Assembly (NCBI GenBank): GCA_965552055.1 | Contig: CBEVQO010000003.1 | Span: 128,001 to 192,000, forward strand | Length of the DNA: 64,000 nucleotides | Source: an uncultured bacterium | Lineage (GTDB): Bacteria > Hydrothermota > UBA3073 > NMUJ01 > CBEVQO01 | Reading direction: 5' to 3' | Part shown: one piece after another, positions 1-64,000 of the stretch | Position numbering within the stretch: the first letter of the stretch is position 1 | Layout: each line of letters begins with the position of its first letter | The notes under the pieces: model-generated | Told to the model about the DNA's origin: nothing | The model's input: the letters and a program-made list of their open reading frames with translations, nothing else | Database searches by the model: none | Program-made: the position numbers and the translations under genes

Positions 1-2
1 AG

Positions 3-455
3 AAAGTTCTTACATTGGATGATTTAAGGAAAGTCTGGATAAATAAAGAAAGCAGGAAGAAATTTTTAGATGATTTAAAAGCAAAGAGCATAAATCCAGA
101 GTTAATAGCACAATTACTTGATAGACCTGATGCAGATGCTTTTGATATTATAGCTCATGTAGCTTTTGATGCCCCTATCTTAAGTAGAGATGACAGAGCC
201 CAAGCTTTGTTGAATGAAAAACAGCAATTTATTAACTCTTTCAATGAGACCGCAAAGAAAGTTTTGCTAAATCTCATAGAAAAATACAAGATTGGTGGCA
301 TTGAGGAAATTTCTCCCGAAGCTCTGGAATCTCCAGACATCCAGAAGATTGGCAAGTTGAAGGAGATCATAAATTCTTTTGGCGGAATAGACAATCTTAT
401 ACACGCACTTGAGAGTATTTCTCAAGGTCTTTATGAAGCTGGAGGTGTTAGATAA
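3..455 (+). CDS. hsdR: Type I restriction enzyme R subunit, C-terminal part (EcoEI_R_C-like); 5'-truncated by the window edge
   Basis: Frame is open from the window start. DADAFDIIAHVAFDAPILSRDDRA ... LLNLIEKYKIGGI ... SFGG resembles the EcoEI-type HsdR C-terminus. Stop overlaps the hsdM start (TAATG). Confidence 0.85.
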   Translation, partial: KVLTLDDLRKVWINKESRKKFLDDLKAKSINPELIAQLLDRPDADAFDIIAHVAFDAPILSRDDRAQALLNEKQQFINSFNETAKKVLLNLIEKYKIGGIEEISPEALESPDIQKIGKLKEIINSFGGIDNLIHALESISQGLYEAGGVR

Positions 456-1891
456 TGGATAGACAAACATTAAGATCAAAGTTCAAGCAGACTTGCGATT
501 TGTTGAGAAATGAGATCGCATCAGTTAATTACATAATCCAGCTGTCGTGGATGCTTTTCTTGAAACTTTATGACGATTTGGAAGATGAGAGAGAATTGAA
601 AGCAAAGTTAAAAGGAGAAACGTATCAAAGGAACATACCTTCTCCTTACAGATGGAAAGATTGGGTCCATAAAGACTGGAGAAGTGAAGAACTCATAGAT
701 TTTATTAACAACGAACTATTTCCTTTCCTCTCCAAATTGGACGGTGAAGGTGAGAGAGAGTTAATTGCGACCATTTTTAGCGGTAAGGAAATCCAGAATT
801 TCCTGAAAGATGGTTACAAGTTAAGGGAAATTGCATTGTTGCTTGATGAGTTGAAGTTCAGAACAAGAGAAGACATTTATGTTATTTCTGCACTTTATGA
901 AGAACTTTTACCTGAGATTGGGGAGATGGGTAAATATGCAGGCGAGTATTACACTCCAAGACCCGTCATAAGATTAATGGTTAAAATTGTCAATCCAAAA
1001 CTTGGTGAGATAATTTTGGATCCGTTCTTGGGCTCTGCTGGGTTCTTAATTGAAAGTTATAATCATATTCTAAGGAGCAAAGATGTTTTCACAACAAAGG
1101 AAACCAAAATATTGCATAACATGTTTTACGGACAGGAAAAGAAGGATGTCCCCTATCTTATAGGAATAATGAACCTTCTTTTGCACAATCTTCCAACATC
1201 TCACATTTACAAGGTTGATACTTTTGCTGAGGATGTAAGGAAAATTCAGGAAAAGGATAGGGTTGATGTTATTCTCACTAACCCTCCATTTGGTGGCAAG
1301 TTTGATGAGAGATTTAAAGCTAACTTTCCTGTGAAAAGCTCTGACACGGAGTTAATGGCTTTGCAGTATGTAATGAGAAAAATAAAGCAGGGCGGAAGGG
1401 TCGGAATAGTTGTTCCGGAGGGTGTTTTATCCAACACTACCGGACCTTTTGTAAGGGTTAGAAAAGAACTTCTTGAAAATTATAATGTTCATACAATTAT
1501 TTCTTTACCCAAAGGGGTTTTTACCGCGTCTGGAAAAACTCCTGTCAAAACCAATCTTCTGTTCTTTGATAAAACAAGACCAACAGAGGAAATATGGTAT
1601 TACGAGATTCAACCCCCTAAAGGCATGAAGAATTTTACCAAAACAAGACCGATGAAAGATGAAGACTGGCAGGATTGCTACGAAAAATGGAAAAATAGAG
1701 AAATAAGCGAAAACTCGTGGATTGTAAAGATTGATGAAATTGACAAGGAAACTTATGAATTAACCCCAAGAAATCCTAATAAATTGAAAAAGAAAGAATA
1801 CAGACCCGCAGGAGAGATTTTAGAAGATGTTTTGAAAGAGGAAAGGGAAGTTATGAAATTGTTTGAGGAATTAAAGGGGTTGTTAAGATGA
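455..1891 (+). CDS. hsdM: Type I R-M N6-adenine DNA methyltransferase (M subunit)
   Basis: QLSWMLFLK N-terminal motif, GEYYTPR, motif I DPFLGSAGFL, motif IV TNPPFGG, VVPEGVL. Confidence 0.96.
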   Translation: MDRQTLRSKFKQTCDLLRNEIASVNYIIQLSWMLFLKLYDDLEDERELKAKLKGETYQRNIPSPYRWKDWVHKDWRSEELIDFINNELFPFLSKLDGEGERELIATIFSGKEIQNFLKDGYKLREIALLLDELKFRTREDIYVISALYEELLPEIGEMGKYAGEYYTPRPVIRLMVKIVNPKLGEIILDPFLGSAGFLIESYNHILRSKDVFTTKETKILHNMFYGQEKKDVPYLIGIMNLLLHNLPTSHIYKVDTFAEDVRKIQEKDRVDVILTNPPFGGKFDERFKANFPVKSSDTELMALQYVMRKIKQGGRVGIVVPEGVLSNTTGPFVRVRKELLENYNVHTIISLPKGVFTASGKTPVKTNLLFFDKTRPTEEIWYYEIQPPKGMKNFTKTRPMKDEDWQDCYEKWKNREISENSWIVKIDEIDKETYELTPRNPNKLKKKEYRPAGEILEDVLKEEREVMKLFEELKGLLR

Positions 1892-3207
1892 AAATCCTTG
1901 ATGATTTCAACATGAAATCCAAAAAGCCCTGGGAAGTTGAAGGAATTGAGTGGAGAGAGGTGAGGCTGGGAGAGGCGTGTATTATCAATCCCCAAAGATC
2001 AGAAGTTAAGCATTTGTTAGCTCGAAACATTGAAGTTTCTTTCATACCAATGGAATATGTAAATGATAACAAAGGAAAAATAGTAAAGTTTGATGTTCGC
2101 CCAATTAGGGAAGTGTATAAGGGATATACATATTTTAAAAATGGCGATGTATTGTTTGCCAAAATAACTCCTTGTATGGAGAATGGTAAAAGTGCTGTAG
2201 CATATAACCTGAAAAACGATATTGGTTTTGGTTCTACGGAATTCCATGTTTTAAGACCAAAAGAAAGCATATTGTCTGAGTTTATATTTTATTTTGTTAG
2301 AAGAAAAAAATTCAGAAATTTGGCCAAACTTCATTTTACAGGGACTGTTGGGCATAAAAGAGTTCCAAAAGAATTTCTAATTAATTCAAAAATCCCCATC
2401 CCATTCCGCAACGGCAAGCCAGATTTAGAGACTCAAAAGAAAATCGTTGAATATATTGAGGCAAACTTTTCAAGAATTGACAAAATTCTGGAGAAGAAAA
2501 AGAAAGAACTTGAGCAACTTGATGAACTCTGGGAAAGCGTTTTAGAGCAGGCATTCAAGCCAAAGAAAGGAGAGGAGTGGAAGGAAGTGAGATTGGAAGA
2601 AGTTGCATATATTGAAAGCGGTAACAGACCTAAAGGAGGAGTTAAAAAATACACTGATGGAATTCCTTCAATTGGTGGAGAACATTTAAGTTATGATGGA
2701 GCTTTTTCTTTTGAAAAATTAAAGTACGTTCCAGAGGATTTTTATGAGCAAAGCAACAAAGGCAAAATCAAAAAATATGATATTCTAATCGTCAAAGACG
2801 GTGCAACAACTGGAAAAACAGCTTTTGTAGATGATAATTTCCCATTTAAAAGAGCTATGGTTAATGAACATGTATTTTTATGTAGAATTTCAGAAGAGAG
2901 AATTTATCCAAAATTCGTTTTTAGATTTTTAATGAGTAGAGAAGGGCAAAGTAGAATTTTAAAAACAAAAGGCGGAACAGCGCAAGGAGGAATTAATAAA
3001 CGTTTTTCAAAATTAGTAAAAATTCCTATCCCATTCCGCAACAACCATCCAGACCTTGAAAAGCAAAAAGAAATAGCGGATTACCTTGACAGTGTTTATG
3101 AGAAAATCAAAACACTGAAAGAGAAAATCCATAAGCAGATAAACCTGCTTGAGGAGATGAAAGAAAGTATTTTGGATGAGGTGTTCAATCATGATGAGAC
3201 TAAATGA
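1888..3207 (+). CDS. hsdS: Type I R-M specificity subunit with two TRDs
   Basis: Repeated conserved blocks EWREVRLGE/EWKEVRLEE and KIPIPFRN..PDLE.QK.I flank two variable domains. TRD1 has AKITPCMENGK...GSTEFHVLR. ATGA overlap with hsdM. Confidence 0.95.
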   Translation: MKILDDFNMKSKKPWEVEGIEWREVRLGEACIINPQRSEVKHLLARNIEVSFIPMEYVNDNKGKIVKFDVRPIREVYKGYTYFKNGDVLFAKITPCMENGKSAVAYNLKNDIGFGSTEFHVLRPKESILSEFIFYFVRRKKFRNLAKLHFTGTVGHKRVPKEFLINSKIPIPFRNGKPDLETQKKIVEYIEANFSRIDKILEKKKKELEQLDELWESVLEQAFKPKKGEEWKEVRLEEVAYIESGNRPKGGVKKYTDGIPSIGGEHLSYDGAFSFEKLKYVPEDFYEQSNKGKIKKYDILIVKDGATTGKTAFVDDNFPFKRAMVNEHVFLCRISEERIYPKFVFRFLMSREGQSRILKTKGGTAQGGINKRFSKLVKIPIPFRNNHPDLEKQKEIADYLDSVYEKIKTLKEKIHKQINLLEEMKESILDEVFNHDETK

Positions 3208-3940
3208 TTTTATTGAGGTAGGGGGCTTAGAGAGGAGAAGTTCTGGAGTTTTGTACATCAATATTTATCCTGTGTTAGATTACCCAAGGAAAATAAAAGT
3301 CTCAAAACTTCCTTATGATGAAAGCTTCTCACCGGGCAAGTGGAGAAAAAGAGTAGGAAATATGGTTTATTATTATGGAAGCGGTATTAAAACTCAACCT
3401 GAAGAAATAGATGTTGATAACTCTTTATTCGGCATGATCTTCAGAAAATATCTTCTTGATATGCTATCCCAAAACATAACAGAGTCATGGGAGTTAAAAG
3501 AACTGAGATCAACCTTAAGGATCGTTAAGGAGATTACCGAAAGTTATGATCATTCAGATAAAATAAAACTGCAATATGAACTTATAATAGGTGTTCATCA
3601 TTGGCAAAACACAAATTTTGGACTTACGGTTGATTTGAAGATAAATATATTTGACCTAAAAACTAACGAACGCATCTCATATCCTGAAATAGGGAATAGA
3701 TATGGAGAGAATGTGAGATATAGTATCTGGAAATCTGTTCAGGCATTTCATAAACATCTCACTCCCGAAGGCAAGAAATACGCGACAGCTATGCGAGATA
3801 AATTTAATCTTATAACAGTTCTTCTAAAAGAGGCTTTTGAGGCTTCAGAGGATGAAAAATCCTTCAACACACCAGATGGAGAAGTTAAGATTACTTTTAA
3901 GCCTCTTGAAATCGTTGAGGTGGCTAATCATGGAATATGA
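3191..3940 (+). CDS. Putative Argonaute partner supplying the N-L1-L2 lobe (AfAgo-N-like), 249 aa
   Basis: Directly upstream of and overlapping a MID-PIWI-only Argonaute; size fits the missing N lobe. GAGGTG SD at 3178-3183 points to ATG 3191. Assignment rests mainly on position and size. Confidence 0.7.
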   Translation: MMRLNDFIEVGGLERRSSGVLYINIYPVLDYPRKIKVSKLPYDESFSPGKWRKRVGNMVYYYGSGIKTQPEEIDVDNSLFGMIFRKYLLDMLSQNITESWELKELRSTLRIVKEITESYDHSDKIKLQYELIIGVHHWQNTNFGLTVDLKINIFDLKTNERISYPEIGNRYGENVRYSIWKSVQAFHKHLTPEGKKYATAMRDKFNLITVLLKEAFEASEDEKSFNTPDGEVKITFKPLEIVEVANHGI

Positions 3941-5216
3941 AACAATTATCAGCAATGTAAATTACTACATAGGTGGAGGCACCCAAGTTCCTATATCGAA
4001 TACTGGTGAGTTAATCAGGAAATTAAGAGAATACGGTCCTTACAAGAAACCTTCACTTCGGCATAACAGGATCGCGTTTGTGTATCTTAATCGAGGAGAT
4101 TGGAGTAGTATAATTGAAAAACTAAAAACGCAAATCGCTGAAAAACTTGATGATGTTTGGCATATTAACAATACAGATTTTTCAGATTTTACTTATAATT
4201 CTTCGGATTTTGATTCCATCGAATCTCAAATTGATAAAGCTATAGATACTGGTGTTGATGGAATTATGCTTATTCTTCCAGGATATATGCCAACAGTTTA
4301 CTACAAACTTAAATCATATCTAATCAATAATGTTCCATCACAATTTATGCGATACGATATACTTTCAAGTCGAAATTTAAGATTTTACGTCGATAACCTA
4401 CTTGTTCAATTTATTTCAAAACTTGGAGGAAAACCATGGATTTTGAATATTGACCCAGAAAGAGGCTCAGACATTATAATAGGAACCGGAGCTACACGAA
4501 TTGATAATGAAAATCTATTTTGTTTCGCCATGGTTTTTAAAAAGGATGGAACTATGTTGTGGAACGAAATTTCACCAATAATCAGAAGAGACCAATATCT
4601 AACGCATTTAAAAGAAATTATTGAAAAAGCTGTTAGAGGTTTTAGAGAGAATAACCCCGATTGGCCTGTTGAGAAACTAACCTTACATGTGAGTGGAAAA
4701 AGACCTAAAATAAGAGACGGTGAAACAAAAGTTTTGGAAGATACAATTGAAGAGCTAAAAGGACAAAGTCTAATATCTCAAGATGCAAAATTTGCTATAC
4801 TTCATTTAAATGAAACACATCCTTATTGGATTATGGGTGATTCCAACAATAGGTATCATCCATATGAAGGAACAAAAGTAAAACTGAACTCTAAAAGGTA
4901 TCTACTTGCACTTTCACAACCACACCAAGAGCGATATGGATTAGAAATGGTGACCCCAATAAAACCATTGAGCGTTGAGATAGTTAGTCATAACTGGACA
5001 TCAGAGGAATTTTATCCCTTTGCTCATGAGGTCTTAGATGAGATATATTACCTGTCAAAGATGAACTGGAGAGGATTTAGAGGTAGAAACCTACCGGTTA
5101 CGGTAAATTATCCAAAATTGGTTGCAAGAATAATAGCAAATGTAAATCGTTATGGTGGTTACCAAATAAATACGGAGGGCAATCGTCCATTACGAACAAC
5201 CCCGTGGTTCCTATGA
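3930..5216 (+). CDS. ago: Prokaryotic Argonaute, MID-PIWI only, catalytically inactive (AfAgo/AfPiwi-like), 428 aa
   Basis: MID 5'-phosphate pocket YYKLK...PSQF...KLGG. PIWI C-terminus [18 protein letters not shown]...PWFL. Catalytic positions degenerate (IIIGTG for IGxD, LHVSG for HRDG). GAGGTG SD at 3917-3922 supports ATG 3930 rather than 3837. Confidence 0.95.
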
Positions 5217-6259
5217 TAAACGCAAAATTATTTATGAATAAGATTAACGAAATAGAAAAACGAATGGACTATGTTATTGAGAATTGGGAATCTGATAAAA
5301 GAATTACTCTTCAAGAAAAAAGGTTTGTTCTTTCTGCATACATTCATGGTTTATATAAAAACAAAAAAGTAAAAGATTTAGCAAAAAACAATCTCCATGG
5401 AATCAAAGAAAGAAGAAGATTAGATTTTGAAACTATTTTAACGGCAATAGCATCAGCATTGATTGTTGATGCGGATTTCTCAGAATATTGGAATAAATTA
5501 AAAGAGAGGATAGATAGAAGTTCTCCTACTGAGAAATCTAACTTAATAATTCAATTTTTGGTCATATTAACCCCAAATACCATCAAAAAAATCAATGATG
5601 TGCAATATATTAAAACACTGCTGAAAAGTCTAAAAAGACAAGATACTGAAAAGAAATTATTTTCCTATTGGATAGAAAAATGTCTATTTTCAGAGAAAGG
5701 GCAAATAACTATAAGCCAAAAAGATATTAAATATTTAAAAGAATATTTACTTTGGGAGCTTGTAAATTCTGAAGATGATGAACATCAAAAGGAAGAGATG
5801 AGAAAAAAATTTATTCCAGAGATGTTGGATTACAAAGTTGATAGTATTGATTGGATTGTCTTTTTAATCTATCAATTTCTTAAGAAAAACAAGATATATA
5901 TTATTACAGAAAGCGAACTGGACAGGAAACTCAAAAAAGGTATTAAATCAAGAATAAACAAAAAAGTTTGGTTTCCAGTTGGGTCATCAATATTATTTTT
6001 AATTTTAAAATTGTGGAAAGAAAACATTATAACTTTGGAGACTTTAGGACAAATTGCTTTATTAATGGTAGGGATTGCCTTACTTGTTTTTGAAGAATAC
6101 TTGCCTACTAAGAACATAAAGAAAAAGAAAATAACATCAGGATTACCAGCTACAGCTTTAATAATAGGAGTGTTACTTTGGAATTTCGAAATCTCATTAA
6201 TGCTTAATTTTATTATATCGATCATAGGAAGTATAATAATATGGTTGTTTACAGAATGA
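5213..6259 (+). CDS. Hypothetical membrane protein, about 4 C-terminal TM helices; candidate Argonaute effector, 348 aa
   Basis: ATGA overlap with the Ago stop. Charged N-terminal ~250 aa, then hydrophobic segments [68 protein letters not shown]. Confidence 0.7.
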
Positions 6260-6280
6260 CGCCGCCGAGCCGAACTTTTC

Positions 6281-6348
6281 ACTCGCTGTCGTTCACTACG
6301 GTGCTACCGCACTCGGACAACAAGCGAGTATGCGTTCGCTTCGCGCAT
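6281..6348. repeat. GC-rich inverted repeats/hairpins at the right end of the defence island
   Basis: ACTCGCT(6281-6287) pairs with AGCGAGT(6323-6329), with inner GTGC-TACC-GCAC; second hairpin ATGCG...CGCAT (6330-6348). Confidence 0.5.
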
Positions 6349-6414
6349 CCAGACCTTTACGGCTTCACATGTTCACTAAACTTAGGCGAAATTGCGGGAT
6401 TGCAGAGAAAAACC

Positions 6415-6441
6415 TTGACAGACCAAATTTTTGATTAAACT
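6415..6441 (+). promoter_or_regulatory. sigma70-type promoter, 15-bp spacer, leaderless
   Basis: TTGACA-N15-TAAACT-N6-ATG(6448). Confidence 0.65.
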
Positions 6442-6447
6442 GATAAG

Positions 6448-7869
6448 ATGTTTGTTCTGTTTATTCTTCTTTCTTATGCGAAATTTGAAATAAAGGAAAA
6501 ATACCCTCCTGACCTTTATCTCGTTGGATATGGTGTTGCAGAAAATACGGGCTCTGATAAAGATTTAGAACATGCAAAAGCAGGGGCTATGAGAGACCTT
6601 GCGAGTCAAATACAGTGCAGGATAAAAGCAGAATACATAGAAAATATCACAAAAATAAGTAAATCGCAAAAAGAATATATATCTTCTAAATGCAAACTGA
6701 TATCCGAATTGCAACTCGAAGGTGTTAAGTTTGAAATACAGCAAACCAGAAAATTTGTATATGCATGGGCGATATTAAATCGCATAGAGGCAGGCAAAAT
6801 ATATCGCCAAAAGATTGAAAAATTAATAGAAAAAATGAAAGAAAAAATGGAAGAAGCAGATTATTTGATATCTGCAGGTGATAAAACATCGGCATTGAAA
6901 AAATTGTTCGAAATGGGTAAAATTTTTGATAGATTTGAAGAAATGTCGCTAATTTATCTTGTAATATCAGGTAACCCCCCGCCCCCCGCCCCCTTCCCCC
7001 GCTATCAAATATCCACAAAAATCCATGAATTAACTCACAAAGATTTTAAAAATTTTGAAGATGTAATAACATCACTTGCATTTCAAATAATTCAGCAGAC
7101 AGGAAATGCAAAAATTGAAGTTTTCCCTTTTGAATACGAAGATACAGATTTTGGTAGCGAATTTTCTCACTATTTACAACAAAAATTAAAATCAACCATT
7201 GCAAGATTGATAAAAAGTGGCAAAAGAAACATTTATGTATATGGGAATTACTGGGTGATGAGAGGAAAAATGAAAATAATAGCAATTTTATATGATGCGG
7301 ATAAAAAAGAAATTGCAGGAAGTGCAGAAGTAACATTTCCAGAGAATTTTTTGAGAAACATCGGGATAGATTATAAACCCAAGAATTTTGTGCAGGCGAT
7401 GATTGATAAAAAATATTTTGCACCCGAAGAAATTGTTTATGGCGGGTTAAAGGTTGAATTCTGGACAAATAAGGGCACAAAGCACTTGCTTTATAAAAAG
7501 GGGGAGATTATGAAAATTTATGTGAGGGTGAACAAACCCTGCTATCTTCAATTTATTTATCATCTTGCAAATGGCATGCGAACCCTTCTTCTTAACAATT
7601 ATTATATTGATGAAGATAAAGTAAATAAAGTTGTTGAATTGCCTTATGAATTTGAGTGTGTACCGCCTTTTGGTGTGGAAAAGTTGCAAATATTTGCATC
7701 AACAGAACCTTTGCCAGAGCCAGATGTAAAGACAGTGGAAATAGAAGGCGTTAAATATAAAGTTTTGAAAGAAGATTTAAAAGATTTTCTACTTACTCAG
7801 AGGGGTTTCATTTTGAAGAACGAGGAAAAATCAGCAGAAAGGGTGCTAACTATAACTACAATTCCTTAA
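6448..7869 (+). CDS. Exported protein, LPP20-like N-terminus and C-terminal DUF4384 domain
   Basis: Short hydrophobic N-terminus; YLVGYG...AKAGAMRDLASQI; C-terminal WTNKG..YKKGE.MKIYVRVNKPCY...PPFGVEKLQIFAS. Confidence 0.6.
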   Translation: MFVLFILLSYAKFEIKEKYPPDLYLVGYGVAENTGSDKDLEHAKAGAMRDLASQIQCRIKAEYIENITKISKSQKEYISSKCKLISELQLEGVKFEIQQTRKFVYAWAILNRIEAGKIYRQKIEKLIEKMKEKMEEADYLISAGDKTSALKKLFEMGKIFDRFEEMSLIYLVISGNPPPPAPFPRYQISTKIHELTHKDFKNFEDVITSLAFQIIQQTGNAKIEVFPFEYEDTDFGSEFSHYLQQKLKSTIARLIKSGKRNIYVYGNYWVMRGKMKIIAILYDADKKEIAGSAEVTFPENFLRNIGIDYKPKNFVQAMIDKKYFAPEEIVYGGLKVEFWTNKGTKHLLYKKGEIMKIYVRVNKPCYLQFIYHLANGMRTLLLNNYYIDEDKVNKVVELPYEFECVPPFGVEKLQIFASTEPLPEPDVKTVEIEGVKYKVLKEDLKDFLLTQRGFILKNEEKSAERVLTITTIP

Positions 7870-7978
7870 GAGTTAGGTGCTATCTTTCAATGTTTTCCCC
7901 CAATTCTTTTTCGATTATTTCAAAACCTTTTGGTGAGATTTTTACAGCATGAATTCTATTTCCTATATGTGATACGCA

Positions 7979-8758
7979 TCAATAGTGACCGAGGACTCCT
8001 CTTACTCTCGCTATCTTTACAAAATATTTAAAAATATAAAAGCCAGCCAAAAAGTAAAATGTGCCATTTAAAATGAGAAAAATCAAATCCATTTTATTTA
8101 ATTGCCACAATCTTAAATTGTGAATCATAATTTTTGCGATTAATTCGGTACCAAGGGAAAGAGGTAATGCTTTTAAAGCAGGTATTTTATCAACAGGAGC
8201 AGCGATAAGTCCAACAAAAACAAATTGTAGAATTTGAAAGAATGACCTTATCTGCTTGAAAACAAGAGCGAGACCACCTGTCAAAAAGCCAATTCCATAA
8301 ACACTCATTAAAGTAAAAATAAATAAAGGGAGTAAAGAAATAAGGTCAAGATGAAGCCATCTTCCCGTTGTCGCCATCATTATAAATAATACAGGTAATA
8401 TGAAGATAAAAAGCGTGAGAATAAAATCAACTATTATTTTGAATAGAGTAAGCAAATCAAAGCCGAGCGGTGTCATAAAAAGCTGTTCGAGTGTGCCAAT
8501 CTCCGCTTCTCTCATCATTTCCCACGATAATGAAGAATATGCAGAGATCGCAAAAAGCCAGAGAAGGAAGCCAACGACAATGCCATCCAGATGCTCACCA
8601 AAAGAAGGACCTTTTGCAGCAAAATGAGAATAGCCAAAAAATACTATCAGAAATAAAAGGTAAATTGTGATAAAACTCGAAACAAGATTAAATGGATAAC
8701 GCTTCCAGCCAATCCATGATTTCTTTAATACCGCTAAAAATAAGTTAAGAGCCCTCAT
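7979..8758 (-). CDS. ABC-2 type transporter permease
   Basis: Multi-TM; EAEIGTLEQLFMTP motif; adjacent to ABC ATPase. Confidence 0.85.
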   Translation of the reverse strand: MRALNLFLAVLKKSWIGWKRYPFNLVSSFITIYLLFLIVFFGYSHFAAKGPSFGEHLDGIVVGFLLWLFAISAYSSLSWEMMREAEIGTLEQLFMTPLGFDLLTLFKIIVDFILTLFIFILPVLFIMMATTGRWLHLDLISLLPLFIFTLMSVYGIGFLTGGLALVFKQIRSFFQILQFVFVGLIAAPVDKIPALKALPLSLGTELIAKIMIHNLRLWQLNKMDLIFLILNGTFYFLAGFYIFKYFVKIARVRGVLGHY

Positions 8759-9695
8759 TTTTAATCAACTTCATAAAAATTTCCTCAAAATCTGGCATCT
8801 TATCTTCGATAGATTTTATTTTTACATTAACATTTCGTAAAATGTCAAGGAAATCATAAATTCTGTGGGCATCACGGAAATCAACATCTATTTCTGTGCC
8901 TCCATCTTTCTCAATTATGTGCGAAATGAACTCTTCTTTAATCCTTTCTTTTATGGATTCGGATAATTTGCCTTCAATCTCAATTTTATATGCAGATACT
9001 TTAAAAATTGATTTAAGATTTTCGATCTTATCATCCGTTATTATTTTTCCGTTATTTATTATGATTACTCTTTCGCAGGTTGTTTCAACGAGTTTCATAT
9101 CGTGTGTGCTTACAAGGATTGTTTTGTTTTCTTCTTTTTTTAATTTTTTGATTAATTCGCGCATTTCGATTGATGCTTCTACATCGAGTCCGAGTGTTGG
9201 TTCATCGAGCAAGATGATTGGTGTTCGCTTTACGAGGCAGCATGCTACTGCGAGTTTTTGTTGCATACCGCGGGATAACTGGCGCGCCTGAGTGTTTGCT
9301 TTTTCATTTAATCCAAAGAAATCTATCAATTTTTCAATATAAGAACGATTTTGAGATGGTGATATGCCTGCAAGACCTGAGAAAAATTCGAGATTTTCTT
9401 TTACAGTCAATCTCCAGTAAATATTGCGGTTGCCTTCGAGCAGAGCGCTTATGTATTTTAATCCATTTTTAACATTTCTTCTCATATCGGTATCATAAAT
9501 ATAAATTTCACCGGAAGTTGGTTCAATTAGTCCGCAGATGCATTTAACCGTGGTGGTTTTGCCTGCACCATTCGGACCGAGTAAGCCAACAATTTCACCT
9601 TCTTTTATTGAGAAACTGATATTATTAACAGCATGTACAGGAGGTCTTCCGGGATAGATTTTTACAAGATTTTTAACTTTAATGACTTCGGTCAT
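8745..9695 (-). CDS. ABC transporter ATP-binding protein
   Basis: GPNGAGKT, LSRGMQQK, LLDEPT, STH. Confidence 0.95.
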   Translation of the reverse strand: MTEVIKVKNLVKIYPGRPPVHAVNNISFSIKEGEIVGLLGPNGAGKTTTVKCICGLIEPTSGEIYIYDTDMRRNVKNGLKYISALLEGNRNIYWRLTVKENLEFFSGLAGISPSQNRSYIEKLIDFFGLNEKANTQARQLSRGMQQKLAVACCLVKRTPIILLDEPTLGLDVEASIEMRELIKKLKKEENKTILVSTHDMKLVETTCERVIIINNGKIITDDKIENLKSIFKVSAYKIEIEGKLSESIKERIKEEFISHIIEKDGGTEIDVDFRDAHRIYDFLDILRNVNVKIKSIEDKMPDFEEIFMKLIKNEGS

Positions 9696-9697
9696 TA

Positions 9698-9845
9698 TCC
9701 GCCAAAAACATTATCTCCATCTCCATAGCTTTATATTGTAATTCAACAGAGGTAAATTTCTCCCGTAACTCCGATAACCCGCCTTCCCAGTCGAACTTGA
9801 ATTTCCTTTTTTGATTTTTCCTGCCCTTATAATTTCTTTTAACAT
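9698..9845 (-). pseudogene. Degenerate DUF2281-like antitoxin plus first codons of a PIN/VapC-like toxin
   Basis: KFKFDWEGGLSELREKFTSVELQYKAME resembles DUF2281 C-termini. Removing one base restores ...AMEWR* overlapping (TAATG) MFLAD. The promoter-proximal ATG 9845 (MLKEII) is out of frame with this core. Confidence 0.55.
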
Positions 9846-9850
9846 ATTTA

Positions 9851-9877
9851 ATTATACTCACTTTCCTGTGGTGTCAA
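9851..9877 (-). promoter_or_regulatory. sigma70-type promoter, 15-bp spacer
   Basis: TTGACA-N15-TATAAT-N5-ATG(9845). Confidence 0.7.
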
Positions 9878-10255
9878 GTTTTTTCTTTTTTCAGCACTTT
9901 CTTTCAAAATTTTTAACAATTCTATTAGAATTTTTAATGCGAGCGTAAGCGAGCCTATTACATATGGGTAGTTTGTCACACCCCGAACGGTGAAAGCATG
10001 ACCACATTTTGGATGCGTGTTTGAGGCTTTTTGGCTGATAAGGATTAGAAAGCGGAAAGCGGTAAATTGCGTGACTGCGTTTTGGAGCGGATTGAGGGAA
10101 TTTTGAGGAATGAGGTCTATGAGAGGAAGGGGGTTCGGGTTGGGAATTTGGCTTTATTATGGAGAGATGGGTTAAAGTGGCTGTGGTATGGTGCAAGTCT
10201 GTGACCTGCGTAGCGAGGGGTGTGCACATGGGAAGGTGGGGACTGGGAGGAGGGG

Positions 10256-10699
10256 CTAATAATATTTTCTAATATGAGAACCAATCCATTTAGAAATATC
10301 TTTTAAATTCTTTTTGCCTTCTGCTACTTCGTTTAACAAATTAAAAATTTCTCCGGATTTCGCAGAAATATAATATCCGTTTTTGCGAAGAAAAATGTCT
10401 GCCAGTTCGTAAGCCATTCTTTTGTTACCATTGAGAAAAGGATGAAATCTTGCTATTCCTTCAAAAATAACCGATGCTTTCTCAGCCAATGTAGGATATA
10501 ATTCTTTGCCTTCAAAAGTTGAAAAGGGTTTTTTCAAAATAGAAATGAGGGCATCCAGATTTAAGATACCTTTATCACCACCTGATGCTTCCATTACCCT
10601 TGAATAAAGCGAAAGCGCTTCTTCTGGAGTTATCCCTAATATTTTGCGAGTAGTTTTAGCAGTTTTATATTTTTCCTTATTGACCTTTCTGCATGCCAT
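10256..10699 (-). CDS. Fic/Doc (death-on-curing) family toxin; start uncertain
   Basis: HPFLNGNKRMA Doc-type motif; ELYPTLAEKA; FLRKNGY. Confidence 0.9.
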   Translation of the reverse strand: MACRKVNKEKYKTAKTTRKILGITPEEALSLYSRVMEASGGDKGILNLDALISILKKPFSTFEGKELYPTLAEKASVIFEGIARFHPFLNGNKRMAYELADIFLRKNGYYISAKSGEIFNLLNEVAEGKKNLKDISKWIGSHIRKYY

Positions 10700-10851
10700 A
10701 TCGTTTCTATATCTATGTTTTTCTTCTTCAATAATCTTTTAGCATATTTCAATAATTTTTCTGCGGTCTCATCGTCAATCCATTTTGTCAATATTTTGAG
10801 CTTTTCCTTATTGCTCCAATCTTTCATCTTTTCACCGATATCTTTTGCCAT
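10636..10851 (-). CDS. Putative antitoxin for the Doc toxin
   Basis: Small charged ORF immediately upstream of and overlapping doc; ends ...NIKLLKLLAKY like Doc-partner C-termini. Confidence 0.55.
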   Translation of the reverse strand: MAKDIGEKMKDWSNKEKLKILTKWIDDETAEKLLKYAKRLLKKKNIDIETIWHAERSIRKNIKLLKLLAKY

Positions 10852-11009
10852 ACATTTACGCCGAGATAAACACCTATGAGTGAGATTACATAGGGAGTTA
10901 TGAAGCGTGCAAATTCAAAGTCACCCTGCGAATAACTCATAACAATTGTAAAAAGCCATACCACGCCCACAAATAATGTAAGATAAAATTTGCGACTACG
11001 CCATTTCAT
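10824..11009 (-). CDS. Small two-TM protein, holin-like
   Basis: Strong SD AAGGAGGGG; KWRSRKF then two hydrophobic helices, ending YLGVNVWQK and a basic tail. Confidence 0.55.
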   Translation of the reverse strand: MKWRSRKFYLTLFVGVVWLFTIVMSYSQGDFEFARFITPYVISLIGVYLGVNVWQKISVKR

Positions 11010-11024
11010 ATCCCCTCCTTCTTA

Positions 11025-11597
11025 TCATTCGGATAATTTTCTTAAAAATCTTATAACAGTTATATCATCCCAGCGAGCAGCTCCTGTATGCTTGAATACG
11101 ATATTTCCCGATTTATCAATTATGAATGTAGATGGGATAGCGGAGTGTGAAAAGCATTGTGGCTCTTCTTTTGCAAAATAAACAGGCAAAGAATATCCTT
11201 TGCGTTTGAAGAGTATTTCTACATATTTCTTATCTTCATTTGTTACGAGCACGAAATTAACATCGTTGTGAAGTGAGTCCATCAAATTTTTGATGGTTGG
11301 CAGTTCGATCAAACATGGTCTACACCATGTAGCCCAGAAGTTCAGGAATATAGGTTTTCCTTTAAATTTCTCAAATTTTATTTCCTCTCCGTTTATGTTG
11401 CGGATTTTCCATTCGAAATTTATTTTACCGAGCGACGAAATTTTCTCTGGCAAAGCAGGAGGTTTTAGATTTTTTTCAAGCTCCTTGTATGCTTTTACGG
11501 TCAGGATATAAACGAGCAGAAACAATCCCAGAAGTGTAGCACCAATTCCGCTGAAAAATCCGATGAAAAAAGATTTTTTGTCGAAATTTTTCATCAA
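11025..11597 (-). CDS. TlpA-family thiol-disulfide oxidoreductase
   Basis: N-terminal TM anchor; FLNFWATWCRPC; IPSTFIID. Confidence 0.92.
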   Translation of the reverse strand: MMKNFDKKSFFIGFFSGIGATLLGLFLLVYILTVKAYKELEKNLKPPALPEKISSLGKINFEWKIRNINGEEIKFEKFKGKPIFLNFWATWCRPCLIELPTIKNLMDSLHNDVNFVLVTNEDKKYVEILFKRKGYSLPVYFAKEEPQCFSHSAIPSTFIIDKSGNIVFKHTGAARWDDITVIRFLRKLSE

Positions 11598-12211
11598 TAC
11601 GCTCCCTTACCTGTTATCATTGCAATAGGTGTTTTAAGCAATATTTCGATATCAAAGAAAATAGATTTATTTCTGACATAGAAAAGGTCATAATCTATCC
11701 TTTGTGGATAGGGGATTTCTGCTCTACCGCTTACCTGCCAGTATCCGGTTATGCCTGGTTTCACAGAGAGAACTTCTTTTTGCCATCTCCCATATTTGTG
11801 TATTTCCTGAACAACAACGGGACGCGGACCAACGATACTCATATCCCCCTTTAATACATTTAAAAACTGTGGTAATTCATCTAAACTGAGTTTTCTCAAA
11901 AACCTTCCTATTTTTGTAACTCTCGGGTCATTTTTTAATTTTCCATTTCTACTATATTCACGCCACAGGTGTTCATTTTCTTCAAGAATTCTTTCTGCAT
12001 TGTTCACCATTGTCCTGAATTTATAAAGATAAAATAATCTGCCATGCAAGCCAACCCTTAAAGATTTGTAGAAAACAGGCCCTTTTGATGTTAACTTTAT
12101 TAAAAGCATGATAAAAAGGAAAAGGGGAGAGGCAAAGATTAAAAGAGAAACGCTTAAAGAGATATCCATTATTCTCTTTATTATAAGATAAATTCTATCT
12201 TTTCTTTTCAC
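11594..12211 (-). CDS. Polyprenyl-phosphate glycosyl-1-phosphate (priming) sugar transferase
   Basis: KFRTM, DPRVT..GRFLRK.SLDELPQ, GPRP, KPGITG.WQ. Confidence 0.93.
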   Translation of the reverse strand: MKRKDRIYLIIKRIMDISLSVSLLIFASPLFLFIMLLIKLTSKGPVFYKSLRVGLHGRLFYLYKFRTMVNNAERILEENEHLWREYSRNGKLKNDPRVTKIGRFLRKLSLDELPQFLNVLKGDMSIVGPRPVVVQEIHKYGRWQKEVLSVKPGITGYWQVSGRAEIPYPQRIDYDLFYVRNKSIFFDIEILLKTPIAMITGKGAY

Positions 12212-13172
12212 TCACAAAGAGGAGCCTCAATCCCCCCCTTGTTAGTCCCGCAAAGTGTGCACACCACCTGCAGAACAGCATAACAGGTGCGACCAGTGCT
12301 GTCCGGAAATCCTTCACTATTAATTTTAATAAAAATGGGACCTCTGTCAAGTAAAAAATTGCCAAAATTATAAGGGGCAAAAACCACAATTTTTTAACAA
12401 AAAATGCCACCACAATTGAGAGTAAAAAAATGGGGAAGAGTAGAACCTGAAATTTCAATCTAAATGGAGTGTATGAATCTCTGGGAAGTTTATCAGGATG
12501 CTCTTTTATGATTAATGCTTTCCAGTATGCTACTTTAAATTTCCTTTTAAAATATTTTAAAATGCTTTCCGGATGAAGATGATAAACGATTGCTTTTGGA
12601 TTGAATCCTATTTTGCAACCCATCTTTGAAAGTTTAAAAGATAAATCCTGGTCTTCGCATGAAGGTTCCCTGTATCTTTCATCAAATCCTCCTGCCATAT
12701 CGAAATGTTTCTTTTTTATTGCCACAGCACAGCTATCAAAATAATCTATTTCTTTTTCCTTTTTTAGTTTGTCATATCTATCTTCATACTCATACTGTAT
12801 AAATCTTGCCACTGCTGATTTTTGTTTTGTCTTGTAAGCTCCTTTGACAGCATCGTAATGTCCTATTTCTTTTGTTATTTCTTTTATGAAATCAGGAGCT
12901 GGTTCGCAATCGGCATCCACGAATACGAGCACATCAGCATCTGTAGCCATTGCACCACGATTTCTGGCAAACGATGGACCCATCCTTCTGTCATTCCTGA
13001 TGAGCTTTACTCCATTAAACTCTTTTACAACATTTGATGTTCCATCGGTAGAACCATCATCAACCACTATTATTTCGTAATCTCCATCAAATTCTTGATT
13101 TTTGAGAGCTTTTAAGCATCTACCTATTATTTTTTCTCCATTATAAACGGGTATTATTACTGCTATTTTCAA
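12195..13172 (-). CDS. Glycosyltransferase family 2 with C-terminal TMs
   Basis: VIIPVYN, VVDDGSTD, FVDAD, EDQDL. Confidence 0.92.
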   Translation of the reverse strand: MKIAVIIPVYNGEKIIGRCLKALKNQEFDGDYEIIVVDDGSTDGTSNVVKEFNGVKLIRNDRRMGPSFARNRGAMATDADVLVFVDADCEPAPDFIKEITKEIGHYDAVKGAYKTKQKSAVARFIQYEYEDRYDKLKKEKEIDYFDSCAVAIKKKHFDMAGGFDERYREPSCEDQDLSFKLSKMGCKIGFNPKAIVYHLHPESILKYFKRKFKVAYWKALIIKEHPDKLPRDSYTPFRLKFQVLLFPIFLLSIVVAFFVKKLWFLPLIILAIFYLTEVPFLLKLIVKDFRTALVAPVMLFCRWCAHFAGLTRGGLRLLFVSEKKR

Positions 13173-14613
13173 ATGTCCCCCTTATCAAATATTTTATGAA
13201 TGTAGGAATTGACCTTAAAATCCTTTGACTTTCAACCGGGTGTAAAAATAATCTCCATAATCTGTAAAGAAGATACTTCGGACGAGTATAAAACTCAAAT
13301 CTTGCTCTATCGCAAAGAGCAACCTGTTCTTTTGAGGATAATTCAGGATAAGAGACAACACTGTTGTGTAAGCCATCTTTTGTTATCCATTGAGAAAAGT
13401 CCTCTGTTTCTAAAAAGCCCTTTTCTTTCACCCATTCATACATCGGAGTACCCGGATATACCATTATCGGGAAAAATTGAGCGGTATCTGGATTTAAAAT
13501 TTTGGCAAATTCTATTGTTTTCTTTGCTTTTTCCTTTGTCTCACCCGGAAAACCTATCATAAAGCATCCGTGTATTAAAATTCCGGCTTTCCTTGCATCT
13601 CTCATAAATTTATAAGCTCGGGATACTTTGAGACCCCTTTTTGCTATCTCCATAACTTCATCATCACCGGTCTCAAATCCGACACAAAGCAATCTACATC
13701 CTGCTTTTTTCAAAATCTTTAATGTTTCATAATCAAGGTCAAAGCGTGCATTTGCCGTGAATGGCAATTTTATTTTCCTTCTGATTTTTTCCTCACAAAA
13801 TTTGAATATCCTTTCTTTATTTACCGTGAAAGTATCGTCTTCTATGAAAATTTCTCTTACAAAAGGTAAATTTTTTTCGACCCATTCGAATTCATCAAGG
13901 ACATTTTCGACACTCCTTACTCTGTAGCGTTTTCCAAACATCACATTTGGATAAAGGCAATAAGGACAGCCAAAAGGACACCCCCTTCCCGTTATTATCG
14001 CAACCTGTGGATACTGACAGTTTGTATAAAAATAATTTCTTATGTTTAAATGGCGGGAATAAACCTGCGATACAAAAGGTAAATCATCTAAATTCTCAAT
14101 AAAAGGTCTATCCTCTGTTGATTTTATAACACCATTTTCCCTGTAAGTTATTCCTTTTACTTTTGATAAATTTCCTTTATTCTCAAAAGTTTTTACAACA
14201 TCGAGTAAAGTGTAATCATATTCTTTTCTGCAAATTATATCGATATCTTGTGATAGTTTAAGAGTTTCTTCTGGCAAAGCGCTAACATGTGGACCCACGA
14301 GTATTGTCAAGGCACCTGTTTCTTTTTTCAATTCGGATGCAACTTTTACATCGTTATAAATACTGGGTGTTGAGGTATCACAAACGATTACATCTGGCTT
14401 ATATTTTTTTACGAAGTTTTTAACATCTTCGAGTGTTTTTCCTTCGGCTGGTGCATCGTATAATTTTACGCTATAACCTTCTTTTTCAAGCACTCCCGTT
14501 GCATATGCAAGCCATATCGGGTAATAAATTGTGCCACTCTTTGTTACTGCAGGACTCCTTTGACTTCGGGAAAATTTAAAATGAAAAGGAGGATTTAACA
14601 TCAGGATTTTCAT
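13141..14613 (-). CDS. B12-binding radical SAM protein (HpnJ-like architecture)
   Basis: N-terminal LNPP...YPIWLAY cobalamin-binding domain; GRGCPFGCPYC; EDDTF; GFPGET. Confidence 0.88.
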   Translation of the reverse strand: MKILMLNPPFHFKFSRSQRSPAVTKSGTIYYPIWLAYATGVLEKEGYSVKLYDAPAEGKTLEDVKNFVKKYKPDVIVCDTSTPSIYNDVKVASELKKETGALTILVGPHVSALPEETLKLSQDIDIICRKEYDYTLLDVVKTFENKGNLSKVKGITYRENGVIKSTEDRPFIENLDDLPFVSQVYSRHLNIRNYFYTNCQYPQVAIITGRGCPFGCPYCLYPNVMFGKRYRVRSVENVLDEFEWVEKNLPFVREIFIEDDTFTVNKERIFKFCEEKIRRKIKLPFTANARFDLDYETLKILKKAGCRLLCVGFETGDDEVMEIAKRGLKVSRAYKFMRDARKAGILIHGCFMIGFPGETKEKAKKTIEFAKILNPDTAQFFPIMVYPGTPMYEWVKEKGFLETEDFSQWITKDGLHNSVVSYPELSSKEQVALCDRARFEFYTRPKYLLYRLWRLFLHPVESQRILRSIPTFIKYLIRGTFENSSNNTRL

Positions 14614-14619
14614 CTTTTC

Positions 14620-14646
14620 ATTTTAATCAAATAATTTCTCTGTCAA
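14620..14646 (-). promoter_or_regulatory. sigma70-type promoter, 15-bp spacer, leaderless
   Basis: TTGACA-N15-TAAAAT-N6-ATG(14613). Confidence 0.7.
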
Positions 14647-14655
14647 GAAGTAAAA

Positions 14656-15186
14656 TCATACTTTGAAGTCAATGATAAATCCATGTCTTATAAATTTTTG
14701 TTCTTCTTTTATATTGAGTGCCTTTTTTATTTCATCGAATTCCGCGGGTTTATGTCCTATAAAGAAACAAAAAGAAAAGTCTTTCGATTTGATGAAAAAT
14801 GCTTCACATTCTTCTTTTGTCAGTTTGTAAATGTTAACTCCTTCGAATTCAAATTTCTGCAATTCAATGCCTCTGATTTTTTCCGTGCCGACTCTGGATT
14901 TTAGTTTTTTGACTTCCTCCAAGAAAATTAATTTTACAGGGAAATCCCTGCCTTCGACCTGACAGATTATCTCTTTTTCTTCTTCAATTTCTTTATTTAT
15001 CTGTGCAATATAATAGTTTCCTTTTATCAATACGAGAGCAAGATTATCAAATGATTTTAAGATTTTGACTTTTACTTTTTCTCCGGGTATTAAGTTGAAC
15101 CTATTATCCCCAATGCTATTGAATTCAATTTTATTTCGTCGGTATCTGCTCTTGATAGCATTATACAGGGCTTTTTTGCTCCACAA
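14656..15186 (-). CDS. Hypothetical protein; true start probably near 15090
   Basis: Fills the gap between ptb and the next promoter; the first ~32 codons overlap ptb. Confidence 0.55.
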   Translation of the reverse strand: MWSKKALYNAIKSRYRRNKIEFNSIGDNRFNLIPGEKVKVKILKSFDNLALVLIKGNYYIAQINKEIEEEKEIICQVEGRDFPVKLIFLEEVKKLKSRVGTEKIRGIELQKFEFEGVNIYKLTKEECEAFFIKSKDFSFCFFIGHKPAEFDEIKKALNIKEEQKFIRHGFIIDFKV

Positions 15187-15920
15187 ATAACTCCACCTAT
15201 TTTCGCACCACCGAGATACAGAAGGGCTTTTGCAGAAATATTGCCTGCAGAAATTTCAGGTACTATCAAAATATCTGCGTCACCTGCTACTTCTCCTTTT
15301 ACTCCTTTTATTTCGCATGCACGCCGAGATACCGCAAGGTCAAGAGCAAGTGGTCCCTGAATGTAGCAATCTTTAAATTCTCCTTTTCTCCACATTTCTT
15401 CCAATTCTTTCGCTTCCAGGGTCTCCGGAATTTTATCCGTTACTTTTTCTACAGCTGCCAGGAGCGCAACTTTTGGACGCTCAATTCCGAATTTCCGGGC
15501 GAACTCTACTGCATTTATTATAATATCTTTTTTGAGATTTATATCGGGTTTTGGCACCATTCCACCATCGGATATGAAAAGCAGTTTGTGATAATAAGGG
15601 GTTTCAAGCACTGCCACATGGCTTAATGTTCTCCCTGTCCTGAATCCTGCTTCTTTATCAAGAATGCCACGCAGAAATGTTGCGGTATCTACAAGACCTT
15701 TCATCAAAATTGCATCTTTTTCTTCTGCTACAATTTTTACTGCTTTTTTAACGGCTTCTTCAGGAGAAGTTCCTTCTATAGCTTCGAAATCTTCAATGAT
15801 TTTCATTTCTTTTGCCTTTTTACATGCTTCGACACTAATGGGGTCTGCAGCGGCTATTATAACCTTTTTGCCACCAAGTTCTTTTGCTTTTTCGATTATT
15901 TCTTTAAAGGATTTAAGCAT
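15090..15920 (-). CDS. ptb: Phosphate butyryltransferase / phosphate acyltransferase
   Basis: ILMKGLVDT, SHVAVLE, GPLALDLA, VAGDADIL.VP.I.AGN, SRAD. Start set to MLKSF at 15920 because the longer ORF runs through the tRNA. Confidence 0.88.
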   Translation of the reverse strand: MLKSFKEIIEKAKELGGKKVIIAAADPISVEACKKAKEMKIIEDFEAIEGTSPEEAVKKAVKIVAEEKDAILMKGLVDTATFLRGILDKEAGFRTGRTLSHVAVLETPYYHKLLFISDGGMVPKPDINLKKDIIINAVEFARKFGIERPKVALLAAVEKVTDKIPETLEAKELEEMWRKGEFKDCYIQGPLALDLAVSRRACEIKGVKGEVAGDADILIVPEISAGNISAKALLYLGGAKIGGVICGAKKPCIMLSRADTDEIKLNSIALGIIGST

Positions 15921-15928
15921 AAAATTAA

Positions 15929-16000
<72 letters not shown>

Positions 16001-16007
16001 TCTTATC

Positions 16008-16034
16008 ATTATATTCAAAATTCCAATTTGTCAA
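16008..16034 (-). promoter_or_regulatory. Promoter of the tRNA-ptb unit, 15-bp spacer
   Basis: TTGACA-N15-TATAAT-N7-tRNA 5' G. Confidence 0.75.
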
Positions 16035-16043
16035 GCTGAAAAT

Positions 16044-16667
16044 CTATACTTTAAGGATAAGTAAATAATGATTTTGATTGTATAATTTTATTTTCTTATA
16101 AATTCTTACGAAAAAGAACTTTTTTAAAGCTTTTGCTACTTTATACTTTTCAGAAGGTACTAACACCCAGCCCTGTGCGATTTCTCCTTTATCTTTTACG
16201 CTCTTACCCCATAATTTTATTAGATTCAAAAAAATATCCCTCCCCCGATATTGTGGCAAAATGGCTAATCCAAATTCCCTAAAATCACAAAAAGGAACAC
16301 CTCTCGTTATCATATGGAATTTTAAAAAGTTGCAGCATAAGATAAGGAAGAAAAAGGGTTTATTAAAAGCCTGTTCAAAAAAATGTATAAGAATTTTGAT
16401 AAAATTTTTTAGAATACTTTTTACTGCTCGAAGTAGAAATGATTTATTCGTTTTAGAGGTTATCAGGAATCCTACAATTTTTTCACTAACTTCGGCTACG
16501 ATTGAATATTCACCTTGGAGTTCCAATATCCTTTCTAAGAAAAACAAGAATAAATTTTTTCCTAACAATTTATAAACAGGCGTCGGTAATTCATTTTCGT
16601 AAATTTTCAGTATTTCTTTCGAGTCTCTTAATTCTGCCCTTCTATAAGTTATCTCTTTTTCCACCAT
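16044..16667 (-). CDS. GNAT-family N-acetyltransferase-like protein
   Basis: ITYRRAELRD, VAEVSEKIVGF, LAILPQYRGR. Confidence 0.65.
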   Translation of the reverse strand: MVEKEITYRRAELRDSKEILKIYENELPTPVYKLLGKNLFLFFLERILELQGEYSIVAEVSEKIVGFLITSKTNKSFLLRAVKSILKNFIKILIHFFEQAFNKPFFFLILCCNFLKFHMITRGVPFCDFREFGLAILPQYRGRDIFLNLIKLWGKSVKDKGEIAQGWVLVPSEKYKVAKALKKFFFVRIYKKIKLYNQNHYLLILKV

Positions 16668-17998
16668 TTGTAAATTTCCGAAAAAGTGGTTATCCAGACA
16701 CTCGAATCGTTTAAAATTTTCGATAAAATAAAATCGAGCAAATTTTCTCTTAATCTAATATCCATACCTCTTATGAATTCAGGATGAATTGTGCATACGA
16801 AGACACCCCCTATGTCTCTTACAAAGTTAATTTTTTCTTCATAAAGTTTAAATAATTGATTTAGGGAATATCCCAGATAAAGAGGAGTAATACAATCGGG
16901 AGCTGTTGGAGGTATTTCGAGTATTCCTTCATTGAAAAATGGAAAATTAAAAGAAATACCCGCACCAAAATCAGAAGGTCTTTCATAATCAACATCGGGA
17001 AAAGAAGAAGAAAAATCAAAACCTGCTTCCTTTAATGTTTTGTGAAGATAAATGTTTCGAGCAAAACGCGGACTCCTAAAACCTTTTACATCTATAAAAT
17101 TAAAATAACTTGATTTTATCTTTTTAAGCAAATCAATTAAATCTTTTCTGAAGATGAGATAACCTGAGTGATTATCACCATGACAAATGACTTCTCCTTT
17201 AAGGTCTGTGATTCTTAAAATATCTTTTAGAATTTTGAAAGGGATAGACACATTATATTTTATTTTCGCCTTTTCTAACTTTTTAAAAATTCTCTTTGCT
17301 GTTTTGAAAGTAAGAGGCGAAGGTTCAATGTCTATGCAAAGCACAAATGCCCATTTATAATTCATTGGCCAATAAGGAGCTCTTTTTATATTTAACCATT
17401 TAAGACAAATTGTAAAGAGTTCTTTTAAAAAATATCCTTTGAAATCTATTGGAAAATTCATGGGGGATTTCTTTTTCCTAAAAAAGATTTTAAACAAAAA
17501 CGGCATAAGATAATATCCTGTTTCGTAATAAAATCTCTGGAAAAAATAAGAATCTGCCAGTGATGGGGTATTTTTTGTATAAGTCTCATGTAAAAGAGAA
17601 TACAGAGAGATACCGAGGTCAAAAGTTATCCAGCATCTTTTTTCTTTCTGTATCAATAAAGGATAATTATCATAATATAAAAAAGTATCACAGTTACCTT
17701 TAAATTTTACCTTTATTCTTCTTGTGTGTGGTATAAGGATATGTTTAACTTTATATTTTTCAAAAACCGGATGGCGACAATTTATCAAAATTTTACACCA
17801 GTTTTCCTGCGTTTTACCTACAATTTCTGAATCAAAGAATTTTTTTGCCTTTCCTTTTGATAAATTACCGATAACAATTCCTTCGCCATCAAATTCGTCA
17901 TTCGGGTTTAGCCATATTTTAATGTTTTCTTTTACTCCTTCAATATGCAACAGGGTTTTAATAGCCCATTTAGATTTTTCTTCTTTTCCGATAATCAC
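16649..17998 (-). CDS. Polysaccharide deacetylase-like protein
   Basis: FVLCIDIE, ICHGDNH, GFRSP, CTIHP in the C-terminal half. Confidence 0.65.
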   Translation of the reverse strand: MIIGKEEKSKWAIKTLLHIEGVKENIKIWLNPNDEFDGEGIVIGNLSKGKAKKFFDSEIVGKTQENWCKILINCRHPVFEKYKVKHILIPHTRRIKVKFKGNCDTFLYYDNYPLLIQKEKRCWITFDLGISLYSLLHETYTKNTPSLADSYFFQRFYYETGYYLMPFLFKIFFRKKKSPMNFPIDFKGYFLKELFTICLKWLNIKRAPYWPMNYKWAFVLCIDIEPSPLTFKTAKRIFKKLEKAKIKYNVSIPFKILKDILRITDLKGEVICHGDNHSGYLIFRKDLIDLLKKIKSSYFNFIDVKGFRSPRFARNIYLHKTLKEAGFDFSSSFPDVDYERPSDFGAGISFNFPFFNEGILEIPPTAPDCITPLYLGYSLNQLFKLYEEKINFVRDIGGVFVCTIHPEFIRGMDIRLRENLLDFILSKILNDSSVWITTFSEIYKWWKKR

Positions 17999-18003
17999 AC
18001 AAA

Positions 18004-18058
18004 AATATAATCTTAAAGTTAAAATGTCAACTTGACTTTTTTATAATTTAACTAAACT
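18004..18058. promoter_or_regulatory. Back-to-back divergent promoters, both with 15-bp spacers
   Basis: Minus: TTGACA(18030-18025)-N15-TATATT-N5-GTG(17998). Plus: TTGACT(18032)-N15-TAAACT-N5-ATG(18064). Confidence 0.65.
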
Positions 18059-18063
18059 TTTTG

Positions 18064-18750
18064 ATGGAAATATCCGTAGCTATTCCTGTTTTCAATGAAG
18101 AAAAGGCGATAAAAAAAGTAATTGAAGAATTAATTTTCTTTTTAAGCGAAAATAATTTGAATTTTGAACTCGTAATAATTGATGACGGCAGCACAGATTC
18201 TACTTTTTCTATTTTGCAAAGGTTTAGAAATAAGGGTTTTAAAATGAAAATAATCCGTCACAGATATAGACAGGGGATAGGGTTGGCGATAAAAGACGCT
18301 CTTTTAAATTCGCAGAATGAGTGGATTTTTCTGTTTCCCGGTGACGGGCAAGCGTCTCCTTTAGATCTTTTGAAAATGTTGAAATTTACTTCTAATTACG
18401 ATATAATAGTGGGAGTTAGAGAAAAAAGAGCAGATCCACGGTATAGATATATTACTTCGGACATCTGGAAATTTTTGATAAGATTTTTCTTTGGCATATC
18501 TTTTAAAGATATTAATTGGATAAAACTCATAAAAAGAGAAGTATTACAAAGTTTAGACATAAAATCCAAAAGTGCTTTTATAGATTCTGAGATTCTTTTA
18601 CGCGCTAAGAAGAAAGGATTTAGGATGATAGAAGTACCTGTATCTCATCGTGAGCGATTTGGAGGTAAGACGAAATGTCTTGCTCCATTAATTGCGTTCG
18701 ACGCACTAAAAGACATGGCAAAATTGCGAAAGGAAATTAGAGAAAAATGA
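18064..18750 (+). CDS. Glycosyltransferase family 2 (DPM1/polyprenol-phosphate sugar synthase-like)
   Basis: SVAIPVFNEE, IDDGSTD, GDGQ, EVPVSHRER. Confidence 0.88.
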   Translation: MEISVAIPVFNEEKAIKKVIEELIFFLSENNLNFELVIIDDGSTDSTFSILQRFRNKGFKMKIIRHRYRQGIGLAIKDALLNSQNEWIFLFPGDGQASPLDLLKMLKFTSNYDIIVGVREKRADPRYRYITSDIWKFLIRFFFGISFKDINWIKLIKREVLQSLDIKSKSAFIDSEILLRAKKKGFRMIEVPVSHRERFGGKTKCLAPLIAFDALKDMAKLRKEIREK

Positions 18751-20720
18751 GAGAAAAGATAATTTTGTTTTTTGTTATTGTATCCTTTATTTTTTACTTT
18801 AAAAAACCTTTCTTTGTGGAAGCGCATACTTATTTAAAAATGGTAAAGAATATTGAAAAAAAGTTTTTAGACCCTTATGCTGGCTACCATGAGTTTCATA
18901 ATTTCCAGATTCCCTTTTTTTACTACTGTAATGTCCCTCCGCTCTTTGCTTATTTTATTTATCCGTTTTATAAATTATTCGGAGAGAAAGAGATAGCATT
19001 TAGAATTCCTCTGTTCATTTTCTTTCTGCTTTCTATTTATTTTCTCCGAAAAACGATGTTACTTTTAAAAATGAGAACAGAATTTTATTTGCTGTTTTTA
19101 ACTTCTCCGCTTATTTTTATGAATTTTACAATAATATCTTCGATGATGGTCTCTTTTACTTTTTTCTTGATAAATTTTTATTTTCTTGAGGTATATATGT
19201 TTAGTAAGAAAATTAAACATCTTTTTATCTCATGTATCTTTGCTATTCTTTCTTTCTTAACACATTATTTGGGACTTTGCTCTTTATTGCCTTTTCTGGT
19301 TTATTTTTACAATAGAAAGAGAGAGATATTACTTTGTTTTTTGTTTTCCGCAATTTTTGCATTGCCTTTTTTTCTTCTAAATCTGAAATATTACGGGAAA
19401 ATTCATATTTTTGCTTTATGGAGATTACATGAGAAATTGGGTAATTTTTTGAATTTTTCTTTCTCCCGCAAGCTTGTAGCATTTGCAATGCTGACAGGCG
19501 GTACTTTATTTTGTCCTTTTTTCTTTATTTTCAATAAATCACTGGTAAGAAAATGGCTGTTACTTCTGCCTTTCGCTTTCCTTTTGATTTTCATATTGGA
19601 TGATACAAAGAAAATGCCTTTGCTCTATAAACTTTTTTCTTTATTGTTTTTAACAAATTTTCTTTTATTTCCTTTTCTTTTAAAATATAGAATTAATAGA
19701 ATTTTCTGTCTGTTTCTTATCTGTGGTGTTTTTACGCTGTTAATGTCTCCTTATGGAAGTATAAGGTATCTTCCTTTTGTTGCGTTTTTGTTTATACTTT
19801 TGTTAAGGCATGAATTATTTGCTTCCAGGTTAGAGTTGTTGGTTATCGCGAATTTTATTTTTTCTCTTTATCTTGCTTTTTCAGAATATTCCTTTGCCTC
19901 TTTTTATCGAGAAATTCCGCAAAAGGTTGATGTAAAGTGGTTTTGTCAGGAGTGTTGCGGTAAGATTTATTTCGAAAAAAAGGGAGCACATTATCTTGAA
20001 TTGAAAGAGAAGTTTGACCACTTTAAGAAACTTGCCGAGAAGTGTGATGTAAAAATAAAATTGAAAAAATCGGATTTGAAGTTCGGTGATAAAATAGCTC
20101 TTCCTCTTATAATGCATCCAACTGATTTAGGGGCGTCAAATTATTTTAAATTAAAAATTGAAAAAGAATACACTTTAAAGAGAAAATTCCTGTTAAAAAC
20201 TATGAATCCTTACAGTTTTACATCGTTATACTTCTCTGAATATGGTATTTTGCCTTATTGCTACGATAATAAAATATTTGAGAAATTTTTTATAATAAAA
20301 GTAGATACTACTACTTTAAGTTTTTTCAAATTCTTTGACAAATATCAGATGGCATGGACAGACCTAAATACCTATCCATTTTGTGTTTCTCCTGTTTGTT
20401 TACCTTCCGATACTTTTTTAGCACTAATTCAGCTTGCAGGTTCCTCATTGAAATTTGATGCAATAGTTTTGGTACATAAAATTAAGTTTAAAACGGGTAT
20501 TTTAAGTGCGAAAAAACTTCCAATTACAATGCGTGTAAAAATAAGGGATAAGCAGAAAGAAACCGTGCTATTTGAGAGAATCCATAAAAATGTTAAAAGG
20601 AATTTATCAGAAGAAGGGGAAATTTTTCTTGAGCCATTCTATGGTGATACCGTTGAGGTGATCTTTGAGGTATCAGGCGGAAGTGGTGCAGTATGGTGGG
20701 CGAAATTTAAAGAGTATTGA
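18747..20720 (+). CDS. Polytopic membrane protein, probable GT-C (ArnT/PMT-like) glycosyltransferase
   Basis: Many TMs; PPLFAY...LFG..EIAFR; RYLP; next to a DPM-like GT2. Confidence 0.6.
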   Translation: MREKIILFFVIVSFIFYFKKPFFVEAHTYLKMVKNIEKKFLDPYAGYHEFHNFQIPFFYYCNVPPLFAYFIYPFYKLFGEKEIAFRIPLFIFFLLSIYFLRKTMLLLKMRTEFYLLFLTSPLIFMNFTIISSMMVSFTFFLINFYFLEVYMFSKKIKHLFISCIFAILSFLTHYLGLCSLLPFLVYFYNRKREILLCFLFSAIFALPFFLLNLKYYGKIHIFALWRLHEKLGNFLNFSFSRKLVAFAMLTGGTLFCPFFFIFNKSLVRKWLLLLPFAFLLIFILDDTKKMPLLYKLFSLLFLTNFLLFPFLLKYRINRIFCLFLICGVFTLLMSPYGSIRYLPFVAFLFILLLRHELFASRLELLVIANFIFSLYLAFSEYSFASFYREIPQKVDVKWFCQECCGKIYFEKKGAHYLELKEKFDHFKKLAEKCDVKIKLKKSDLKFGDKIALPLIMHPTDLGASNYFKLKIEKEYTLKRKFLLKTMNPYSFTSLYFSEYGILPYCYDNKIFEKFFIIKVDTTTLSFFKFFDKYQMAWTDLNTYPFCVSPVCLPSDTFLALIQLAGSSLKFDAIVLVHKIKFKTGILSAKKLPITMRVKIRDKQKETVLFERIHKNVKRNLSEEGEIFLEPFYGDTVEVIFEVSGGSGAVWWAKFKEY

Positions 20721-21924
20721 TTAATGTTTTCATTTTCTCTATAAATGCTTTTTCTGAATAAAATCTTTCAACTTTTTTCCTTCCATTATTTCCCAACTCT
20801 GCTCTTAATTTATCATCCTGCAACAATTTTAAAATGGCATCAGCCAATATCTTTGAATTATCAGGTGGAACAAGTATTCCTTCTTTTGGTGTTACTATCT
20901 GATTTACAGGTTCTACATTACAGGCGATCACAGGTTTTGAGCAGCTCCATGCTTCAAGGTAAACGATACCAAAGGATTCAACAGATGAAGGCAATACCAC
21001 TATGTCGCAAGTATTAAAAATAAGTGGTTTTAATTTATCTTTAAAATCGTAAATTTTAATGATATTTTTTTTCAAATTGAATGGCATTTTTTCTATTTCT
21101 TTTTCTAAAAACTTTGTATGGGGAGTTGTCTTTCCAGCTATTATTAATTTTACAGAAGGCATTTTTTTCCATACTTCTTTCATTGCGGTTAAAAGTGTAA
21201 ATATTCCTTTTTCTTTTTCATGACGGGCAATGAAACCGACCACTTTTTCTTGTTTTATGCCGAATCTCTTCTTTAAATCTTCCTTTGTTGCGAATTTAGA
21301 AAGATTCACAAAATCACCCAATATTGCGATTTTCTCTTTTTTTATCTTCCAGCGAGACACGATGTAATTTTTTTCAAATTCTGAGTTTACCCATATTTTA
21401 TCTGCTTTATTGAAAACAAATTTTATCGATTCTCTATCGAAGCACCACTTATCAAATGGGTGCACACAGGGTATAACTACAAATTTGAATTTCATGAATA
21501 CTCTAGCTATAGCACAATAGTATAATGTTAAGAAGGGCAGTGAAGCACTTATAACTATGTCGGGTTTTTCTTTCAAAATAGAAGGAATGATGGAAGGTAA
21601 AATTGGCCCTGTAAAAATGCATCTGAAAAAATCATTTAAAGGTAGCTTCTTGTGATATAATAGGGAACCAATTTTATACAAAATTTTAGGGAAGAATCTA
21701 ATTACATTAAATCTGATTACTTCAATGTTGTCAATTTTTACTTTTCTTTTCTTAAGTAAAGGGATATTTAAATTTACGAATGCATGTGGAGTCGGAACAT
21801 TTGTGGTGAAAATTTTCACTTTAAAATGTTTTTTTAAATAGTTAGCTATTTTTCTGATTTTATGCTCCGTGCCACCGATTGAAGGATAATAAGCATGTAC
21901 AACAATTAGCACCTTTTTACCCAT
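20707..21924 (-). CDS. Glycosyltransferase family 4
   Basis: YYPSIGG, KG, VLPSSVESFGIVYLEAW. Confidence 0.92.
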   Translation of the reverse strand: MGKKVLIVVHAYYPSIGGTEHKIRKIANYLKKHFKVKIFTTNVPTPHAFVNLNIPLLKKRKVKIDNIEVIRFNVIRFFPKILYKIGSLLYHKKLPLNDFFRCIFTGPILPSIIPSILKEKPDIVISASLPFLTLYYCAIARVFMKFKFVVIPCVHPFDKWCFDRESIKFVFNKADKIWVNSEFEKNYIVSRWKIKKEKIAILGDFVNLSKFATKEDLKKRFGIKQEKVVGFIARHEKEKGIFTLLTAMKEVWKKMPSVKLIIAGKTTPHTKFLEKEIEKMPFNLKKNIIKIYDFKDKLKPLIFNTCDIVVLPSSVESFGIVYLEAWSCSKPVIACNVEPVNQIVTPKEGILVPPDNSKILADAILKLLQDDKLRAELGNNGRKKVERFYSEKAFIEKMKTLINTL

Positions 21925-23093
21925 TGGTAAATTTTCATTAATTCTTTGATAAAAGTATTAATATTCAGGGGTTTTTTTATTTTCATTTCTACTTTTAGCT
22001 TTTTGTTTTTTATAAACATCTCCATTTTTCGTGATAAATCGCAAGCGTTACGATATTTAAAAAGAAAACCTTCGGCATTATCTTTGATAAATTCCGGGAT
22101 GGCGCCTATCTGCGAAGCAATGACAGGAACTTTTGCATACTTTGCTTCTAGTAAAGTAAGAGGACAATTTTCAAACCATATTGATGGAAAAATTAATACA
22201 TCTATTTGTGAAAAAACTTCTCCAATTTTCTCGCGAGTAAATATACCGCGATATTCTATATTAGGAGAAATCGATTGTAAATTTTCTCCATAAGCAATGG
22301 CTTTGAAATCATAGCCCTTTTTCTTTAAAATTTCCACAGCTTTTTCAAAAAGGAAGAAACCCTTGTGAGGAGAAATGGTACCAATAAATCCAAAAGTAAT
22401 TTTCTCTTTTTTTCTCTTTTCGGGAATTTGAAAATATTTAATTCCATGGGGTAAATGATAAAAATTGCCACTTATCTCATACTCTTTATATTTTTTTATT
22501 AAAAATTTTGAAGGTGATATTAAAATTTTTGCCTTCGCTAATATCTTCTTCAGTATGTATCTTCGATATGCAAAATAGAAGAGAAAAAGGATGTAAAAAA
22601 GTAAAATTAAGAATTTTCCGTAAATATCAAAGTAACAAATAGGGCACCAGAAGATATTTTTATTGCAAGGGGTGCGGTTTTTGAAAAGTAAAGTTATTCT
22701 GGGACAAATAAACCAATAGTCATGTAATGTTATAATATAGTTTTTGAGTTTTAGAGGGAAGTTTAAAGGGAAGTTTATCAAATGATGAATATGAATGATA
22801 TCGGGATTTATTTTTGAAATCTTTTTCAAACTTAAAGAAATAAATTTTCTGCTTTCGTAACTTATTCCGAGGGCAAAGGCGAATTTTTTTATGAGAAAAA
22901 TGACTTTATCAATGTTTTTTTTAATTCTTGAAAAAAAAGTATTTTTGTAATGTTTTGGATGGAAAACTTCTGGGGACTTTATAATATAAACTTTGTGTTC
23001 ATTTTCGAGAATTTCTTTTATTTGTTGCAAATGAACCTGAACTCCTCCTTTTGTTTCGTTGTAGTCTTTGTCAATCAAGAAGAGTATTTTCAC
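21906..23093 (-). CDS. Glycosyltransferase family 4
   Basis: TLHDYWFICP, HKG, PSIWFENCPLTLLEA. Confidence 0.9.
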   Translation of the reverse strand: MKILFLIDKDYNETKGGVQVHLQQIKEILENEHKVYIIKSPEVFHPKHYKNTFFSRIKKNIDKVIFLIKKFAFALGISYESRKFISLSLKKISKINPDIIHIHHLINFPLNFPLKLKNYIITLHDYWFICPRITLLFKNRTPCNKNIFWCPICYFDIYGKFLILLFYILFLFYFAYRRYILKKILAKAKILISPSKFLIKKYKEYEISGNFYHLPHGIKYFQIPEKRKKEKITFGFIGTISPHKGFFLFEKAVEILKKKGYDFKAIAYGENLQSISPNIEYRGIFTREKIGEVFSQIDVLIFPSIWFENCPLTLLEAKYAKVPVIASQIGAIPEFIKDNAEGFLFKYRNACDLSRKMEMFIKNKKLKVEMKIKKPLNINTFIKELMKIYQWVKRC

Positions 23094-23098
23094 ATCAA

Positions 23099-23125
23099 AT
23101 TATAAACCTTAATCTGGTCTGTCAA
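23099..23125 (-). promoter_or_regulatory. sigma70-type promoter, 15-bp spacer, leaderless
   Basis: TTGACA-N15-TATAAT-N5-GTG(23093). Confidence 0.75.
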
Positions 23126-23402
23126 TATAAATTTTTGCTTTCTAAATTAAGACAGTTTAACAAAAAATGGGGGTCAACTTTTCGGGGGTTTTTGTCATAA
23201 AAATCGAGAATTTTATCGAAATTTTTTTCAAAAGTTCTGTGAGGATTTTAGAGGAGTTTTTCTAAATTGGCTTAAATTCTAAATTTATGATGGACATCTA
23301 TTTTAAATTTTTTGGGAATTTTATGGTTGACAAATTTCATAATTCTTATAATAGAATATGATATGTTATTTAATTTAAGAAATAGTGAGGAAAGGGGGTG
23401 AG

Positions 23403-24542
23403 ATGAGGAAGAGGTTTTTAATGACGCCTGGGCCAACGCCTGTGCCTCCTGAGGCAGCGGTAGAGGAGGCGAAACCGATAATACATCACAGGACTAAGGA
23501 ATTTAGAGATATTTTCAGTACGGTAATGGAAGATATTAAGATACCTTTCAAGACGAAGAATGAGGTTTATATATTTGCTTCTTCTGGTACTGGGGCTATG
23601 GAAGGTGCAGTTGCCAATACTTTATCCCGTGGTGACAAAGCGATTTGCATAATGGCTGGCAAGTTTGGTGAGAGATGGGGTGAAATTTGCAGGGCATTTG
23701 GTGTGGAGGTTGTGCCCATTCAGCTTGAATGGGGGGAGACCTGTGAGCCCGATTTGCTTTCGGATACTTTGAAGAAGAATCCAGATGTTAAAGCGGTATT
23801 TACTACTCTTTGTGAGACAAGTACCGGGACTCTGTTTAAGATAAAGGAATTTGGAGAAATTGTTAAAGAAAAAGAGGATACTATTCTGGTTGTAGATGCT
23901 ATAAGTGGCTTATGTGCGGATAACATAGAGGTGGATGCATGGCATGTTGACATCTGTGTTGCTGCTTCTCAAAAAGGTATAATGCTACCGCCTGGGCTTG
24001 CGTTTTTCTCGATAAGTGAGAAGGCATGGAGATTGGTGGAGAAGAGTGATTTACCGAAATATTATTTTGATTTTAAGGCTTATAAGAAAGCATTTGAAAA
24101 ACAGGGAGATACTCCTTATACACCTGCGGTTTCTCTAATAAGGGCTTTAAGGAAATCGCTTGATATTATAAAGGAAGAGGGTATTGATAATGTTTTGCGT
24201 CGTCATGCGTTGATGGCAGAGGCTACAAGGCGAGCGATTAAAGCGCTTGGTTTTGAGTTATTAAGTAAATATCCTGCTAATACCTGTACTGCGATAAAGT
24301 ATAAAGATGGTATGACGGATGATTTTAGGAAGCATCTGTTAAATAAGTATGGTGTGCAAGTAGCCGGTGGTCAGTCACATTTAAAAGGCAAAATTTTCAG
24401 GATAGCCCATCTGGGGTATATGGAAAAGCCCGATGTTATTTACACGATTGCAGCAATTGAGATGGCGTTGCATGACCTTGGTATGCCGGTAGAGTTTGGT
24501 AAGGGAGTGGTGGAAGCAGAGAAAATTTTAAAAGATTTGTAG
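23403..24542 (+). CDS. Class V PLP aminotransferase (serine-pyruvate/alanine-glyoxylate type)
   Basis: LMTPGPT, SSGTGAME, CETSTG, VDAIS, ASQK; SD GGGGGTGA before ATG 23403. Confidence 0.92.
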   Translation: MRKRFLMTPGPTPVPPEAAVEEAKPIIHHRTKEFRDIFSTVMEDIKIPFKTKNEVYIFASSGTGAMEGAVANTLSRGDKAICIMAGKFGERWGEICRAFGVEVVPIQLEWGETCEPDLLSDTLKKNPDVKAVFTTLCETSTGTLFKIKEFGEIVKEKEDTILVVDAISGLCADNIEVDAWHVDICVAASQKGIMLPPGLAFFSISEKAWRLVEKSDLPKYYFDFKAYKKAFEKQGDTPYTPAVSLIRALRKSLDIIKEEGIDNVLRRHALMAEATRRAIKALGFELLSKYPANTCTAIKYKDGMTDDFRKHLLNKYGVQVAGGQSHLKGKIFRIAHLGYMEKPDVIYTIAAIEMALHDLGMPVEFGKGVVEAEKILKDL

Positions 24543-24551
24543 GAGGATATC

Positions 24552-25454
24552 ATGAAAGTAAGAAAAGTATTAATTTGTGACCCGATTTCTGAAAGTGCGC
24601 TAAATAAATTGAGGGAGAAAGGCATTGAAGTGATAGATGCATCTAATGAACCTAAGGATAAGTTAAAAGAATTGGTTAAGGGTGTTGATGTTATGGTGGT
24701 GCGTAGTGCGACGAAGGTACGCAAAGAATTGATAGATGAAATGGATCAGATGAAATTGATAATAAGGGGAGGCGTGGGTCTCGATAACATTGATGTTGAA
24801 TATGCTGAAAGCAAGGGTATTAAAGTTTTAAATACTCCGCGTGCGAGTACAATTTCTGTAGCGGAGCTTACTTTTGCCCATATTTTAGCACTTGCGAGAG
24901 ATGTAACGAGGTCAACGATCGCGATAAAAGAAGGCAAATGGGAGAAGAAAAAGTTAAAAGGAATGGAGCTGTATGGTAAAACTCTTGGCTTGATAGGAAT
25001 AGGTAGAATAGGTCAAGAAGTAGCGAAGCGTGCAATTGCATTCGGTATGTATGTTATTGCGTATCGTCGTTCAAGAAAACCTGTTAGAGGGGTAGAACTT
25101 GTTGATCTTGATACTTTGCTCAGAAATTCTGATATCATTTCTATTCATTGTCCTTTAACTGATGAGACACGGCATCTACTTGGTGAAGAAGAGTTTAAGA
25201 AGATGAAGGATGGCGTTATAATTGTTAACTGTGCTCGTGGTGGCATTATCGATGAGAAAGCACTTATAAAGTATGTGAAGAGTGGGAAAGTTAGAGGAGT
25301 TGGGCTCGATGTCTTTGAAGAAGAACCTCCAACGAATAAAGAATTATTATCTCTTCCGAATGTTTCCTTTACTCCGCATATTGGTGCACAAACCAAAGAG
25401 GCTCAGGAGAGAGTGGGTGAGGAGGTTGTTGAAACAATTTTAGGATTCTTTTAA
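24552..25454 (+). CDS. serA: D-3-phosphoglycerate dehydrogenase-like 2-hydroxyacid dehydrogenase (no ACT domain)
   Basis: GVGLDNID, GIGRIG, NCARGG, TPHIGAQT; context aminotransferase-serA-DUF1015. Confidence 0.82.
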   Translation: MKVRKVLICDPISESALNKLREKGIEVIDASNEPKDKLKELVKGVDVMVVRSATKVRKELIDEMDQMKLIIRGGVGLDNIDVEYAESKGIKVLNTPRASTISVAELTFAHILALARDVTRSTIAIKEGKWEKKKLKGMELYGKTLGLIGIGRIGQEVAKRAIAFGMYVIAYRRSRKPVRGVELVDLDTLLRNSDIISIHCPLTDETRHLLGEEEFKKMKDGVIIVNCARGGIIDEKALIKYVKSGKVRGVGLDVFEEEPPTNKELLSLPNVSFTPHIGAQTKEAQERVGEEVVETILGFF

Positions 25455-25455
25455 A

Positions 25456-26697
25456 ATGGCAGAAGTAAGAGCATTTTGTGGGATAAGATATAATCCAGAA
25501 AAGGTTGAGATAAGTAAAGTAGTTGCGCAGCCTTATGATAAGATAACCCCGGAAATGCAGGATGATTATTACAAAAAGAGTGAATACAATATTGTTAGAT
25601 TGACTTTACCGAAAGAGGAAAACCGATATGAGATTGCGAGAAAAAGATTTGAAGAATGGTTGAGAGAAGGCATTTTGATTCAGGATAGGGAACCTGCTTT
25701 TTATGTATATCATCAGGAATTCACGATACCGGGTACTGACAAAAGGGTTGTCAGGAAAGGATTTATCGGACTTTTGCGTCTTTATGATTTCGAGGAGAAA
25801 GTTGTTTTTCCTCATGAGAAGATACTGGCAAAACCGAAAGAAGATAGGCTACGGATGTTGCGGACTACTGGTGTGAATTTTGAAAGTGTATTTTTACTTT
25901 ATCCTGATGAGAAAAATGAAATTCAAAGTATTTTTGAAGAATTTATTAACGGTAAACCGCCGGAGATAGAAGTAGAAGAGAGTTATGAACCCGGTGTAAT
26001 TCACAGGCTTTGGACATGTTTTGATAAAGGGATTTTGGAAAAAGTACAGAAATTGATGGAGGATAAAACTTTGTTAATTGCTGATGGTCATCATAGATAT
26101 ACATCATCGCTTTTGTATAGCAAAGAGGAGCCTGCAGCGAGATACAGGATGGTGACATTTTGTAGTATGAATGACCCTGGGCTTAAAATTTTACCAACGC
26201 ACAGAGCAATTTATGGAGTTGATACAGAAAATTTACCACAAAGATTGGAAAAATATTTTAATGTTGAAAAGTTACGGGGAAAAGGTGAGCTACTTAAAAG
26301 GATGGAAGCAGAAGGCAATGCGATAGGGATGTATTGGAAGGGTGAATATTACTTGCTTACTCTTAAAGATGAAAGAATAATGGATGAAGTTATGGGAGAT
26401 GTTCCAGGAGCTTTGAAAATGCTTGATGTTAACATTTTGCATGAGCTTGCGATAGAAAGGGTTCTCGGGATAAGTAAAAAGAAGGTTGAAATGAAGGAAA
26501 ATATCGATTATTTAAGATATCTTGATGAAGGTATAAAAGGTGTTGATACAGGTAAATATGGAGTTTTATTTATTTTGAATCCTCCTGATGTTATGAAGAT
26601 AAAAGAAGTAGTTGAATCCGGTGAAGTTATGCCTCAGAAATCAACGGATTTTTATCCAAAGTTAGTTTCGGGTTTAATTATGTATAGGTTTAAATAA
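25456..26697 (+). CDS. DUF1015 family protein
   Basis: PYD, PHE, IADGHHR, MPQKSTDFYPK. Confidence 0.9.
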   Translation: MAEVRAFCGIRYNPEKVEISKVVAQPYDKITPEMQDDYYKKSEYNIVRLTLPKEENRYEIARKRFEEWLREGILIQDREPAFYVYHQEFTIPGTDKRVVRKGFIGLLRLYDFEEKVVFPHEKILAKPKEDRLRMLRTTGVNFESVFLLYPDEKNEIQSIFEEFINGKPPEIEVEESYEPGVIHRLWTCFDKGILEKVQKLMEDKTLLIADGHHRYTSSLLYSKEEPAARYRMVTFCSMNDPGLKILPTHRAIYGVDTENLPQRLEKYFNVEKLRGKGELLKRMEAEGNAIGMYWKGEYYLLTLKDERIMDEVMGDVPGALKMLDVNILHELAIERVLGISKKKVEMKENIDYLRYLDEGIKGVDTGKYGVLFILNPPDVMKIKEVVESGEVMPQKSTDFYPKLVSGLIMYRFK

Positions 26698-26715
26698 TTA
26701 AAAAAGGGGGGTGTT

Positions 26716-27006
26716 ATGAAGAAGGCGGACTTAGTAGCCCTTGTTGCAAAGAAGGCGGGTGTGACGAAAAAAGTCGCCCAGAGTGCTGTTGATGCTGTGA
26801 TAAAGGGTATATCTGATGCACTCACAAAGGGTCAGAAGGTGACACTGGTTGGCTTTGGCACATTCGAGGTTCGCAAGAAGGCTGCTCGTAAGGCTCGCAA
26901 TCCTCGTAACAGGGATCAGATAATAGAGGTTCCTGAGAAGATGGTACCTAAATTCAGACCGAGTTCGAAGTTGAAGGAAGCAGTAGCGAAGCTCAAGGTG
27001 AGGTAA
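26716..27006 (+). CDS. hup: DNA-binding protein HU
   Basis: VTLVGFGTF, ARNPR, PKFRP. Confidence 0.95.
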   Translation: MKKADLVALVAKKAGVTKKVAQSAVDAVIKGISDALTKGQKVTLVGFGTFEVRKKAARKARNPRNRDQIIEVPEKMVPKFRPSSKLKEAVAKLKVR

Positions 27007-27016
27007 GGGTGAAGTC

Positions 27017-27033
27017 GGGGGGCTCCGCCCCCC
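27017..27033 (+). terminator. GC hairpin after hup, possible terminator or processing site
   Basis: GGGGGG-CTCCG-CCCCCC followed by an A-rich rather than U-rich tract. Confidence 0.4.
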
Positions 27034-27053
27034 AATAAAAAATCCCCGGATAA

Positions 27054-28085
27054 ATGCAAATTTTAAAATTTAAGCATATTGAATTTAAAGAGAATTTTTT
27101 GCAAATCCTTGACCAATCTTTACTTCCCAATCATATAGTTTATCGTAAATTAAAACACATTAAAGATTTTTATAAAGCGATAAAAGAGATGTGGGTGAGG
27201 GGTGCGCCACTTATTGGCGTTGTTGCAGCTTATGGAGTGGCTATAGAGGCTATAAATTCAAAGGATAAAAATGTTGAAAAGTTAAAGAGAAAGATAAAAA
27301 AGGGAATTGAACTTTTGAGAAAAAGCCGTCCCACAGCTTATAATCTTTTCTGGGCTTTAAATCAGATGGAAAAAATTTGTGATAGTGTGCATAGCACCGA
27401 AGAATTGAAGGAAAAGTTAATAGAAGAAGCTAAAAGGATACATAAAGAAGACCAGGAGTTATGTTATAAAATAGGGCAACATGGTGAGAAGTTGATAAGG
27501 GATGGTATGCGGATTTTGACGCATTGTAATGCAGGAGCTCTTGCCACAGCTGGCATAGGTACAGCCCTTGCCCCAATTTATCTTGCCCATCTTTCAGGTA
27601 AAAAAATAAAGGTTTATGCATCAGAAACGCGACCTGCATTACAAGGTGCTCGCCTTACTGCATGGGAACTTGTGCAAAACGGCATTGATACAGTGCTTAT
27701 TTGTGATAATGTAAGAGCCACTCTATTTTCTCGTGGTGAAATAGACCTTTGTATTGTTGGTGCAGATAGGATTGCGCGTAACGGGGATGTTGCGAATAAA
27801 ATTGGCACACTTGATGTTGCGCTTTTATGTCAAAAATTTAATGTGCCTTTTTATGTGGCAGCACCTTACTCTACTTTTGACCCAAATATTTCTTCAGGTA
27901 AAGAAATTCCAATTGAAGAGAGGGACGAAAAAGAAGTAAAAGAAATAATGGGCGTAAAAATAGCACCCCGTGAAGTGAAAGTTTATAACCCTGTTTTCGA
28001 TGTCACACCTGCGGAACTCGTCACAGGATATATCACAGAAAAAGGTATTCTCAAAAAAGAAGATATTCCCAATTTAAAGCAATAA
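27054..28085 (+). CDS. mtnA: S-methyl-5-thioribose-1-phosphate isomerase
   Basis: LDQSLLP, VRGAPLIG, RPTA.NL, THCNAGALAT, ETRP.LQGARLT, ANKIGT. Confidence 0.95.
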   Translation: MQILKFKHIEFKENFLQILDQSLLPNHIVYRKLKHIKDFYKAIKEMWVRGAPLIGVVAAYGVAIEAINSKDKNVEKLKRKIKKGIELLRKSRPTAYNLFWALNQMEKICDSVHSTEELKEKLIEEAKRIHKEDQELCYKIGQHGEKLIRDGMRILTHCNAGALATAGIGTALAPIYLAHLSGKKIKVYASETRPALQGARLTAWELVQNGIDTVLICDNVRATLFSRGEIDLCIVGADRIARNGDVANKIGTLDVALLCQKFNVPFYVAAPYSTFDPNISSGKEIPIEERDEKEVKEIMGVKIAPREVKVYNPVFDVTPAELVTGYITEKGILKKEDIPNLKQ

Positions 28086-29015
28086 ATTCTTAAAGCCTTC
28101 AGTCATATACATTTTCAGGTCTTTTGTTATTATAAGGATTTCTAAATTCTTTTCTTTTGCAAATTTTAAAGCTTTTTCGGGCTTCATCAAAAAGAGTGCT
28201 GTCGCAAATGCATCGGTATCGATTGCATTATCTGCAATCACTGTAACACTTATTATTCCTTCTGCTGGATATCCTGTTTCTGGATTTAAGATATGATGAT
28301 ACCTTTTGCCGTTTATCTCAAAATATTTTTCGTAGTCACCTGATGTTGCTATTGCTTTTTCTTTTAATTTTACTTTGCAAATTATACCTTCTTTCCTTGG
28401 GTGTTTTACTCCTATTATGAAATTTTTGTTTCCAAAAACTTTAATATCTCCTCCGAAGTTTACGAGACCTTTTTTAAATCCTTCTTTTTTTAATAGCTCT
28501 ACTGCAAGGTCTACTGCAAAGCCCTTTGCGATACCCGATAGATCAAGTTCGAAACCCCGTGGTAAAATTATACTATCACCTTTTATCATTATTTTTTTGT
28601 AATCCACAAAATTTAAAAATTTTTTTATCTCCTCTGGATTGGGGAGAACAGGTTTTTCAAAATCTTTCCATATTTCCATGAGGGGTCTTATTGTTATGTC
28701 AAATTTACCATGCGTTTCTTTTGCTATTTTCAGTGCTTTTTTAACTACAAAAAGTGTATAAGGATGTGCTTTTATTCTTCCTTTTTGATTTAACTTTTTT
28801 ATATCGCCATTTTTTTCAAAACTCATAAGTGTATCTATTCTTGCTATTTCTTTGAAAATTTTTTCCAGTTTTTTCTGCGGATTTATTCTTGAATAAACTT
28901 TTATTTCACAAATTGTGTCCATCAGGATTCTTGTTTGAGAAAATTCTTTAAGTCGTAGTTGGTAAATTATCAGGAGAGTTAAGAATAATAGGAATGTTGG
29001 GATGACTTTTTTCAT
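28074..29015 (-). CDS. apbE: FAD:protein FMN transferase
   Basis: DLSGIAKGFAVD, ATSGDYE, YHHILNP, DAFATA. Confidence 0.93.
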   Translation of the reverse strand: MKKVIPTFLLFLTLLIIYQLRLKEFSQTRILMDTICEIKVYSRINPQKKLEKIFKEIARIDTLMSFEKNGDIKKLNQKGRIKAHPYTLFVVKKALKIAKETHGKFDITIRPLMEIWKDFEKPVLPNPEEIKKFLNFVDYKKIMIKGDSIILPRGFELDLSGIAKGFAVDLAVELLKKEGFKKGLVNFGGDIKVFGNKNFIIGVKHPRKEGIICKVKLKEKAIATSGDYEKYFEINGKRYHHILNPETGYPAEGIISVTVIADNAIDTDAFATALFLMKPEKALKFAKEKNLEILIITKDLKMYMTEGFKNLLL

Positions 29016-29020
29016 AAAAA

Positions 29021-29047
29021 ATTTTAAAGAAAATGTGGATATGTCAA
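29021..29047 (-). promoter_or_regulatory. sigma70-type promoter, 15-bp spacer, leaderless
   Basis: TTGACA-N15-TAAAAT-N5-ATG(29015). Confidence 0.7.
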
Positions 29048-29057
29048 TTTTTTCTTT

Positions 29058-30074
29058 TTAACAAGATTTTATAAAGCCACCGCCTATTACAATGTCATCT
29101 TCGTAAAAGGTAGCAAGCTGACCAGGTGTAGGTGCGAATTGTGGCTCTTCAAAGATTACTTTTGCTTCTTTTCCTTTGACATACACAAGCGCTTTTGCAG
29201 GCGTATGCTGATATCTTATTCTGACTCTATATTCCCCGGAAGATGCTCCGCGCCACACTATTAAATCAACATTCATCTCCCTTTTATAAACATCGCGTTC
29301 CTCACCTACTACAACTACATTTTCTTTGGGTCTTATTTCAATCACATAAAGTGGCTTGCCATAAGGTATTCTTAAACCTTTCCTTTGTCCTATTGTGTAG
29401 CGAAAATATCCTTCGTGCTCTCCCAATTCTTTACCATTTTTAAAAATTATTTTTCCTCTTTTTGCTTTTGCACCATATTCTTTTATTAAAAAATCGGAGT
29501 ATGCTCTTCCTTTCCCTCCCAAGAAACATACACTTTGGCTCTCATGCTTCGAAAGAACAGGTAAATTTTCTTTCTCCGCAATCTTTTTTACTTCTTCCTT
29601 TGTATATTCCCCCAATGGAAAAATCGTATATTTTAAAATTTCTTCGGGTAAGATGGACAAAAAATATTCCTGTGATTTCCACCTGTCTTTTGCCACTTTT
29701 AAAAAGGGTTTACCATCTTTTTTTACGACCCTTACATAATGACCTGTGGCGATATAATCTGCATTTATTTCTTTTTTCTTTTCCATTAAAAATTTGAATT
29801 TTATTTTAAGATTACATACAGCACAGGGATTGGGAGTCCTGCCTCGCAAATATTCTTCTGCGAAGTAATCGATAACTTCTCTTTTAAAGATTTGTTGTAA
29901 ATCCAAAACTTCGAGCGGTATGCCGATAATTTCGCAAACTTTATGAGCATCAGAAATATCATGCCCTTCAAATAATTTAAAAGAAATTCCAAAAACATCA
30001 AATCCCCTTCTTTTTAACAAGAAAGCTGCAACAGATGAATCCACTCCTCCACTTAAAGCAACGACAACTTTCAT
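29058..30074 (-). CDS. mnmA: tRNA 2-thiouridine(34) synthase
   Basis: SGGVDS, TPNPCAVCN, ATGHY, TIGQRKG, TPGQ. Confidence 0.95.
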   Translation of the reverse strand: MKVVVALSGGVDSSVAAFLLKRRGFDVFGISFKLFEGHDISDAHKVCEIIGIPLEVLDLQQIFKREVIDYFAEEYLRGRTPNPCAVCNLKIKFKFLMEKKKEINADYIATGHYVRVVKKDGKPFLKVAKDRWKSQEYFLSILPEEILKYTIFPLGEYTKEEVKKIAEKENLPVLSKHESQSVCFLGGKGRAYSDFLIKEYGAKAKRGKIIFKNGKELGEHEGYFRYTIGQRKGLRIPYGKPLYVIEIRPKENVVVVGEERDVYKREMNVDLIVWRGASSGEYRVRIRYQHTPAKALVYVKGKEAKVIFEEPQFAPTPGQLATFYEDDIVIGGGFIKSC

Positions 30075-30091
30075 ATAATATTAAATTTGTC

Positions 30092-30709
30092 CTATTGTGA
30101 AATAATTTCTTTTATCTTCTCTTTATCTTCTGAATATGTTACTTTTGATAGCAATTTAAAGCCATTCTCTTTATCGACAGCTTTTGGAAACATTATTCTT
30201 ACCACTTCTACTTTATCTTCATCCATTGAGAATTCGTCCATAATTCTTGCGATTTGCTCGCAGGTGAAATAATTATTTTTAGCTGCAACTTTCAAGATAC
30301 TAAGTTTATCCTCATCAAATGTTTCTTCTCTTAGCTGTTCTATAAGTGCGTTGAATGCGCTTTCGGACATCGGCTTTGGACCTTCTTCTTTTTCCACCAC
30401 TTCGATTTTTCCTGCTGGCATTGAATAAAGCAACAGTATCAAGTCTTCAAGTTCATCGAGAATCGATAAAACTTCTCTTCTATCCCTGCTCGAATAGAGT
30501 TTTTGCGTGTATATTTTCCTTAATATCCTTATATCTTCTTTTGCCCTGAAATACGCTGCCTGAGGAGTAGAAAGGTCCAATCTTGCTCTCTCTTCTCTTT
30601 CCTCTTCTGTTCTCACTCTTATCTTTACCACGCCTCCAGGTGTCGATATCTCGATCTCACCTGCCTCCAGTGTTATTGCCACCAAAATTAAAGGTACAAG
30701 ATACCTCAT
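30092..30709 (-). CDS. Exported DUF4476-domain protein
   Basis: Signal peptide; C-terminal PMSESAFN...FDEDKL...FTCEQI...VDKEN. Confidence 0.7.
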   Translation of the reverse strand: MRYLVPLILVAITLEAGEIEISTPGGVVKIRVRTEEEREERARLDLSTPQAAYFRAKEDIRILRKIYTQKLYSSRDRREVLSILDELEDLILLLYSMPAGKIEVVEKEEGPKPMSESAFNALIEQLREETFDEDKLSILKVAAKNNYFTCEQIARIMDEFSMDEDKVEVVRIMFPKAVDKENGFKLLSKVTYSEDKEKIKEIISQ

Positions 30710-30719
30710 AACCCCTCCT

Positions 30720-31469
30720 TTATGGGCTTATACGCCTTCCCATAGCATTTTTCCTTCCGGGTGAATTGTCAAATACTTCAATTACATAGTAAATAACAGC
30801 TGTAAACTTTTTATCAAAAGGTCCATGGAAATAATCATGAACTAAATTTGCATATTCTACAACTTTTTTCTCATAATCAGATAGTTTAGGGTCATCTGGA
30901 CACAATAAATGTGCAATTGCTTTTATTTCAAAAGAAGGAATATCAAGAAAAACAATGGATACCGCAGGATTTATCATCTGGTTTATAAAAGTATGTGTCT
31001 CAAAATCAGGACTTGCGTACAGTTCAAGTGATATTTGCTTTGTCTTATCAAAAATTTCATCAGCTTTTTTATATAAATTTTCAAGTATTTCGAGTTTCTC
31101 TTTCATCGGCTTATTTATTGTATCTTTTAGAAGATTTATAATTTCATCTAATTTTTCTCGTCTTGGTAAAAATCCCATTCCTTTCACTGCGTTATTTATT
31201 CTAAATCTTGTATCATCTCTTTTATCGCCATAAGATGCGACCATTGCATTGTGAGGACCTGCCAGCCCTGGTGGTTTTCCTTCTTTCAAATTTTTTATCA
31301 TCTCAAGGCGCCTCTCAACATTCCATCTCATAAATTTATCGGGCAATTCTATAAGTTTGAATTCCTGCCATTCATCTTCTACTTTTGCACGAACTATATT
31401 TTCCTTTAAAACTTTACTTGCATCTACTGTCTCTTGGCGAAAGAACTTTCCTTTCCAGAATTTATTCAT
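30720..31469 (-). CDS. Hypothetical protein
   Basis: 249-aa ORF with its own promoter. Confidence 0.7.
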   Translation of the reverse strand: MNKFWKGKFFRQETVDASKVLKENIVRAKVEDEWQEFKLIELPDKFMRWNVERRLEMIKNLKEGKPPGLAGPHNAMVASYGDKRDDTRFRINNAVKGMGFLPRREKLDEIINLLKDTINKPMKEKLEILENLYKKADEIFDKTKQISLELYASPDFETHTFINQMINPAVSIVFLDIPSFEIKAIAHLLCPDDPKLSDYEKKVVEYANLVHDYFHGPFDKKFTAVIYYVIEVFDNSPGRKNAMGRRISP

Positions 31470-31474
31470 TACTT

Positions 31475-31501
31475 ATTTTATTCGGTTTACTCCATTGTCA
31501 A
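31475..31501 (-). promoter_or_regulatory. sigma70-type promoter, 15-bp spacer, leaderless
   Basis: TTGACA-N15-TAAAAT-N5-ATG(31469). Confidence 0.7.
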
Positions 31502-31566
31502 CAATTTTATTTCTGCTTGACAAATCTCGATTTTTCTTATAAATAAAGTAAGAAAAGGAGGGAGGG

Positions 31567-31917
31567 ATGGCAAAATGTCTGATAGTAGATGATTCAGGGA
31601 TGATGAGGAAAATGTATGCGAAGGCACTAAAAGATGCGGGCTTTGACTATGAAATTATCGAAGCCGAAAATGGTAAAGACGGACTTAGCAAACTGAAATC
31701 CGAAAAAGTTGACCTCATTTTAGTTGATGCTGTTATGCCTGAAATGGGAGGAGTTGAGTTCTCAAAAGCAGTAAAATCTGACCCGAACTTAAAAGGAATC
31801 CCGATGATAATGATAACTGGCAAAAAAGAAGAAGCAGAAGGAAGTGCAGCAGATGCTGTATTGCTTAAACCTTTCAAACCCGAAGATTTAAAAGCAACAA
31901 TAGAAAAAATTAAATGA
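31567..31917 (+). CDS. Single-domain CheY-like response regulator
   Basis: [20 protein letters not shown]; strong SD AGGAGGG. Confidence 0.92.
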
Positions 31918-33206
31918 AAGTTATACAAATATGTGATGCAAAAGATTTTGTAGGTGAAGAAGTAGAGATAAGAGGCTGGCTTTACAATCGCAGGTCAAGT
32001 GGTGGAGTAAAGTTTCTCATTATAAGAGATGGAACAGGATTTATGCAAGCAGTAGCAACAGCCGATAATTTCCCTGAAGATAAATTTGAAGCGATAGAAA
32101 AAATCGGTCAGGAATCTTCCATAATCGTACAGGGTATTGTGAGGGAAGAAAAGAGAGCTCCCGGTGGATATGAACTTACTTTAAAAGACTATAAAGTTTT
32201 GCAAAATGCACAGGGTTATCCGATTGCAAAAAAATCTCACGGGATTGACTTCCTTTTATCGCACAGGCATTTATGGTTGAGGTCACGGCGTCCTTTTGCT
32301 GTATTACGCATTCGCCACGAAATAATAAGAGCAATCAAAGACTTCTTCGACAGCAGAGGATTTATTCAGATTGATCCGCCTATCTTAACACCATCAGCAT
32401 GTGAAGGAACTACTACTCTTTTTGAAGTGCCTTATTTTGATAGGAAAGCGTATTTATCGCAATCAGGTCAGCTATATGCGGAAGCAGCAGCTATGGCTTT
32501 TGGAAAAGTTTATTGTTTTGCGCCTTCTTTCCGTGCAGAAAAATCAAAAACAAAAAGACATTTAACAGAATTCTGGCACATAGAACCAGAAGTTGCTTAT
32601 GCCACGCTCGATGATATTATGAAACTCGCGGAAGATTTGATAACTTATATTGTAGAAAGAGTGCTCGAAAACAGAAAAGAAGAATTGAAAATTTTAGAAA
32701 GAGACACAAAACCCCTTGAAAATGTAAAACCACCTTTTCCAAAGATAACATATGAAGAAGCTCTCAAAATGTTAAAGGAAGCAGGTTTAGAACTTGAATG
32801 GGGGAAAGATTTTGGAGCGCCTCACGAGACTTATATTTCGAACAAGTTTGACAAACCTGTAATGGTTCATCGTTATCCTGCTATTTGTAAAGCATTTTAT
32901 ATGAAGCGTGACCCAAAAGATGAAAAGCTGGCACTTTGCGTTGATGTACTTGCTCCAGAAGGCTATGGCGAGATAATTGGCGGAAGTGAAAGAGAAACAG
33001 ATTATGAAACACTTTTAAAGAGATTAAAAGAATTTAATTTACCACGGGAGCCTTATGAATGGTATTTAGATTTGCGACGATATGGGAGCTGTCCGCATGC
33101 AGGATTTGGACTCGGTCTTGAGCGCACAGTAGCATGGATTTGTAAGCTCGACCATGTAAGGGAGGCAATACCTTTCCCTCGACTTATAGATAGGATTTAT
33201 CCTTAA
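31914..33206 (+). CDS. asnS: Asparagine--tRNA ligase
   Basis: [39 protein letters not shown]. Confidence 0.95.
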
Positions 33207-33697
33207 ATTTGGGGCTCTCCGAGGTCTATTTCGCCGAAAAATTCGGGTTCCAAATGCTGTAATTTGTTTTTCAATTCTGATTCATCGGAAAATTCAAAAG
33301 TCACTCCTTTTTTCATAACTTCTTCTTTTATATAGATTGGGGCATTTGTTCTCAGGGCAAGTGCTATACTGTCACTCGGACGGGCATCTACTTCAAGAAT
33401 ATGGTCATCCTTTTGCAGGTAAATTCTGGCATAATAAGTGTTATTCTTCAATTCATTTATTTCCACTCGCAATACTCTTGTATCCAGTCCATCCAGAATC
33501 AATTTCATAAGGTCATGGGTTATTGGGCGCTGTAATTTCACTCCTTCGAGTTCCAAAGCAATAGATACCGCCTCAAAAGGTCCAATCCATATTGGTAATA
33601 CTCTATTACCTTCTTTTTCTCTGAGGAAAACTATAGGAGCACCTCTATCCCTATCAAGGGCAACTGCAGAAACCTCGACCCTTATTAAATCTTCCAT
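33203..33697 (-). CDS. Bifunctional nuclease family (DUF151)
   Basis: [26 protein letters not shown]. Confidence 0.92.
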
Positions 33698-34146
33698 TAA
33701 CCCTCCTCACTAACGACCCAGATTTTTAAATTTGCAATAACCTTCGGATGTAACTTTACTTTTATCGTGTAAACACCAACTTCTTTTATGGGTTCTTCAA
33801 TCAATATATTGTGTTTATCAATTTTAAAACCTTTTTCCTGTAATAATTCTTCTATTTGTTTTGTTGACACAGAGCCGAACAATTTCCCATCTTCCGATGC
33901 TTTAACTTTAACCGTTAAAGAAACTTTCTCAAGCTGTTTTTTCATCTTCAATGCATCTCTTTCTTTTTTCATTTCTTTCATCTTCTTTATTTTTTCTTCT
34001 TCCTGGAAAATTCGGATATAGCTATCTGTTGCGGGATATGCCAAGCCTTTTGGTATTAAATAATTTCTTGCGTATCCTCCTTTTACTTCTATTATTTCGC
34101 CTCGCTTACCGAGTCTTTCTACATCTTTCCTCAGTATTATCTTCAT
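33697..34146 (-). CDS. rplI: 50S ribosomal protein L9
   Basis: [19 protein letters not shown]. Confidence 0.97.
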
Positions 34147-34358
34147 TTTATGATGAATGGTAGCAGAGCCATTATCCTTGCTCTTTTTATTGCGCGAGCA
34201 AGTTGACGCTGATGTTTAGCACAGGTACCTGTCTGACGCGAAGGAAGAATCTTACCGGAAACAGGACTTATGAACTTCTTCAGGGTCTCTACATCTTTCC
34301 AGTCTACTACTTCTATATTATTTCTACAAAAATAACATGTTGCTTTTTTCTTACCCAT
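34143..34358 (-). CDS. rpsR: 30S ribosomal protein S18
   Basis: CYFC, GKILP, CAKHQR, AIKRAR. Confidence 0.97.
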
Positions 34359-34359
34359 T

Positions 34360-34755
34360 TTAGAATGGCAAATCTTCTTCTCCTTCTAAAATTTGTTCCT
34401 CTTCCTTTGGAGTACGCTTTAAAACCTGTACCCTTCTTGCCACTATCTCTATTTTTGATTTCTTTTGACCATCTTTATCTTCCCATTCTCTCTGTCTCAA
34501 TCTGCCTTCAATATACACAGGGAAACCCTTTTTTAACTTCTCATGAATTCTTTCTGCCTGTTCACCGAAGAGCACTGCATCGAGAAATATCGTCTCCTCT
34601 TTCCAATCGTTGCTGTCTTTTGGCTTATAACGCCTTGTTGACGCTATCCTGAAATTAACAACAGGTCTGCCACTCGGAGTATATTTTATATCAGCATCGT
34701 TTACAAGATTACCCGTAATTTGAATGGAGTTTATACTCGGCACCCTGTATTCCAT
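34360..34755 (-). CDS. ssb: Single-stranded DNA-binding protein
   Basis: GNL...YTPSG, EGRL, C-terminal DLPF. Confidence 0.96.
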
Positions 34756-35049
34756 TTAAGCCTCCTTTTTTATGCAATTAAACCTTAAAATGTAATCTTT
34801 GGATTTCAATGCCTTTTGCAACATGTTTACCCCTTTGGGTGTGCATTTGTGAGTAAATAAAACATAAAAACCTCTATCCTTTTTCTTTATAGGATAGGCA
34901 AATGTGCGCATGCCCCATTTTTCGACTGTAATATCCTGACCACCGCATTGCTTTATTACCGAAGTTATATCTTCTATTTTCTTATCAATCTCGTCTTCCG
35001 GTATTTCCGGTGTTATTATCACCAAATTTTCGTATTCCCTCACTTCCAT
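34756..35049 (-). CDS. rpsF: 30S ribosomal protein S6
   Basis: REYE, WGMRTFAYPIKK; rpsF-ssb-rpsR-rplI synteny. Confidence 0.95.
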   Translation of the reverse strand: MEVREYENLVIITPEIPEDEIDKKIEDITSVIKQCGGQDITVEKWGMRTFAYPIKKKDRGFYVLFTHKCTPKGVNMLQKALKSKDYILRFNCIKKEA

Positions 35050-35056
35050 ATCTCCA

Positions 35057-35079
35057 ATAATAATCAAAATTTTAATTTG

Positions 35080-35083
<4 letters not shown>
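35057..35083 (-). promoter_or_regulatory. rpsF operon promoter, 15-bp spacer
   Basis: TTGACA-N15-TATTAT-N7-ATG(35049). Confidence 0.65.
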
Positions 35084-37955
<2,872 letters not shown>

Positions 37956-37956
<1 letters not shown>

Positions 37957-39113
37957 TACCAGATGAATTTTGGATAAACTAACTCGTAATCTCCGAATCC
38001 GAATTTATCTACAAAGATAAAAACAGCGCTTTTTGTAAGTGTTCTGACCCCTTCTCTGTAAAATACGAATCTATTTTTCAATGTGTAATATCTCCATATC
38101 TCATAAGGTTTGCTCGTCATTTCAGAAGGATGGGTTTCAATCTCATCTGGCTCACCAAATTTTATATAAACCATACCTCTATCTGTTCGCCAGCCATCAA
38201 TGCCTGCTCTAAAATGCCTGTTCGCATAATCTACACGCCTGAAATACTCTTCCTCGCATTCATTTCTTTCGGTGCCAGGAGTGGGGTCTAATTTTCTCCA
38301 GAACTCTTTCCATAACTTTTCTCTTTCCTCAGGAGATGCTTTCAAAATCTTTTTTATCGTTGATTTAAATGCAACATATTCAAGCTGTAAAATCCTTTCT
38401 TCATCCAACCAGTATGGATAATTAACAACAACGGAATCTTTGATTTTTATTTTGCCTATGTAAAAAATAATGTGATTAACGCCGGGCTGAAATTTGTCAG
38501 GAGTAAATGAAATTTCTACAGGGTTTAAAAATTTTGTAATATCGACAAATACAGAATCTTTTGTCTTTTTTCTTTTCGATTTAATTTTATATTTTATCTT
38601 TAATTTTCCTTTATTTCTTGAATATATTACGAAATTCACTTTTATGGTGTCTTTGTAAGAAAAGCAATGCCCTGGTGATACCATGTTGTTTGCCTTAAAA
38701 ACCAGGGTAGATACTGCTATTTCTTTTTTAAGTTTTTTGATTTTTATTTTCCTTTTTGCTAAAAATTTTCTATCCGAATTTTTATCTTTTATTATTAATC
38801 GCACAGAATATTTACCTGGTTGCAGGAATTTTCTAATAGAAGTTGTGAATTTTTCTTCTGATAGTGTTTTTTCGTATTCATTTACGATAATTGAACATTC
38901 TTTTGCGATTTCATACTCTTCTTTTTTTCTGCGGATGATACATAGTATTTCGAAGCGTGATTTATAAAGTGTATCTTCTTTTAAAAATATAAGCTGATTG
39001 TATGGAATCTGTATATAAATTTCGCAGTAAGGATTGCCTGTGGAATCATAAAACACACCATGTGATACATCTGCAAAAAGTTTAATCTGTGTTATCAAAA
39101 GGAGAGCTAACAT
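37956..39113 (-). CDS. GWxTD domain protein
   Basis: FW...DPTP.T..NE..EEYFRRV.YAN..F...GWRTDRG. Confidence 0.9.
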
Positions 39114-41365
39114 TTTTCAATTATTTCAAGTGCACTCAAAGCGTCCTTCCCGTAATATACCTCTAATTTCGCTGCTATACCCTCGTCAACAGGCGCACCT
39201 CCAATTATTATTTTTACATGGGGAAGATTTTCTTTCAGAAATTTAACCGTCTCTTCCAATTCGGGTAATGTTGATGTCATCAATGCAGACAGAGCAATAA
39301 AATCAGGATGCTCTGAAAGAGCTTTCTCAAGAATCTTCTCCTTTGGAACATCAACACCAAGGTCAATCACATCATAACCTGCTCCTCTTAGCACTGTCTT
39401 CACAATATTTTTACCAATATCATGAATGTCGCCCTTTACCGTTGCCATTAAAACTTTCTTTTTCTGAACCTGTGGTAAATATGGCTCAAGAATTTTCTGT
39501 AATTCAGTAGCTATTTCCGATGCCCTTATTATTTGCGGTAAATATCCTTTTTCTTTCAGTTCTTCAAAGGCGCCCACTATCTCCTCCTTTATAATTTTAA
39601 TCGGGGATACGCCTTTGTAAAGCTCATTTTGCAAAAATTTTTTACTACCTTCTAAATCGCCCAGAATTATGAAATCACGCAACCTGTTTATTTCACCAGC
39701 TCCTTTATGTTCGAAAGATAAAAAATCAGATTTGCCTTTGATATATTCTGTTGCTTTCAAAATTTTAAAAACTTCATCTTCGAGCGGGTCAATGAGTAAA
39801 GCATCAACATCCCAGAATGCTGAAAGTGCTGTCAAAGATGCGTTGAAAAAGCGACGCTCAGGCAAACCATAAGAAACATTTCTAATACCTAAACAACATG
39901 CCAGTCCAAATTCTTTCTTTATAATTTTAACTGTATCCAACAAAATTTCTACATAATCACGATTTGTAGCACAACTCAAAACAATAGGGTCAACTATAAT
40001 ATTTTCCTTCGGAATATCAAATTTTTCCATCTTTCTTAAACCTTTTAACAAAACTCTTATTTTTTCTTCTCTCGAATAAGGCACTCCTTTTTCGGATAAT
40101 AACAAGAAAATAAAAGCCAGATTATATTGCTTTACAAGTGGCAATAATTCTTCCATTTCTTTTTCCTTACAGGGGATAGAATTTATCAAAATTTTGCCGG
40201 GTAACCTTTGTATTGCAATCTCAAAAACCTCTTTGTAAACGCTATCAGGGATTAAAGGTAATTCTGTAATATTCTGTAATTCTTCGAAAGTTTTTTCTAC
40301 AAATGTAAAATTGGGTGAGGGGACATCAAGGCAAACATCGATTGCATCACATTTTGCTTCTTCTTTTTTAAGTTCTTCTTTCAAAATTCTTATATCTTTT
40401 CCTTCAATTGCTTTCTTTATTTTTTTCCTGCTTGCATTTAATCTATCTCCTATTATCACTGTTTTTTCACTCAAATATACTACTTTGTATCTTGATGTAA
40501 ACTTTACTTTCTTTTCCACTTTGTTTTCCACTGGTTTTTTACTTTCAATTGCTTTTTTGATTTCTCTGGTATGTTGAGGGGTTGACCAGCAACATGTTCC
40601 TATCATTCTCACACCATATTTTACAACCTCTTCTGCAAATTTTCCAAAATATGCTGGTGAAAAATCCTCACCCTTTACCCCTGCATTTGGCTCACAAATT
40701 AAAGGTTTATCCGTTATTTCACTTAATCTTTTTATCAATTTCAATGTCAAATCCGGCAATGTGCAATTTATCCCGAGCAAATCGCATAAATTCTCAACTG
40801 TAGCACAAAATACCTCAACATCGCTACCTGTAACCGTCCTATCATTGTGAAAACTCATCTGCACAGCTAGAGGAAGGTCGGAAATCTCTCTTACACCAAT
40901 TATTGCAGCCTTTAACTCATGAATATCCATAAAAGTTTCCAAAACAAAAATATCACAATATTCTTTCAAAATCTTTGCCTGCTCTTTGAAATAGTTAACA
41001 GCCTCTTTAAAACTTATTTTTCCAATAGGTTCAACGAATTCAGAAAGAGGACCGATACATCCGCCCACATATTTATCTTGTGCAGCTTCTCGTGCAATTA
41101 AAGAAGCTTTTTCGTTTATCTCAAAAAATTTATCCTCTTTTCCTATTTTTTTCAGTTTTAATCTATTTGCCGAAAAAGTATTTGTCAAAATAACATCGGC
41201 TCCTGCTTTTATATACTCCTCATGAACTCTTTTTATTTTTTCGGGCTGGTAAATATTCAATAGAAATGGTGGAATATCTGATTTTATACCTTCTTTTATG
41301 AGATAAGTTCCTATTGCTCCGTCAATTACAATTATCCTGTTTTTTATTTCTTCTCTAATTCCCAT
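39107..41365 (-). CDS. metH: Cobalamin-dependent methionine synthase-like protein lacking the AdoMet reactivation domain
   Basis: Hcy domain DGAIGT/TNTF/GINC/GTCC; pterin domain IIGDRLN/INSI; B12 motif GDIHDIGKN, SALMT, GGA. Confidence 0.8.
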   Translation of the reverse strand: MGIREEIKNRIIVIDGAIGTYLIKEGIKSDIPPFLLNIYQPEKIKRVHEEYIKAGADVILTNTFSANRLKLKKIGKEDKFFEINEKASLIAREAAQDKYVGGCIGPLSEFVEPIGKISFKEAVNYFKEQAKILKEYCDIFVLETFMDIHELKAAIIGVREISDLPLAVQMSFHNDRTVTGSDVEVFCATVENLCDLLGINCTLPDLTLKLIKRLSEITDKPLICEPNAGVKGEDFSPAYFGKFAEEVVKYGVRMIGTCCWSTPQHTREIKKAIESKKPVENKVEKKVKFTSRYKVVYLSEKTVIIGDRLNASRKKIKKAIEGKDIRILKEELKKEEAKCDAIDVCLDVPSPNFTFVEKTFEELQNITELPLIPDSVYKEVFEIAIQRLPGKILINSIPCKEKEMEELLPLVKQYNLAFIFLLLSEKGVPYSREEKIRVLLKGLRKMEKFDIPKENIIVDPIVLSCATNRDYVEILLDTVKIIKKEFGLACCLGIRNVSYGLPERRFFNASLTALSAFWDVDALLIDPLEDEVFKILKATEYIKGKSDFLSFEHKGAGEINRLRDFIILGDLEGSKKFLQNELYKGVSPIKIIKEEIVGAFEELKEKGYLPQIIRASEIATELQKILEPYLPQVQKKKVLMATVKGDIHDIGKNIVKTVLRGAGYDVIDLGVDVPKEKILEKALSEHPDFIALSALMTSTLPELEETVKFLKENLPHVKIIIGGAPVDEGIAAKLEVYYGKDALSALEIIEKC

Positions 41366-42342
41366 TTTCCTGATGCAAATTTTACAGCTACCGGAATGCT
41401 GATTATTACCGGGAGATATCTATTGAAGAATCTCCATCCGATTACGAATATTCCCATTAATTCTTTATACTCGCATATTCCTTTGAATAAAAAGTAAGCT
41501 GCTGCTTCCGCGAAGCCACTTGCTCCTGGTGTTGGTGCGAACATCAAAAGGAAATAAAGTGATAATTGTGTGCCTATTGCAGTAAAAAATGGCGGATGCA
41601 TCGAAAGTCCTCTAAATAAGAAATACGCAATTAAGCCATGGAAAAAGAAATAAATCATTCCCCATACTATAGAAAGCAAAAGCCATAAAGGACCTTTTCG
41701 CAAGCAAAATTTTAAACCGTAACTGAATTTTTCTACTTCTTCTGAAAATCTTTTTAAAAACTTTACAAATTTTTTCCAGCCTTTTTTCTCTAGCTTCTGG
41801 ACAATTTTATTGGTCATCTTTTTTGAAAATGTGGGTGCGAATATGAAAAGAGCTCCGAATATTACAATAATTGATACAACAATGGCTACATACCGCAGTA
41901 AAGCACTTTTTAAAGCAGTTTCTCCTATCCCTCCGAAACCTATCGCAAATAATATCGCAAATAAACTTACAAAAGCTGTAATGGCTCTCACCGCTACAAC
42001 TGCACCTCCTTCACCAACTTCATATCCTTTTTTGTTCAGTATATAAACCTGAGCAGGTATGCCAAACATACCCGTTGGTAAAAGAGCAAGAAAATAACCT
42101 ATCAGAATAAATTGAAGAGATAATCTTAAACCTATAGGTTTACCAAAAGCTCTACAAACAGCATCTGTTTTAAAGGTATCTGCAATTATTTTACCTATCA
42201 CTACCAGAAAGCACAAACCAATAAATTTGGGTTCAATTTCTTTTAATCTTTCGAAGGTTTCGGGTTTTACCGTTAAAATAAGTATCACAGCAGCGCTTAT
42301 CACACTCACAACTATAAACCATTTTAAAGGATTTTGACGCAT
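41344..42342 (-). CDS. Lysylphosphatidylglycerol synthase TM-like (UPF0104) flippase-domain protein
   Basis: Polytopic; PTPGASG.AE; WRF. Confidence 0.8.
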   Translation of the reverse strand: MRQNPLKWFIVVSVISAAVILILTVKPETFERLKEIEPKFIGLCFLVVIGKIIADTFKTDAVCRAFGKPIGLRLSLQFILIGYFLALLPTGMFGIPAQVYILNKKGYEVGEGGAVVAVRAITAFVSLFAILFAIGFGGIGETALKSALLRYVAIVVSIIVIFGALFIFAPTFSKKMTNKIVQKLEKKGWKKFVKFLKRFSEEVEKFSYGLKFCLRKGPLWLLLSIVWGMIYFFFHGLIAYFLFRGLSMHPPFFTAIGTQLSLYFLLMFAPTPGASGFAEAAAYFLFKGICEYKELMGIFVIGWRFFNRYLPVIISIPVAVKFASGKWELEKK

Positions 42343-43223
42343 AACTCCTCCACTTTCTTTTTATCCTCTTTTAACTGTTCCTTTAAATCCTCAACTTTTT
42401 CAAATTTTTTAATATCACGCAGGAAAGAAAGCAATTCAAATTTTATTTCCTTGCCCAATAAATTTCCCTTAAATCCTATTATATGCAATTCTACACTAAA
42501 TTTCTCAACAGGTATTGTTTTTTTGCCAATATTTATCATACATGGATAAGTTTTGTCGAGCTTTATCTTACCTGCATATACTCCTTCTTTTGGCAGAAAT
42601 TTATCTTTTGGAACATCTATGTTTGCCGTGGGAAAACCTATTTTCCCGCCTATCTTTGCTCCTTCTACAACCCTGCCTCTTATCTCGTAGGGTCTGCCAA
42701 GTAACTTATTGGCAAATGAAATCTCACCTTTCAACAACAATTCTTTTATCAAAGATGTCTTCACAGTAAAACCATCTATCTTTACATTTTCGACAATTTC
42801 AACTTCAAAATTATATTTCATAGATAAATACTGCATCAATTTAAAATCACCCTGTTTATCTTTACCAAAATGATGGTCTTCACCCATTATCATCTTCTTA
42901 AAACCTGTCTTTTCTTTTAAAATCCGTATAAAAGCTTCTGCAGATGTTTTTCTTAATCTTTCATTGAATCTCAGGAAAATGACATTTTTTAATCCCATTT
43001 TTTCAAAGATTTCAAATTTCTCTCTTAAAGGAGTTAGAAGTTTAAAATTCTCGCCTTCTATAAGAGAACGGGGATGTGGATGAAAAGTGCATAGAGCACC
43101 TTTTTCTGCTATTCTGCTTATTATCGCACGATGACCGAGATGAATACCATCAAAAGAACCCACAGATATTTTTTCTATCCTGAAAGGTATAAAAATATCA
43201 TATAAATCACCAAAAGTTAGCAT
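42324..43223 (-). CDS. ribF: Bifunctional riboflavin kinase/FAD synthetase
   Basis: GSFDGIHLGH, TF.PHP, GFPTAN. Confidence 0.93.
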   Translation of the reverse strand: MLTFGDLYDIFIPFRIEKISVGSFDGIHLGHRAIISRIAEKGALCTFHPHPRSLIEGENFKLLTPLREKFEIFEKMGLKNVIFLRFNERLRKTSAEAFIRILKEKTGFKKMIMGEDHHFGKDKQGDFKLMQYLSMKYNFEVEIVENVKIDGFTVKTSLIKELLLKGEISFANKLLGRPYEIRGRVVEGAKIGGKIGFPTANIDVPKDKFLPKEGVYAGKIKLDKTYPCMINIGKKTIPVEKFSVELHIIGFKGNLLGKEIKFELLSFLRDIKKFEKVEDLKEQLKEDKKKVEELCVKIL

Positions 43224-44335
43224 AACCCTTCTAACATTTTTACTACTATTCTATCATAATTCAAAAATTGATTAAATTTTTCTATTTCATTTCTGTCAAA
43301 ATGTCTTTCACAAATTTTCTTCATTCTCTCAGCCAGATTGTCAAAATCTTTATAATAAAAACCGTTCTTTCCTTCTTTTACCAGATGGGAAGTTGCTTTA
43401 TCATACGGCACGATAACGGGTAAGCCCGTACCCATCGCCTGCTGAATAGTAATACATTCCTGGGTCCAGATACCACAATCCGCTATATTGAAAAGAATAA
43501 ATAACTCTCTTTGACTCACAAAAGGATACAGCAGGAATCTACTTTTAAAGCCAGATTCTTCTATTTTTCTTCTTAAAAATTTGCTATAAGAAGAATTAAC
43601 AAAGCCTGTCATTATCATCTTCACTTTTGAATTCTCTTTCATTATTTCAAACATTTTATCAAGCATTTTATCAAGTTTCTTTTCGGGAGTATGTGTTGTT
43701 GCATTGATAAATACAAAATCATCTTTTAAATTCAATTTTTTTCTCTCTATTTTTCTTATTTCTTCTGAATAGTAAAATCTTTCTCCATCGAATCCCAATG
43801 GCAATATTTTATAATCTTTATTCCTTAACTTGTGACTCAATATTTCGAAAGTTTCTGGAGTTGTTAATATTATTCTATCCGAATTTTTAATTGCGAAGTT
43901 TTCCCATTTTTCTTTAAGCAACTTATAAAGAAATTTTTTAAAGAAAAGAGAATAATGCTTTTTCAAATTTCCAAAAATACTTATAACTTTTGTTTTATTT
44001 TTGCGAGCAAAATAAATCGCAGGAAGGGGCATAAATTTTGTTATCCCAATACAAATTAAAACATCGGGATGGATTTTATAAAGCACTTTCTTCATTCCTG
44101 AAGGAATTACAGTTTGTCTAAGTCTTAAAAGTGTGCTTAACCTTATTATCCGATAACCTTCATGAAGATACTCTCCAGTTTTAAATGGTTTTAATATCTT
44201 TCTATATCGAGGCGAGATGAAAGTAGTTGTTATGACCGACACTTCATTTCCCAATCTTTTTAAAGATTTTGCTATGCAATTTTCCTGATAACCGAGTTGC
44301 GGTGAAAAATGTGCACTTATAATGCTTATTTTCAC
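43217..44335 (-). CDS. Glycosyltransferase family 4
   Basis: GT-B fold; QQAMGTGLPV; KEGKNG. Confidence 0.8.
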   Translation of the reverse strand: MKISIISAHFSPQLGYQENCIAKSLKRLGNEVSVITTTFISPRYRKILKPFKTGEYLHEGYRIIRLSTLLRLRQTVIPSGMKKVLYKIHPDVLICIGITKFMPLPAIYFARKNKTKVISIFGNLKKHYSLFFKKFLYKLLKEKWENFAIKNSDRIILTTPETFEILSHKLRNKDYKILPLGFDGERFYYSEEIRKIERKKLNLKDDFVFINATTHTPEKKLDKMLDKMFEIMKENSKVKMIMTGFVNSSYSKFLRRKIEESGFKSRFLLYPFVSQRELFILFNIADCGIWTQECITIQQAMGTGLPVIVPYDKATSHLVKEGKNGFYYKDFDNLAERMKKICERHFDRNEIEKFNQFLNYDRIVVKMLEGLC

Positions 44336-44341
44336 TATCTT

Positions 44342-44368
44342 AATATATCCTAAAGACTAAAATGTCAA
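44342..44368 (-). promoter_or_regulatory. sigma70-type promoter, 15-bp spacer, leaderless
   Basis: TTGACA-N15-TATATT-N6-GTG(44335). Confidence 0.65.
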
Positions 44369-44494
44369 TTTATTTTTTTGTTTATCCCACCCACCCGCCC
44401 ATAGGTTTTTTCGGAAGGCTTCGCCCTCCGCGACCCATTTTGAATTTCTCTAAATCCTCAATATTACATAACCGTTTTTTCAACACTTTCTTTA

Positions 44495-44521
44495 TTGACA
44501 AATCAAAAAATTATTTATCTT
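44495..44521 (+). promoter_or_regulatory. sigma70-type promoter, 15-bp spacer, leaderless
   Basis: TTGACA-N15-TATCTT-N4-GTG(44526). Confidence 0.6.
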
Positions 44522-44525
44522 TATT

Positions 44526-46331
44526 GTGTGCGGTATTTGTGGAATATTTGAAATAGAACAAAAGGTTAACGAAAACATAATTCCTGAAATGTTAAAATTA
44601 ATGAAACATAGAGGACCCGATGCTCAGGGAATTGCAAAAGTAGGTGATAAAATAATTTTAGGGCATACAAGACTAAAAATAATAGACCTTTCTGATAAAG
44701 CAAACCAACCGATGAGATATAAAAATTTATGGATTACCTTGAATGGTGAAATTTATAATTTCAAAGAGATAAGAAAAGAACTTGAAAAGAAGGGGCACAT
44801 TTTTTTAACAGATTCCGATACCGAAGTACTTCTTCATTCTTTTGAAGAATGGGGAGAAAAATGCTTATCCAGATTTAATGGCATGTGGTCTTTTTGCATT
44901 ACCGATGGCAATTTTCTTTTCTGCTCCCGTGATCGCTTTGGCATAAAACCTTTTTATTATTATTGGGATGGCAAAATCTTTGCTTTTGCATCCGAAATAA
45001 AGGCTTTGCTTTTGCTACCTTTTATAAAAAGGGAAATAAACAAAAGAGCTGTATGGGATTATTTTATGGGATTTTTAGAACATTCTGATTTTACATTTTT
45101 CAAAAATATAAAAATTTTGCCCCCTGCTCATTACATAAAAATAACAAAAGATAAATTCGAGATAAAGAGATACTGGAAACCTCAGTATATTGAGATTCGT
45201 AATCCTTTTGAAGAGCTTTATGAACTGCTTTCAGATGCTGTGAAACTGCGATTGCGTACAGATGTGCCTCTCGGAACCGCCCTAAGCGGAGGAATTGATT
45301 CAAGCTGTATAACCTATCTTTTACATAAAATAAGGGAAAATCCGGATACTTTTACTGTAATCTACGATGAAAAAAATATCGATGAAAGCGAATATGCTAA
45401 GGAAATGATAAGGTTTACCGGGTCAAATCCTCATTTTGTTAAGCCATCGGGTGAAAAATTCTGGCAAGAAGTAGAAAAAGTAATATGGCATCATGATATG
45501 CCCTTCATGACAACTTCACATTATGCAGAATGGTGTCTTATGCGACTTGCAAGCGAAACAGGGGTTAAAGTGCTCTTATCAGGACAGGGTGCTGATGAAT
45601 TGTTCTGTGGCTACACAGTTTATCACGGTGTTAAATTGTCAAACTTATTCTTTAGCGGGCATTTTTTAAAATTTATAAGGTATTTATACAGGGCACAGCA
45701 AAATACAGACCTCACGATTAAAGAGCTTATTTATCGATTTTCAAGGGCTTCTTATTTCAATCAAAATTTGCCTTTTCAGAGAAAGATTACAGAAATAGGT
45801 AGAAGAAACATTTTGAAATTTTTAAAAAAAGACTTTAAGAAAGAATTTACGGAAAGAGCAGACGAAATTGGTAAAAAATTAAAAAAACGCACATTGAATA
45901 AAGTTTTGTGGGATGATGCCTCTCAATATAATTTGCCGGAATTATTACATTATGGTGATAGAAATTCGATGGCATTTTCAATAGAGTTAAGGGTTCCCTT
46001 TTTGGATTATCGCATTGCAAATTTTGCTTATTCGCTCTCCGAAGATTTAAAACTATGTGATGGAATTTCAAAATATATTTTGCGCAAATCTTTTGAAAAT
46101 AAAGTTCCTGATAAAATAATAAAAAGAAAAGATAAAAAGGGCTTCCCGACACCTGAAAAGAATTGGCTACTCGCGGGAAAAGAAAAAATTAAAGAAATTT
46201 TAAAAAATAGTTCTTTCTTTGACGATTCTAAAATCGAAGAAATCTTTCATTTAATTGAAACGGATGTTCCAACAGCAGGAAAGTTTATCTTTTTAGAAGC
46301 TTTTATCAAGTGTTTTAATCTCAAAATTTAA
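44526..46331 (+). CDS. asnB: Asparagine synthase (glutamine-hydrolysing) family amidotransferase
   Basis: MCGI, HRGPD, NGEIYN, RDRFGIKP, LSGGIDSS, SGQGADE, RVPFLD. Confidence 0.93.
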   Translation: MCGICGIFEIEQKVNENIIPEMLKLMKHRGPDAQGIAKVGDKIILGHTRLKIIDLSDKANQPMRYKNLWITLNGEIYNFKEIRKELEKKGHIFLTDSDTEVLLHSFEEWGEKCLSRFNGMWSFCITDGNFLFCSRDRFGIKPFYYYWDGKIFAFASEIKALLLLPFIKREINKRAVWDYFMGFLEHSDFTFFKNIKILPPAHYIKITKDKFEIKRYWKPQYIEIRNPFEELYELLSDAVKLRLRTDVPLGTALSGGIDSSCITYLLHKIRENPDTFTVIYDEKNIDESEYAKEMIRFTGSNPHFVKPSGEKFWQEVEKVIWHHDMPFMTTSHYAEWCLMRLASETGVKVLLSGQGADELFCGYTVYHGVKLSNLFFSGHFLKFIRYLYRAQQNTDLTIKELIYRFSRASYFNQNLPFQRKITEIGRRNILKFLKKDFKKEFTERADEIGKKLKKRTLNKVLWDDASQYNLPELLHYGDRNSMAFSIELRVPFLDYRIANFAYSLSEDLKLCDGISKYILRKSFENKVPDKIIKRKDKKGFPTPEKNWLLAGKEKIKEILKNSSFFDDSKIEEIFHLIETDVPTAGKFIFLEAFIKCFNLKI

Positions 46332-46793
46332 AAGTTTTTCAACTTTTGCATCGAAGAAGAAGCGAGCAAAAAACTTCCTCCCAGAGAGCAAAACCGGTAA
46401 CCAGAATCTATCATCTTCCCACATATTATCATAGGGTAATTTTTTAATATTGAACCATTTCAATTTGCCTTCCCTAGAATGTTTTAATTTTCCTTCAAAT
46501 TTTTCTGTCCTGAAAACATAGACCTTCCAGTTTGGAGGCTCTTTTTTCTCCCTTCCGAAGTAAAACAAAATAACTCCCATCAATTCTGGTTTTTCTATTT
46601 TTAAACCTGTTTCTTCATAAACTTCGCGGATAGCGGTGTCAAAGGGACTCTCGCCTTTTTCCATCCTTCCACCAGGGGCATTCCACTTACCTTCGCCAAA
46701 TAATCCCTTTGCTTTTCTTAATAACAAAACTTTATCTCCTTTAAAAATATAACAGAGGGTGGCCTTTACTTCCGAACTCAATAAATCAGCCAT
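46293..46793 (-). CDS. NUDIX hydrolase, 8-oxo-dGTPase (MTH1-like)
   Basis: WNAPGG...REVYEETG; MWEDDRFW. Confidence 0.88.
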   Translation of the reverse strand: MADLLSSEVKATLCYIFKGDKVLLLRKAKGLFGEGKWNAPGGRMEKGESPFDTAIREVYEETGLKIEKPELMGVILFYFGREKKEPPNWKVYVFRTEKFEGKLKHSREGKLKWFNIKKLPYDNMWEDDRFWLPVLLSGRKFFARFFFDAKVEKLLNFEIKTLDKSF

Positions 46794-46798
46794 CCGAT

Positions 46799-46825
46799 AA
46801 TCTAATCAAATTCTCATAATGTCAA
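46799..46825 (-). promoter_or_regulatory. sigma70-type promoter, 15-bp spacer, leaderless
   Basis: TTGACA-N15-TAGATT-N5-ATG(46793). Confidence 0.65.
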
Positions 46826-46827
46826 GA

Positions 46828-47961
46828 TTAATCACGAAATCTTATTAAAAGTCCGGATTTGATTTCACCGTTCTCTATGGAATAGGAAGATATCAGCCAT
46901 GTGCTCAATACTTTTATTCTTAAAATTATCCTTCTGTTGCACTGCATATAACCTACAAAAATTTTTCCTTTTTTGCTTAAAATATCCCTTGAGATTACGG
47001 AATAAAAATCATAAATAATGTGCCATGAAGTATCGTAAACAAAGTCAATCCCTGCTCTGATGCATAAAAATTCGTCGCTGTAATCTGCCAGAATTTCAAA
47101 AATTTTTTTCCTGTCATTTATGGAAAATAAAAAGGAGAAAGGAAATTTATAAATCTTAAAATTTAAATCTTTATCGGAAGCTGAAAAAGATAATTTTGAA
47201 TTGATTTCCGGGATAAAGCATAGAGAGATTCTTTTGTAAAATTTGCTTTCTTTTAAATCGTATCTACCTTTAAGTGTAAGTGTGAATACAGGTAATGGCG
47301 AATAACACACGGCAAAGTAAGGATTTTTAGAAATTCCTGCCATTAACAGGTTTAACCCTTTCTTAAAATAAAAATTAAAATCATAGGAAAGATGATAATT
47401 TAAAGAAAAATTTAAAAATTTTCCTTTATAAGTAAAGTAGGGTTTTTCCGAGAAAGAAATCTTTAAATCGCCGAGTTTTCCATTTTTTTCAAAATAAATT
47501 TTATAAGAAGATTTTTTTGATAGATGTCCCGTGCACCATATTTTTTTATCTTCGCTTAATTTCTTACCAAACAAGAAATCAATGTAATTTGCCGTGAAAA
47601 ATAGGTCGGTCTTTGGTTTATCAAAATCACCTCCGGATATTAAATTTATAACACCGGGATAATTTCCATAAAATGGTGATGCATTTTGTAGCAAAAGTTC
47701 TGCTCTATTATAGCCAAATCTGTGCAATTCTGTTATATCCACAGGTAAGCCATCGAGCATTACTGAAACTGCTTTACCTCTATATTTTAAAGAATGTGAG
47801 GTATCCTGATATTCAAAAAACGGAATTCCTGCGAATATTTCTTCGAAATAAAAAAAATCTTCAGAATAGGTGTAATTATCGGGAATTATGTAGTGAGAAC
47901 GCTCTATCCTGTAGGGTGTCCATAGCAAAACAGATATTATAAAGATTGATAGCTCATGCAT
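46828..47961 (-). CDS. Hypothetical exported/outer-membrane protein with a TonB plug-like N-terminal segment
   Basis: YRG...VMLDGLPV...FYG...GVINL, then aromatic-rich beta-strand-like sequence. Confidence 0.5.
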   Translation of the reverse strand: MHELSIFIISVLLWTPYRIERSHYIIPDNYTYSEDFFYFEEIFAGIPFFEYQDTSHSLKYRGKAVSVMLDGLPVDITELHRFGYNRAELLLQNASPFYGNYPGVINLISGGDFDKPKTDLFFTANYIDFLFGKKLSEDKKIWCTGHLSKKSSYKIYFEKNGKLGDLKISFSEKPYFTYKGKFLNFSLNYHLSYDFNFYFKKGLNLLMAGISKNPYFAVCYSPLPVFTLTLKGRYDLKESKFYKRISLCFIPEINSKLSFSASDKDLNFKIYKFPFSFLFSINDRKKIFEILADYSDEFLCIRAGIDFVYDTSWHIIYDFYSVISRDILSKKGKIFVGYMQCNRRIILRIKVLSTWLISSYSIENGEIKSGLLIRFRD

Positions 47962-50685
47962 TCATTTTATAATCACAACTTTATTGATAAAATTGTTAAC
48001 TCTGATGAAATAAGCTCCTTCGGTTAAATTATCGATTGTTATTTTCTTTTCGCCTCTGATATGATATTTTCTGGCAAAGATTAATCTTCCGGATGCGTCG
48101 AATATTTTTAAATTAATTTCCTGTGGTGATGTTGTTTTCAGGTGAATAAAAATTTTATCACAGGGATTTTTAATTTTCAGACGGAGGTTGAGTTTTTTAT
48201 CTTTTATTTCTGCTGGTTTTATTTTAAGTGTATCACTAAAAGATACATTTTGAGCCTTGTCTTTTATTTTCACGAGACAAGTAAGGGTGCATGATGGGGG
48301 AGGGAGCAGGAAATTGAAAACGGTATCGTCTTCTGCTATTTTAATTTTATTCCAGTTTTCTTCTTTGTAGTAAAGAATTACACTATCTATTTTTGAATTA
48401 TCTTTTGCTTTTATACGGATTTTCAAAGCACCATCTTCGAACTCGTTTGTAATTTCTTTTATTACAGGGGGAGTGGTGTCTATTGTTAGTTTGAAAGCAG
48501 AAGACCATTCGCTTTGATTTTGTGCAATATCAAATGCTTTTACCCTCCAGTAGTATCTACCTTCATTCAGTTTCAATTTCAGTGATTCGTATTTTGTTGT
48601 GCATCGATAAACAACTCCCTGCCAGTTTACTGTTGAATCTATCCAGAATAGAAATTTAAAGGCATCATCTGATTGCCACTTAAATGTAATGGAAAGTGAA
48701 TTCAAATATTTATCGAAAGCGGGTGATAGGAGAACAGGTGATGCAGGTGAATGGGTATCTATTATAAAACTTTTAATGGAAGGCAAAGAATATCTGCCAG
48801 CAATGTCACGGGAGTAAGCGTATACAGTATACTCGCCGTCTCCTAAATCAAAATAAAAGATACTATCAGAAGAATAAACATCGAATATGCATGTGTCTTT
48901 TTTCGATATTTTCAATCTGTAACCATCTATTTTTATCAGATTTTCTTCGTTATGCAGTGTAATTTTAATTTCGTTTTCATTAAAGATTGTGTCCATGATT
49001 ATTGCAGGTGCAAGAGGCAATCTCGTTATCTGCATTGTGCCTGTAATATTTGACCATTCTGTTTCTATTCCAAAAGAATTTTTGCCTTTAACCCTGAAAA
49101 AGTATTTTTTATCTTTGAGACCCGTAAATGTGTAAAAAGTATCTGTAAGCCATTCAGAAGAAATAGGAGTTGAAAATAAAGAATCTGTATCGCACTGTAC
49201 TTTGAACAATTTGGCGAAATGTTTCCAGTAAACGGTATTTACGGTATCACAGGAATAGGAAGGCTCAGGATAAATGTAAGGAGTATCGAAATACGAAAGT
49301 GAAATACTGTCAATTTCGAACTTTGTGAATAAATTTTTTTTATAAAGTTTTATGACATCAGGATAAACATCGAAAATTAAGATGCAGTGTAAAGGTCTTT
49401 TTCCGAATCTTCTTGGAAAAATTATTTCTTTTAATCTGCCATATTTTCTTATGCGTGGAAGAGAGTCATCTGCCAGCCAGTGCCAGTGTCCGCACAAATA
49501 TAGAAGGACATTTTTTTCTATCAGTATATCTTTTAATTCTTGTGTGCCGATATCTTCGAGTGGACAATGTGATAATATTATGGCTTCTTTTTGTTTTTTA
49601 GCATCCAGCAAGCTACAGAGCCAGTGCAATTGAGAAGAATCAACTTCGCCTGTTTGGTCATCGTCATCACATGTAGCTAGTCCGATAAAGATAAAAGCAG
49701 TATCTTCCAGATAATAATATCGTGGCAAGCCCGTATATTGTGTGTAAAGCATAAGAGCACTATCATGCGATAAGCCATGGAATTCATGATTGCCAATAAC
49801 AGAATACCATTTCAATGTATCATAAACCGTTTCTATCAACCATTCGAGTGTATCATAATCTTCTTTTAAGCCACTATCAACCATATCTCCCGTAATGAAA
49901 ATGTAATTCGGGGAAAATAGATATGCCTCAAGTATCGCGCGCCTGAATTTATACCATATATCTTCCTTTGTAACACCATATAAGTCCCTGCAATGAATAT
50001 GGGGGTCGGATATCTGTATAAATCTCAAAATATAATTTGACATTGGAAGAATGTTTTTCTCTATTAAATTCTGCGGAAATGTATCTTCGCTTATTAGAAT
50101 ATCATCGATGTAAATAGGGGAGCGTGATAAAGAGTAAAAACAAAAACTTATCATTTCTACGCTTTCTATAGACGAATCTGTGTAAGCTGTCGGTAGATCT
50201 ATTTGGTCGTAATAGAGGGTGTCGTTTATAAAGACATCGAAATTTTGTTCTTCAAGGTTTATTCTTATTGTTATTCTCATCCATTTACCTGTATCTGCGA
50301 TTGGTCGTCGAAATATAATGCGGGGTGCACCATCCCAGTTTGTTACCGCTATCCTGCGTGTCATATTATTGTTCAAATATAGAAGATTTTCGGAATTTAA
50401 TGCCATTGAAAAGTCATAAGTTTTGATTGATTTAAAATAAATGTAAAATTCGAGCCAGAAATTTTCATCAAAATCTTCATAACGATAAAGGGTTATGTAA
50501 TTAATTGTATCTGTATTACTCATCATTTTTAAACATTTCTCACCTGAGTGACTTATTTCATCTGTAATAACTGCATTAGCGCCGTAACATGAATTTAAAT
50601 ACCAGCCATTCTGACCGTTTATAGGGGTACCTGTATCGTAATTTTCGAAATCGTCAAAAAAGCATAGGAGAAAAATGATTATCAT
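47962..50685 (-). CDS. Secreted multidomain metallophosphoesterase with Ig/FN3-like repeats and a T9SS-like C-terminal domain
   Basis: ISDPH, TGD, GNHE, SH, GHWH; YFFRVK/YYWRVK repeats; C-terminal KIFDASGR...GAYF...KVVIIK. Confidence 0.8.
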   Translation of the reverse strand: MIIIFLLCFFDDFENYDTGTPINGQNGWYLNSCYGANAVITDEISHSGEKCLKMMSNTDTINYITLYRYEDFDENFWLEFYIYFKSIKTYDFSMALNSENLLYLNNNMTRRIAVTNWDGAPRIIFRRPIADTGKWMRITIRINLEEQNFDVFINDTLYYDQIDLPTAYTDSSIESVEMISFCFYSLSRSPIYIDDILISEDTFPQNLIEKNILPMSNYILRFIQISDPHIHCRDLYGVTKEDIWYKFRRAILEAYLFSPNYIFITGDMVDSGLKEDYDTLEWLIETVYDTLKWYSVIGNHEFHGLSHDSALMLYTQYTGLPRYYYLEDTAFIFIGLATCDDDDQTGEVDSSQLHWLCSLLDAKKQKEAIILSHCPLEDIGTQELKDILIEKNVLLYLCGHWHWLADDSLPRIRKYGRLKEIIFPRRFGKRPLHCILIFDVYPDVIKLYKKNLFTKFEIDSISLSYFDTPYIYPEPSYSCDTVNTVYWKHFAKLFKVQCDTDSLFSTPISSEWLTDTFYTFTGLKDKKYFFRVKGKNSFGIETEWSNITGTMQITRLPLAPAIIMDTIFNENEIKITLHNEENLIKIDGYRLKISKKDTCIFDVYSSDSIFYFDLGDGEYTVYAYSRDIAGRYSLPSIKSFIIDTHSPASPVLLSPAFDKYLNSLSITFKWQSDDAFKFLFWIDSTVNWQGVVYRCTTKYESLKLKLNEGRYYWRVKAFDIAQNQSEWSSAFKLTIDTTPPVIKEITNEFEDGALKIRIKAKDNSKIDSVILYYKEENWNKIKIAEDDTVFNFLLPPPSCTLTCLVKIKDKAQNVSFSDTLKIKPAEIKDKKLNLRLKIKNPCDKIFIHLKTTSPQEINLKIFDASGRLIFARKYHIRGEKKITIDNLTEGAYFIRVNNFINKVVIIK

Positions 50686-53267
50686 TCAGAAGATTGTCCT
50701 TTTAACAGTGCGATGAATTCTTTTAATGAATTTAGTTTCTCTTCATATTCCACTTTCTTCTCTTTTGTTTTTTCAACCACTTCCTTTGGTGCCTTTTCCA
50801 GGAAATCTTTTGATGATAAACGCTTTATTATACCTGTAAGTGCCTGTTGCAACTTATTGTATTCTTTTTCTGCCCTCTTTATCTCCTTATCTATATCGAT
50901 AACTCCTCTTAAAGGTATTGATATTCTTATATTTTTTACGAGTTTTATTCCATAAGTTGGCAATTCTTTTTTGAATTCGATTTTACCTACACCGGAAAGT
51001 CCCTGAATTATGAATTCATTTTCTTTAATTATTCTTTCTGATTCTTTATCTGCCGATATGTAAACATTTAATTTTTCTTTCTTTGGAATTTGTGCAGATG
51101 CACGCACATTTCTTATTGAAGTTATAACGCTTTTTATAAGTTCCATATCATCTTCTGCTTTTTCATCTATTTCTTTTTCTTCTTTTTGTGGCCAGCCACT
51201 CATTATTATGGATTCTTCTTCTCCTGTTAATCTGTGCCATATCTCTTCTGTGATAAAAGGTATGAACGGATGTAAAAGTTTTAATACTTTTTTCAAAATA
51301 TCTTCTGCAATTCTAACATATCCTGTTAACTTTATTATTTCAAGATACCAATCACAAAATTCATGCCAGAAAAATTCATAGATGGACATAAGGGGCTCAT
51401 TTATTCTGTAATTTTCAAGACATTTTGTAACTTTTTCAATCAATTTATTAGCTCTTGATTTTATCCATTTATCCGGCAAAATTTCTGTATGTTCTTTTAC
51501 TTCTTCCTTTTTCATAAGCATTATCAATCTAAAAGCGTTCCATAGTTTATTTGCGAAGTTTCTACCTGTTTCAAAAGTATTTTCAGAGATATGGGGGTCT
51601 GCACCTTCTTTACCTGCATTTAAAAGCCCAAATCTCAAAGCATCAACTCCATATTTTTCAACGATAGTAAGGGGGTCAATTGTATTTCCAAGTGATTTAC
51701 TCATCTTTCTTCCCTTTTCATCCCTTACGGTTCCATGTATGTAGACATCGGAGAAAGGTTTTTGTCCCATAAATTCAAATCCCGCCATTATCATCCTTGC
51801 CACCCAGAAGAATATTATCTCGGGACCTGTTACGAGCAAATTCGTTGGATAAAAGCGCTTTAAATCAGGGGTGTCTTCGGGCCAGCCAAATGTAGCAAAG
51901 GGCCACAGCCACGAAGAAAACCATGTGTCAAGCACATCTTTTATCTGCTCCATAGTGGAGCCACATCTGGGACATTGAGAAACTGGCTTCTCACTAACTT
52001 CATAATAATCACAATTTTTACATTCATAAACAGGCATCCTGTGACCCCACCATATCTGACGGGAAATACACCAATCCTTTATGTTATACATCCAGTTCAA
52101 AAATACCCCTTTCCAGCGTTCGGGATGAAATTTAATTTCTCCCTTTTTAACTGCTTCTATCGCTGGCTTTGACATTTCTTTCATTCTCACAAACCATTGG
52201 GTTGATAAATAAGGTTCAATTATCGTTCCACATCTTTCGCATTTTCCAATGGAATATTTGTAATCTTCAATCTTTTCAATGAGTCCTTCTTTTTGTAAAT
52301 CTTCTATTATTCTTTTTCTTGCTTCAAATCTATCCAAACCCTGATATTCTCCTCCGTTTTCATTTATCTTACCTTCTTCTGTCATTATTTTTATAGCAGG
52401 TAAATTGTGGCGTTTTGCTATTTCAAAGTCAAGTGCATCATGGGCAGGAGTAACCTTTACCGCACCTGTTCCAAAACCAATATCAACTGCATCATCTGCA
52501 ATTATAGGGATTTCTCTTTTCATTAAAGGTAGAATTGCGACTTTTCCTATCAATTTTTTATATCTTTTATCCTGGGGATTTACGGCAACTGCCGTGTCAC
52601 CGAGCATCGTTTCCGGTCTTGTAGTGGCAACCGTTATAAAGCCCCTTCCTTTCAAAGGATATTTTATGTAATAAAGTTTGCCATTGTACTCCTCATATTG
52701 CACCTCAAGGTCAGAAATCGCAGTTCTGCATCTTGGGCACCAGTTTACGATATATTCGCCTTTATAAATCCATCCCTTTTTATAAAGATGCAAGAAACAT
52801 TTTAAAACTGCCTTTTGATATTCTGGGTCAAGTGTAAATCTTTTTCTTGTCCAGTCGCATGAACATCCGAGTATTTCAAGTTGCTCAAAAATCCTGTTTT
52901 TGGTGTAGTTAATCCATTCCCATATTTTTTCTATAAATTTTTCTCTACCGAGGTCATATTTTGATATTCCTTCTTTTCTTAAATTTCTTTCAACGACAAC
53001 TTCGGTTGCTATACCTGCGTGGTCAACACCAGGTAGCCACTCTGTTTCCGCACCTTTTAGCCTCCACCATCTTACATAAATATCCTGAATTGTGACATTT
53101 AAAGCATGACCCAGATGCAATTCTCCTGTTACATTTGGCGGAGGAATGACTATTACAAATTTTTTGTCGGATTTCCCAGTAGGAATGAAATAACCTTTTT
53201 CTTTCCAGAATTTTCGCCATTTTGCTTCGAATTCTTTTGGATTATATGCCTTCGGTATTTCCATCAA
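50682..53267 (-). CDS. valS: Valine--tRNA ligase (start TTG 53267 or ATG 53264)
   Basis: PPPNVTG.LHLGH, DWCISRQ, DVLDTWFSS, KMSKS, C-terminal coiled coil. Confidence 0.97.
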   Translation of the reverse strand: MMEIPKAYNPKEFEAKWRKFWKEKGYFIPTGKSDKKFVIVIPPPNVTGELHLGHALNVTIQDIYVRWWRLKGAETEWLPGVDHAGIATEVVVERNLRKEGISKYDLGREKFIEKIWEWINYTKNRIFEQLEILGCSCDWTRKRFTLDPEYQKAVLKCFLHLYKKGWIYKGEYIVNWCPRCRTAISDLEVQYEEYNGKLYYIKYPLKGRGFITVATTRPETMLGDTAVAVNPQDKRYKKLIGKVAILPLMKREIPIIADDAVDIGFGTGAVKVTPAHDALDFEIAKRHNLPAIKIMTEEGKINENGGEYQGLDRFEARKRIIEDLQKEGLIEKIEDYKYSIGKCERCGTIIEPYLSTQWFVRMKEMSKPAIEAVKKGEIKFHPERWKGVFLNWMYNIKDWCISRQIWWGHRMPVYECKNCDYYEVSEKPVSQCPRCGSTMEQIKDVLDTWFSSWLWPFATFGWPEDTPDLKRFYPTNLLVTGPEIIFFWVARMIMAGFEFMGQKPFSDVYIHGTVRDEKGRKMSKSLGNTIDPLTIVEKYGVDALRFGLLNAGKEGADPHISENTFETGRNFANKLWNAFRLIMLMKKEEVKEHTEILPDKWIKSRANKLIEKVTKCLENYRINEPLMSIYEFFWHEFCDWYLEIIKLTGYVRIAEDILKKVLKLLHPFIPFITEEIWHRLTGEEESIIMSGWPQKEEKEIDEKAEDDMELIKSVITSIRNVRASAQIPKKEKLNVYISADKESERIIKENEFIIQGLSGVGKIEFKKELPTYGIKLVKNIRISIPLRGVIDIDKEIKRAEKEYNKLQQALTGIIKRLSSKDFLEKAPKEVVEKTKEKKVEYEEKLNSLKEFIALLKGQSSE

Positions 53268-53272
53268 GTATT

Positions 53273-53299
53273 AAAATAATTAAAAAAGGGCATTGTCAA
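53273..53299 (-). promoter_or_regulatory. valS promoter, 15-bp spacer
   Basis: TTGACA-N15-TATTTT then TTG (N5) or ATG (N8). Confidence 0.55.
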
Positions 53300-53328
53300 G
53301 TAAAAATATTGAAGTATCTACGATACCG

Positions 53329-53889
53329 TTATCTGATAAGTATCATCTTATGCACCTTGCGAAAATCTTTTGTCCTCATTTCAACAAAATATATTCCTGC
53401 GGGTAATATTTTTCCGATATCCCATCGCAAACTGTAATTGCCCGGTTTAATTTCTTTCGAAATCAATATTTGAGATACTCTACCAGTTACATCGTAAACC
53501 TTTATTTCGATATGCGTTCTCTTTGGTACGCTAAAAGATAAATTTACAGCACCGCGCGAAGGATTGGGATAAGGGCATGAGAAAGCATATTTAAGTTCCC
53601 TGTTCTTCTTTTCTTGTAAAGCAATGGGTGGGAGAGTCTGTAGTGTATAAAATCCTGCCTGTTCCAGATACATCGAATCCTTTGATTCCCCCGTAATAGA
53701 TTGAGTGGCACCATAAAGAAGATAAGAGCTATATAAGCCATTACATAGACCGTAAGGTTGCACGAAAACAAGCATAGGATGTTCATCGTCGATTGTTACG
53801 ATCTTTAAGAAATCTTTATCAAGTTCAATATGCGCTTTTCCATTTTTTAATTTGCCGATCCCAAAATCTTCAAAAAAATTTGTTGACAT
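53329..53889 (-). pseudogene. Probable chimeric remnant ending in a T9SS-like C-terminal sorting domain
   Basis: No signal peptide. C-terminus PYPNP...KVYDVTGR...LPAGIYFV...KMILIR. The called ATG lies inside the -35 box of the divergent gcvPB promoter. Confidence 0.5.
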
Positions 53890-53909
53890 ACAGAGAAATA
53901 ACTTAAAAT
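53883..53909 (+). promoter_or_regulatory. sigma70-type promoter, 15-bp spacer, leaderless
   Basis: TTGACA-N15-TAAAAT-N7-ATG(53917). Confidence 0.7.
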
Positions 53910-53916
53910 ATAAGAA

Positions 53917-55356
53917 ATGAGATTAATTTTTGAAAAAAGCAAAAAAGGAAAAAAGGGAGTAACTTTACCGCGCTGTGATATTCCGGAAAAGAAAAACATT
54001 ATTCCTGAGAAATTCTTACGAAAAAAGGAGATGAGATTACCCCAGCTTACAGAACCTGAGGTTGTTAGACATTACACAAATTTGTCTTCTTTAAATTTTC
54101 ACATTGATAAAGGATTCTATCCGCTTGGCAGTTGCACTATGAAATATAATCCGAAGATTAATGAAGACCTTGCAAGGCATCCTTGTTTTTTAAATTTACA
54201 TCCTTTGCAGTCGGAGGATACGGTGCAGGGTGCTTTGAAATTGATGTATGAATTGCAGGAGTTACTTTGCAGGATAAGCGGTATGGATGCTGTATCCCTT
54301 CAGCCATCTGCAGGTGCATCGGGCGAATTTACAGCACTTTTGATTGCCAAAAAATATTTCAAAGTTAAAGGCGAAGAAAGAAAAAGAGTGTTGTTGCCAG
54401 ACAGTGCACACGGAACAAATCCTGCATCCTGTACTCTTGCAGGCTTTATACCAGAGGAAATAAAATCGGACGAAGAAGGATTATGCAATATTACAGAATT
54501 GAAAAAGAAAATAGGAAAAGATGTAGCTATGATAATGCTTACTGTGCCCAATACTCTTGGACTTTTTGAAAGAAGGATAAAAGAAATATCGAGGATTGCA
54601 GAAGAAGAGGGAGTTTTGCTTTATCTTGATGGTGCCAACATGAATGCATTCCTGGGTATAGTTTTGCCATCTGAAATGGGTTTTCATCTTGTTCATTTCA
54701 ATTTGCATAAGACATTTTCGACACCTCATGGAAGCGGTGGACCTGGAGGCGGAGCTTTGGGAGTTAAAAAGTTTTTAGAAGAGTTCTTACCCGTGCCTGT
54801 AATTCGTAAAAAAGATGATAAGTATTACCTTGAGTGGAATTTGAAGCATACAATCGGCAAAGTGCATACATTTTATGGTAATTTCAATGTCAACATAAAA
54901 GCATATACTTATATCAGAATGATGGGAAAAGATGGATTAAGAAAAGTTGCAGAAACTTCTATAATAAATGCCAACTATTTAAAAGAGATATTGAAGGATT
55001 ATTATGACCTGCCTTATAAATCTCGTTGTATGCATGAATTTGTGCTATCCGGTGCAAAGCAGAAACGCGAAACAGGTGTAAGGACATTGAATATTGCTAA
55101 AAGGTTGTTAGACTATGGATTTCATCCGCCTACGATTTATTTTCCTTTAATCGTACAAGAAGCACTTATGATTGAGCCAACAGAGACAGAAAGTAAAGAT
55201 ACACTTGATAAATTTGCAGAAGCTCTTATAAATATTGCAAAAGAATGCAAAGAAGCACCGGATAAAGTTTTGAATGCTCCTCATAATATGCCTGTTAAGA
55301 GAGTAGATGAAGCAAGGGCATCTCGTGAACTTGATGTAAACTATTTTGCAAAATGA
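53917..55356 (+). CDS. gcvPB: Glycine dehydrogenase (decarboxylating) subunit 2
   Basis: PLGSCTMKYNP, SAHGTNPAS, NLHKTFSTPHG.GGPG, IEPTETES. Confidence 0.96.
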   Translation: MRLIFEKSKKGKKGVTLPRCDIPEKKNIIPEKFLRKKEMRLPQLTEPEVVRHYTNLSSLNFHIDKGFYPLGSCTMKYNPKINEDLARHPCFLNLHPLQSEDTVQGALKLMYELQELLCRISGMDAVSLQPSAGASGEFTALLIAKKYFKVKGEERKRVLLPDSAHGTNPASCTLAGFIPEEIKSDEEGLCNITELKKKIGKDVAMIMLTVPNTLGLFERRIKEISRIAEEEGVLLYLDGANMNAFLGIVLPSEMGFHLVHFNLHKTFSTPHGSGGPGGGALGVKKFLEEFLPVPVIRKKDDKYYLEWNLKHTIGKVHTFYGNFNVNIKAYTYIRMMGKDGLRKVAETSIINANYLKEILKDYYDLPYKSRCMHEFVLSGAKQKRETGVRTLNIAKRLLDYGFHPPTIYFPLIVQEALMIEPTETESKDTLDKFAEALINIAKECKEAPDKVLNAPHNMPVKRVDEARASRELDVNYFAK

Positions 55357-55670
55357 GTTTCTGGGAAAAATTGAAGCATGCTTTTAATGTGGGAGGAGAG
55401 GCAGAGGAATTAACGGAGCGTGAAGAAGATTTATTGGATAAGCTGGCGGATGGGATAGTTCGACGGGGAATGGGCACACCGGCTATATTATTTCTCGAAT
55501 CTTTTAGACCTTTGTCTTTTATTGGCAGTCAGGTTATGGTATTTTTAAAACCATTTATTGATGCAATGTTTCCTTCAACTGTTTACGATGAGTTTATAAA
55601 AATTTTTGAGAAGCGTCCGGGCATTCGACGGCTTATTGAGTTAATTGAGGAGAAAATGGGGGCAAGATGA
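55353..55670 (+). CDS. Conserved hypothetical protein
   Basis: ATGA-coupled to gcvPB; PAILFLES.RPLSFIGSQ. Confidence 0.75.
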   Translation: MSFWEKLKHAFNVGGEAEELTEREEDLLDKLADGIVRRGMGTPAILFLESFRPLSFIGSQVMVFLKPFIDAMFPSTVYDEFIKIFEKRPGIRRLIELIEEKMGAR

Positions 55671-56134
55671 GGCGTAAGATTTTATTTGTGATTTGCGGGG
55701 TTATAGTTGCATGTGTAATTGCAGTTATAATTGCAGGTAAGATGAAGGTGGAGAAAGTAAAAGAGAAGAAGTTTGTGCCTCCTCCCGATGGCATAATTAC
55801 GAAAGAGATGGCAGATAAATATCTGCTGGCGACAAAGTACCTGCGTGAAGCGATAGAAGAACATAAAAAGGATATAATGAGAATGGCAAAAATACACGGA
55901 GTAACACCAGAGGAACTTGAATCGGATACACTCGAAAAAACATCGGAAAAAGTGCAGAGATTGAAGAAGAGATTGCTCAAAAAATGGAGAAAAAGAGAAT
56001 TGGAAGCATATAAGAGAGCAGGGATAACCGAAGAAGAGTTTAACTGGATTGGTCAAATGCTCACAGATACGACTAAAAACAAAGAAATAAGGAAATATAT
56101 CCAAAAGAAATTTTTAGAAATGTTTCAGAAGTAA
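55667..56134 (+). CDS. Hypothetical membrane-anchored protein
   Basis: N-terminal TM; ATGA-coupled. Confidence 0.7.
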   Translation: MRRKILFVICGVIVACVIAVIIAGKMKVEKVKEKKFVPPPDGIITKEMADKYLLATKYLREAIEEHKKDIMRMAKIHGVTPEELESDTLEKTSEKVQRLKKRLLKKWRKRELEAYKRAGITEEEFNWIGQMLTDTTKNKEIRKYIQKKFLEMFQK

Positions 56135-56898
56135 AATTCAGGTCTCCTATCTTCAAAAATGTGATTTAACTCAGTAATTTTTTTATTCAGTGCAAGAGAT
56201 GGGTCGATGTCCACTGTCTTTACGCATTCATCTGTTTCATTTGCCGAAATTAAAATTGAGCTATCAGGTGCGCATATTAAACTTTTTCCTGTGAATTTAA
56301 TTCCTTTTTCTGTGCCTATTCTGTTTGCCATACAGATGAATACCCTGTTTTCGAGTGCTCTTATGGGTAATGCTTTCTGGCAATACGGTAACACAAGATT
56401 TGTAGGATGACAGATTATTTGGGCTCCCTTTAAAGCAAGTGTGCGAGCAGATTCCGGGAAAATCCAGTCAAAACATATCATTAGCCCGATTTTCACTCCT
56501 TTAAATTCGAAAACAAAAAAGCCTTTATCACCTTTTTCAAAAATTAATTTTTCTTTGTTAAAGAGGTGAATTTTTCTATAAATGTGTATCTTGCCATCTG
56601 GTAGTACAGCACACGCAGAATTGTAAATTTTATCACCATCGGAAAGCTCAGGAAAGCCCGCAACAATACACATGTCTTTTTCCTTCGCTATGTCCAATAA
56701 AAAATTCGTGGTATATCCGGGTACTTCTTCCGCAAGGGGTAATAGTTCTTCTTTGGTCTCAAAAACATATCCAGTATTGAATAACTCTGGAAGCACAATA
56801 ATATCGGCAAAAACATCCTTTAGCATTTCTCTTATTTTCTGTAAATTTTTTTCTTTTTTCTTATGTTCAGGCTGGAATTGTAAGAATCCTATTTTCAT
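56125..56898 (-). CDS. Carbon-nitrogen hydrolase (nitrilase family)
   Basis: E-K-C triad: LPEL, YRKIHL, ICFDW. Confidence 0.93.
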   Translation of the reverse strand: MKIGFLQFQPEHKKKEKNLQKIREMLKDVFADIIVLPELFNTGYVFETKEELLPLAEEVPGYTTNFLLDIAKEKDMCIVAGFPELSDGDKIYNSACAVLPDGKIHIYRKIHLFNKEKLIFEKGDKGFFVFEFKGVKIGLMICFDWIFPESARTLALKGAQIICHPTNLVLPYCQKALPIRALENRVFICMANRIGTEKGIKFTGKSLICAPDSSILISANETDECVKTVDIDPSLALNKKITELNHIFEDRRPEFYF

Positions 56899-57053
56899 TT
56901 TCTTAATCTTTTAGCGATAATGCCTGCCCATGCACTGAAAAAAGCGATGAGTGCACCGATCACCATATTTGATAGCGCGAGTTCACCGCCGAAAAAATAT
57001 CCAGAAGCCGCAACCCATAGTCCCATGTAAAAAACTACCCAGCACTGCCACAT
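56895..57053 (-). CDS. 52-aa two-TM protein, SPW-repeat-like (absent from the ORF track)
   Basis: SD GGAGGG then MWQCWVVFYMGLWVAASGYFFGGELALSNMVIGALIAFFSAWAGIIAKRLRK*; ATGA overlap with the nitrilase. Confidence 0.75.
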   Translation of the reverse strand: MWQCWVVFYMGLWVAASGYFFGGELALSNMVIGALIAFFSAWAGIIAKRLRK

Positions 57054-57880
57054 AATCCCTCCAGTTTTTTTATTACAGAAGATATAATCCAGTCAGGAGT
57101 AGATGCACCAGCAGTTACACCTACATTTTTTACACCGTTAAACCACTCTTTTTTTATCTCATCCGCTGTTTCAATGTGATAAACTTTTTTCCCGCTTTCT
57201 TTTATTAATTCGTATAATCTCCTTGTGTTTGCACTATTTCTTCCGCCTATCACAATCATAATATCGACATTTTTCGCCAGTTCTAAAGCATGTTTTTGAC
57301 GCAAATCGGTTGCATCACAAATCGTGTTTATTACTTTTAATTCTTTAATTTTCTCACTTAACTCTTTTATTATCTCTTTAAAATGTTTTTTCGAAAATGT
57401 TGTTTGCACGACAACTCCTGCTTTATCAATTTTTTTAAGCGCTTTTGCTTCTTCTTCATTTTCTATGACTTTTATTCCATCGATTGATTCTGTAATCGCA
57501 AGTACTTCTGGATGTTTTTTTTCTCCTATGAGAATAACTTTATAACCTTCTTTTTTCAAAATTTTTGCATATTCATGCACTTTTTTAACAAATGGACATG
57601 TAGCATCCACAATTTCAAATCCCAATTTCCGTGCCTCTTCATAAACATGAACAGGTGCTCCATGTGACCTTATTACAAGTATGCCCAGTGGAACAGAATG
57701 CAGATTATCAACTGGTTCTATACCCAGTTTTTTCAATCTTTCAACTTCCTGTGGATTATGAATTATGGGTCCGTAGGTATAAATTTTTTTATCTGTTTTT
57801 TTAGCAAGTTCTTCAAGTATTTTAATCGCACGCTTTACACCATAGCAGAATCCCGAATGTTTAGCAAGTAATACTTTCAT
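57035..57880 (-). CDS. ispH: 4-hydroxy-3-methylbut-2-enyl diphosphate reductase
   Basis: GFCYGVKRA, IHN, DATCPFV, NTICDAT, SAN, AGASTP. Confidence 0.96.
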   Translation of the reverse strand: MKVLLAKHSGFCYGVKRAIKILEELAKKTDKKIYTYGPIIHNPQEVERLKKLGIEPVDNLHSVPLGILVIRSHGAPVHVYEEARKLGFEIVDATCPFVKKVHEYAKILKKEGYKVILIGEKKHPEVLAITESIDGIKVIENEEEAKALKKIDKAGVVVQTTFSKKHFKEIIKELSEKIKELKVINTICDATDLRQKHALELAKNVDIMIVIGGRNSANTRRLYELIKESGKKVYHIETADEIKKEWFNGVKNVGVTAGASTPDWIISSVIKKLEGLCGSAG

Positions 57881-58484
57881 CGAGTTCTTTAATTTTTTGC
57901 ATTATAATCTCTGATAACTTTTTTCTGCCGTCTTTTGATTTTGAAAATTTCTCTACTTCTTCCTTTGTGATGGGTTTTCCAAACTTTACGATTACGGTTT
58001 TTTTACGCAAAAACTGTTTTATGAGAGGGGTATTTGAGTTTTTTATAAGTGCCGGCACTATTGGCACTTTGTTTCGCAGTGCTATAAATGCTGTGCCATG
58101 TTTGGGTGTTTGCAGTTCGCCTGTTTTACTCCTTGTGCCTTCTGGAAACATTATCAGTCCCTGACCCATTTTTAAAATTTCATCGGCTTTTCTTATTGCA
58201 TTTCTGTCGATTTTTTCTCTATCGGCTGGAAAGGCGTTGTATGCTTTTATAAGCCATGTGAAAAATTTGTTTATTTCAAATAATTCTTTTTTGGCAAAGA
58301 AATAGCATTCCCTTGTCCATACGGCTGTACCTACAAGCGGCGGGTCAAAATTTGATAAATGGTTTGAAGCAACGATAAAGCCACCATTTTTGGGGATATT
58401 CTCCCTTCCATAAACTTTCCATCCAAAAAATACTTTCCAGATAAAATTTATAACCCTTGTCCCTATCCTGTATCGCAGTTTCAT
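57861..58484 (-). CDS. plsC: 1-acyl-sn-glycerol-3-phosphate acyltransferase
   Basis: NHLSNFD, FPEGTRS. Confidence 0.9.
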   Translation of the reverse strand: MKLRYRIGTRVINFIWKVFFGWKVYGRENIPKNGGFIVASNHLSNFDPPLVGTAVWTRECYFFAKKELFEINKFFTWLIKAYNAFPADREKIDRNAIRKADEILKMGQGLIMFPEGTRSKTGELQTPKHGTAFIALRNKVPIVPALIKNSNTPLIKQFLRKKTVIVKFGKPITKEEVEKFSKSKDGRKKLSEIIMQKIKELDESITC

Positions 58485-59578
58485 TTCAGTTTATCACTCA
58501 GCCAGCCGATTTTTACTTCTTCCGGAGGAATAAAATTCGGGATATGTGGTTTTATATCAAGGAGAGGTGTTCCATCTACAATATCCACATTTTCGATTAT
58601 TATTTCGTTATCTTTTATTTCAACGAGCTTTACCGTTGACATTCCTATTGGATTTGGGCGTGAAGGAGCTCTTGTTGCAAATACGCCTCTTTTTACATTA
58701 TCAAGATAGGGCTTTACTTTTAATTTCTTTTCTTTTACGAGATGGAAATGATAAATCAAAATTATGTGGGAAAAACCTTCCAGGTCTTTAATTCCTTCCT
58801 TAAATTCCGGGAAGAGTTTTATTTTGCCTCTTATACCTTTTGCAAAGCGAGGTTGAATTGGCACACCCACAGGTTCTTTAAAGGGTGAATGGATAATCCC
58901 TATAGGTCTATATTTTATTTTTCCAAACCATTTTTCCATTATCAGCTCTATTACCTTTTCGATTTCTTCTTCAATTGTCAAATTCGTTGTGTCAATTTCT
59001 ATTGCACCTTCTGGTTTTACAAGTGGATTTATTTTTCTTTCGGAATCTCTTCTATCCCTTTCTTCCATCTTTTTCAAAACTTCTTCGTAACTTATATTTT
59101 GTCCTTTTTCTTTCAATTCTTTCCATCTTCTTCTTGCTCTTTCTTTTAAATCTGCAGTCATAAATATTTTGATATCCGCATCAGGGAAAACAAAAGAACC
59201 CATATCCCTTCCTTCTGCTACCACATTACCAGTTTTGCCGATTTCACGCTGTATCTTTTGTAAAATTTTCCTGACATCTTCGTAAGTGGCAATTACCGAT
59301 GAAATATGGGAAATTTCTTCTGTTCTTATTTCTTTCTCAACATCTTCGCCATCAAGCGTTAATCTTCCAAGTTTTTCATCATAATTTATTTTTATGTTTT
59401 TTATGGCTTTTACGACTTTATCTTTATCTGTATAATCTATTCCTTTTCTTTTGATGAGCAAAGCTGCCATTCTGTAAGTTGCTCCGCTATCTAAATATTT
59501 GAAACCGAGTTTTTGTGCTACTCCACGGGCTGTGGTGGTTTTGCCGGCAGATGCGTAGCCATCAATTGTTACAATCAT
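58481..59578 (-). CDS. cmk: Fusion of cytidylate kinase and tRNA m6t6A37 methyltransferase TrmO/TsaA
   Basis: N-terminal IDG...GKTT, DSGA.YR, EGRD, RD..D. C-terminal PIG.IHSPF, GFSH, GVFATRAP.RPNPIG, DGTPLLDIKP. No stop between them. Confidence 0.9.
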   Translation of the reverse strand: MIVTIDGYASAGKTTTARGVAQKLGFKYLDSGATYRMAALLIKRKGIDYTDKDKVVKAIKNIKINYDEKLGRLTLDGEDVEKEIRTEEISHISSVIATYEDVRKILQKIQREIGKTGNVVAEGRDMGSFVFPDADIKIFMTADLKERARRRWKELKEKGQNISYEEVLKKMEERDRRDSERKINPLVKPEGAIEIDTTNLTIEEEIEKVIELIMEKWFGKIKYRPIGIIHSPFKEPVGVPIQPRFAKGIRGKIKLFPEFKEGIKDLEGFSHIILIYHFHLVKEKKLKVKPYLDNVKRGVFATRAPSRPNPIGMSTVKLVEIKDNEIIIENVDIVDGTPLLDIKPHIPNFIPPEEVKIGWLSDKLK

Positions 59579-61497
59579 TAAACTCTTTTAAGAACAACAA
59601 GTGTAATATCATCTGATTGAGGGATGTTTCCTGTGAATTCCCTAACTTTTTTCATAACTGCTTCTGTGATTTCCCTTGCCGATGCCATTCTGTTTTCTTT
59701 TAATACTTTGAAAAATCTATCTTCACCGAATTCCTGATGAAGCTCATTCATTGCCTCTGTTATGCCATCTGTAAAGAGAACGAGGACATCTCCTTTTTTC
59801 ATTACCCTTCTTTCTTCTTTTAAAGCCTCTCTATATCCCTTTTCATCAACAAGTCCTATTCCGATTGGCATACCTTCAGGTTTTAATGGTATGAGTTCAC
59901 CATCGGTTAGCAACAGTCCTTCGTTGTGCCCTGCATTGCAAACCCTTATTTCCCCTGTTTCTTTATTAACGACAATGTAAAGGGTTGTTATGAAAATATC
60001 CTCTGGAATATCTTTTGCTATTTCTTCATTTGTTTGTGCTATTACATCAACAGGTGAAGGATTACCTACTGCTTTCATTTTCATAACAGTACGCATTACT
60101 GCCATCATCATAGCTCCTGATACGCTTTTACCAGAGACATCTGCAACTACAAGTCCAAAATGCTTATCATCAACATTTAAAACATCGTAATAGTCACCGC
60201 CGACTTCTCTTGCTGCCTGATAGAAAGCACTCAGTTCAAATCCCGGGAATTGCGGTAAACCACGGGGAAGTAACGCTGCCTGAATATCTTTTGCAATTTC
60301 CATTTCTCTTTTCATTCTTTCTTTTTCTACAAGTTCTTTTTGTGCTTTCTCAAGTTTCATAGCCATTTCTTTTACTGACAATGCAATATCACCTATTTCG
60401 TCATTTCTCTTTATTTCCATTCTCTTATATCGGTCAAGTTCGCCTTCACCGATTGCCACAATATCTTTCGTTATCTCTCCAAGTGAGCCAATTATCAAAG
60501 ATACCAGCACAATAATGATAGCTGCACCCGCACCCACTGCAATAGCTGCTACGATTAACATGTTTTTCTGAGCTTCTTTTATCGTATTTTTTATAGATTC
60601 AGCAGAGAAGCCCATATGTAAATCTTGTGGTATTTTTGCACGCGTAAGAGTAGCTTTAATATCGTAGATGTCAATTTTTTTATTATATTTAATTGTAAGT
60701 TCACCAATGGTAACAGGGAAACCTTTTATTTCGCTTTTAGATTTCGGTGAGATATTTTTAGTAAGGAAATATTTACCTTTTGATATAAATCTCGGTTCGA
60801 AAAGCAATCTTGTTATCATTTTTACTATCTTTTTTGACTCCTTCTCGCATACACACACATAAGCTGCGCTTCTTTTTTTGAAGAGCTCCTGAATTATCGG
60901 TGTAATATTTTTATTTTCTTTTAATGCTGTGAGTAGTTTAGGGGATGTTTCTTTAATAAACTCGTTTATAACTTTCTTTACTCCGCTTTTTTTCACACCT
61001 ACATGGCATTCAAGCACAGGTGATGTATTGGGCAATTCTATACACACATCGTAGACTACGAATGAGCGAATCAGTTTGTGATTGAATTTACCGATAAAAA
61101 CAGTATCCTTGCCCATCAGTATCGTATCGGTATAAGAAAGATTTTTAAATCCCTCAAAAGTTTTACCTATCCTCATGTCGATGTCCAAAAATGGATTAAC
61201 AGCGGATGACGAAATTACTTTATTTTCTCTATTGACGAGTGTTGCGTAAAGCATATCTTCCTGCTCATCGAGGGCTTTTTGTAATGTTGTTGCAATTGCT
61301 ATTTCATCGTTATGATATATGTGTTCGATAAGAGGCGGTATGATTGATGAAGTTACAGCTAGTGCTCTTTTCCTTATCTCTTTGTAAAGAGCCTCGCCCT
61401 CATGTCTCGTGAAATAAGAAATCACACCAGCCATCAGACAAATTACAAAGCCCGTTATCCATATCGTAAATTTTGCTTTTAAACCAAACCTCCTCAT
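59578..61497 (-). CDS. Membrane sensor PP2C/SpoIIE (RsbU-like) phosphatase with HAMP domain
   Basis: Two TMs; DEIG HAMP; VGGDYYD, DVSGK, NAGH, TDGITEA, DDIT. Confidence 0.92.
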   Translation of the reverse strand: MRRFGLKAKFTIWITGFVICLMAGVISYFTRHEGEALYKEIRKRALAVTSSIIPPLIEHIYHNDEIAIATTLQKALDEQEDMLYATLVNRENKVISSSAVNPFLDIDMRIGKTFEGFKNLSYTDTILMGKDTVFIGKFNHKLIRSFVVYDVCIELPNTSPVLECHVGVKKSGVKKVINEFIKETSPKLLTALKENKNITPIIQELFKKRSAAYVCVCEKESKKIVKMITRLLFEPRFISKGKYFLTKNISPKSKSEIKGFPVTIGELTIKYNKKIDIYDIKATLTRAKIPQDLHMGFSAESIKNTIKEAQKNMLIVAAIAVGAGAAIIIVLVSLIIGSLGEITKDIVAIGEGELDRYKRMEIKRNDEIGDIALSVKEMAMKLEKAQKELVEKERMKREMEIAKDIQAALLPRGLPQFPGFELSAFYQAAREVGGDYYDVLNVDDKHFGLVVADVSGKSVSGAMMMAVMRTVMKMKAVGNPSPVDVIAQTNEEIAKDIPEDIFITTLYIVVNKETGEIRVCNAGHNEGLLLTDGELIPLKPEGMPIGIGLVDEKGYREALKEERRVMKKGDVLVLFTDGITEAMNELHQEFGEDRFFKVLKENRMASAREITEAVMKKVREFTGNIPQSDDITLVVLKRV

Positions 61498-61583
61498 AAT
61501 CCCTCCTTTTCTATTTTTATCAATTTTTATCTAAAATATCAGGATGTCAAGTAAAAATTTTAAAAATTTTAAAAAATTTTTCG

Positions 61584-61610
61584 TTTACTTATCTGCAAGC
61601 GTATTAAAAT
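61584..61610 (+). promoter_or_regulatory. dprA promoter, 15-bp spacer, leaderless
   Basis: TTTACT-N15-TAAAAT-N6-ATG(61617). Confidence 0.55.
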
Positions 61611-61616
61611 CTGAAG

Positions 61617-62678
61617 ATGCTCGAAAGTTTACTGAAATTGATGAAAATAAAAGGAATGACCGAAAGAAGATTGAAAATACTTTTGGACAAATTTAAATCC
61701 CCGGAGCAAATTATGAAAGCAGATTTTGAGGAAATTGCCAGTGTTACGGATAATTTGATAGCAGAGAACATTAAAATGGCCAGAGAGATTAATGTTGAAA
61801 AAGAACTTAAGTTTATTGAGAAAGAAGAGATAAAAATTTTATTGTATCTGGATGATGCCTATCCCGAAAGGTTAAAAGAAATTACGGATTTTCCACCTGT
61901 TTTATTTGTTAAAGGAGATACATCTATTTTCTCCGGGCATTGTATTGCTGTTATAGGTACGCGTTCTCCTTCAAGTTATGGTGAAAGCATGGCGAAAAAA
62001 TTTTCTTATGAACTTGCGCAATCTGGTGTAGTAATTGTTAGTGGAATGGCGAGGGGTATAGACAGCATATCGCATCAATCTGCCATAGATGCAGGCGGTA
62101 AAACAATAGCAGTGCTGGGGAGCGGGATAGATAAAATTTATCCTCCTGAAAATAAAAAACTTTATTACAAAATAGCAAAAAGGGGGGCTGTTATTTCTGA
62201 ATTTCCAATCGGTATGCCTCCTTATCCCGGTAATTTCTTAAAAAGAAACAGAATAATAAGCGGATTGTCAGAAGGGGTACTCGTGATTGAAGCTCCTGAA
62301 AAAAGTGGTGTTTTTTCAACCGTAAACTGGGCATTAATGCAGGGTAAAGATGTTTTCGCTCTTCCAAGTAACATAACAAATGAGAGGGGGGCAGGTACAA
62401 ATAAGCTGATAAAAGAGGGGGCATATCTCGTTACATCCGTTAAGGATATCCTTAACATTTTAAAAATTTATCCAGAATACGAAAAGAAGGTTAAAGAAGT
62501 TAAAATCTCGCCAGAAGAAGAAAAAATATTTTCTTTGATTTCATTCGAGCCCGTTCATTTTGACAAACTATTAGAGGAGAGCGAAAAAAATATGGGGGAA
62601 CTTTCTTCTTTGCTTTTATCTCTTGAAATTAAAGGATTGATAAAGCAATTACCTGGCAAATATTATGTGCGATTTTAA
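61617..62678 (+). CDS. dprA: DNA-processing protein DprA
   Basis: YP..LKEI.D.PPVLF, IGTR, VSGMARGID, RNRIISGLS, C-terminal winged helix. Confidence 0.96.
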   Translation: MLESLLKLMKIKGMTERRLKILLDKFKSPEQIMKADFEEIASVTDNLIAENIKMAREINVEKELKFIEKEEIKILLYLDDAYPERLKEITDFPPVLFVKGDTSIFSGHCIAVIGTRSPSSYGESMAKKFSYELAQSGVVIVSGMARGIDSISHQSAIDAGGKTIAVLGSGIDKIYPPENKKLYYKIAKRGAVISEFPIGMPPYPGNFLKRNRIISGLSEGVLVIEAPEKSGVFSTVNWALMQGKDVFALPSNITNERGAGTNKLIKEGAYLVTSVKDILNILKIYPEYEKKVKEVKISPEEEKIFSLISFEPVHFDKLLEESEKNMGELSSLLLSLEIKGLIKQLPGKYYVRF

Positions 62679-62683
62679 ATCAC

Positions 62684-62710
62684 TTGACAAATCAAAAATT
62701 TTATTATATT
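62684..62710 (+). promoter_or_regulatory. sigma70-type promoter
   Basis: TTGACA-N15-TATATT; an N17 TATTAT is also possible here. Confidence 0.55.
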
Positions 62711-62719
62711 ATATCTGTC

Positions 62720-63646
62720 ATGATTGAGGTGAAAGACCTTACCAAAAAGTATGGTGAGCTTGTAGCGGTTGATAATATTTCTTTTGAAGTGAAGAAGGGT
62801 GAAGTTGTGGGCTTTTTGGGTCCGAATGCTGCGGGTAAAACAACCACTTTGCGTGTTATTACCGGCTTTTTGCCGCCTACAGAAGGAACCGCTGTTGTTG
62901 CAGGATATGATGTAAGAGAAAATCCAATTGAAGTAAAAGAAAAGATAGGTTATTTACCCGAAGAAAATCCTTTGTATGATGAATTTGAAGTTGTTGAATT
63001 TCTGGAATTTATTGGAAGAGCAAGGCAAATAAAGGATTTGAGAAAAAGGATTAAAGAAGCGATTGAGATTTGCAAACTTGAGGATGTTGTTGGTAAGCTG
63101 ATCGGGCATTTGTCAAGGGGATACAGACAAAGGGTAGGGCTTGCTCAGGCAATTTTACATGACCCTGAGATAATAATTGCCGATGAACCCACAACAGGGC
63201 TTGACCCCATTCAGCAATCAGAAATAAGAAATTTGATAAAAGGATTGAAGGAAAGGGGAAAAACGATATTGATATCCACCCATATACTTCCTGAGGTTCA
63301 GGCAATGTGTGAGCGAGTTATAATAATTCATAAGGGGAAAATTGTAGCCGATGCCCCTATAAATGAGATTGGCAGTTTGAAAAAAGGTTACGATGTGTTA
63401 AATGTTGTTATGAAAGGAGACGAGAAAGAGATAAAAGAAGGTTTGAGTAACATCGAAGGTGTGATTAATATTGAGGATAAAGGAAGGTCAAATGGATGTT
63501 TTGCTTTTCAACTGCAGGTAAAACCCGATATCGATGTGAGGGAAAAGATATTTGATATGGCTGTGCAAAGGAATTTAAAATTGATAGAATTGCATAGAGA
63601 GAGTTTATCGCTTGAAGATGTTTTTAAGGAACTTACTAAAGAATAA
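62720..63646 (+). CDS. ABC transporter ATP-binding protein (GldA-like)
   Basis: GPNAAGKT, LSRGYRQR, DEPT, STH. Start set to MIEV at 62720 because the track's TTG 62684 is the -35 box. Confidence 0.92.
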   Translation: MIEVKDLTKKYGELVAVDNISFEVKKGEVVGFLGPNAAGKTTTLRVITGFLPPTEGTAVVAGYDVRENPIEVKEKIGYLPEENPLYDEFEVVEFLEFIGRARQIKDLRKRIKEAIEICKLEDVVGKLIGHLSRGYRQRVGLAQAILHDPEIIIADEPTTGLDPIQQSEIRNLIKGLKERGKTILISTHILPEVQAMCERVIIIHKGKIVADAPINEIGSLKKGYDVLNVVMKGDEKEIKEGLSNIEGVINIEDKGRSNGCFAFQLQVKPDIDVREKIFDMAVQRNLKLIELHRESLSLEDVFKELTKE

Positions 63647-64000
63647 AGAAGGCAAGGAGACCAGGTTAAAGGCTCTTTATATAAAAGAATTCAGGTCTTA
63701 TTTTAATTCGGTTATTCCTTATGTAGTTCTTATTGCTTTTCTTGGTGCTTCAGGCTGGTTTTTTGCCACTACGCTTTTCCTTGGCGGACAGGCGACTTTG
63801 AGGGGCTTTTTCAACCTTGTGCCTCTTTTATTACTGTTCCTTGCACCTGCTATTACGATGAGAGCGCTCGCAGAAGAACAAAGAGTAGGAACGATAGAAA
63901 TCATCGGAACCCTTCCATTCAAAGATTGGGAAATAATTCTCGCAAAATATCTTGCATCTTTAACAATTGTTGCAATAGGTATTGCATTTACTTTAATTTA
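63618..64000 (+). CDS. ABC-2 permease (GldF-like), 3'-truncated by the window edge; start uncertain
   Basis: Translates to ...KEFRSYFNS.IPY...PAITMRALAEEQRVGTIE...; not in the ORF track. Confidence 0.85.
   Translation, partial: MFLRNLLKNKEGKETRLKALYIKEFRSYFNSVIPYVVLIAFLGASGWFFATTLFLGGQATLRGFFNLVPLLLLFLAPAITMRALAEEQRVGTIEIIGTLPFKDWEIILAKYLASLTIVAIGIAFTLI

Follow-up and report, generated by a model that had tools for sequence, protein, structure and literature searches.

A Type I restriction operon with a split AfAgo-type Argonaute module, likely carried as one cassette of an integron-like system

Operon layout

The window, that is the whole stretch of 64,000 nucleotides that was analysed, opens with a six-gene run on the + strand in the order hsdR-hsdM-hsdS-N-MID-PIWI-membrane protein, at positions 3..6259 (Table 1). 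An earlier note on this DNA had named the six genes as Type I restriction-modification (R-M), a split inactive Argonaute and a membrane protein, and family and structure matches bear out these identities. The whole hsdR (G000:C3:125918-128455, L001:9918-12455; about 840 aa) starts ~2.08 kb before the window. The limits that the earlier note gave to the unit, 3 to 6259, miss both of its real ends, an attC-like site after the last gene and a partner core ~2.14 kb upstream of the window.

Table 1. Features of the operon and its 3' end, in window positions.
Feature	Position	Strand	Description
hsdR 3' end	3..455	+	EcoAI/FtnUII (type IB) restriction subunit; last 150 codons inside window
hsdM	455..1891	+	478 aa; motifs DPFLGSAG and NPPF intact
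hsdS	1888..3207	+	439 aa; two target-recognition domains
AfAgo-N orthologue (N-L1-L2 half, split long-B Argonaute)	3191..3940	+	249 aa; PDB 8ok9, E 3.5e-111
AfAgo orthologue (MID-PIWI half)	3930..5216	+	428 aa; predicted guide pocket kept, slicer tetrad absent
Af1317-type putative effector	5213..6259	+	348 aa; helical soluble domain 1-235, then C-terminal hydrophobic helices
Outer arm	6263..6274	+	complementary (one mismatch) to arm just inside 5' core, G000:C3:125859-125880, upstream of hsdR
attC-like recombination site	6315..6387	+	R'' at 6315, L boxes, degenerate R' at 6381; predicted cassette 3' boundary

Every junction overlaps, as had been reported, with all junction sequences found again: in order, TAATG, ATGA, a 17-nt overlap with GAGGTG, an 11-nt overlap with GAGGTG, and ATGA. 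The 3' end of hsdS holds the ribosome-binding site and the start of the N gene. The hsdS/N, N/Ago and Ago/membrane gene overlaps are kept in 11/11 related loci compared with the window. Overlap is nevertheless weak evidence by itself, as simple first-ATG ORF calling gives overlaps in 707/1296 close same-strand pairs across this genome, and it was rejected as proof of one system. Promoter-like sites within the operon are at chance level (25 vs 22.9 +/- 5.2 expected), so that no internal promoter stands out, in agreement with the earlier reading. The five operon genes tested are under purifying selection (dN/dS 0.02-0.24).

Restriction genes

HsdR falls in the EcoAI/FtnUII family (NF046051, 739 bits, cut-off 550) and carries the PD..EAK, QAKRY and DECH motifs. 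HsdM matches N6_Mtase with motifs I and IV intact, and HsdS matches Methylase_S with two target-recognition domains, which are swapped among relatives. Judged by these matches and motifs, the R-M part is an intact EcoAI-family hsdR-hsdM-hsdS. HsdM is 92% identical between one bacterium and one archaeon, and its clade includes several named bacteria and archaea in which no AfAgo-type Ago turned up; none of five named HsdM holders is among the members of 11 multi-member Ago clusters. G089 (HsdM 80%) gave no Ago match, but its contig breaks off inside hsdM and is hence uninformative. No HsdM match was seen in 61 genomes around G272.

Split Argonaute and membrane protein

The MID-PIWI protein matches the Piwi family and AfAgo (E 2e-220, 73% identity), and the N protein matches AfAgo-N (E 4e-111, identity about 70%). 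Residues Y124, K128, Q138, Q160, K164 and the C-terminal L428 align to their AfAgo counterparts, and we take these to form the 5'-guide pocket; G187 occupies the first catalytic position. The window's Ago is a MID-PIWI-only protein of the AfAgo lineage, with its predicted 5'-guide pocket intact and its slicer tetrad gone. In the A. fulgidus-type locus (L012), the gene that follows AfAgo encodes a protein 58% identical to the window's membrane protein, whose fold has no solved-structure match at E <= 0.001.

Recurrence of the hsd-Ago link

The earlier note had proposed, as a test, to look for a recurring link of homologous Ago modules to hsd genes and for the membrane gene downstream. The first is seen in 14/15 related loci with upstream DNA, where hsdS lies directly upstream of N, and the second in 15/15 loci with downstream DNA. 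The hsd and Ago halves co-diverge, with Mantel rho over 10 loci of 0.86 for HsdR/Ago and 0.90 for HsdR/N. These loci are kin rather than independent draws. The recurrent adjacency of hsdS and the Ago module and the co-divergence of both halves are new here. The N/Ago/effector trio itself has been published for A. fulgidus (PMC10954474).

AfAgo nests within the hsd-linked Ago clade, and spread of an hsd-linked cassette between bacteria and archaea would explain its origin. The linkage appears one-sided: the three Ago-module genes stand alone, with no hsd, in L012, and R-M apparently occurs without the Ago module. In the basal clade (L013, L014) hsd and Ago are present with no attC-like site; thus, the hsd-Ago link is either older than the cassette or outlasts it.

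These patterns bear on whether R-M and the Ago module are coupled in function, either with the Ago module stepping in, like PrrC and Ronin, once restriction fails, or by HsdR translocation and cleavage exposing single-stranded targets or guides. In favour of coupling, the link dates back to the ancestor of the clade and persists at Ago identities as low as 61%, whether or not attC sites are present, and the Ago module is fixed behind hsdS although extra cargo between hsdM and hsdS is gained and lost among loci. In addition, the interval between hsdM and hsdS of another Type I family in G108 holds a distant split Ago with a helical-Ymh effector, which we regard as a second, independent case; the window's membrane-protein profile gave no match to the G108 effector. 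The portions available of two sources also agree with coupling: HsdS is listed among pAgo-operon orthogroups (PMC6299218), and membrane toxins that guard R-M offer a precedent (10.1101/2023.04.06.535777). However, the L012 module persists without hsd, and the two halves recombine, as their synonymous distances are unequal (in L004 and L005, dS is about 1.2, against 0.5 for N). An Ig-like insert in HsdR (residues 569-660) was rejected as an Ago docking site, as HsdRs from genomes in which no Ago was detected carry it too. Annotated hsd genes lie within 6 kb of 0/4 distant plasmid long-B Agos. Scans of genome contigs gave 0 and 1 locus, and blanks there carry little weight because A. fulgidus itself was missed. 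Coupling is, on this evidence, a tentative possibility.

attC-like ends and the predicted cassette

The predicted cassette in the window is 8,523 bp long with 34% GC. The window and 6/12 loci with downstream DNA have an attC-like site after the membrane gene, and one lies directly upstream of hsdR in 4/8 loci. Such sites stand in tandem arrays in L016, L011, L005 and contig C9, the order in L016 being site-operon-site-helicase-site. The folded layout R''-L''-L'-R' is present with a covarying stem: pairing is Watson-Crick in 118/143 cells, against 95.9 +/- 4.6 after arm swaps, and compensatory changes occupy 19 cells vs 7.6. R'' is complementary to its own 5' core at 6/7 positions in the window, 7/7 in L004 and 4/7 in each of L011 and L016. 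Predicted circle junctions fold at z -3.5, -6.5 and -7.1, compared with -0.2 to -1.5 for linear DNA; that of L011 folds poorly (z -1.1). Among 4638 genome pairs used as a null for end complementarity, 12 nt with one mismatch was reached by 145/4638, two exact blocks by 95/4638, and at least 14, as in L004, L011 and L016, by 12/4638. Taken alone against this null, the window's end complementarity is modest.

With attC-like sites at both ends of the 8.5-kb operon, the unit likely moves as one cassette, of 8.5-10 kb across loci, of an Xer-type, integron-like system. A more doubtful reading is that the operon landed inside a small cassette, took over its ends and, being too long to recombine, spreads otherwise, in larger islands or by homologous recombination, with the attC-like flanks as relics. 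Long cassettes do recombine poorly, according to the available part of 10.1101/2024.07.02.601686, and a 1.2-kb, one-gene cassette in this genome, within an integrase-headed array on contig C9, bears ends of the same type. Consistent with relics, the window's two cores carry mutations and those of L009 and L017 are degenerate, L016 has an archaeal-type integrase gene 2.4 kb upstream, and the listed joints of 8 DNA runs include no circle junction. Against this, similarity between loci begins and ends at the predicted crossover cores, with differing flanking cassettes in L004, L005, L006, L010, L011 and L016, and the compensatory stem changes also argue against relic flanks. Carriage by phage or provirus was rejected, as viral contigs gave nothing for hsdM, Ago, integrase or end motif.

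The array on contig C9 has a 5' XerD-type recombinase, co-directional cargo and integron-like intergenic repeats; the hsd-Ago unit lies apart, on C3. The genome's integrase scores 223.6 bits against TIGR02249, below the cut-off of 265, and lacks the IntI insertion (gap vs IntI4 residues 185-251) and ~26 further residues, which weighs against the cassette reading, as do the low R''-core complementarity of L011 and L016 and the poor fold of the L011 junction. Its plasmid relatives are also Xer-length. No RNA holder of the operon was found among the matches listed. Separately, contig depth at hsdRM exceeded that at the Ago module in the majority of 8 runs, and coverage in run X7 was confined to hsdRM; neither was used as evidence.

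Proposed mode of action and spread

On balance we consider it fairly probable that the operon is a two-layer defence, co-mobilised and co-expressed on one cassette without biochemical wiring. A Xer-type, integron-like tyrosine recombinase would act at the folded site to release the unit as a circle, and would then integrate it in unrelated hosts, either in arrays or at isolated secondary sites. The window's copy, mutated in its two cores, would be stranded downstream of a host promoter. As the first layer, HsdRMS would cut incoming unmethylated DNA. The N and MID-PIWI halves may form a non-slicing heterodimer that binds invader DNA with RNA guides and, once bound, switches on the membrane protein, leading to cell death or arrest, as in the BPAM and SiAgo systems. 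Both layers would share one transcript, probably with no biochemical wiring between them. The Ago module would stay attached because its start signals sit in hsdS and the cassette moves whole. Common residence in one attC-bounded unit accounts for the linkage with no need for HsdR to feed or trigger Ago; the two-layer idea of the earlier note is kept as the likely reading, and the linkage does not require its suggestion that Ago may use DNA exposed by HsdR.

A bolder combination appears unlikely: that a truly coupled restriction-Argonaute system travels between bacteria and archaea on an actively recombining cassette of 8.5-10 kb, with the split Ago and membrane toxin as a Type I fail-safe, split long-B Agos recruited repeatedly to Type I operons in this role and AfAgo an orphaned half.

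Comparison with known systems

The published A. fulgidus AfAgo-N/AfAgo/Af1317 operon stands by itself as a low-GC island, with its source given as an "unknown low-GC host"; in AfAgo-type systems, heterodimer formation and binding have been demonstrated in A. fulgidus only, and effector activation in no member (PMC10954474). The window shares its three overlapping genes, at the identities given above. However, the module here follows hsdRMS inside a low-GC, attC-bounded unit. The hsd-linked clade points to the missing donor of the AfAgo island, AfAgo being among the most studied prokaryotic Argonautes, and its intact natural operons could be assayed directly for the AfAgo-type effector and any R-M/Argonaute cooperation.

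In the available part of PMC10620215, EaBPAM kills cells and its TM region is required. As in BPAM and SiAgo-Aga1-Aga2, a non-slicing Ago is followed here by a protein with a predicted C-terminal membrane anchor. In contrast, the BPAM Ago is single-chain with no R-M link reported in that part of the source, whereas the window's is split and hsd-linked.

Integron defence cassettes and archaeal integrons (PMC9668308) share the R''-L''-L'-R' folded sites, tandem arrays, promoterless cargo and cross-domain spread. Integron defence systems described in the available part of 10.1101/2024.07.02.601686 never have more than two components, whereas the hsd-Ago unit has 6-8 genes and two whole systems in 8.5-10.2 kb. 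As a cassette it would break this size rule and provide a tangible means by which defence genes pass between bacteria and archaea. Unlike in a classical integron, the recombinase linked here is without the IntI-specific domain. The rAID-1 clusters of Bacteroidales (10.1101/471110) resemble the contig C9 array in having a XerD-family recombinase heading co-directional genes with integron-like repeats; however, their cargo is type VI immunity rather than anti-phage, and the hosts differ.

PrrC and Ronin, as presented in the available part of 10.1101/2023.04.06.535777, likewise have a putative toxic effector tightly linked to hsd. Their effectors are held by the Hsd complex, whereas the window's is paired with an Ago as its predicted sensor. 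In that account Ronin never occurs apart from hsd, whereas the AfAgo-type effector is found without hsd in L012.

Operon and gene identities

The hsd-Ago unit is probably an unusually large cassette of two systems, bounded by attC-like sites, whose Ago module and R-M family are themselves known. The six ORFs and five overlapping junctions are as an earlier note stated, and its gene identities hold: Type I R-M of the EcoAI/FtnUII family (739 bits against a cut-off of 550; motifs intact), AfAgo-N for gene 4 (E 3.5e-111) and AfAgo for gene 5 (E 2e-220, 73%). hsdR is intact, starting ~2.08 kb upstream of the window. Aligned to AfAgo, gene 5 retains the guide pocket and lacks the slicer tetrad. Gene 6 is predicted to combine a soluble, helical part at 1-235 (confidence mostly high) with hydrophobic C-terminal helices, and comparison with solved structures found no relative. 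The five genes tested have dN/dS of 0.02-0.24 against five loci. Overlapping ORFs are common in the host genome: a crude ORF caller finds overlap in 707 of 1296 close pairs. The earlier note saw no internal TTGACA promoter; promoter-like sites inside the operon occur at chance level. A candidate promoter, TTGACA-N16-TATAAA, was spotted by eye ~200 nt upstream of the 5' boundary of the unit.

For A. fulgidus, PMC10954474 reports these three genes, likewise overlapping, the third a SiAga2-like putative membrane effector, in an island attributed to an unknown low-GC host; cell killing by a long-B Ago with a TM protein is reported in PMC10620215. The Ago module thus adds a new member to a published system. 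In the literature as available, no Type I operon with an AfAgo module was found, nor any Argonaute in a cassette; PMC13477220 and PMC9024848 contributed nothing specific. HsdS is named among pAgo-operon proteins in PMC6299218, and its supplement and that of PMC10954474 may show hsd neighbours.

Recurrence and phylogeny

Scans gave 19 related loci, four without usable upstream DNA (L003, L019 and L021 begin inside the module; L015, with a broken Ago, has an hsdS tail of only ~25 nt). hsdS lies directly before N in 14 of the remaining 15, 10 of which also have hsdR and hsdM, the sole exception being the A. fulgidus-type locus, L012. The membrane gene follows Ago in all 15 loci reaching that far; both arrangements, which the earlier note had proposed checking, recur. 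HsdR distances track those of Ago (rho 0.86) and N (rho 0.90) across 10 loci, more weakly without two divergent loci (0.59 and 0.79, respectively), and HsdS recognition domains are swapped among relatives.

HsdM forms a discrete clade of 35 clusters at >=80%, the next match coming only at 54%. With 205 members (hand-summed, among 7996 candidates scored) it exceeds the clade of Ago, which has 97 members in 34 clusters. Holders of such an HsdM include Ca. Alkanophaga, Ca. Syntrophoarchaeum, Aciduliprofundum and WOR-3, and also Thermosulfurimonas marina and Methanofervidicoccus abyssi, a bacterium and an archaeon whose HsdMs share 92% identity. A name look-up found none of these in the 11 multi-member Ago clusters (for one cluster, among 15 of 21 members listed). 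Going by cluster membership names, the link is apparently one-sided, R-M also occurring without Ago. A close Ago was found in 1 of 272 genomes of the host phylum, the window's own, which marks it as a horizontal acquisition.

In rooted trees, hsd-linked L013/L014 branch first, and AfAgo is nested among hsd-linked rows (support 96/95 in the first tree, after which the hsd-linked group was defined; 98/98, AU p 0.035, in a second tree without L003, L007 and rows of unknown context). Thus, the lone A. fulgidus module was likely derived through hsd loss. The likely source of the A. fulgidus Argonaute is this cassette, which belongs to an integron-like element and has spread between domains.

attC-like boundaries

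A 5' core lies 60 nt before hsdR, its complement being the first box of the 3' site (see table), and the two ends share a second complementary arm. A model built from 13 sites places one behind the membrane gene in 6 of the 12 related loci whose downstream DNA is available, and one directly before hsdR in 4 of 8. Most of these were training rows; untrained matches are L007 3' (67 bits), L011 3' (36) and L006 5' (33). A degenerate site remains 3' of the membrane gene in L009 and L017, and the model search found none there in L003, L012, L013 and L014. The inner stem covaries: it is Watson-Crick in 118 of 143 cells (95.9 +/- 4.6 expected; reached in 0 of 5000 arm swaps), with 19 compensatory cells against 7.6 expected; stem pairs with compensatory change (6 vs 4.1) are not beyond shuffles.

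Neighbours beyond the cores vary: in L016 the operon lies between two sites and is followed by a helicase and a third site, and L005 has a small cassette next after the operon. Four bounded units measure 8,523, 8,545, 9,009 and 10,160 bp; their predicted circle junctions have folding z of -3.5, -6.5, -7.1 and -1.1, against -0.2 to -1.5 for linear junctions. According to 10.1101/2024.07.02.601686, no integron defence system has more than two components, and recombination of long cassettes is inefficient; the hsd-Ago unit holds two systems and six genes. attC-mediated transfer from archaea to bacteria is reported in PMC9668308.

On another contig (C9) of the same genome, an array has a recombinase at its head and three attC-like sites, with defence-type cargo between them, and one 1.2-kb cassette shares both ends with the hsd-Ago unit. 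The recombinase is of Xer length with an extra N-terminal domain; its closest solved structure is IntI4, the IntI insertion is missing and it scores below the IntI cut-off. Judged by sequence, this is an integron-like system, rAID-1-like as that element is described in 10.1101/471110. The recombinase has also lost ~26 residues, an in-frame gap, beyond what its relatives lack, and the system is probably damaged in this genome.

Mechanism

The most probable reading, which we favour with some reserve, is that the two systems are co-mobilised, co-expressed and additive. Restriction by HsdRMS would act first; by analogy with AfAgo, BPAM and SiAgo, a non-slicing N/Ago heterodimer would then sense DNA via RNA guides, with abortive infection through the membrane protein. 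Functional coupling of the Ago module to R-M is unlikely, if a serious contender: the link is ancestral and fixed in position, L013/L014 keep it without attC sites, and in genome G108 a split Ago (28% identical) and its effector sit within another Type I family, but that Ago adjoins other cargo, as a hotspot would predict, and hsd is nearby in none of four distant plasmid Agos inspected (of 9 matches). Both cores of the window copy are mutated, and it looks stranded. That the flanks are relics on an immobile unit is more doubtful still.

Variation among related loci

Unrelated cargo, candidate defence genes that appear exchangeable, lies between hsdM and hsdS in six loci. Pieces of a small HTH gene found upstream of hsdR recur inverted after the membrane gene; in L013 its whole promoter and 5' half are inverted, which hints at inversion or an invertible operon.

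Coordinates of features in the window, its genome and related loci
Feature	Location	Remarks
3' attC-like site	window 6315-6387	73 nt, after last stop codon
Intergenic repeat family, ~330 bp	L001:9100-9530 (G000:C3:125101-125530)	between purL and operon's promoter; >100 BLAST matches within genome
Lone attC-like site	G000:C7:32577-32663	untrained match, 55 bits
C9 array	G000:C9:28375-34880; L036:6375-12880	restriction/methylase pair, 403-aa gene, NucS-like gene
hsdM-hsdS cargo, 555 aa	L005:2640-4307	no Pfam/NCBIfam match; also L009, L011
hsdM-hsdS cargo, DUF6731 + 156-aa hydrophobic pair	L006:4102-5542	also L017
hsdM-hsdS cargo, 192 aa	L016:7499-8077	unknown
Split Ago, helical-Ymh effector, HTH-IrrE/DUF4411 pair	L041:303-6198	G108; nested between hsdM and hsdS
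Helicase cassette	L016:12518-16135	RecD-like, 3.7 kb
HsdM fused to half HsdS	L014:2930-5005	691 aa; cluster P0249, 8 members
Decaying copy	L010:597-1247	shortened N
Decaying copy	L015:801-2119	split Ago
Decaying copy	L020:2528-4315	shortened hsdS and N
Inverted 17-nt HTH-gene piece	L013:8486-8760; L014:8088-8105; L003:3086-3103	after membrane gene
DruA-NurA-HerA cluster	L013:10823-14947	downstream of operon

Follow-up and report, generated by a model that had tools for sequence, protein, structure and literature searches.

An Af1317-type putative membrane effector encoded with a split Argonaute and a type I restriction-modification system between cassette-type ends

The window analysed here is a 64,000-nucleotide stretch of the genome of an uncultured bacterium of the Hydrothermota (contig CBEVQO010000003.1, positions 128,001 to 192,000, forward strand). 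Its left part holds most of a six-gene block, hsdR-hsdM-hsdS-AgoN-Ago-effector, which spans 8,523 bp between cassette-type ends and has the effector gene as its last member (Table 1). The hsdR gene starts approximately 2.1 kb to the left of the window, at G000:C3:125918. Argonaute is split here between genes for 249 and 428 amino acids and is not single-chain as in bAgaM systems. The MID-PIWI half is 74% identical to AfAgo (314 of 426 aligned residues), and AfAgo residues Y123, K127, Q137, K163 and the terminal L427, which we take to be those that bind the guide 5' end, are all conserved in it.

Table 1. Genes and other features of the six-gene block (window coordinates, except where the contig C3 is named)
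Feature	Position	Strand	Basis or detail
Cassette-type left end	C3:125858-125882		25 bp, 60 bp before hsdR
hsdR 3' end (type I restriction subunit, 845 aa)	1..455	+	NCBIfam restrict_EcoAI, 739 bits, cut-off 550; ORF in L025
hsdM, type I methyltransferase	455..1891	+	PADLOC MTase_I, E 4.5e-137; Pfam N6_Mtase
hsdS, type I specificity subunit	1888..3207	+	PADLOC Specificity_I, E 5.6e-80; Pfam Methylase_S
AfAgo-N orthologue (N-L1-L2 half of split Argonaute), intact, 249 aa	3191..3940	+	phmmer to PDB 8ok9_C AfAgo-N, E 3.5e-111
AfAgo orthologue (MID-PIWI half), 428 aa	3930..5216	+	phmmer to PDB 1w9h, E 1.8e-220
Af1317-type putative membrane effector	5213..6259	+	58% identity to 337-aa ORF after AfAgo-identical gene; model; fold search; hydropathy
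Effector parts: predicted partial (alpha/alpha) toroid; linker helix; four hydrophobic helices	residues 1-230; 227-247; 250-347
Right-hand inverted repeat and hairpin, complementary to the left end before hsdR	6261..6312	+	12/14 bases complementary to left-end repeat
attC-like site, degenerate in the window genome	6313..6392	+	R'' box 6314-6320; R' box near 6381 without first G; 19.2 bits

Co-occurrence of the effector with Argonaute was assessed in 16 metagenome loci that carry the effector gene. Because they are close kin from similar samples, these loci are not independent. By tblastn, Ago was found directly upstream in 14 of the 16. A fifteenth locus (L007) retains just 41 upstream bases, whose translation corresponds to the C-terminus of Ago, and the remaining one (L014) is cut inside the effector gene. 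In all 15 assessable loci Ago thus lay directly upstream, and the ATGA overlap of the two genes was kept in every one. The order AgoN-Ago-effector was maintained across related loci, and of the 9 loci in which AgoN is present, 8 have hsdS ahead of it. The exception was L013, a metagenome locus whose Ago is identical to the PDB AfAgo protein over 427 residues; the restriction-modification (RM) genes and attC are missing there, and the effector is still beside Ago. The distribution of the effector gene is patchy, with one occurrence in 201 genomes of the window's phylum, its own.

Several further observations were made on these and other loci. Of the 6 loci with both hsdM and hsdS, 5 (L004:2183-2761, L005:1061-2725, L010:1072-2739, L011:1261-2710 and L015:1030-2685) have additional genes between the two that belong to no curated family, including a gene for approximately 552 amino acids in three loci and a DUF6731-like pair in L011; further defence genes may be carried in this variable slot. 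Broken copies were also seen, with an in-frame stop in the Ago of L039 (976-2256), frameshifts in AgoN of L013 (948-1654) and L008 (597-1357), and a frameshifted effector gene at L016:310-1336. They stem either from the loss of a system that is costly to keep or from errors in assembly. A second cluster, judged defence-like from its translations, lies approximately 7-15 kb to the left of the window (L025:36-8139, minus strand) and contains a DNA methyltransferase-like gene, two AAA ATPase-like genes and DUF-type partners. An Ago search of genome contigs returned 7 distant long-B Agos, each followed by what reads as a Sir2-like ORF.

Elsewhere in the genome, an integron-like array (G000:C9:28375-34888; L026, L027 and L060) contains a co-oriented IntI/XerA-like recombinase, then an RM-like gene pair and two further genes, each unit being followed by an attC-like site (three sites). 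A lone attC-like site is located at C7:32580-32669.

The ends of the six-gene block resemble those of cassette 3 in the C9 array. The 25-bp start of that cassette has one other occurrence in 2.2 Mb (at most 4 mismatches), which is the left end of the block; the chance expectation of this recurrence is 0.0004. In both the block and C9 cassette 3, the first six bases of the left end complement the far-end R'' box at 6 of 6 positions, and an inverted repeat pairs the two ends. The 9-bp core common to left and right ends occurs four times in the genome, at both ends of the block and both ends of C9 cassette 3. The sites downstream of the effector were scored with a model whose six training sites lie elsewhere than beside the effector gene; these were judged attC-like and did not come from a curated attC model; this independent training replaced a first model that had been built from the same sites it scored. 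Among 699 control stretches, the 15-bit threshold was passed by the window site and three training sites alone. With the independent model, an attC-like site of at least 15 bits followed the effector in 9 of the 16 loci. Three of the other seven have 121 bases or fewer of downstream DNA, L011 and L015 have an R''-like box only, and L013 and L016 have nothing. Fold z-scores of the attC sites were -2.3 to -2.8 in L002, L010 and L012, and the fold was not significant in the window (linear state, z 0.47), L001 or L008. On these data the simplest reading is that the six-gene block is likely one 8.5-kb integron-type cassette, inserted alone.

This reading competes with one in which the block is a short-inverted-repeat element or an RM-type insertion beside a stray attC-like repeat, and not a true integron cassette. 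That alternative, which we regard as rather unlikely, draws on the size of the block, since 8.5 kb and six genes are far above described defence cassettes, and on the state of its ends, the window attC being decayed and the left end being found in this genome only (0 of 60 relatives). It also gains from the C9 recombinase, which is closest to TIGR02249 and NF040815, falls below both curated cut-offs (223.6 vs 265 and 216.7 vs 220) and lacks profile positions ~175-244, the middle of the IntI profile, so that it looks internally shortened. No excised circle or end-to-end joint was present among the matches listed, which came from assembled contigs. However, the exact complementarity of the first six bases to R'' is what cassette structure requires, it is found in the block and in C9 cassette 3 alike, and the recurrence of the 25-bp left end far exceeds its chance expectation. 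Moreover, a further attC-like site stands behind the next gene after the block in L004 and L010.

No integrase is adjacent to the six-gene block. In L004 (7202-10925), a gene for a 1205-aa RecD2-like helicase stands directly after the attC of the block and before an attC-like site, forming a candidate for a very large cassette of 3.7 kb. Contig coverage, which in four runs fell off at both block ends, was not counted, because 330-bp bins cannot part a cassette edge from the start of hsdR. Detection limits on cassette length may contribute to the absence of large defence cassettes. In the text available for Darracq et al. (10.1101/2024.07.02.601686), defence systems in cassettes are said to 'never exceed 2 components', with large loci absent, and 'Argonaute' and 'pAgo' have 0 occurrences in the main text of that paper. 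The literature on integron cassettes with Argonaute or defence genes, and on large cassettes, yielded no such case at the level of listings, and supplements may list related systems. The cassette-type packaging together with type I RM is the new part of this arrangement.

We next consider the effector gene itself. As the initial annotation had stated, it is a real 348-aa ORF that is ATGA-coupled to Ago, its ATG overlapping the Ago stop (5214-5216); an alternative in-frame GTG start at 5204 would give an effector of 351 amino acids. The absence of a Sir2, TIR or PD-(D/E)xK domain, which had been read from the letters, was borne out by family scans in which the effector matched no such family: the sole Pfam match was NfeD_membrane (E 0.021, under its cut-off), and there were matches to 0 PADLOC families and 0 NCBIfam families. 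The proposal of about four transmembrane (TM) helices agrees with four hydrophobic segments that start near residues 252, 277, 307 and 327 and have Kyte-Doolittle 17-residue means of 1.70, 2.34, 1.82 and 2.47. These segments coincide with helices 250-270, 275-296, 310-324 and 328-347 of the structural model, a part with low pLDDT. The four-segment tail is the minority form in the family, being found in 7 of the 30 proteins aligned; in the remaining 23, among them the Af1317-like protein described below, the tail is different and shorter, with 2-3 hydrophobic segments.

Within the family alignment, the region of window positions 6080-6259 contains the two tail types, and some proteins, for example P0013 and P0022, join helix 250-270 of one type to the end of the other. 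Such mixed tails suggest recombination within the effector gene. The gene is also more AT-rich than Ago, as had been noted, with a GC content of 27.2% compared to 34.5% for Ago and 35.6% for the genome; GC is as low in just 0.4% of 2119 same-size genome windows. Third-position GC is nevertheless equal in effector and Ago (24.4% and 24.7%), and the AT-richness is therefore due to amino-acid make-up. This match ruled out a separate origin of the effector gene, an idea that came from its AT-richness.

The gene downstream of AfAgo, which had been proposed for inspection, proved to be informative. In L013, the AfAgo-identical gene is followed by a 337-aa ORF that is a relative of the window effector, with 58% identity over 322 residues (E 2e-117). 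We identified this ORF as Af1317 by its position and by the length stated in PMC10954474 (Manakova 2024), where Af1317 is described as a protein of 337 amino acids encoded by the gene after AfAgo in Archaeoglobus fulgidus. In its available text, that paper finds Af1317 similar to SiAga2 (EMBOSS Needle global score 93.5) and makes it the type member of a group of putative effectors that have a conserved alpha-helical domain and a TM, TIR, HEPN or PD-(D/E)XK tail. The same text leaves the function of Af1317 open, with no function test and no fold named for the helical domain. On the basis of the 58% identity, the position and the 337-aa length, the window effector is, by sequence, an orthologue of Af1317. 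A new effector family was thereby ruled out, as the protein is a relative of an effector already described. The suggestion that it is the output module of the AfAgo clade, offered as an inference, is in line with the presence of Ago upstream in every assessable locus, the preserved gene order and the Af1317 orthology, and the idea had already been published in the accessible part of PMC10954474. No functional study of Af1317 or any orthologue was found in the literature covered, outside of which subscription papers lay.

The homologue search returned 36 proteins including the query, all at least 50% identical. A family profile of 30 members (mean column identity 68%) was used to search 1.84 billion representatives and gave 14 matches at E<=0.001, with best scores of 70-551 bits and lengths up to 360 amino acids; no SiAga2-like distant match was found in this search. 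The effector family is thus small and isolated by sequence, because there were only 14 matches among 1.84 billion and none was longer than 360 amino acids. The best E values of the profile were 0.095 against PDB sequences and 0.76 against the ESM Atlas, Foldseek found nothing at E<=0.001 in PDB and viral models, and the profile had no relative in genome contigs or viral contigs. Longer fused forms of the effector were absent from 7,989 candidates, which is weak evidence. By hhalign, the probability of a match to bAgaM-like, bAgaN-like and HEPN-type effectors was 0.5-1.8%, where controls between those groups were equally blank; the value for five bAgaM proxies (TM proteins encoded after long-B Agos of Bacteroidota, unverified as og_100 members) was 0.5%, again with blank controls. 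A complex prediction for Ago and effector residues 1-240 had a score of 0.01 and, having been run without nucleic acid or AgoN, counts neither way.

The structural model of the effector is all-helical, with residues 1-230 mostly at pLDDT above 70 and a poor tail. When residues 1-235 of the model were searched with VIA-align, the matches were (alpha/alpha) toroids (best Z 12.3, rmsd 3.9, 232 aligned residues), and according to the tool a Z of ~12 for a helical domain is within the range that common arrangements can give. The effector of L039 was used for comparison; it follows the Ago that came closest in 401 genomes of another phylum, a split Ago with a stop. This protein, P0050, has a Hypoth_Ymh, weakly HEPN-like C-terminus and was modelled from 61 of 80 homologues. 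Its N-domain fell in the same toroid class (best Z 15.4, rmsd 3.7, 229 aligned residues), and by manual count 28 of 50 listed fold-match entries were common to it and the window effector, so that the likeness of the two soluble domains is one of shared fold matches and not of directly superposed models. For the soluble domain, the prediction is thus a partial (alpha/alpha) toroid, a fold to which the N-domain of this HEPN-like split-Ago effector also models. The earlier notion of a distinct effector family holds by sequence alone, where the family is small and isolated; in predicted fold, the soluble domain resembles that of the HEPN-like effector. The models are consistent with one Ago-docking module that carries swappable toxic tails. 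Against a universal docking module, the available text of PMC13535254 has the bAgaN N-domain absent from TM effectors. The fold call for the soluble domain is new, and the protein itself is a new member of a described effector type.

Work on related systems offers a model for how such an effector could act. In the parts of these papers that were available, the AfAgo-N/AfAgo pair is reported to bind guide RNA and target DNA; in the SiAgo system, Aga2 binds the target-bound Ago-Aga1 pair only and depolarises the membrane (PMC11788926; 10.1101/2021.12.09.471704); killing by EaBPAM needs Ago and the TM region (PMC10620215); and in EcBPAN the N-terminal helical domain of the effector is both Ago dock and autoinhibitor, being released on target-bound Ago (PMC13535254). 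We infer the same chain as in these relatives (SiAgo, EaBPAM, EcBPAN) for the window locus. The AgoN and MID-PIWI Ago pair would load a guide and bind matching invader DNA, and the guide- and target-loaded pair would then dock on the predicted (alpha/alpha)-toroid cytoplasmic domain of the effector. Docking would open or destabilise the membrane helices, making the TM tail the toxic part, and the infected cell would depolarise and die by abortive infection. The type I RM system of the same block would presumably be the first line of defence, with the Ago system as back-up. What we observed in support of this model is the Af1317 orthology, the fixed gene order and coupling, the hydrophobic tail and the conserved MID residues. 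By analogy, the protein is best explained as an Af1317-type partner of a split long-B Ago and as a likely toxic membrane effector that causes depolarisation and abortive infection, to which we assign a probability of about 0.7. Points against this explanation are the low confidence of the TM region in the model, the difference between the two tail types and the lack of a detected sequence link to bAgaM-like, bAgaN-like or HEPN-type effectors in comparisons whose controls failed too.

Other roles for the effector were weighed. It could be a membrane anchor without toxicity, keeping the Ago pair, and possibly the type I enzyme as well, at the site where foreign DNA enters, so that the invader is blocked or cut and no death ensues. 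A hydrophobic tail joined to a large scaffold-like soluble domain would suit this role, as would the tight link to type I RM in 8 of 9 loci and the exchangeability of the tail sequence within the family. However, because in the sister system a HEPN-like domain is attached to the same predicted fold, the C-terminal position looks like a toxic slot, and both tested TM partners of inactive Agos (SiAga2 and EabAgaM) kill cells in the published accounts available; we therefore consider an anchor improbable. We give still less credence to the idea that the toroid is an Ago-switched enzyme, for instance a lipid-modifying one like terpene cyclases, which the TM helices merely place at the membrane. 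Although squalene-hopene cyclases, type II terpene cyclases and sugar epimerases are among the best fold matches, and residues Q34, E35, R69, E73, E182, R197 and D213 are invariant, identity to the fold matches is ~3-14%, the barrel is partial (~230 residues vs 340-400), the matches extend to non-enzymes (transcobalamin and complement thioester domains), and the family members are too similar to one another for an invariant position to point to a catalytic site. Finally, the co-occurrence is in part a matter of common history, since every relative derives from one mobile block, yet that the gene is a mere passenger of this block with no Ago-system role is scarcely tenable, given ATGA coupling in 15 of 15 loci, its persistence with Ago in L013 without RM genes and attC, and the generality of an effector-like gene in this position for long-B Agos.

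We see even odds for a wider proposal. In it, type I RM and a split Ago whose effector kills through the membrane form a complete two-layer island that moves between bacteria and archaea of vents as one integron cassette of 8.5-10 kb, which would explain the low-GC AfAgo island of A. fulgidus; the truncated (alpha/alpha)-toroid of the effector would be a general Ago dock on which TM, HEPN or nuclease tails are swapped. If true, such a cassette would exceed the described defence cassettes several times in size, it would be too narrow to regard integrons as carriers of one- or two-gene defence systems alone, and a concrete route for Argonaute systems between bacteria and archaea would be at hand. 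AfAgo has served as a structural model for two decades, during which no biological output became known. The present locus offers all three genes intact and, with ~30 natural orthologues and tails of two types, makes a test of the effector easy to design, and the fold call for the helical domain provides a testable docking model for non-APAZ Argonaute effectors.

With respect to known systems, the block is like integron defence cassettes in having defence genes followed by an attC-type site and a 5' end complementary to R'', as far as the available texts describe them (10.1101/2024.07.02.601686; 10.1101/2022.02.06.479319), and differs in its six genes and 8,523 bp from the at most 2 components reported there. 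Another split long-B Ago operon was noted on a Haloplanus rallus plasmid (L032; NZ_CP034344.1, 1919-5525), where the downstream protein is acidic, 438 amino acids long and has hydrophobic C-terminal segments, with no match to the effector family profile. In bAgaM/BPAM systems (Song 2023; PMC10620215, available text), a long-B Ago likewise precedes a TM protein, and Ago-dependent death requires the TM region of that protein. The Ago of those systems is single-chain, and the Bacteroidota proxies, of ~295 amino acids, had no detectable profile match in a comparison whose controls were blank as well. In EcBPAN/EcbAgaN (PDB 23wq; PMC13535254, available text), target-bound Ago is the dock for an N-terminal helical domain of ~220 residues, which controls a toxic domain at the C-terminus; the latter is a PD-(D/E)XK nuclease, unlike the TM tail of the window effector.

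SiAga2 of Sulfolobus islandicus similarly accompanies a split inactive Ago as a protein of its own, in which a soluble domain is combined with TM helices at the C-terminus, a likeness that in sequence terms is known from the global-alignment score in PMC10954474 only. According to the accounts available, SiAga2 differs in having 2 TM segments, a tested basic pocket near the N-terminus that binds anionic phospholipids, and a gene upstream of Aga1. In the window family, K10, K16, R17 and R37 are basic in 93-97% of the 30 members, as are many other positions. The system of Af1317 in A. fulgidus matches the window locus in operon order, gene overlaps and the combination of a helical domain with a TM tail, at 58% identity between the effectors. 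The four-segment tail of the window effector contrasts with the shorter tail of Af1317, and the window locus has an intact AgoN, type I RM and cassette-type ends, whereas the AfAgo-identical L013 lacks the RM genes and the ends.

Follow-up and report, generated by a model that had tools for sequence, protein, structure and literature searches.

In housekeeping transcription the spacer of 17±1 bp between the -35 and -10 hexamers is regarded as almost constant, being determined by how far apart sigma2 and sigma4 lie on the core enzyme. MerR activators correct off-length spacers by distorting the DNA. In a survey of 49 species with mapped transcription start sites a 17-bp spacer is given as predominant, and species leaning towards 15 bp may be among the 49 (PMC12641261). 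Single E. coli promoters with 15-bp spacers are described as the tail of a 15-21 range and not as its mode (PMC8695583). A recent domain-wide promoter predictor accepts spacers of 16-18 bp only (10.64898/2026.09.23.753901), and would therefore miss promoters of the type described here. We found no description of a 15-bp housekeeping spacer as the mode of a lineage in the literature searched, the per-species plots of the 49-species survey lying outside that search.

The window analysed here is a 64,000-nucleotide stretch of the genome of an uncultured, WOR-3-like bacterium (G000; 2.23 Mb, 35.6% GC, 1818 TTGACA).

Promoter sites in the window

The original prediction was that promoters in this window have a fixed 15-bp spacer, with 17 sites at which a TTGACA-like hexamer is followed after 15 nt by TAnnnT. 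All 17 were recovered at the same positions, with TAnnnT after 15 nt in 17/17. The -35 hexamer is exactly TTGACA in 15 of them, 18032+ reading TTGACT and 61584+ TTTACT. At the three sites where a -10 had been reported missing from the canonical 17-nt position (6415, 14620, 53883), TAnnnT is absent at 16, 17 and 18, and a second, overlapping TAnnnT at 17 is present in 3/17 sites (18004, 23099, 62684). Three further, imperfect cases also match their earlier description. Minus-strand sites had been numbered by the low end of the 27-bp span, 61550- alone by the high end. Of the 59 TTGACA in the window, 15 have TAnnnT at 15, and 0-4 at each other spacing from 8 to 25. The sites and the genes beside them are as follows.

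6415..6441, plus strand: promoter TTGACA-N15-TAAACT; ATG 6 nt 3' (6448), 473-aa ORF with DUF4384
9851..9877, minus strand: promoter TTGACA-N15-TATAAT; leadered, with no long-ORF start codon within 11 nt; next ORF an ABC ATPase
14620..14646, minus strand: promoter TTGACA-N15-TAAAAT; ATG 6 nt 3' (14613), B12-binding radical SAM protein
15929..16000, minus strand: tRNA-Met gene, served by the 16008 promoter
16008..16034, minus strand: promoter TTGACA-N15-TATAAT; 7 nt 5' of tRNA-Met
18004..18030, minus strand: promoter TTGACA-N15-TATATT; GTG 5 nt 3' (17998); back to back with 18032+
18032..18058, plus strand: promoter TTGACT-N15-TAAACT; ATG 5 nt 3' (18064), GT2 glycosyltransferase
23099..23125, minus strand: promoter TTGACA-N15-TATAAT; GTG 5 nt 3' (23093), GT4 glycosyltransferase
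23327..23352, plus strand: imperfect site TTGACA-N14-TATAAT; 5' of a class-V aminotransferase
29021..29047, minus strand: promoter TTGACA-N15-TAAAAT; ATG 5 nt 3' (29015), ApbE family
31475..31501, minus strand: promoter TTGACA-N15-TAAAAT; ATG 5 nt 3' (31469); back to back with 31517+
31517..31543, plus strand: imperfect site TTGACA-N15-TATAAA; 5' of a response regulator with a Shine-Dalgarno sequence
35057..35083, minus strand: promoter TTGACA-N15-TATTAT; ribosomal protein S6, ATG 7 nt 3'; GGAG after the -10, later start possible
44342..44368, minus strand: promoter TTGACA-N15-TATATT; GTG 6 nt 3' (44335), glycosyltransferase
44495..44521, plus strand: promoter TTGACA-N15-TATCTT; GTG 4 nt 3' (44526), asparagine synthase beginning Met-Cys-Gly
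46799..46825, minus strand: promoter TTGACA-N15-TAGATT; ATG 5 nt 3' (46793), NUDIX
53273..53299, minus strand: promoter TTGACA-N15-TATTTT; valyl-tRNA synthetase, TTG at 5 nt, ATG at 8 nt
53883..53909, plus strand: promoter TTGACA-N15-TAAAAT; ATG 7 nt 3' (53917), glycine cleavage P protein subunit
61524..61550, minus strand: imperfect site TTGACA-N15-TAAAAA; 5' of a SpoIIE-domain phosphatase
61584..61610, plus strand: promoter TTTACT-N15-TAAAAT; ATG 6 nt 3' (61617), DprA
62684..62710, plus strand: promoter TTGACA-N15-TATATT; ATG 9 nt 3' (62720), ABC ATPase

Class II glutamine amidotransferases need a cysteine at position 2; the asparagine synthase start at 44526 is fixed because this N-terminal Cys is catalytic.

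Spacer length across the genome

Across the whole G000 genome TTGACA is followed by TATAAT at spacers of 14/15/16/17/18 bp in 7/121/27/7/4 cases, and by TAnnnT in 45/416/93/106/48. Of the 632 TTGACA that lie outside coding cores, 335 have TAnnnT at exactly 15; 200 shuffles average 28.5 (sd 5) and reach 42 at most. The 50 matches at 16 are a small excess; of the 73 at 17, 49 overlap a 15-bp match and the 24 left are fewer than the shuffle mean of 29. The genome-wide peak thus falls at 15, as predicted, and not at 16-18, but "fixed" was slightly too strong a word, as the 16-bp minority is real. With the exception of TTGACT, one-mismatch variants of TTGACA lack the 15-bp peak, indicating that all six bases are selected.

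The 15-bp spacer is found at both rRNA promoters of G000 and at 20 of its 26 tRNA/tmRNA TTGACA sites, so that, by position, these sites serve rRNA, tRNA and core genes (S6, ValRS). Of 364 divergent unit leaders, 185 contain an exact 15-bp site (1 after shuffling); among the 80 with neither a 15- nor a 16-bp site, no other promoter motif stood out. Very probably the G000 sites function as primary promoters whose spacer is truly 15 bp.

Promoter register and sequence

The register was read without assuming one or other hexamer. Among 131 ATG starts that have TAWWAT 5 nt before them, a TTG stands at spacers of 15/16/17/18 in 78/13/0/14 cases. Conversely, for 271 TTGACA with an ATG 29-37 nt downstream, the 15-bp position reads T.87 A.80 A/T A.75 A.70 T.77, with no conserved base two positions beyond this box. 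An in-frame start codon lies 3-9 nt after the -10 in 193 of 341 non-coding sites, 106 at 5 nt (control offsets, 28-47), and SD-like words accompany 2/86 starts at 5 nt versus 29/34 starts at 17-18 nt. That start codons are most frequent 5 nt past the -10, and there lack a Shine-Dalgarno sequence, fixes the promoter register. Transcription would begin some 6 nt past the -10, so that many mRNAs would be leaderless and some would have a short leader with an SD; most of these predicted promoters appear to yield leaderless mRNAs, on which the original prediction had not remarked. No RNA run was listed for positions 14001-24000 of the window, which counts neither for nor against these starts.

The sites have the -35 TTGACA and, in an unbiased logo, the -10 TAnnnT of the primary sigma70 class, but their spacer lies outside its 17±1 bp. 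An extended -10 TG is found at -16/-15 more often than at the usual -15/-14 (84 versus 21 in one count, 87 versus 14 of 288 sites in another), and the unrelated 16-bp genome G035, whose RpoD is also changed at 454/458, likewise has TG one base upstream (89 versus 12). With TAWAAT, a C before TTGACA, an upstream A-tract and the TG motif, G000 promoters are like those of the RpoD-bearing G013 and G035 and unlike those of G001 (TAnnTT, no A-tract, no TG). The spacers of G000 and G001 have length in common and no sequence likeness, and the G000 spacer logo contains no conserved dyad or factor site.

Related genomes

G000 and a sister family (G001-G003; 99, 87 and 66% complete) make up an order of four genomes that probably belongs to WOR-3; the split is deep, RpoC of G000 and G001 being 60.5% identical. 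In the sister family TTGACA-N-TAnnTT occurs at 15/16/17 in 71/22/9 (G001), 62/18/8 (G002) and 45/11/8 (G003) cases, compared with 24/89/78 and 9/15/30 in two relatives from the same class. All four genomes of the order (4/4) therefore have the 15-bp spacer and the sampled relatives 16 or 17. Other 16-bp lineages in the phylum are G035 (3/193/15 at 15/16/17), G014, G024, G027 and G029. A shortened -35/-10 distance in the primary promoters of this lineage is well supported by the rRNA/tRNA genes, the anchoring to start codons and the contrast between lineages.

We had considered the 15-bp mode unique to G000 after a phylum scan with TATAAT (121 in G000, at most 11 in 271 others); the scan overlooked the sister family because its -10 is TAnnTT. 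An apparent 15-bp class in family f3 (11/3/0 with TATAAT) was also discarded, as the matches overlap 17-bp TAATTT boxes and f3 peaks at 16-17. The four genomes of one order represent one evolutionary event.

RNA polymerase and sigma factors

RpoD of G000 (P0001, G000:C7) is encoded after dnaG and has regions 1.1, 1.2, 2, 3 and 4. The parts that read the -35 and -10 are canonical, including the sigma4.2 helix and the W-dyad, and changes to conserved columns are concentrated elsewhere (10/19 in 2.4-3.0 versus 8/57 in 2.1-2.3 plus 4.2; Fisher p=0.0014). Where the prediction had suggested a search of RpoD and the beta flap for indels, RpoD has a one-residue deletion seen in 0/155 homologs and a 3.2 segment of 27 residues, two longer than the 25 of 149/155 homologs; the beta flap has no indel against 29-31 relatives, and an indel there was rejected as the cause. 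R441, V454 and E458, described as spacer contacts with 100% conservation (PMC4593229), are replaced by K400, P413 and N417; the spacer-contact positions R441, R451, V454, H455 and E458 thus read K, R, P, H and N, 3/5 changed. Divergence in 2.4-3.0 is just as great in two genomes with 16-bp spacers (G030, 11/19; G036, 8/19), and 454/458 are changed in G029 and G023 without a clear TG shift (8:8 and 15:14). RpoD of G035 is without the deletion and falls in another clade.

On TIGR02393 the G000 protein scores 288.7 bits, below the 354 cut-off and the most diverged tested (relatives 318-387); 3/5 relatives pass, G004 (352.7) and G016 (318.5) also falling below. It lies on a long branch. This divergence and long branch also fit partial loss of function. 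A horizontal origin was rejected, because in a quick tree the protein clusters with others of its class at a support of 98. In the protein database no near relative exceeded 48% local identity (best full-length match, 35%), a scan of genome contigs found 4 distant loci only, and an Atlas search returned generic SigA clusters only. G000 has no 17-bp promoter class for an RpoD with intact -35/-10 reading parts to act on.

In the core enzyme, a beta' zipper R to K change (R in 29/29 relatives and 119/120 homologs) and a clamp insertion are found in G000 only. G000 and the sister family have in common a beta' zipper E to D change, beta' S354A, beta flap K825R, beta V1091A and QF to RA in GGKAQFGG, which are absent or nearly so in 28-31 phylum relatives. 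These shared substitutions are few, mostly conservative and include no indel, and K825R is also present in the 16-bp G029.

No long RpoD was found in G001-G003 with a protein query and two family searches at the completeness given above, nor any group 1/2 sigma other than a short paralogous one; the gene that comes after dnaG in G001 and G002, in mid-contig, is a DUF4159 gene. The short sigma, of about 275 aa and encoded beside degP, lacks region 1.1 (copies L005 and L051 have regions 1.2, 2, 3 and 4 only). G000 carries it together with RpoD and so has no sole group 1/2 sigma. In an unrooted quick tree of 25 rows, two sigmas from Bacteroidota lie between the RpoD group and that of the short sigmas.

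Interpretation and alternatives

The best reading of these sequences is, as originally proposed, an altered region 2-region 4 geometry. Between its regions 2 and 4 RpoD does have indels and substitutions that are unique to it, but the beta flap has no indel, and a sister family with the same spacer but no RpoD found speaks against RpoD as the only cause. The RNA polymerase of the order likely measures promoters with a shorter ruler, a holoenzyme whose -35-binding domain would sit about two base pairs nearer the -10-binding domain than in other bacteria. In G000 the reader would be mainly RpoD, with remodelling of the parts that hold the spacer, namely its sigma2.4-3.0 surface and, in the core, the beta' zipper. 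Because the sister family keeps 15 bp with only a short paralogous sigma, RpoD alone is probably not the ruler, which would have arisen in the ancestor of the order, at least partly in the shared core, with each sigma co-adapted. A shifted holoenzyme with two different sigmas reading 15 bp is thus the most likely arrangement. A modest change could be enough, since high expression is retained in E. coli by a consensus promoter whose spacer is 15 bp (PMC8695583). We hold the whole chain, from housekeeping 15-bp promoters through reading mainly by RpoD in G000 to a ruler partly in the core, to be evenly balanced between right and wrong.

The main rival, which we think rather unlikely, is that the short sigma became the housekeeping factor in the order's ancestor and sets the 15-bp spacer, RpoD being secondary or decaying in G000 and lost in the sister family. 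A single change would then cover all four genomes, and Bacteroidota offer a precedent in a short primary sigma without region 1.1 (PMC6847099). The apparent loss of RpoD and the altered dnaG neighbourhood fit this course, as does the short sigma itself: it has a canonical 4.2 helix, is orthologous between G000 and the sister family, has in G000 the shortest branch of four class copies (0.63-0.69 versus 1.14-1.56), is 98.8% identical between G001 and G002 (RpoB 97.1, RpoC 97.5), and its cluster has a 15-bp promoter upstream. Yet it is phylum-wide, 16- and 17-bp genomes included, and only 49% identical between G000 and the sister family; in promoter features G000 matches the RpoD-bearing G013 and G035, not G001; and the RpoD ORF is intact despite the deep split, its changes concentrated and not scattered. 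Nor is TAnnTT diagnostic, because the RpoD-bearing G004 uses it at 16-17. Another rival is an accessory sigma- or RNAP-binding factor common to the order, which would reposition sigma4 or distort the spacer and so let an otherwise ordinary holoenzyme work at 15 bp, in mirror image to MerR on over-long spacers. It would explain two sigmas with one spacer and so little core change. Appropriation of sigma4 has precedents in T4 AsiA/MotA, RbpA and GcrA. The spacer logo without a factor site, the likeness of G000 and G001 spacers in length alone and the lack of a candidate make this quite improbable.

More doubtful still is an effect of DNA topology in a thermophile with reverse gyrase: DNA that is relaxed or positively supercoiled would favour short spacers, to which the promoters would have adapted while the enzyme had no special change. 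Reverse gyrase is present in G000, G001 and G002, and relaxation is reported to favour 15-nt spacers in E. coli (PMC9303308); but G026, G038 and G029 also have it, with 1/1/12, 0/2/21 and 1/31/18 at 15/16/17, which rules it out as a sufficient cause. G000 also has gyrB, and by arithmetic two base pairs gained by twist alone need about 10% overwinding. That the register is an illusion, with a true spacer of 17 and either a -10 two bases downstream (TAATnn) or sigma4 reading two bases upstream (nCTTGA), is very improbable. The 49 of 335 non-coding sites with TAnnnT at 17 too, and the C before TTGACA in about half of sites, would agree with it. Against it, a shifted box has no conserved T at -7; a shifted start would land inside start codons, one of them the fixed Met-Cys start at 44526; every base of TTGACA is selected; and in the 17-bp G013 the C is commoner still (0.90) with an equal A-tract offset from TTGACA. 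Chance or a repeated element has a negligible claim: a 35.6% GC genome makes TAnnnT common, but the shuffles never approach the observed count, the spacers are mutually unrelated and the sites point into genes, so that it is already refuted.

Returning to the shifted holoenzyme, we put forward tentatively, at somewhat less than an even chance, that the core polymerase of the entire order was reset to 15 bp, and that TTGACA-N15-TAnnnT is read with it by two unrelated sigma paralogues, a remodelled RpoD in G000 and, in the sister family, a short sigma replacing it. This would be a snapshot of a housekeeping-sigma handover like that of Bacteroidota, in a natural polymerase that is orthogonal in its choice of spacer. 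One phylum holds sharp 17-, 16- and 15-bp genomes with identical hexamers, and a 15-bp family apparently without RpoD; subunit swaps, guided by a short list of candidate residues, can therefore test directly whether sigma, core or DNA topology sets the spacer. If true, a holoenzyme preferring 15 bp would be a starting point for orthogonal expression systems.

Comparison with known systems

G000 promoters are like those of canonical primary sigma70/SigA (TTGACA-N17±1-TATAAT; E. coli, B. subtilis) in their hexamers, upstream A-tract, T-rich block before the -10 and use at rRNA and tRNA genes, and the canonical start about 6-7 nt after the -10 would apply here too. They differ in that 15 is the mode, 16 a minority and 17 not represented as a class, and in TG at -16/-15 instead of -15/-14. 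The 16-bp lineages of the phylum also have a genome-wide short spacer, and G035 has in addition the upstream-shifted TG, the changed 454/458 and some leaderless starts at 5-7 nt, but their spacer is one base longer and still within 17±1. In sigma-S, use of non-optimal spacers has been linked to residues at the 458 position (PMC10911233). That is tolerance by an alternative sigma, and MerR acts at single promoters with over-long spacers and an activator dyad; in G000 the spacer is short, has no dyad and would be the default for the whole transcriptome. Leaderless-rich Actinobacteria and Deinococcus-Thermus are described with TAnnnT a few bases before SD-less start codons, as in G000, which adds a near-perfect -35 at a fixed 15 bp at most predicted leaderless starts. 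Bacteroidota and Chlorobi, with sigma-ABfr and -33/-7 promoters, have a short primary sigma without region 1.1, as would the sister family, whose TAnnTT resembles the Chlorobaculum -10 box TA[ATC][ATC][AT]T (10.1101/172254). Their TTTG/TAnnTTTG consensus, with a longer and looser gap, is absent in G000, where no TG is conserved after the -10; the order described here has instead a full TTGACA at a tight 15 bp, and G000 keeps RpoD.

Spacer length in the window and the genome

The original prediction listed 17 sites in the window at which a TTGACA-like -35 hexamer is followed after exactly 15 nt by TAnnnT, and inferred from them an altered geometry of sigma factor and RNA polymerase. All 17 spans were recovered at their listed positions, with TAnnnT after 15 nt in 17/17 and an exact TTGACA in 15/17; an overlapping TAnnnT box at 17 bp was also available in 3/17. 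Across the whole assembly of this genome, G000 (2.23 Mb, 35.6% GC, 97% complete, 1818 TTGACA), TTGACA-Nx-TATAAT occurs 7, 121, 27, 7 and 4 times for x = 14 to 18. Outside coding cores, 335 of 632 TTGACA hexamers have TAnnnT at 15 bp, as against 28.5±5 (maximum 42) when the 40 nt downstream of each non-coding TTGACA were shuffled 200 times. Matches at 16 bp number 50, and those at 17 bp number 73, of which 49 overlap a 15-bp match, leaving 24. The spacer mode of G000 is 15 bp, with a real minor class at 16 bp and nothing above chance at 17 bp; the 15-bp spacer therefore stands as a genome-wide mode, but not as a fixed length.

Register of the -10 element and leaderless starts

A start codon lies 4-9 nt past the -10 element in 15/17 window sites; of the remaining two, one stands before tRNA-Met. 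In the whole of G000, an in-frame start (ATG 139, GTG 42, TTG 12) follows the -10 by 3-9 nt at 193 of the 341 non-coding sites, with exactly 5 nt in 106 (controls 28-47). An SD-like word accompanies 2/86 starts at 5 nt versus 29/34 starts at 17-18 nt, where it lies between the -10 and the ATG. The pattern suggests leaderless and short-leader mRNAs with a predicted transcription start about 6 nt past the -10.

With start codons as the only anchor, 78 of 131 cases have TTG at spacer 15, 13 at 16 and 14 at 18, and none has it at 17. With TTGACA as the only anchor, a conserved T-A-x-A-A-T stands at the 15-bp position, with no conservation two bases further. A -10 shifted by two bases was considered and rejected: transcription would then start inside start codons, including that of asparagine synthase at 44526, which opens Met-Cys. 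The Cys-2 rule for this enzyme is well established. With the register fixed in this way, the sequences give neither a genome-wide peak at 16-18 bp nor a -10 displaced about 2 nt downstream, the two outcomes that would have told against the original prediction. The sites are very probably true primary promoters with a 15-bp spacer.

Extensive leaderless initiation is predicted genome-wide (in the window, for example, at 6448, 14613, 29015, 31469, 44526 and 46793) despite an intact 16S anti-SD tail, and a second class of starts has SD-bearing leaders of 11-12 nt. Divergent back-to-back promoters with -35 boxes 1-16 nt apart, mostly 8-15, also occur throughout the genome (window 18004-18058 and 31475-31543).

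Genes downstream of the 15-bp promoter sites

The single 16S gene found in G000 has tandem upstream promoters, both TTGACA-N15-TAnnnT. TTGACA lies within 60 nt of 26/47 tRNA/tmRNA genes; at these, TAnnnT is found at 15 bp in 20, only at 17 in one and not at all in five, four of which still have TA at the 15-bp position. A crude ORF-based gene set gives 364 leaders of divergent units. An exact 15-bp site precedes 185 of them, and allowing one mismatch raises this to 222, against 1 and 8 after shuffling; no second motif stood out among the 80 leaders lacking a 15- or 16-bp site. Judged by position, TTGACA-N15-TAnnnT sites are very probably the main promoters of G000.

Spacer length across the phylum

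The nearest named RpoC homologues carry the label candidate division WOR-3, which makes WOR-3 the probable phylum. G000 is the sole member of its family. It has 121 15-bp TATAAT sites, compared with at most 11 in each of 271 other genomes, a scan that missed the sister family f2 of the same order (G001-G003), whose -10 is TAnnTT. With that box, counts at 15/16/17 bp are 71/22/9, 62/18/8 and 45/11/8 in G001-G003, 24/89/78 in G004 (family f3) and 9/15/30 in G016, another relative. When 272 genomes were scanned with TAnnnT, the four genomes of the order gave 416, 99, 89 and 62 15-bp matches (reversed-pattern controls 26, 19, 17 and 12), or 69-187 per Mb; none of 14 high-count outsiders chosen by eye exceeds 26 per Mb. 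The 15-bp spacer is order-wide, and no other 15-bp lineage emerged from the 15-bp counts against controls, which use exact TTGACA.

Counts at 16 and 17 bp cover 40 relatives, scanned with TATAAT. Family f4 is sharply 17-bp (128-237 sites at 17, 0-6 at 15 or 16), G035 is sharply 16-bp (3/193/15), and the remaining patterns include mixed 16/17 genomes. G035 represents a further, apparently independent non-canonical geometry, with TG at -16/-15 (L151-L160, L164-L183). The f4 genomes (G013, G009 and others) are unusually consensus-rich, with 128-237 perfect TTGACA-N17-TATAAT promoters each, mostly leadered and with TGn in over half. G004 and G016, which bear RpoD, have 16-17-bp spacers and mostly use TAnnTT in place of TATAAT as the -10.

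Sigma factors and core RNA polymerase

The RpoD of G000 (575 aa, gene after dnaG) has all regions; in a tree it joins its own class and has a long branch. The original prediction had suggested checking RpoD and the beta-flap for indels. Compared with 155 RpoD homologues (36 from the phylum, 119 database matches), the G000 protein is unique in a one-residue deletion in the 3.0-3.1 helix; the G000 core has no beta-flap indel. The RpoD 3.2 segment has 27 residues, versus 25 in 149/155 homologues, and its acidic finger tip is replaced. Conserved columns differ at 10/19 positions in 2.4-3.0, 1/19 in 4.2 and 7/38 in 2.1-2.3, the last mostly conservatively. By alignment offset, K400, P413 and N417 occupy the positions of E. 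coli R441, V454 and E458. According to PMC4593229, these three residues are 100% conserved across 1002 primary sigmas and touch the duplex from -17 to -13, as do beta' Y34/R35, a pair whose role is described in PMC3173786. The beta' R35 position is K in G000. The extended -10 TG lies one base upstream of normal in G000 (84 vs 21) and likewise in G035 (89 vs 12), and at the usual place in f4 (93-160 vs 0-9). In G000 this shift appears to go in step with the changes in spacer-contact residues. A simple RpoD explanation is counted against by two 16-bp genomes equally diverged in 2.4-3.0, by two genomes altered at 454/458 without a clear TG shift, and by a G000 RpoD score that falls short of the curated cut-off for RpoD.

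On visual inspection the RpoD N-terminus has a second region-1.1-like repeat (about residues 66-120; L002:490-850); Pfam reports one region 1.1 stretch there at E<=0.001. A FliA-like sigma recognised by eye after FlhF/FlhG-like genes (L004, G000:C1:472638-475856) suggests a flagellar regulon.

Long RpoD was not found in the draft genomes G001-G003 with a protein query and two Pfam families. A DUF4159 gene directly follows dnaG, mid-contig, in G001 and G002 (G001:C89, G002:C20; L242, L243), and dnaG was not found in G003 (66% complete). The only sigmas found in the three drafts are an ECF sigma and the short sigma, an RpoD paralogue with regions 1.2-4 encoded beside degP (L050-L052). Loss of rpoD in f2 is likely, short of proof because these genomes are drafts; if it holds, the short sigma would read the 15-bp promoters there, and RpoD would not be the whole cause. 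Takeover by the short sigma is the main rival explanation of the 15-bp spacer, though a less likely one. The paralogue occurs phylum-wide, in G000 and in 16- and 17-bp genomes alike, and G000 promoters share TAWAAT, a C ahead of TTGACA, an upstream A-tract and the TG with the promoters of RpoD-bearing relatives and look unlike those of G001. This likeness, and the availability of only 15- and 16-bp sites to an RpoD whose -35 and -10 reading parts are intact, favour RpoD as the main reader in G000.

DNA relaxation, reported to favour 15-nt spacers (PMC9303308), may help but would not suffice: reverse gyrase is present in G000, G001 and G002, which are therefore probably thermophiles, but the peak falls at 16 or 17 in three further genomes with reverse gyrase, and G000 has gyrB. 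The gyrB and reverse gyrase genes of G000 are no more than 14 kb apart (G000:C4:72212-86113), and the reverse gyrase match in another relative, G026, is broken by one in-frame TAG (L120/G026:C2:40862-44275).

Our preferred mechanism, to which we give an even chance, is that RpoD would be the main reader of 15-bp promoters in G000, with a core change providing a cause shared by G000 and f2. Both share an E to D change in the beta' zipper (E in 28/28 phylum relatives and 119/120 homologues), QF to RA in beta GGKAQFGG, and beta' S354A and beta K825R, Q450P and V1091A (numbered on open frames), several of which presumably sit close to where the sigma 3.2-4 linker runs. These substitutions are leads that stem from one evolutionary event. 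The RpoC clamp helix hairpin has a four-residue insertion (open-frame residues 207-210; L102), in G000 only among those aligned.

Comparison with known promoter systems

No description of a 15-bp housekeeping mode or of WOR-3 promoters was found in the literature searched, whose coverage excludes most subscription journals; the order-wide mode is real and, against that literature, apparently new. In published work, 17 bp predominates over 49 species (PMC12641261), 15 bp is considerably less favourable, limited by sigma4 rotation (PMC10911233), and a recent promoter predictor allows 16-18 bp only (10.64898/2026.09.23.753901). Individual 15-bp promoters exist in E. coli and can be strong, according to PMC8695583, so the novelty lies in the genome-wide mode and not in the length as such. 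The G000 sites probably work like primary sigma70 promoters but depart from their 17±1 spacer. The short primary sigma of Bacteroidota/Chlorobi, as presented in PMC6847099 and 10.1101/172254, is a precedent for sigma handover, although its promoter consensus differs from that found here.
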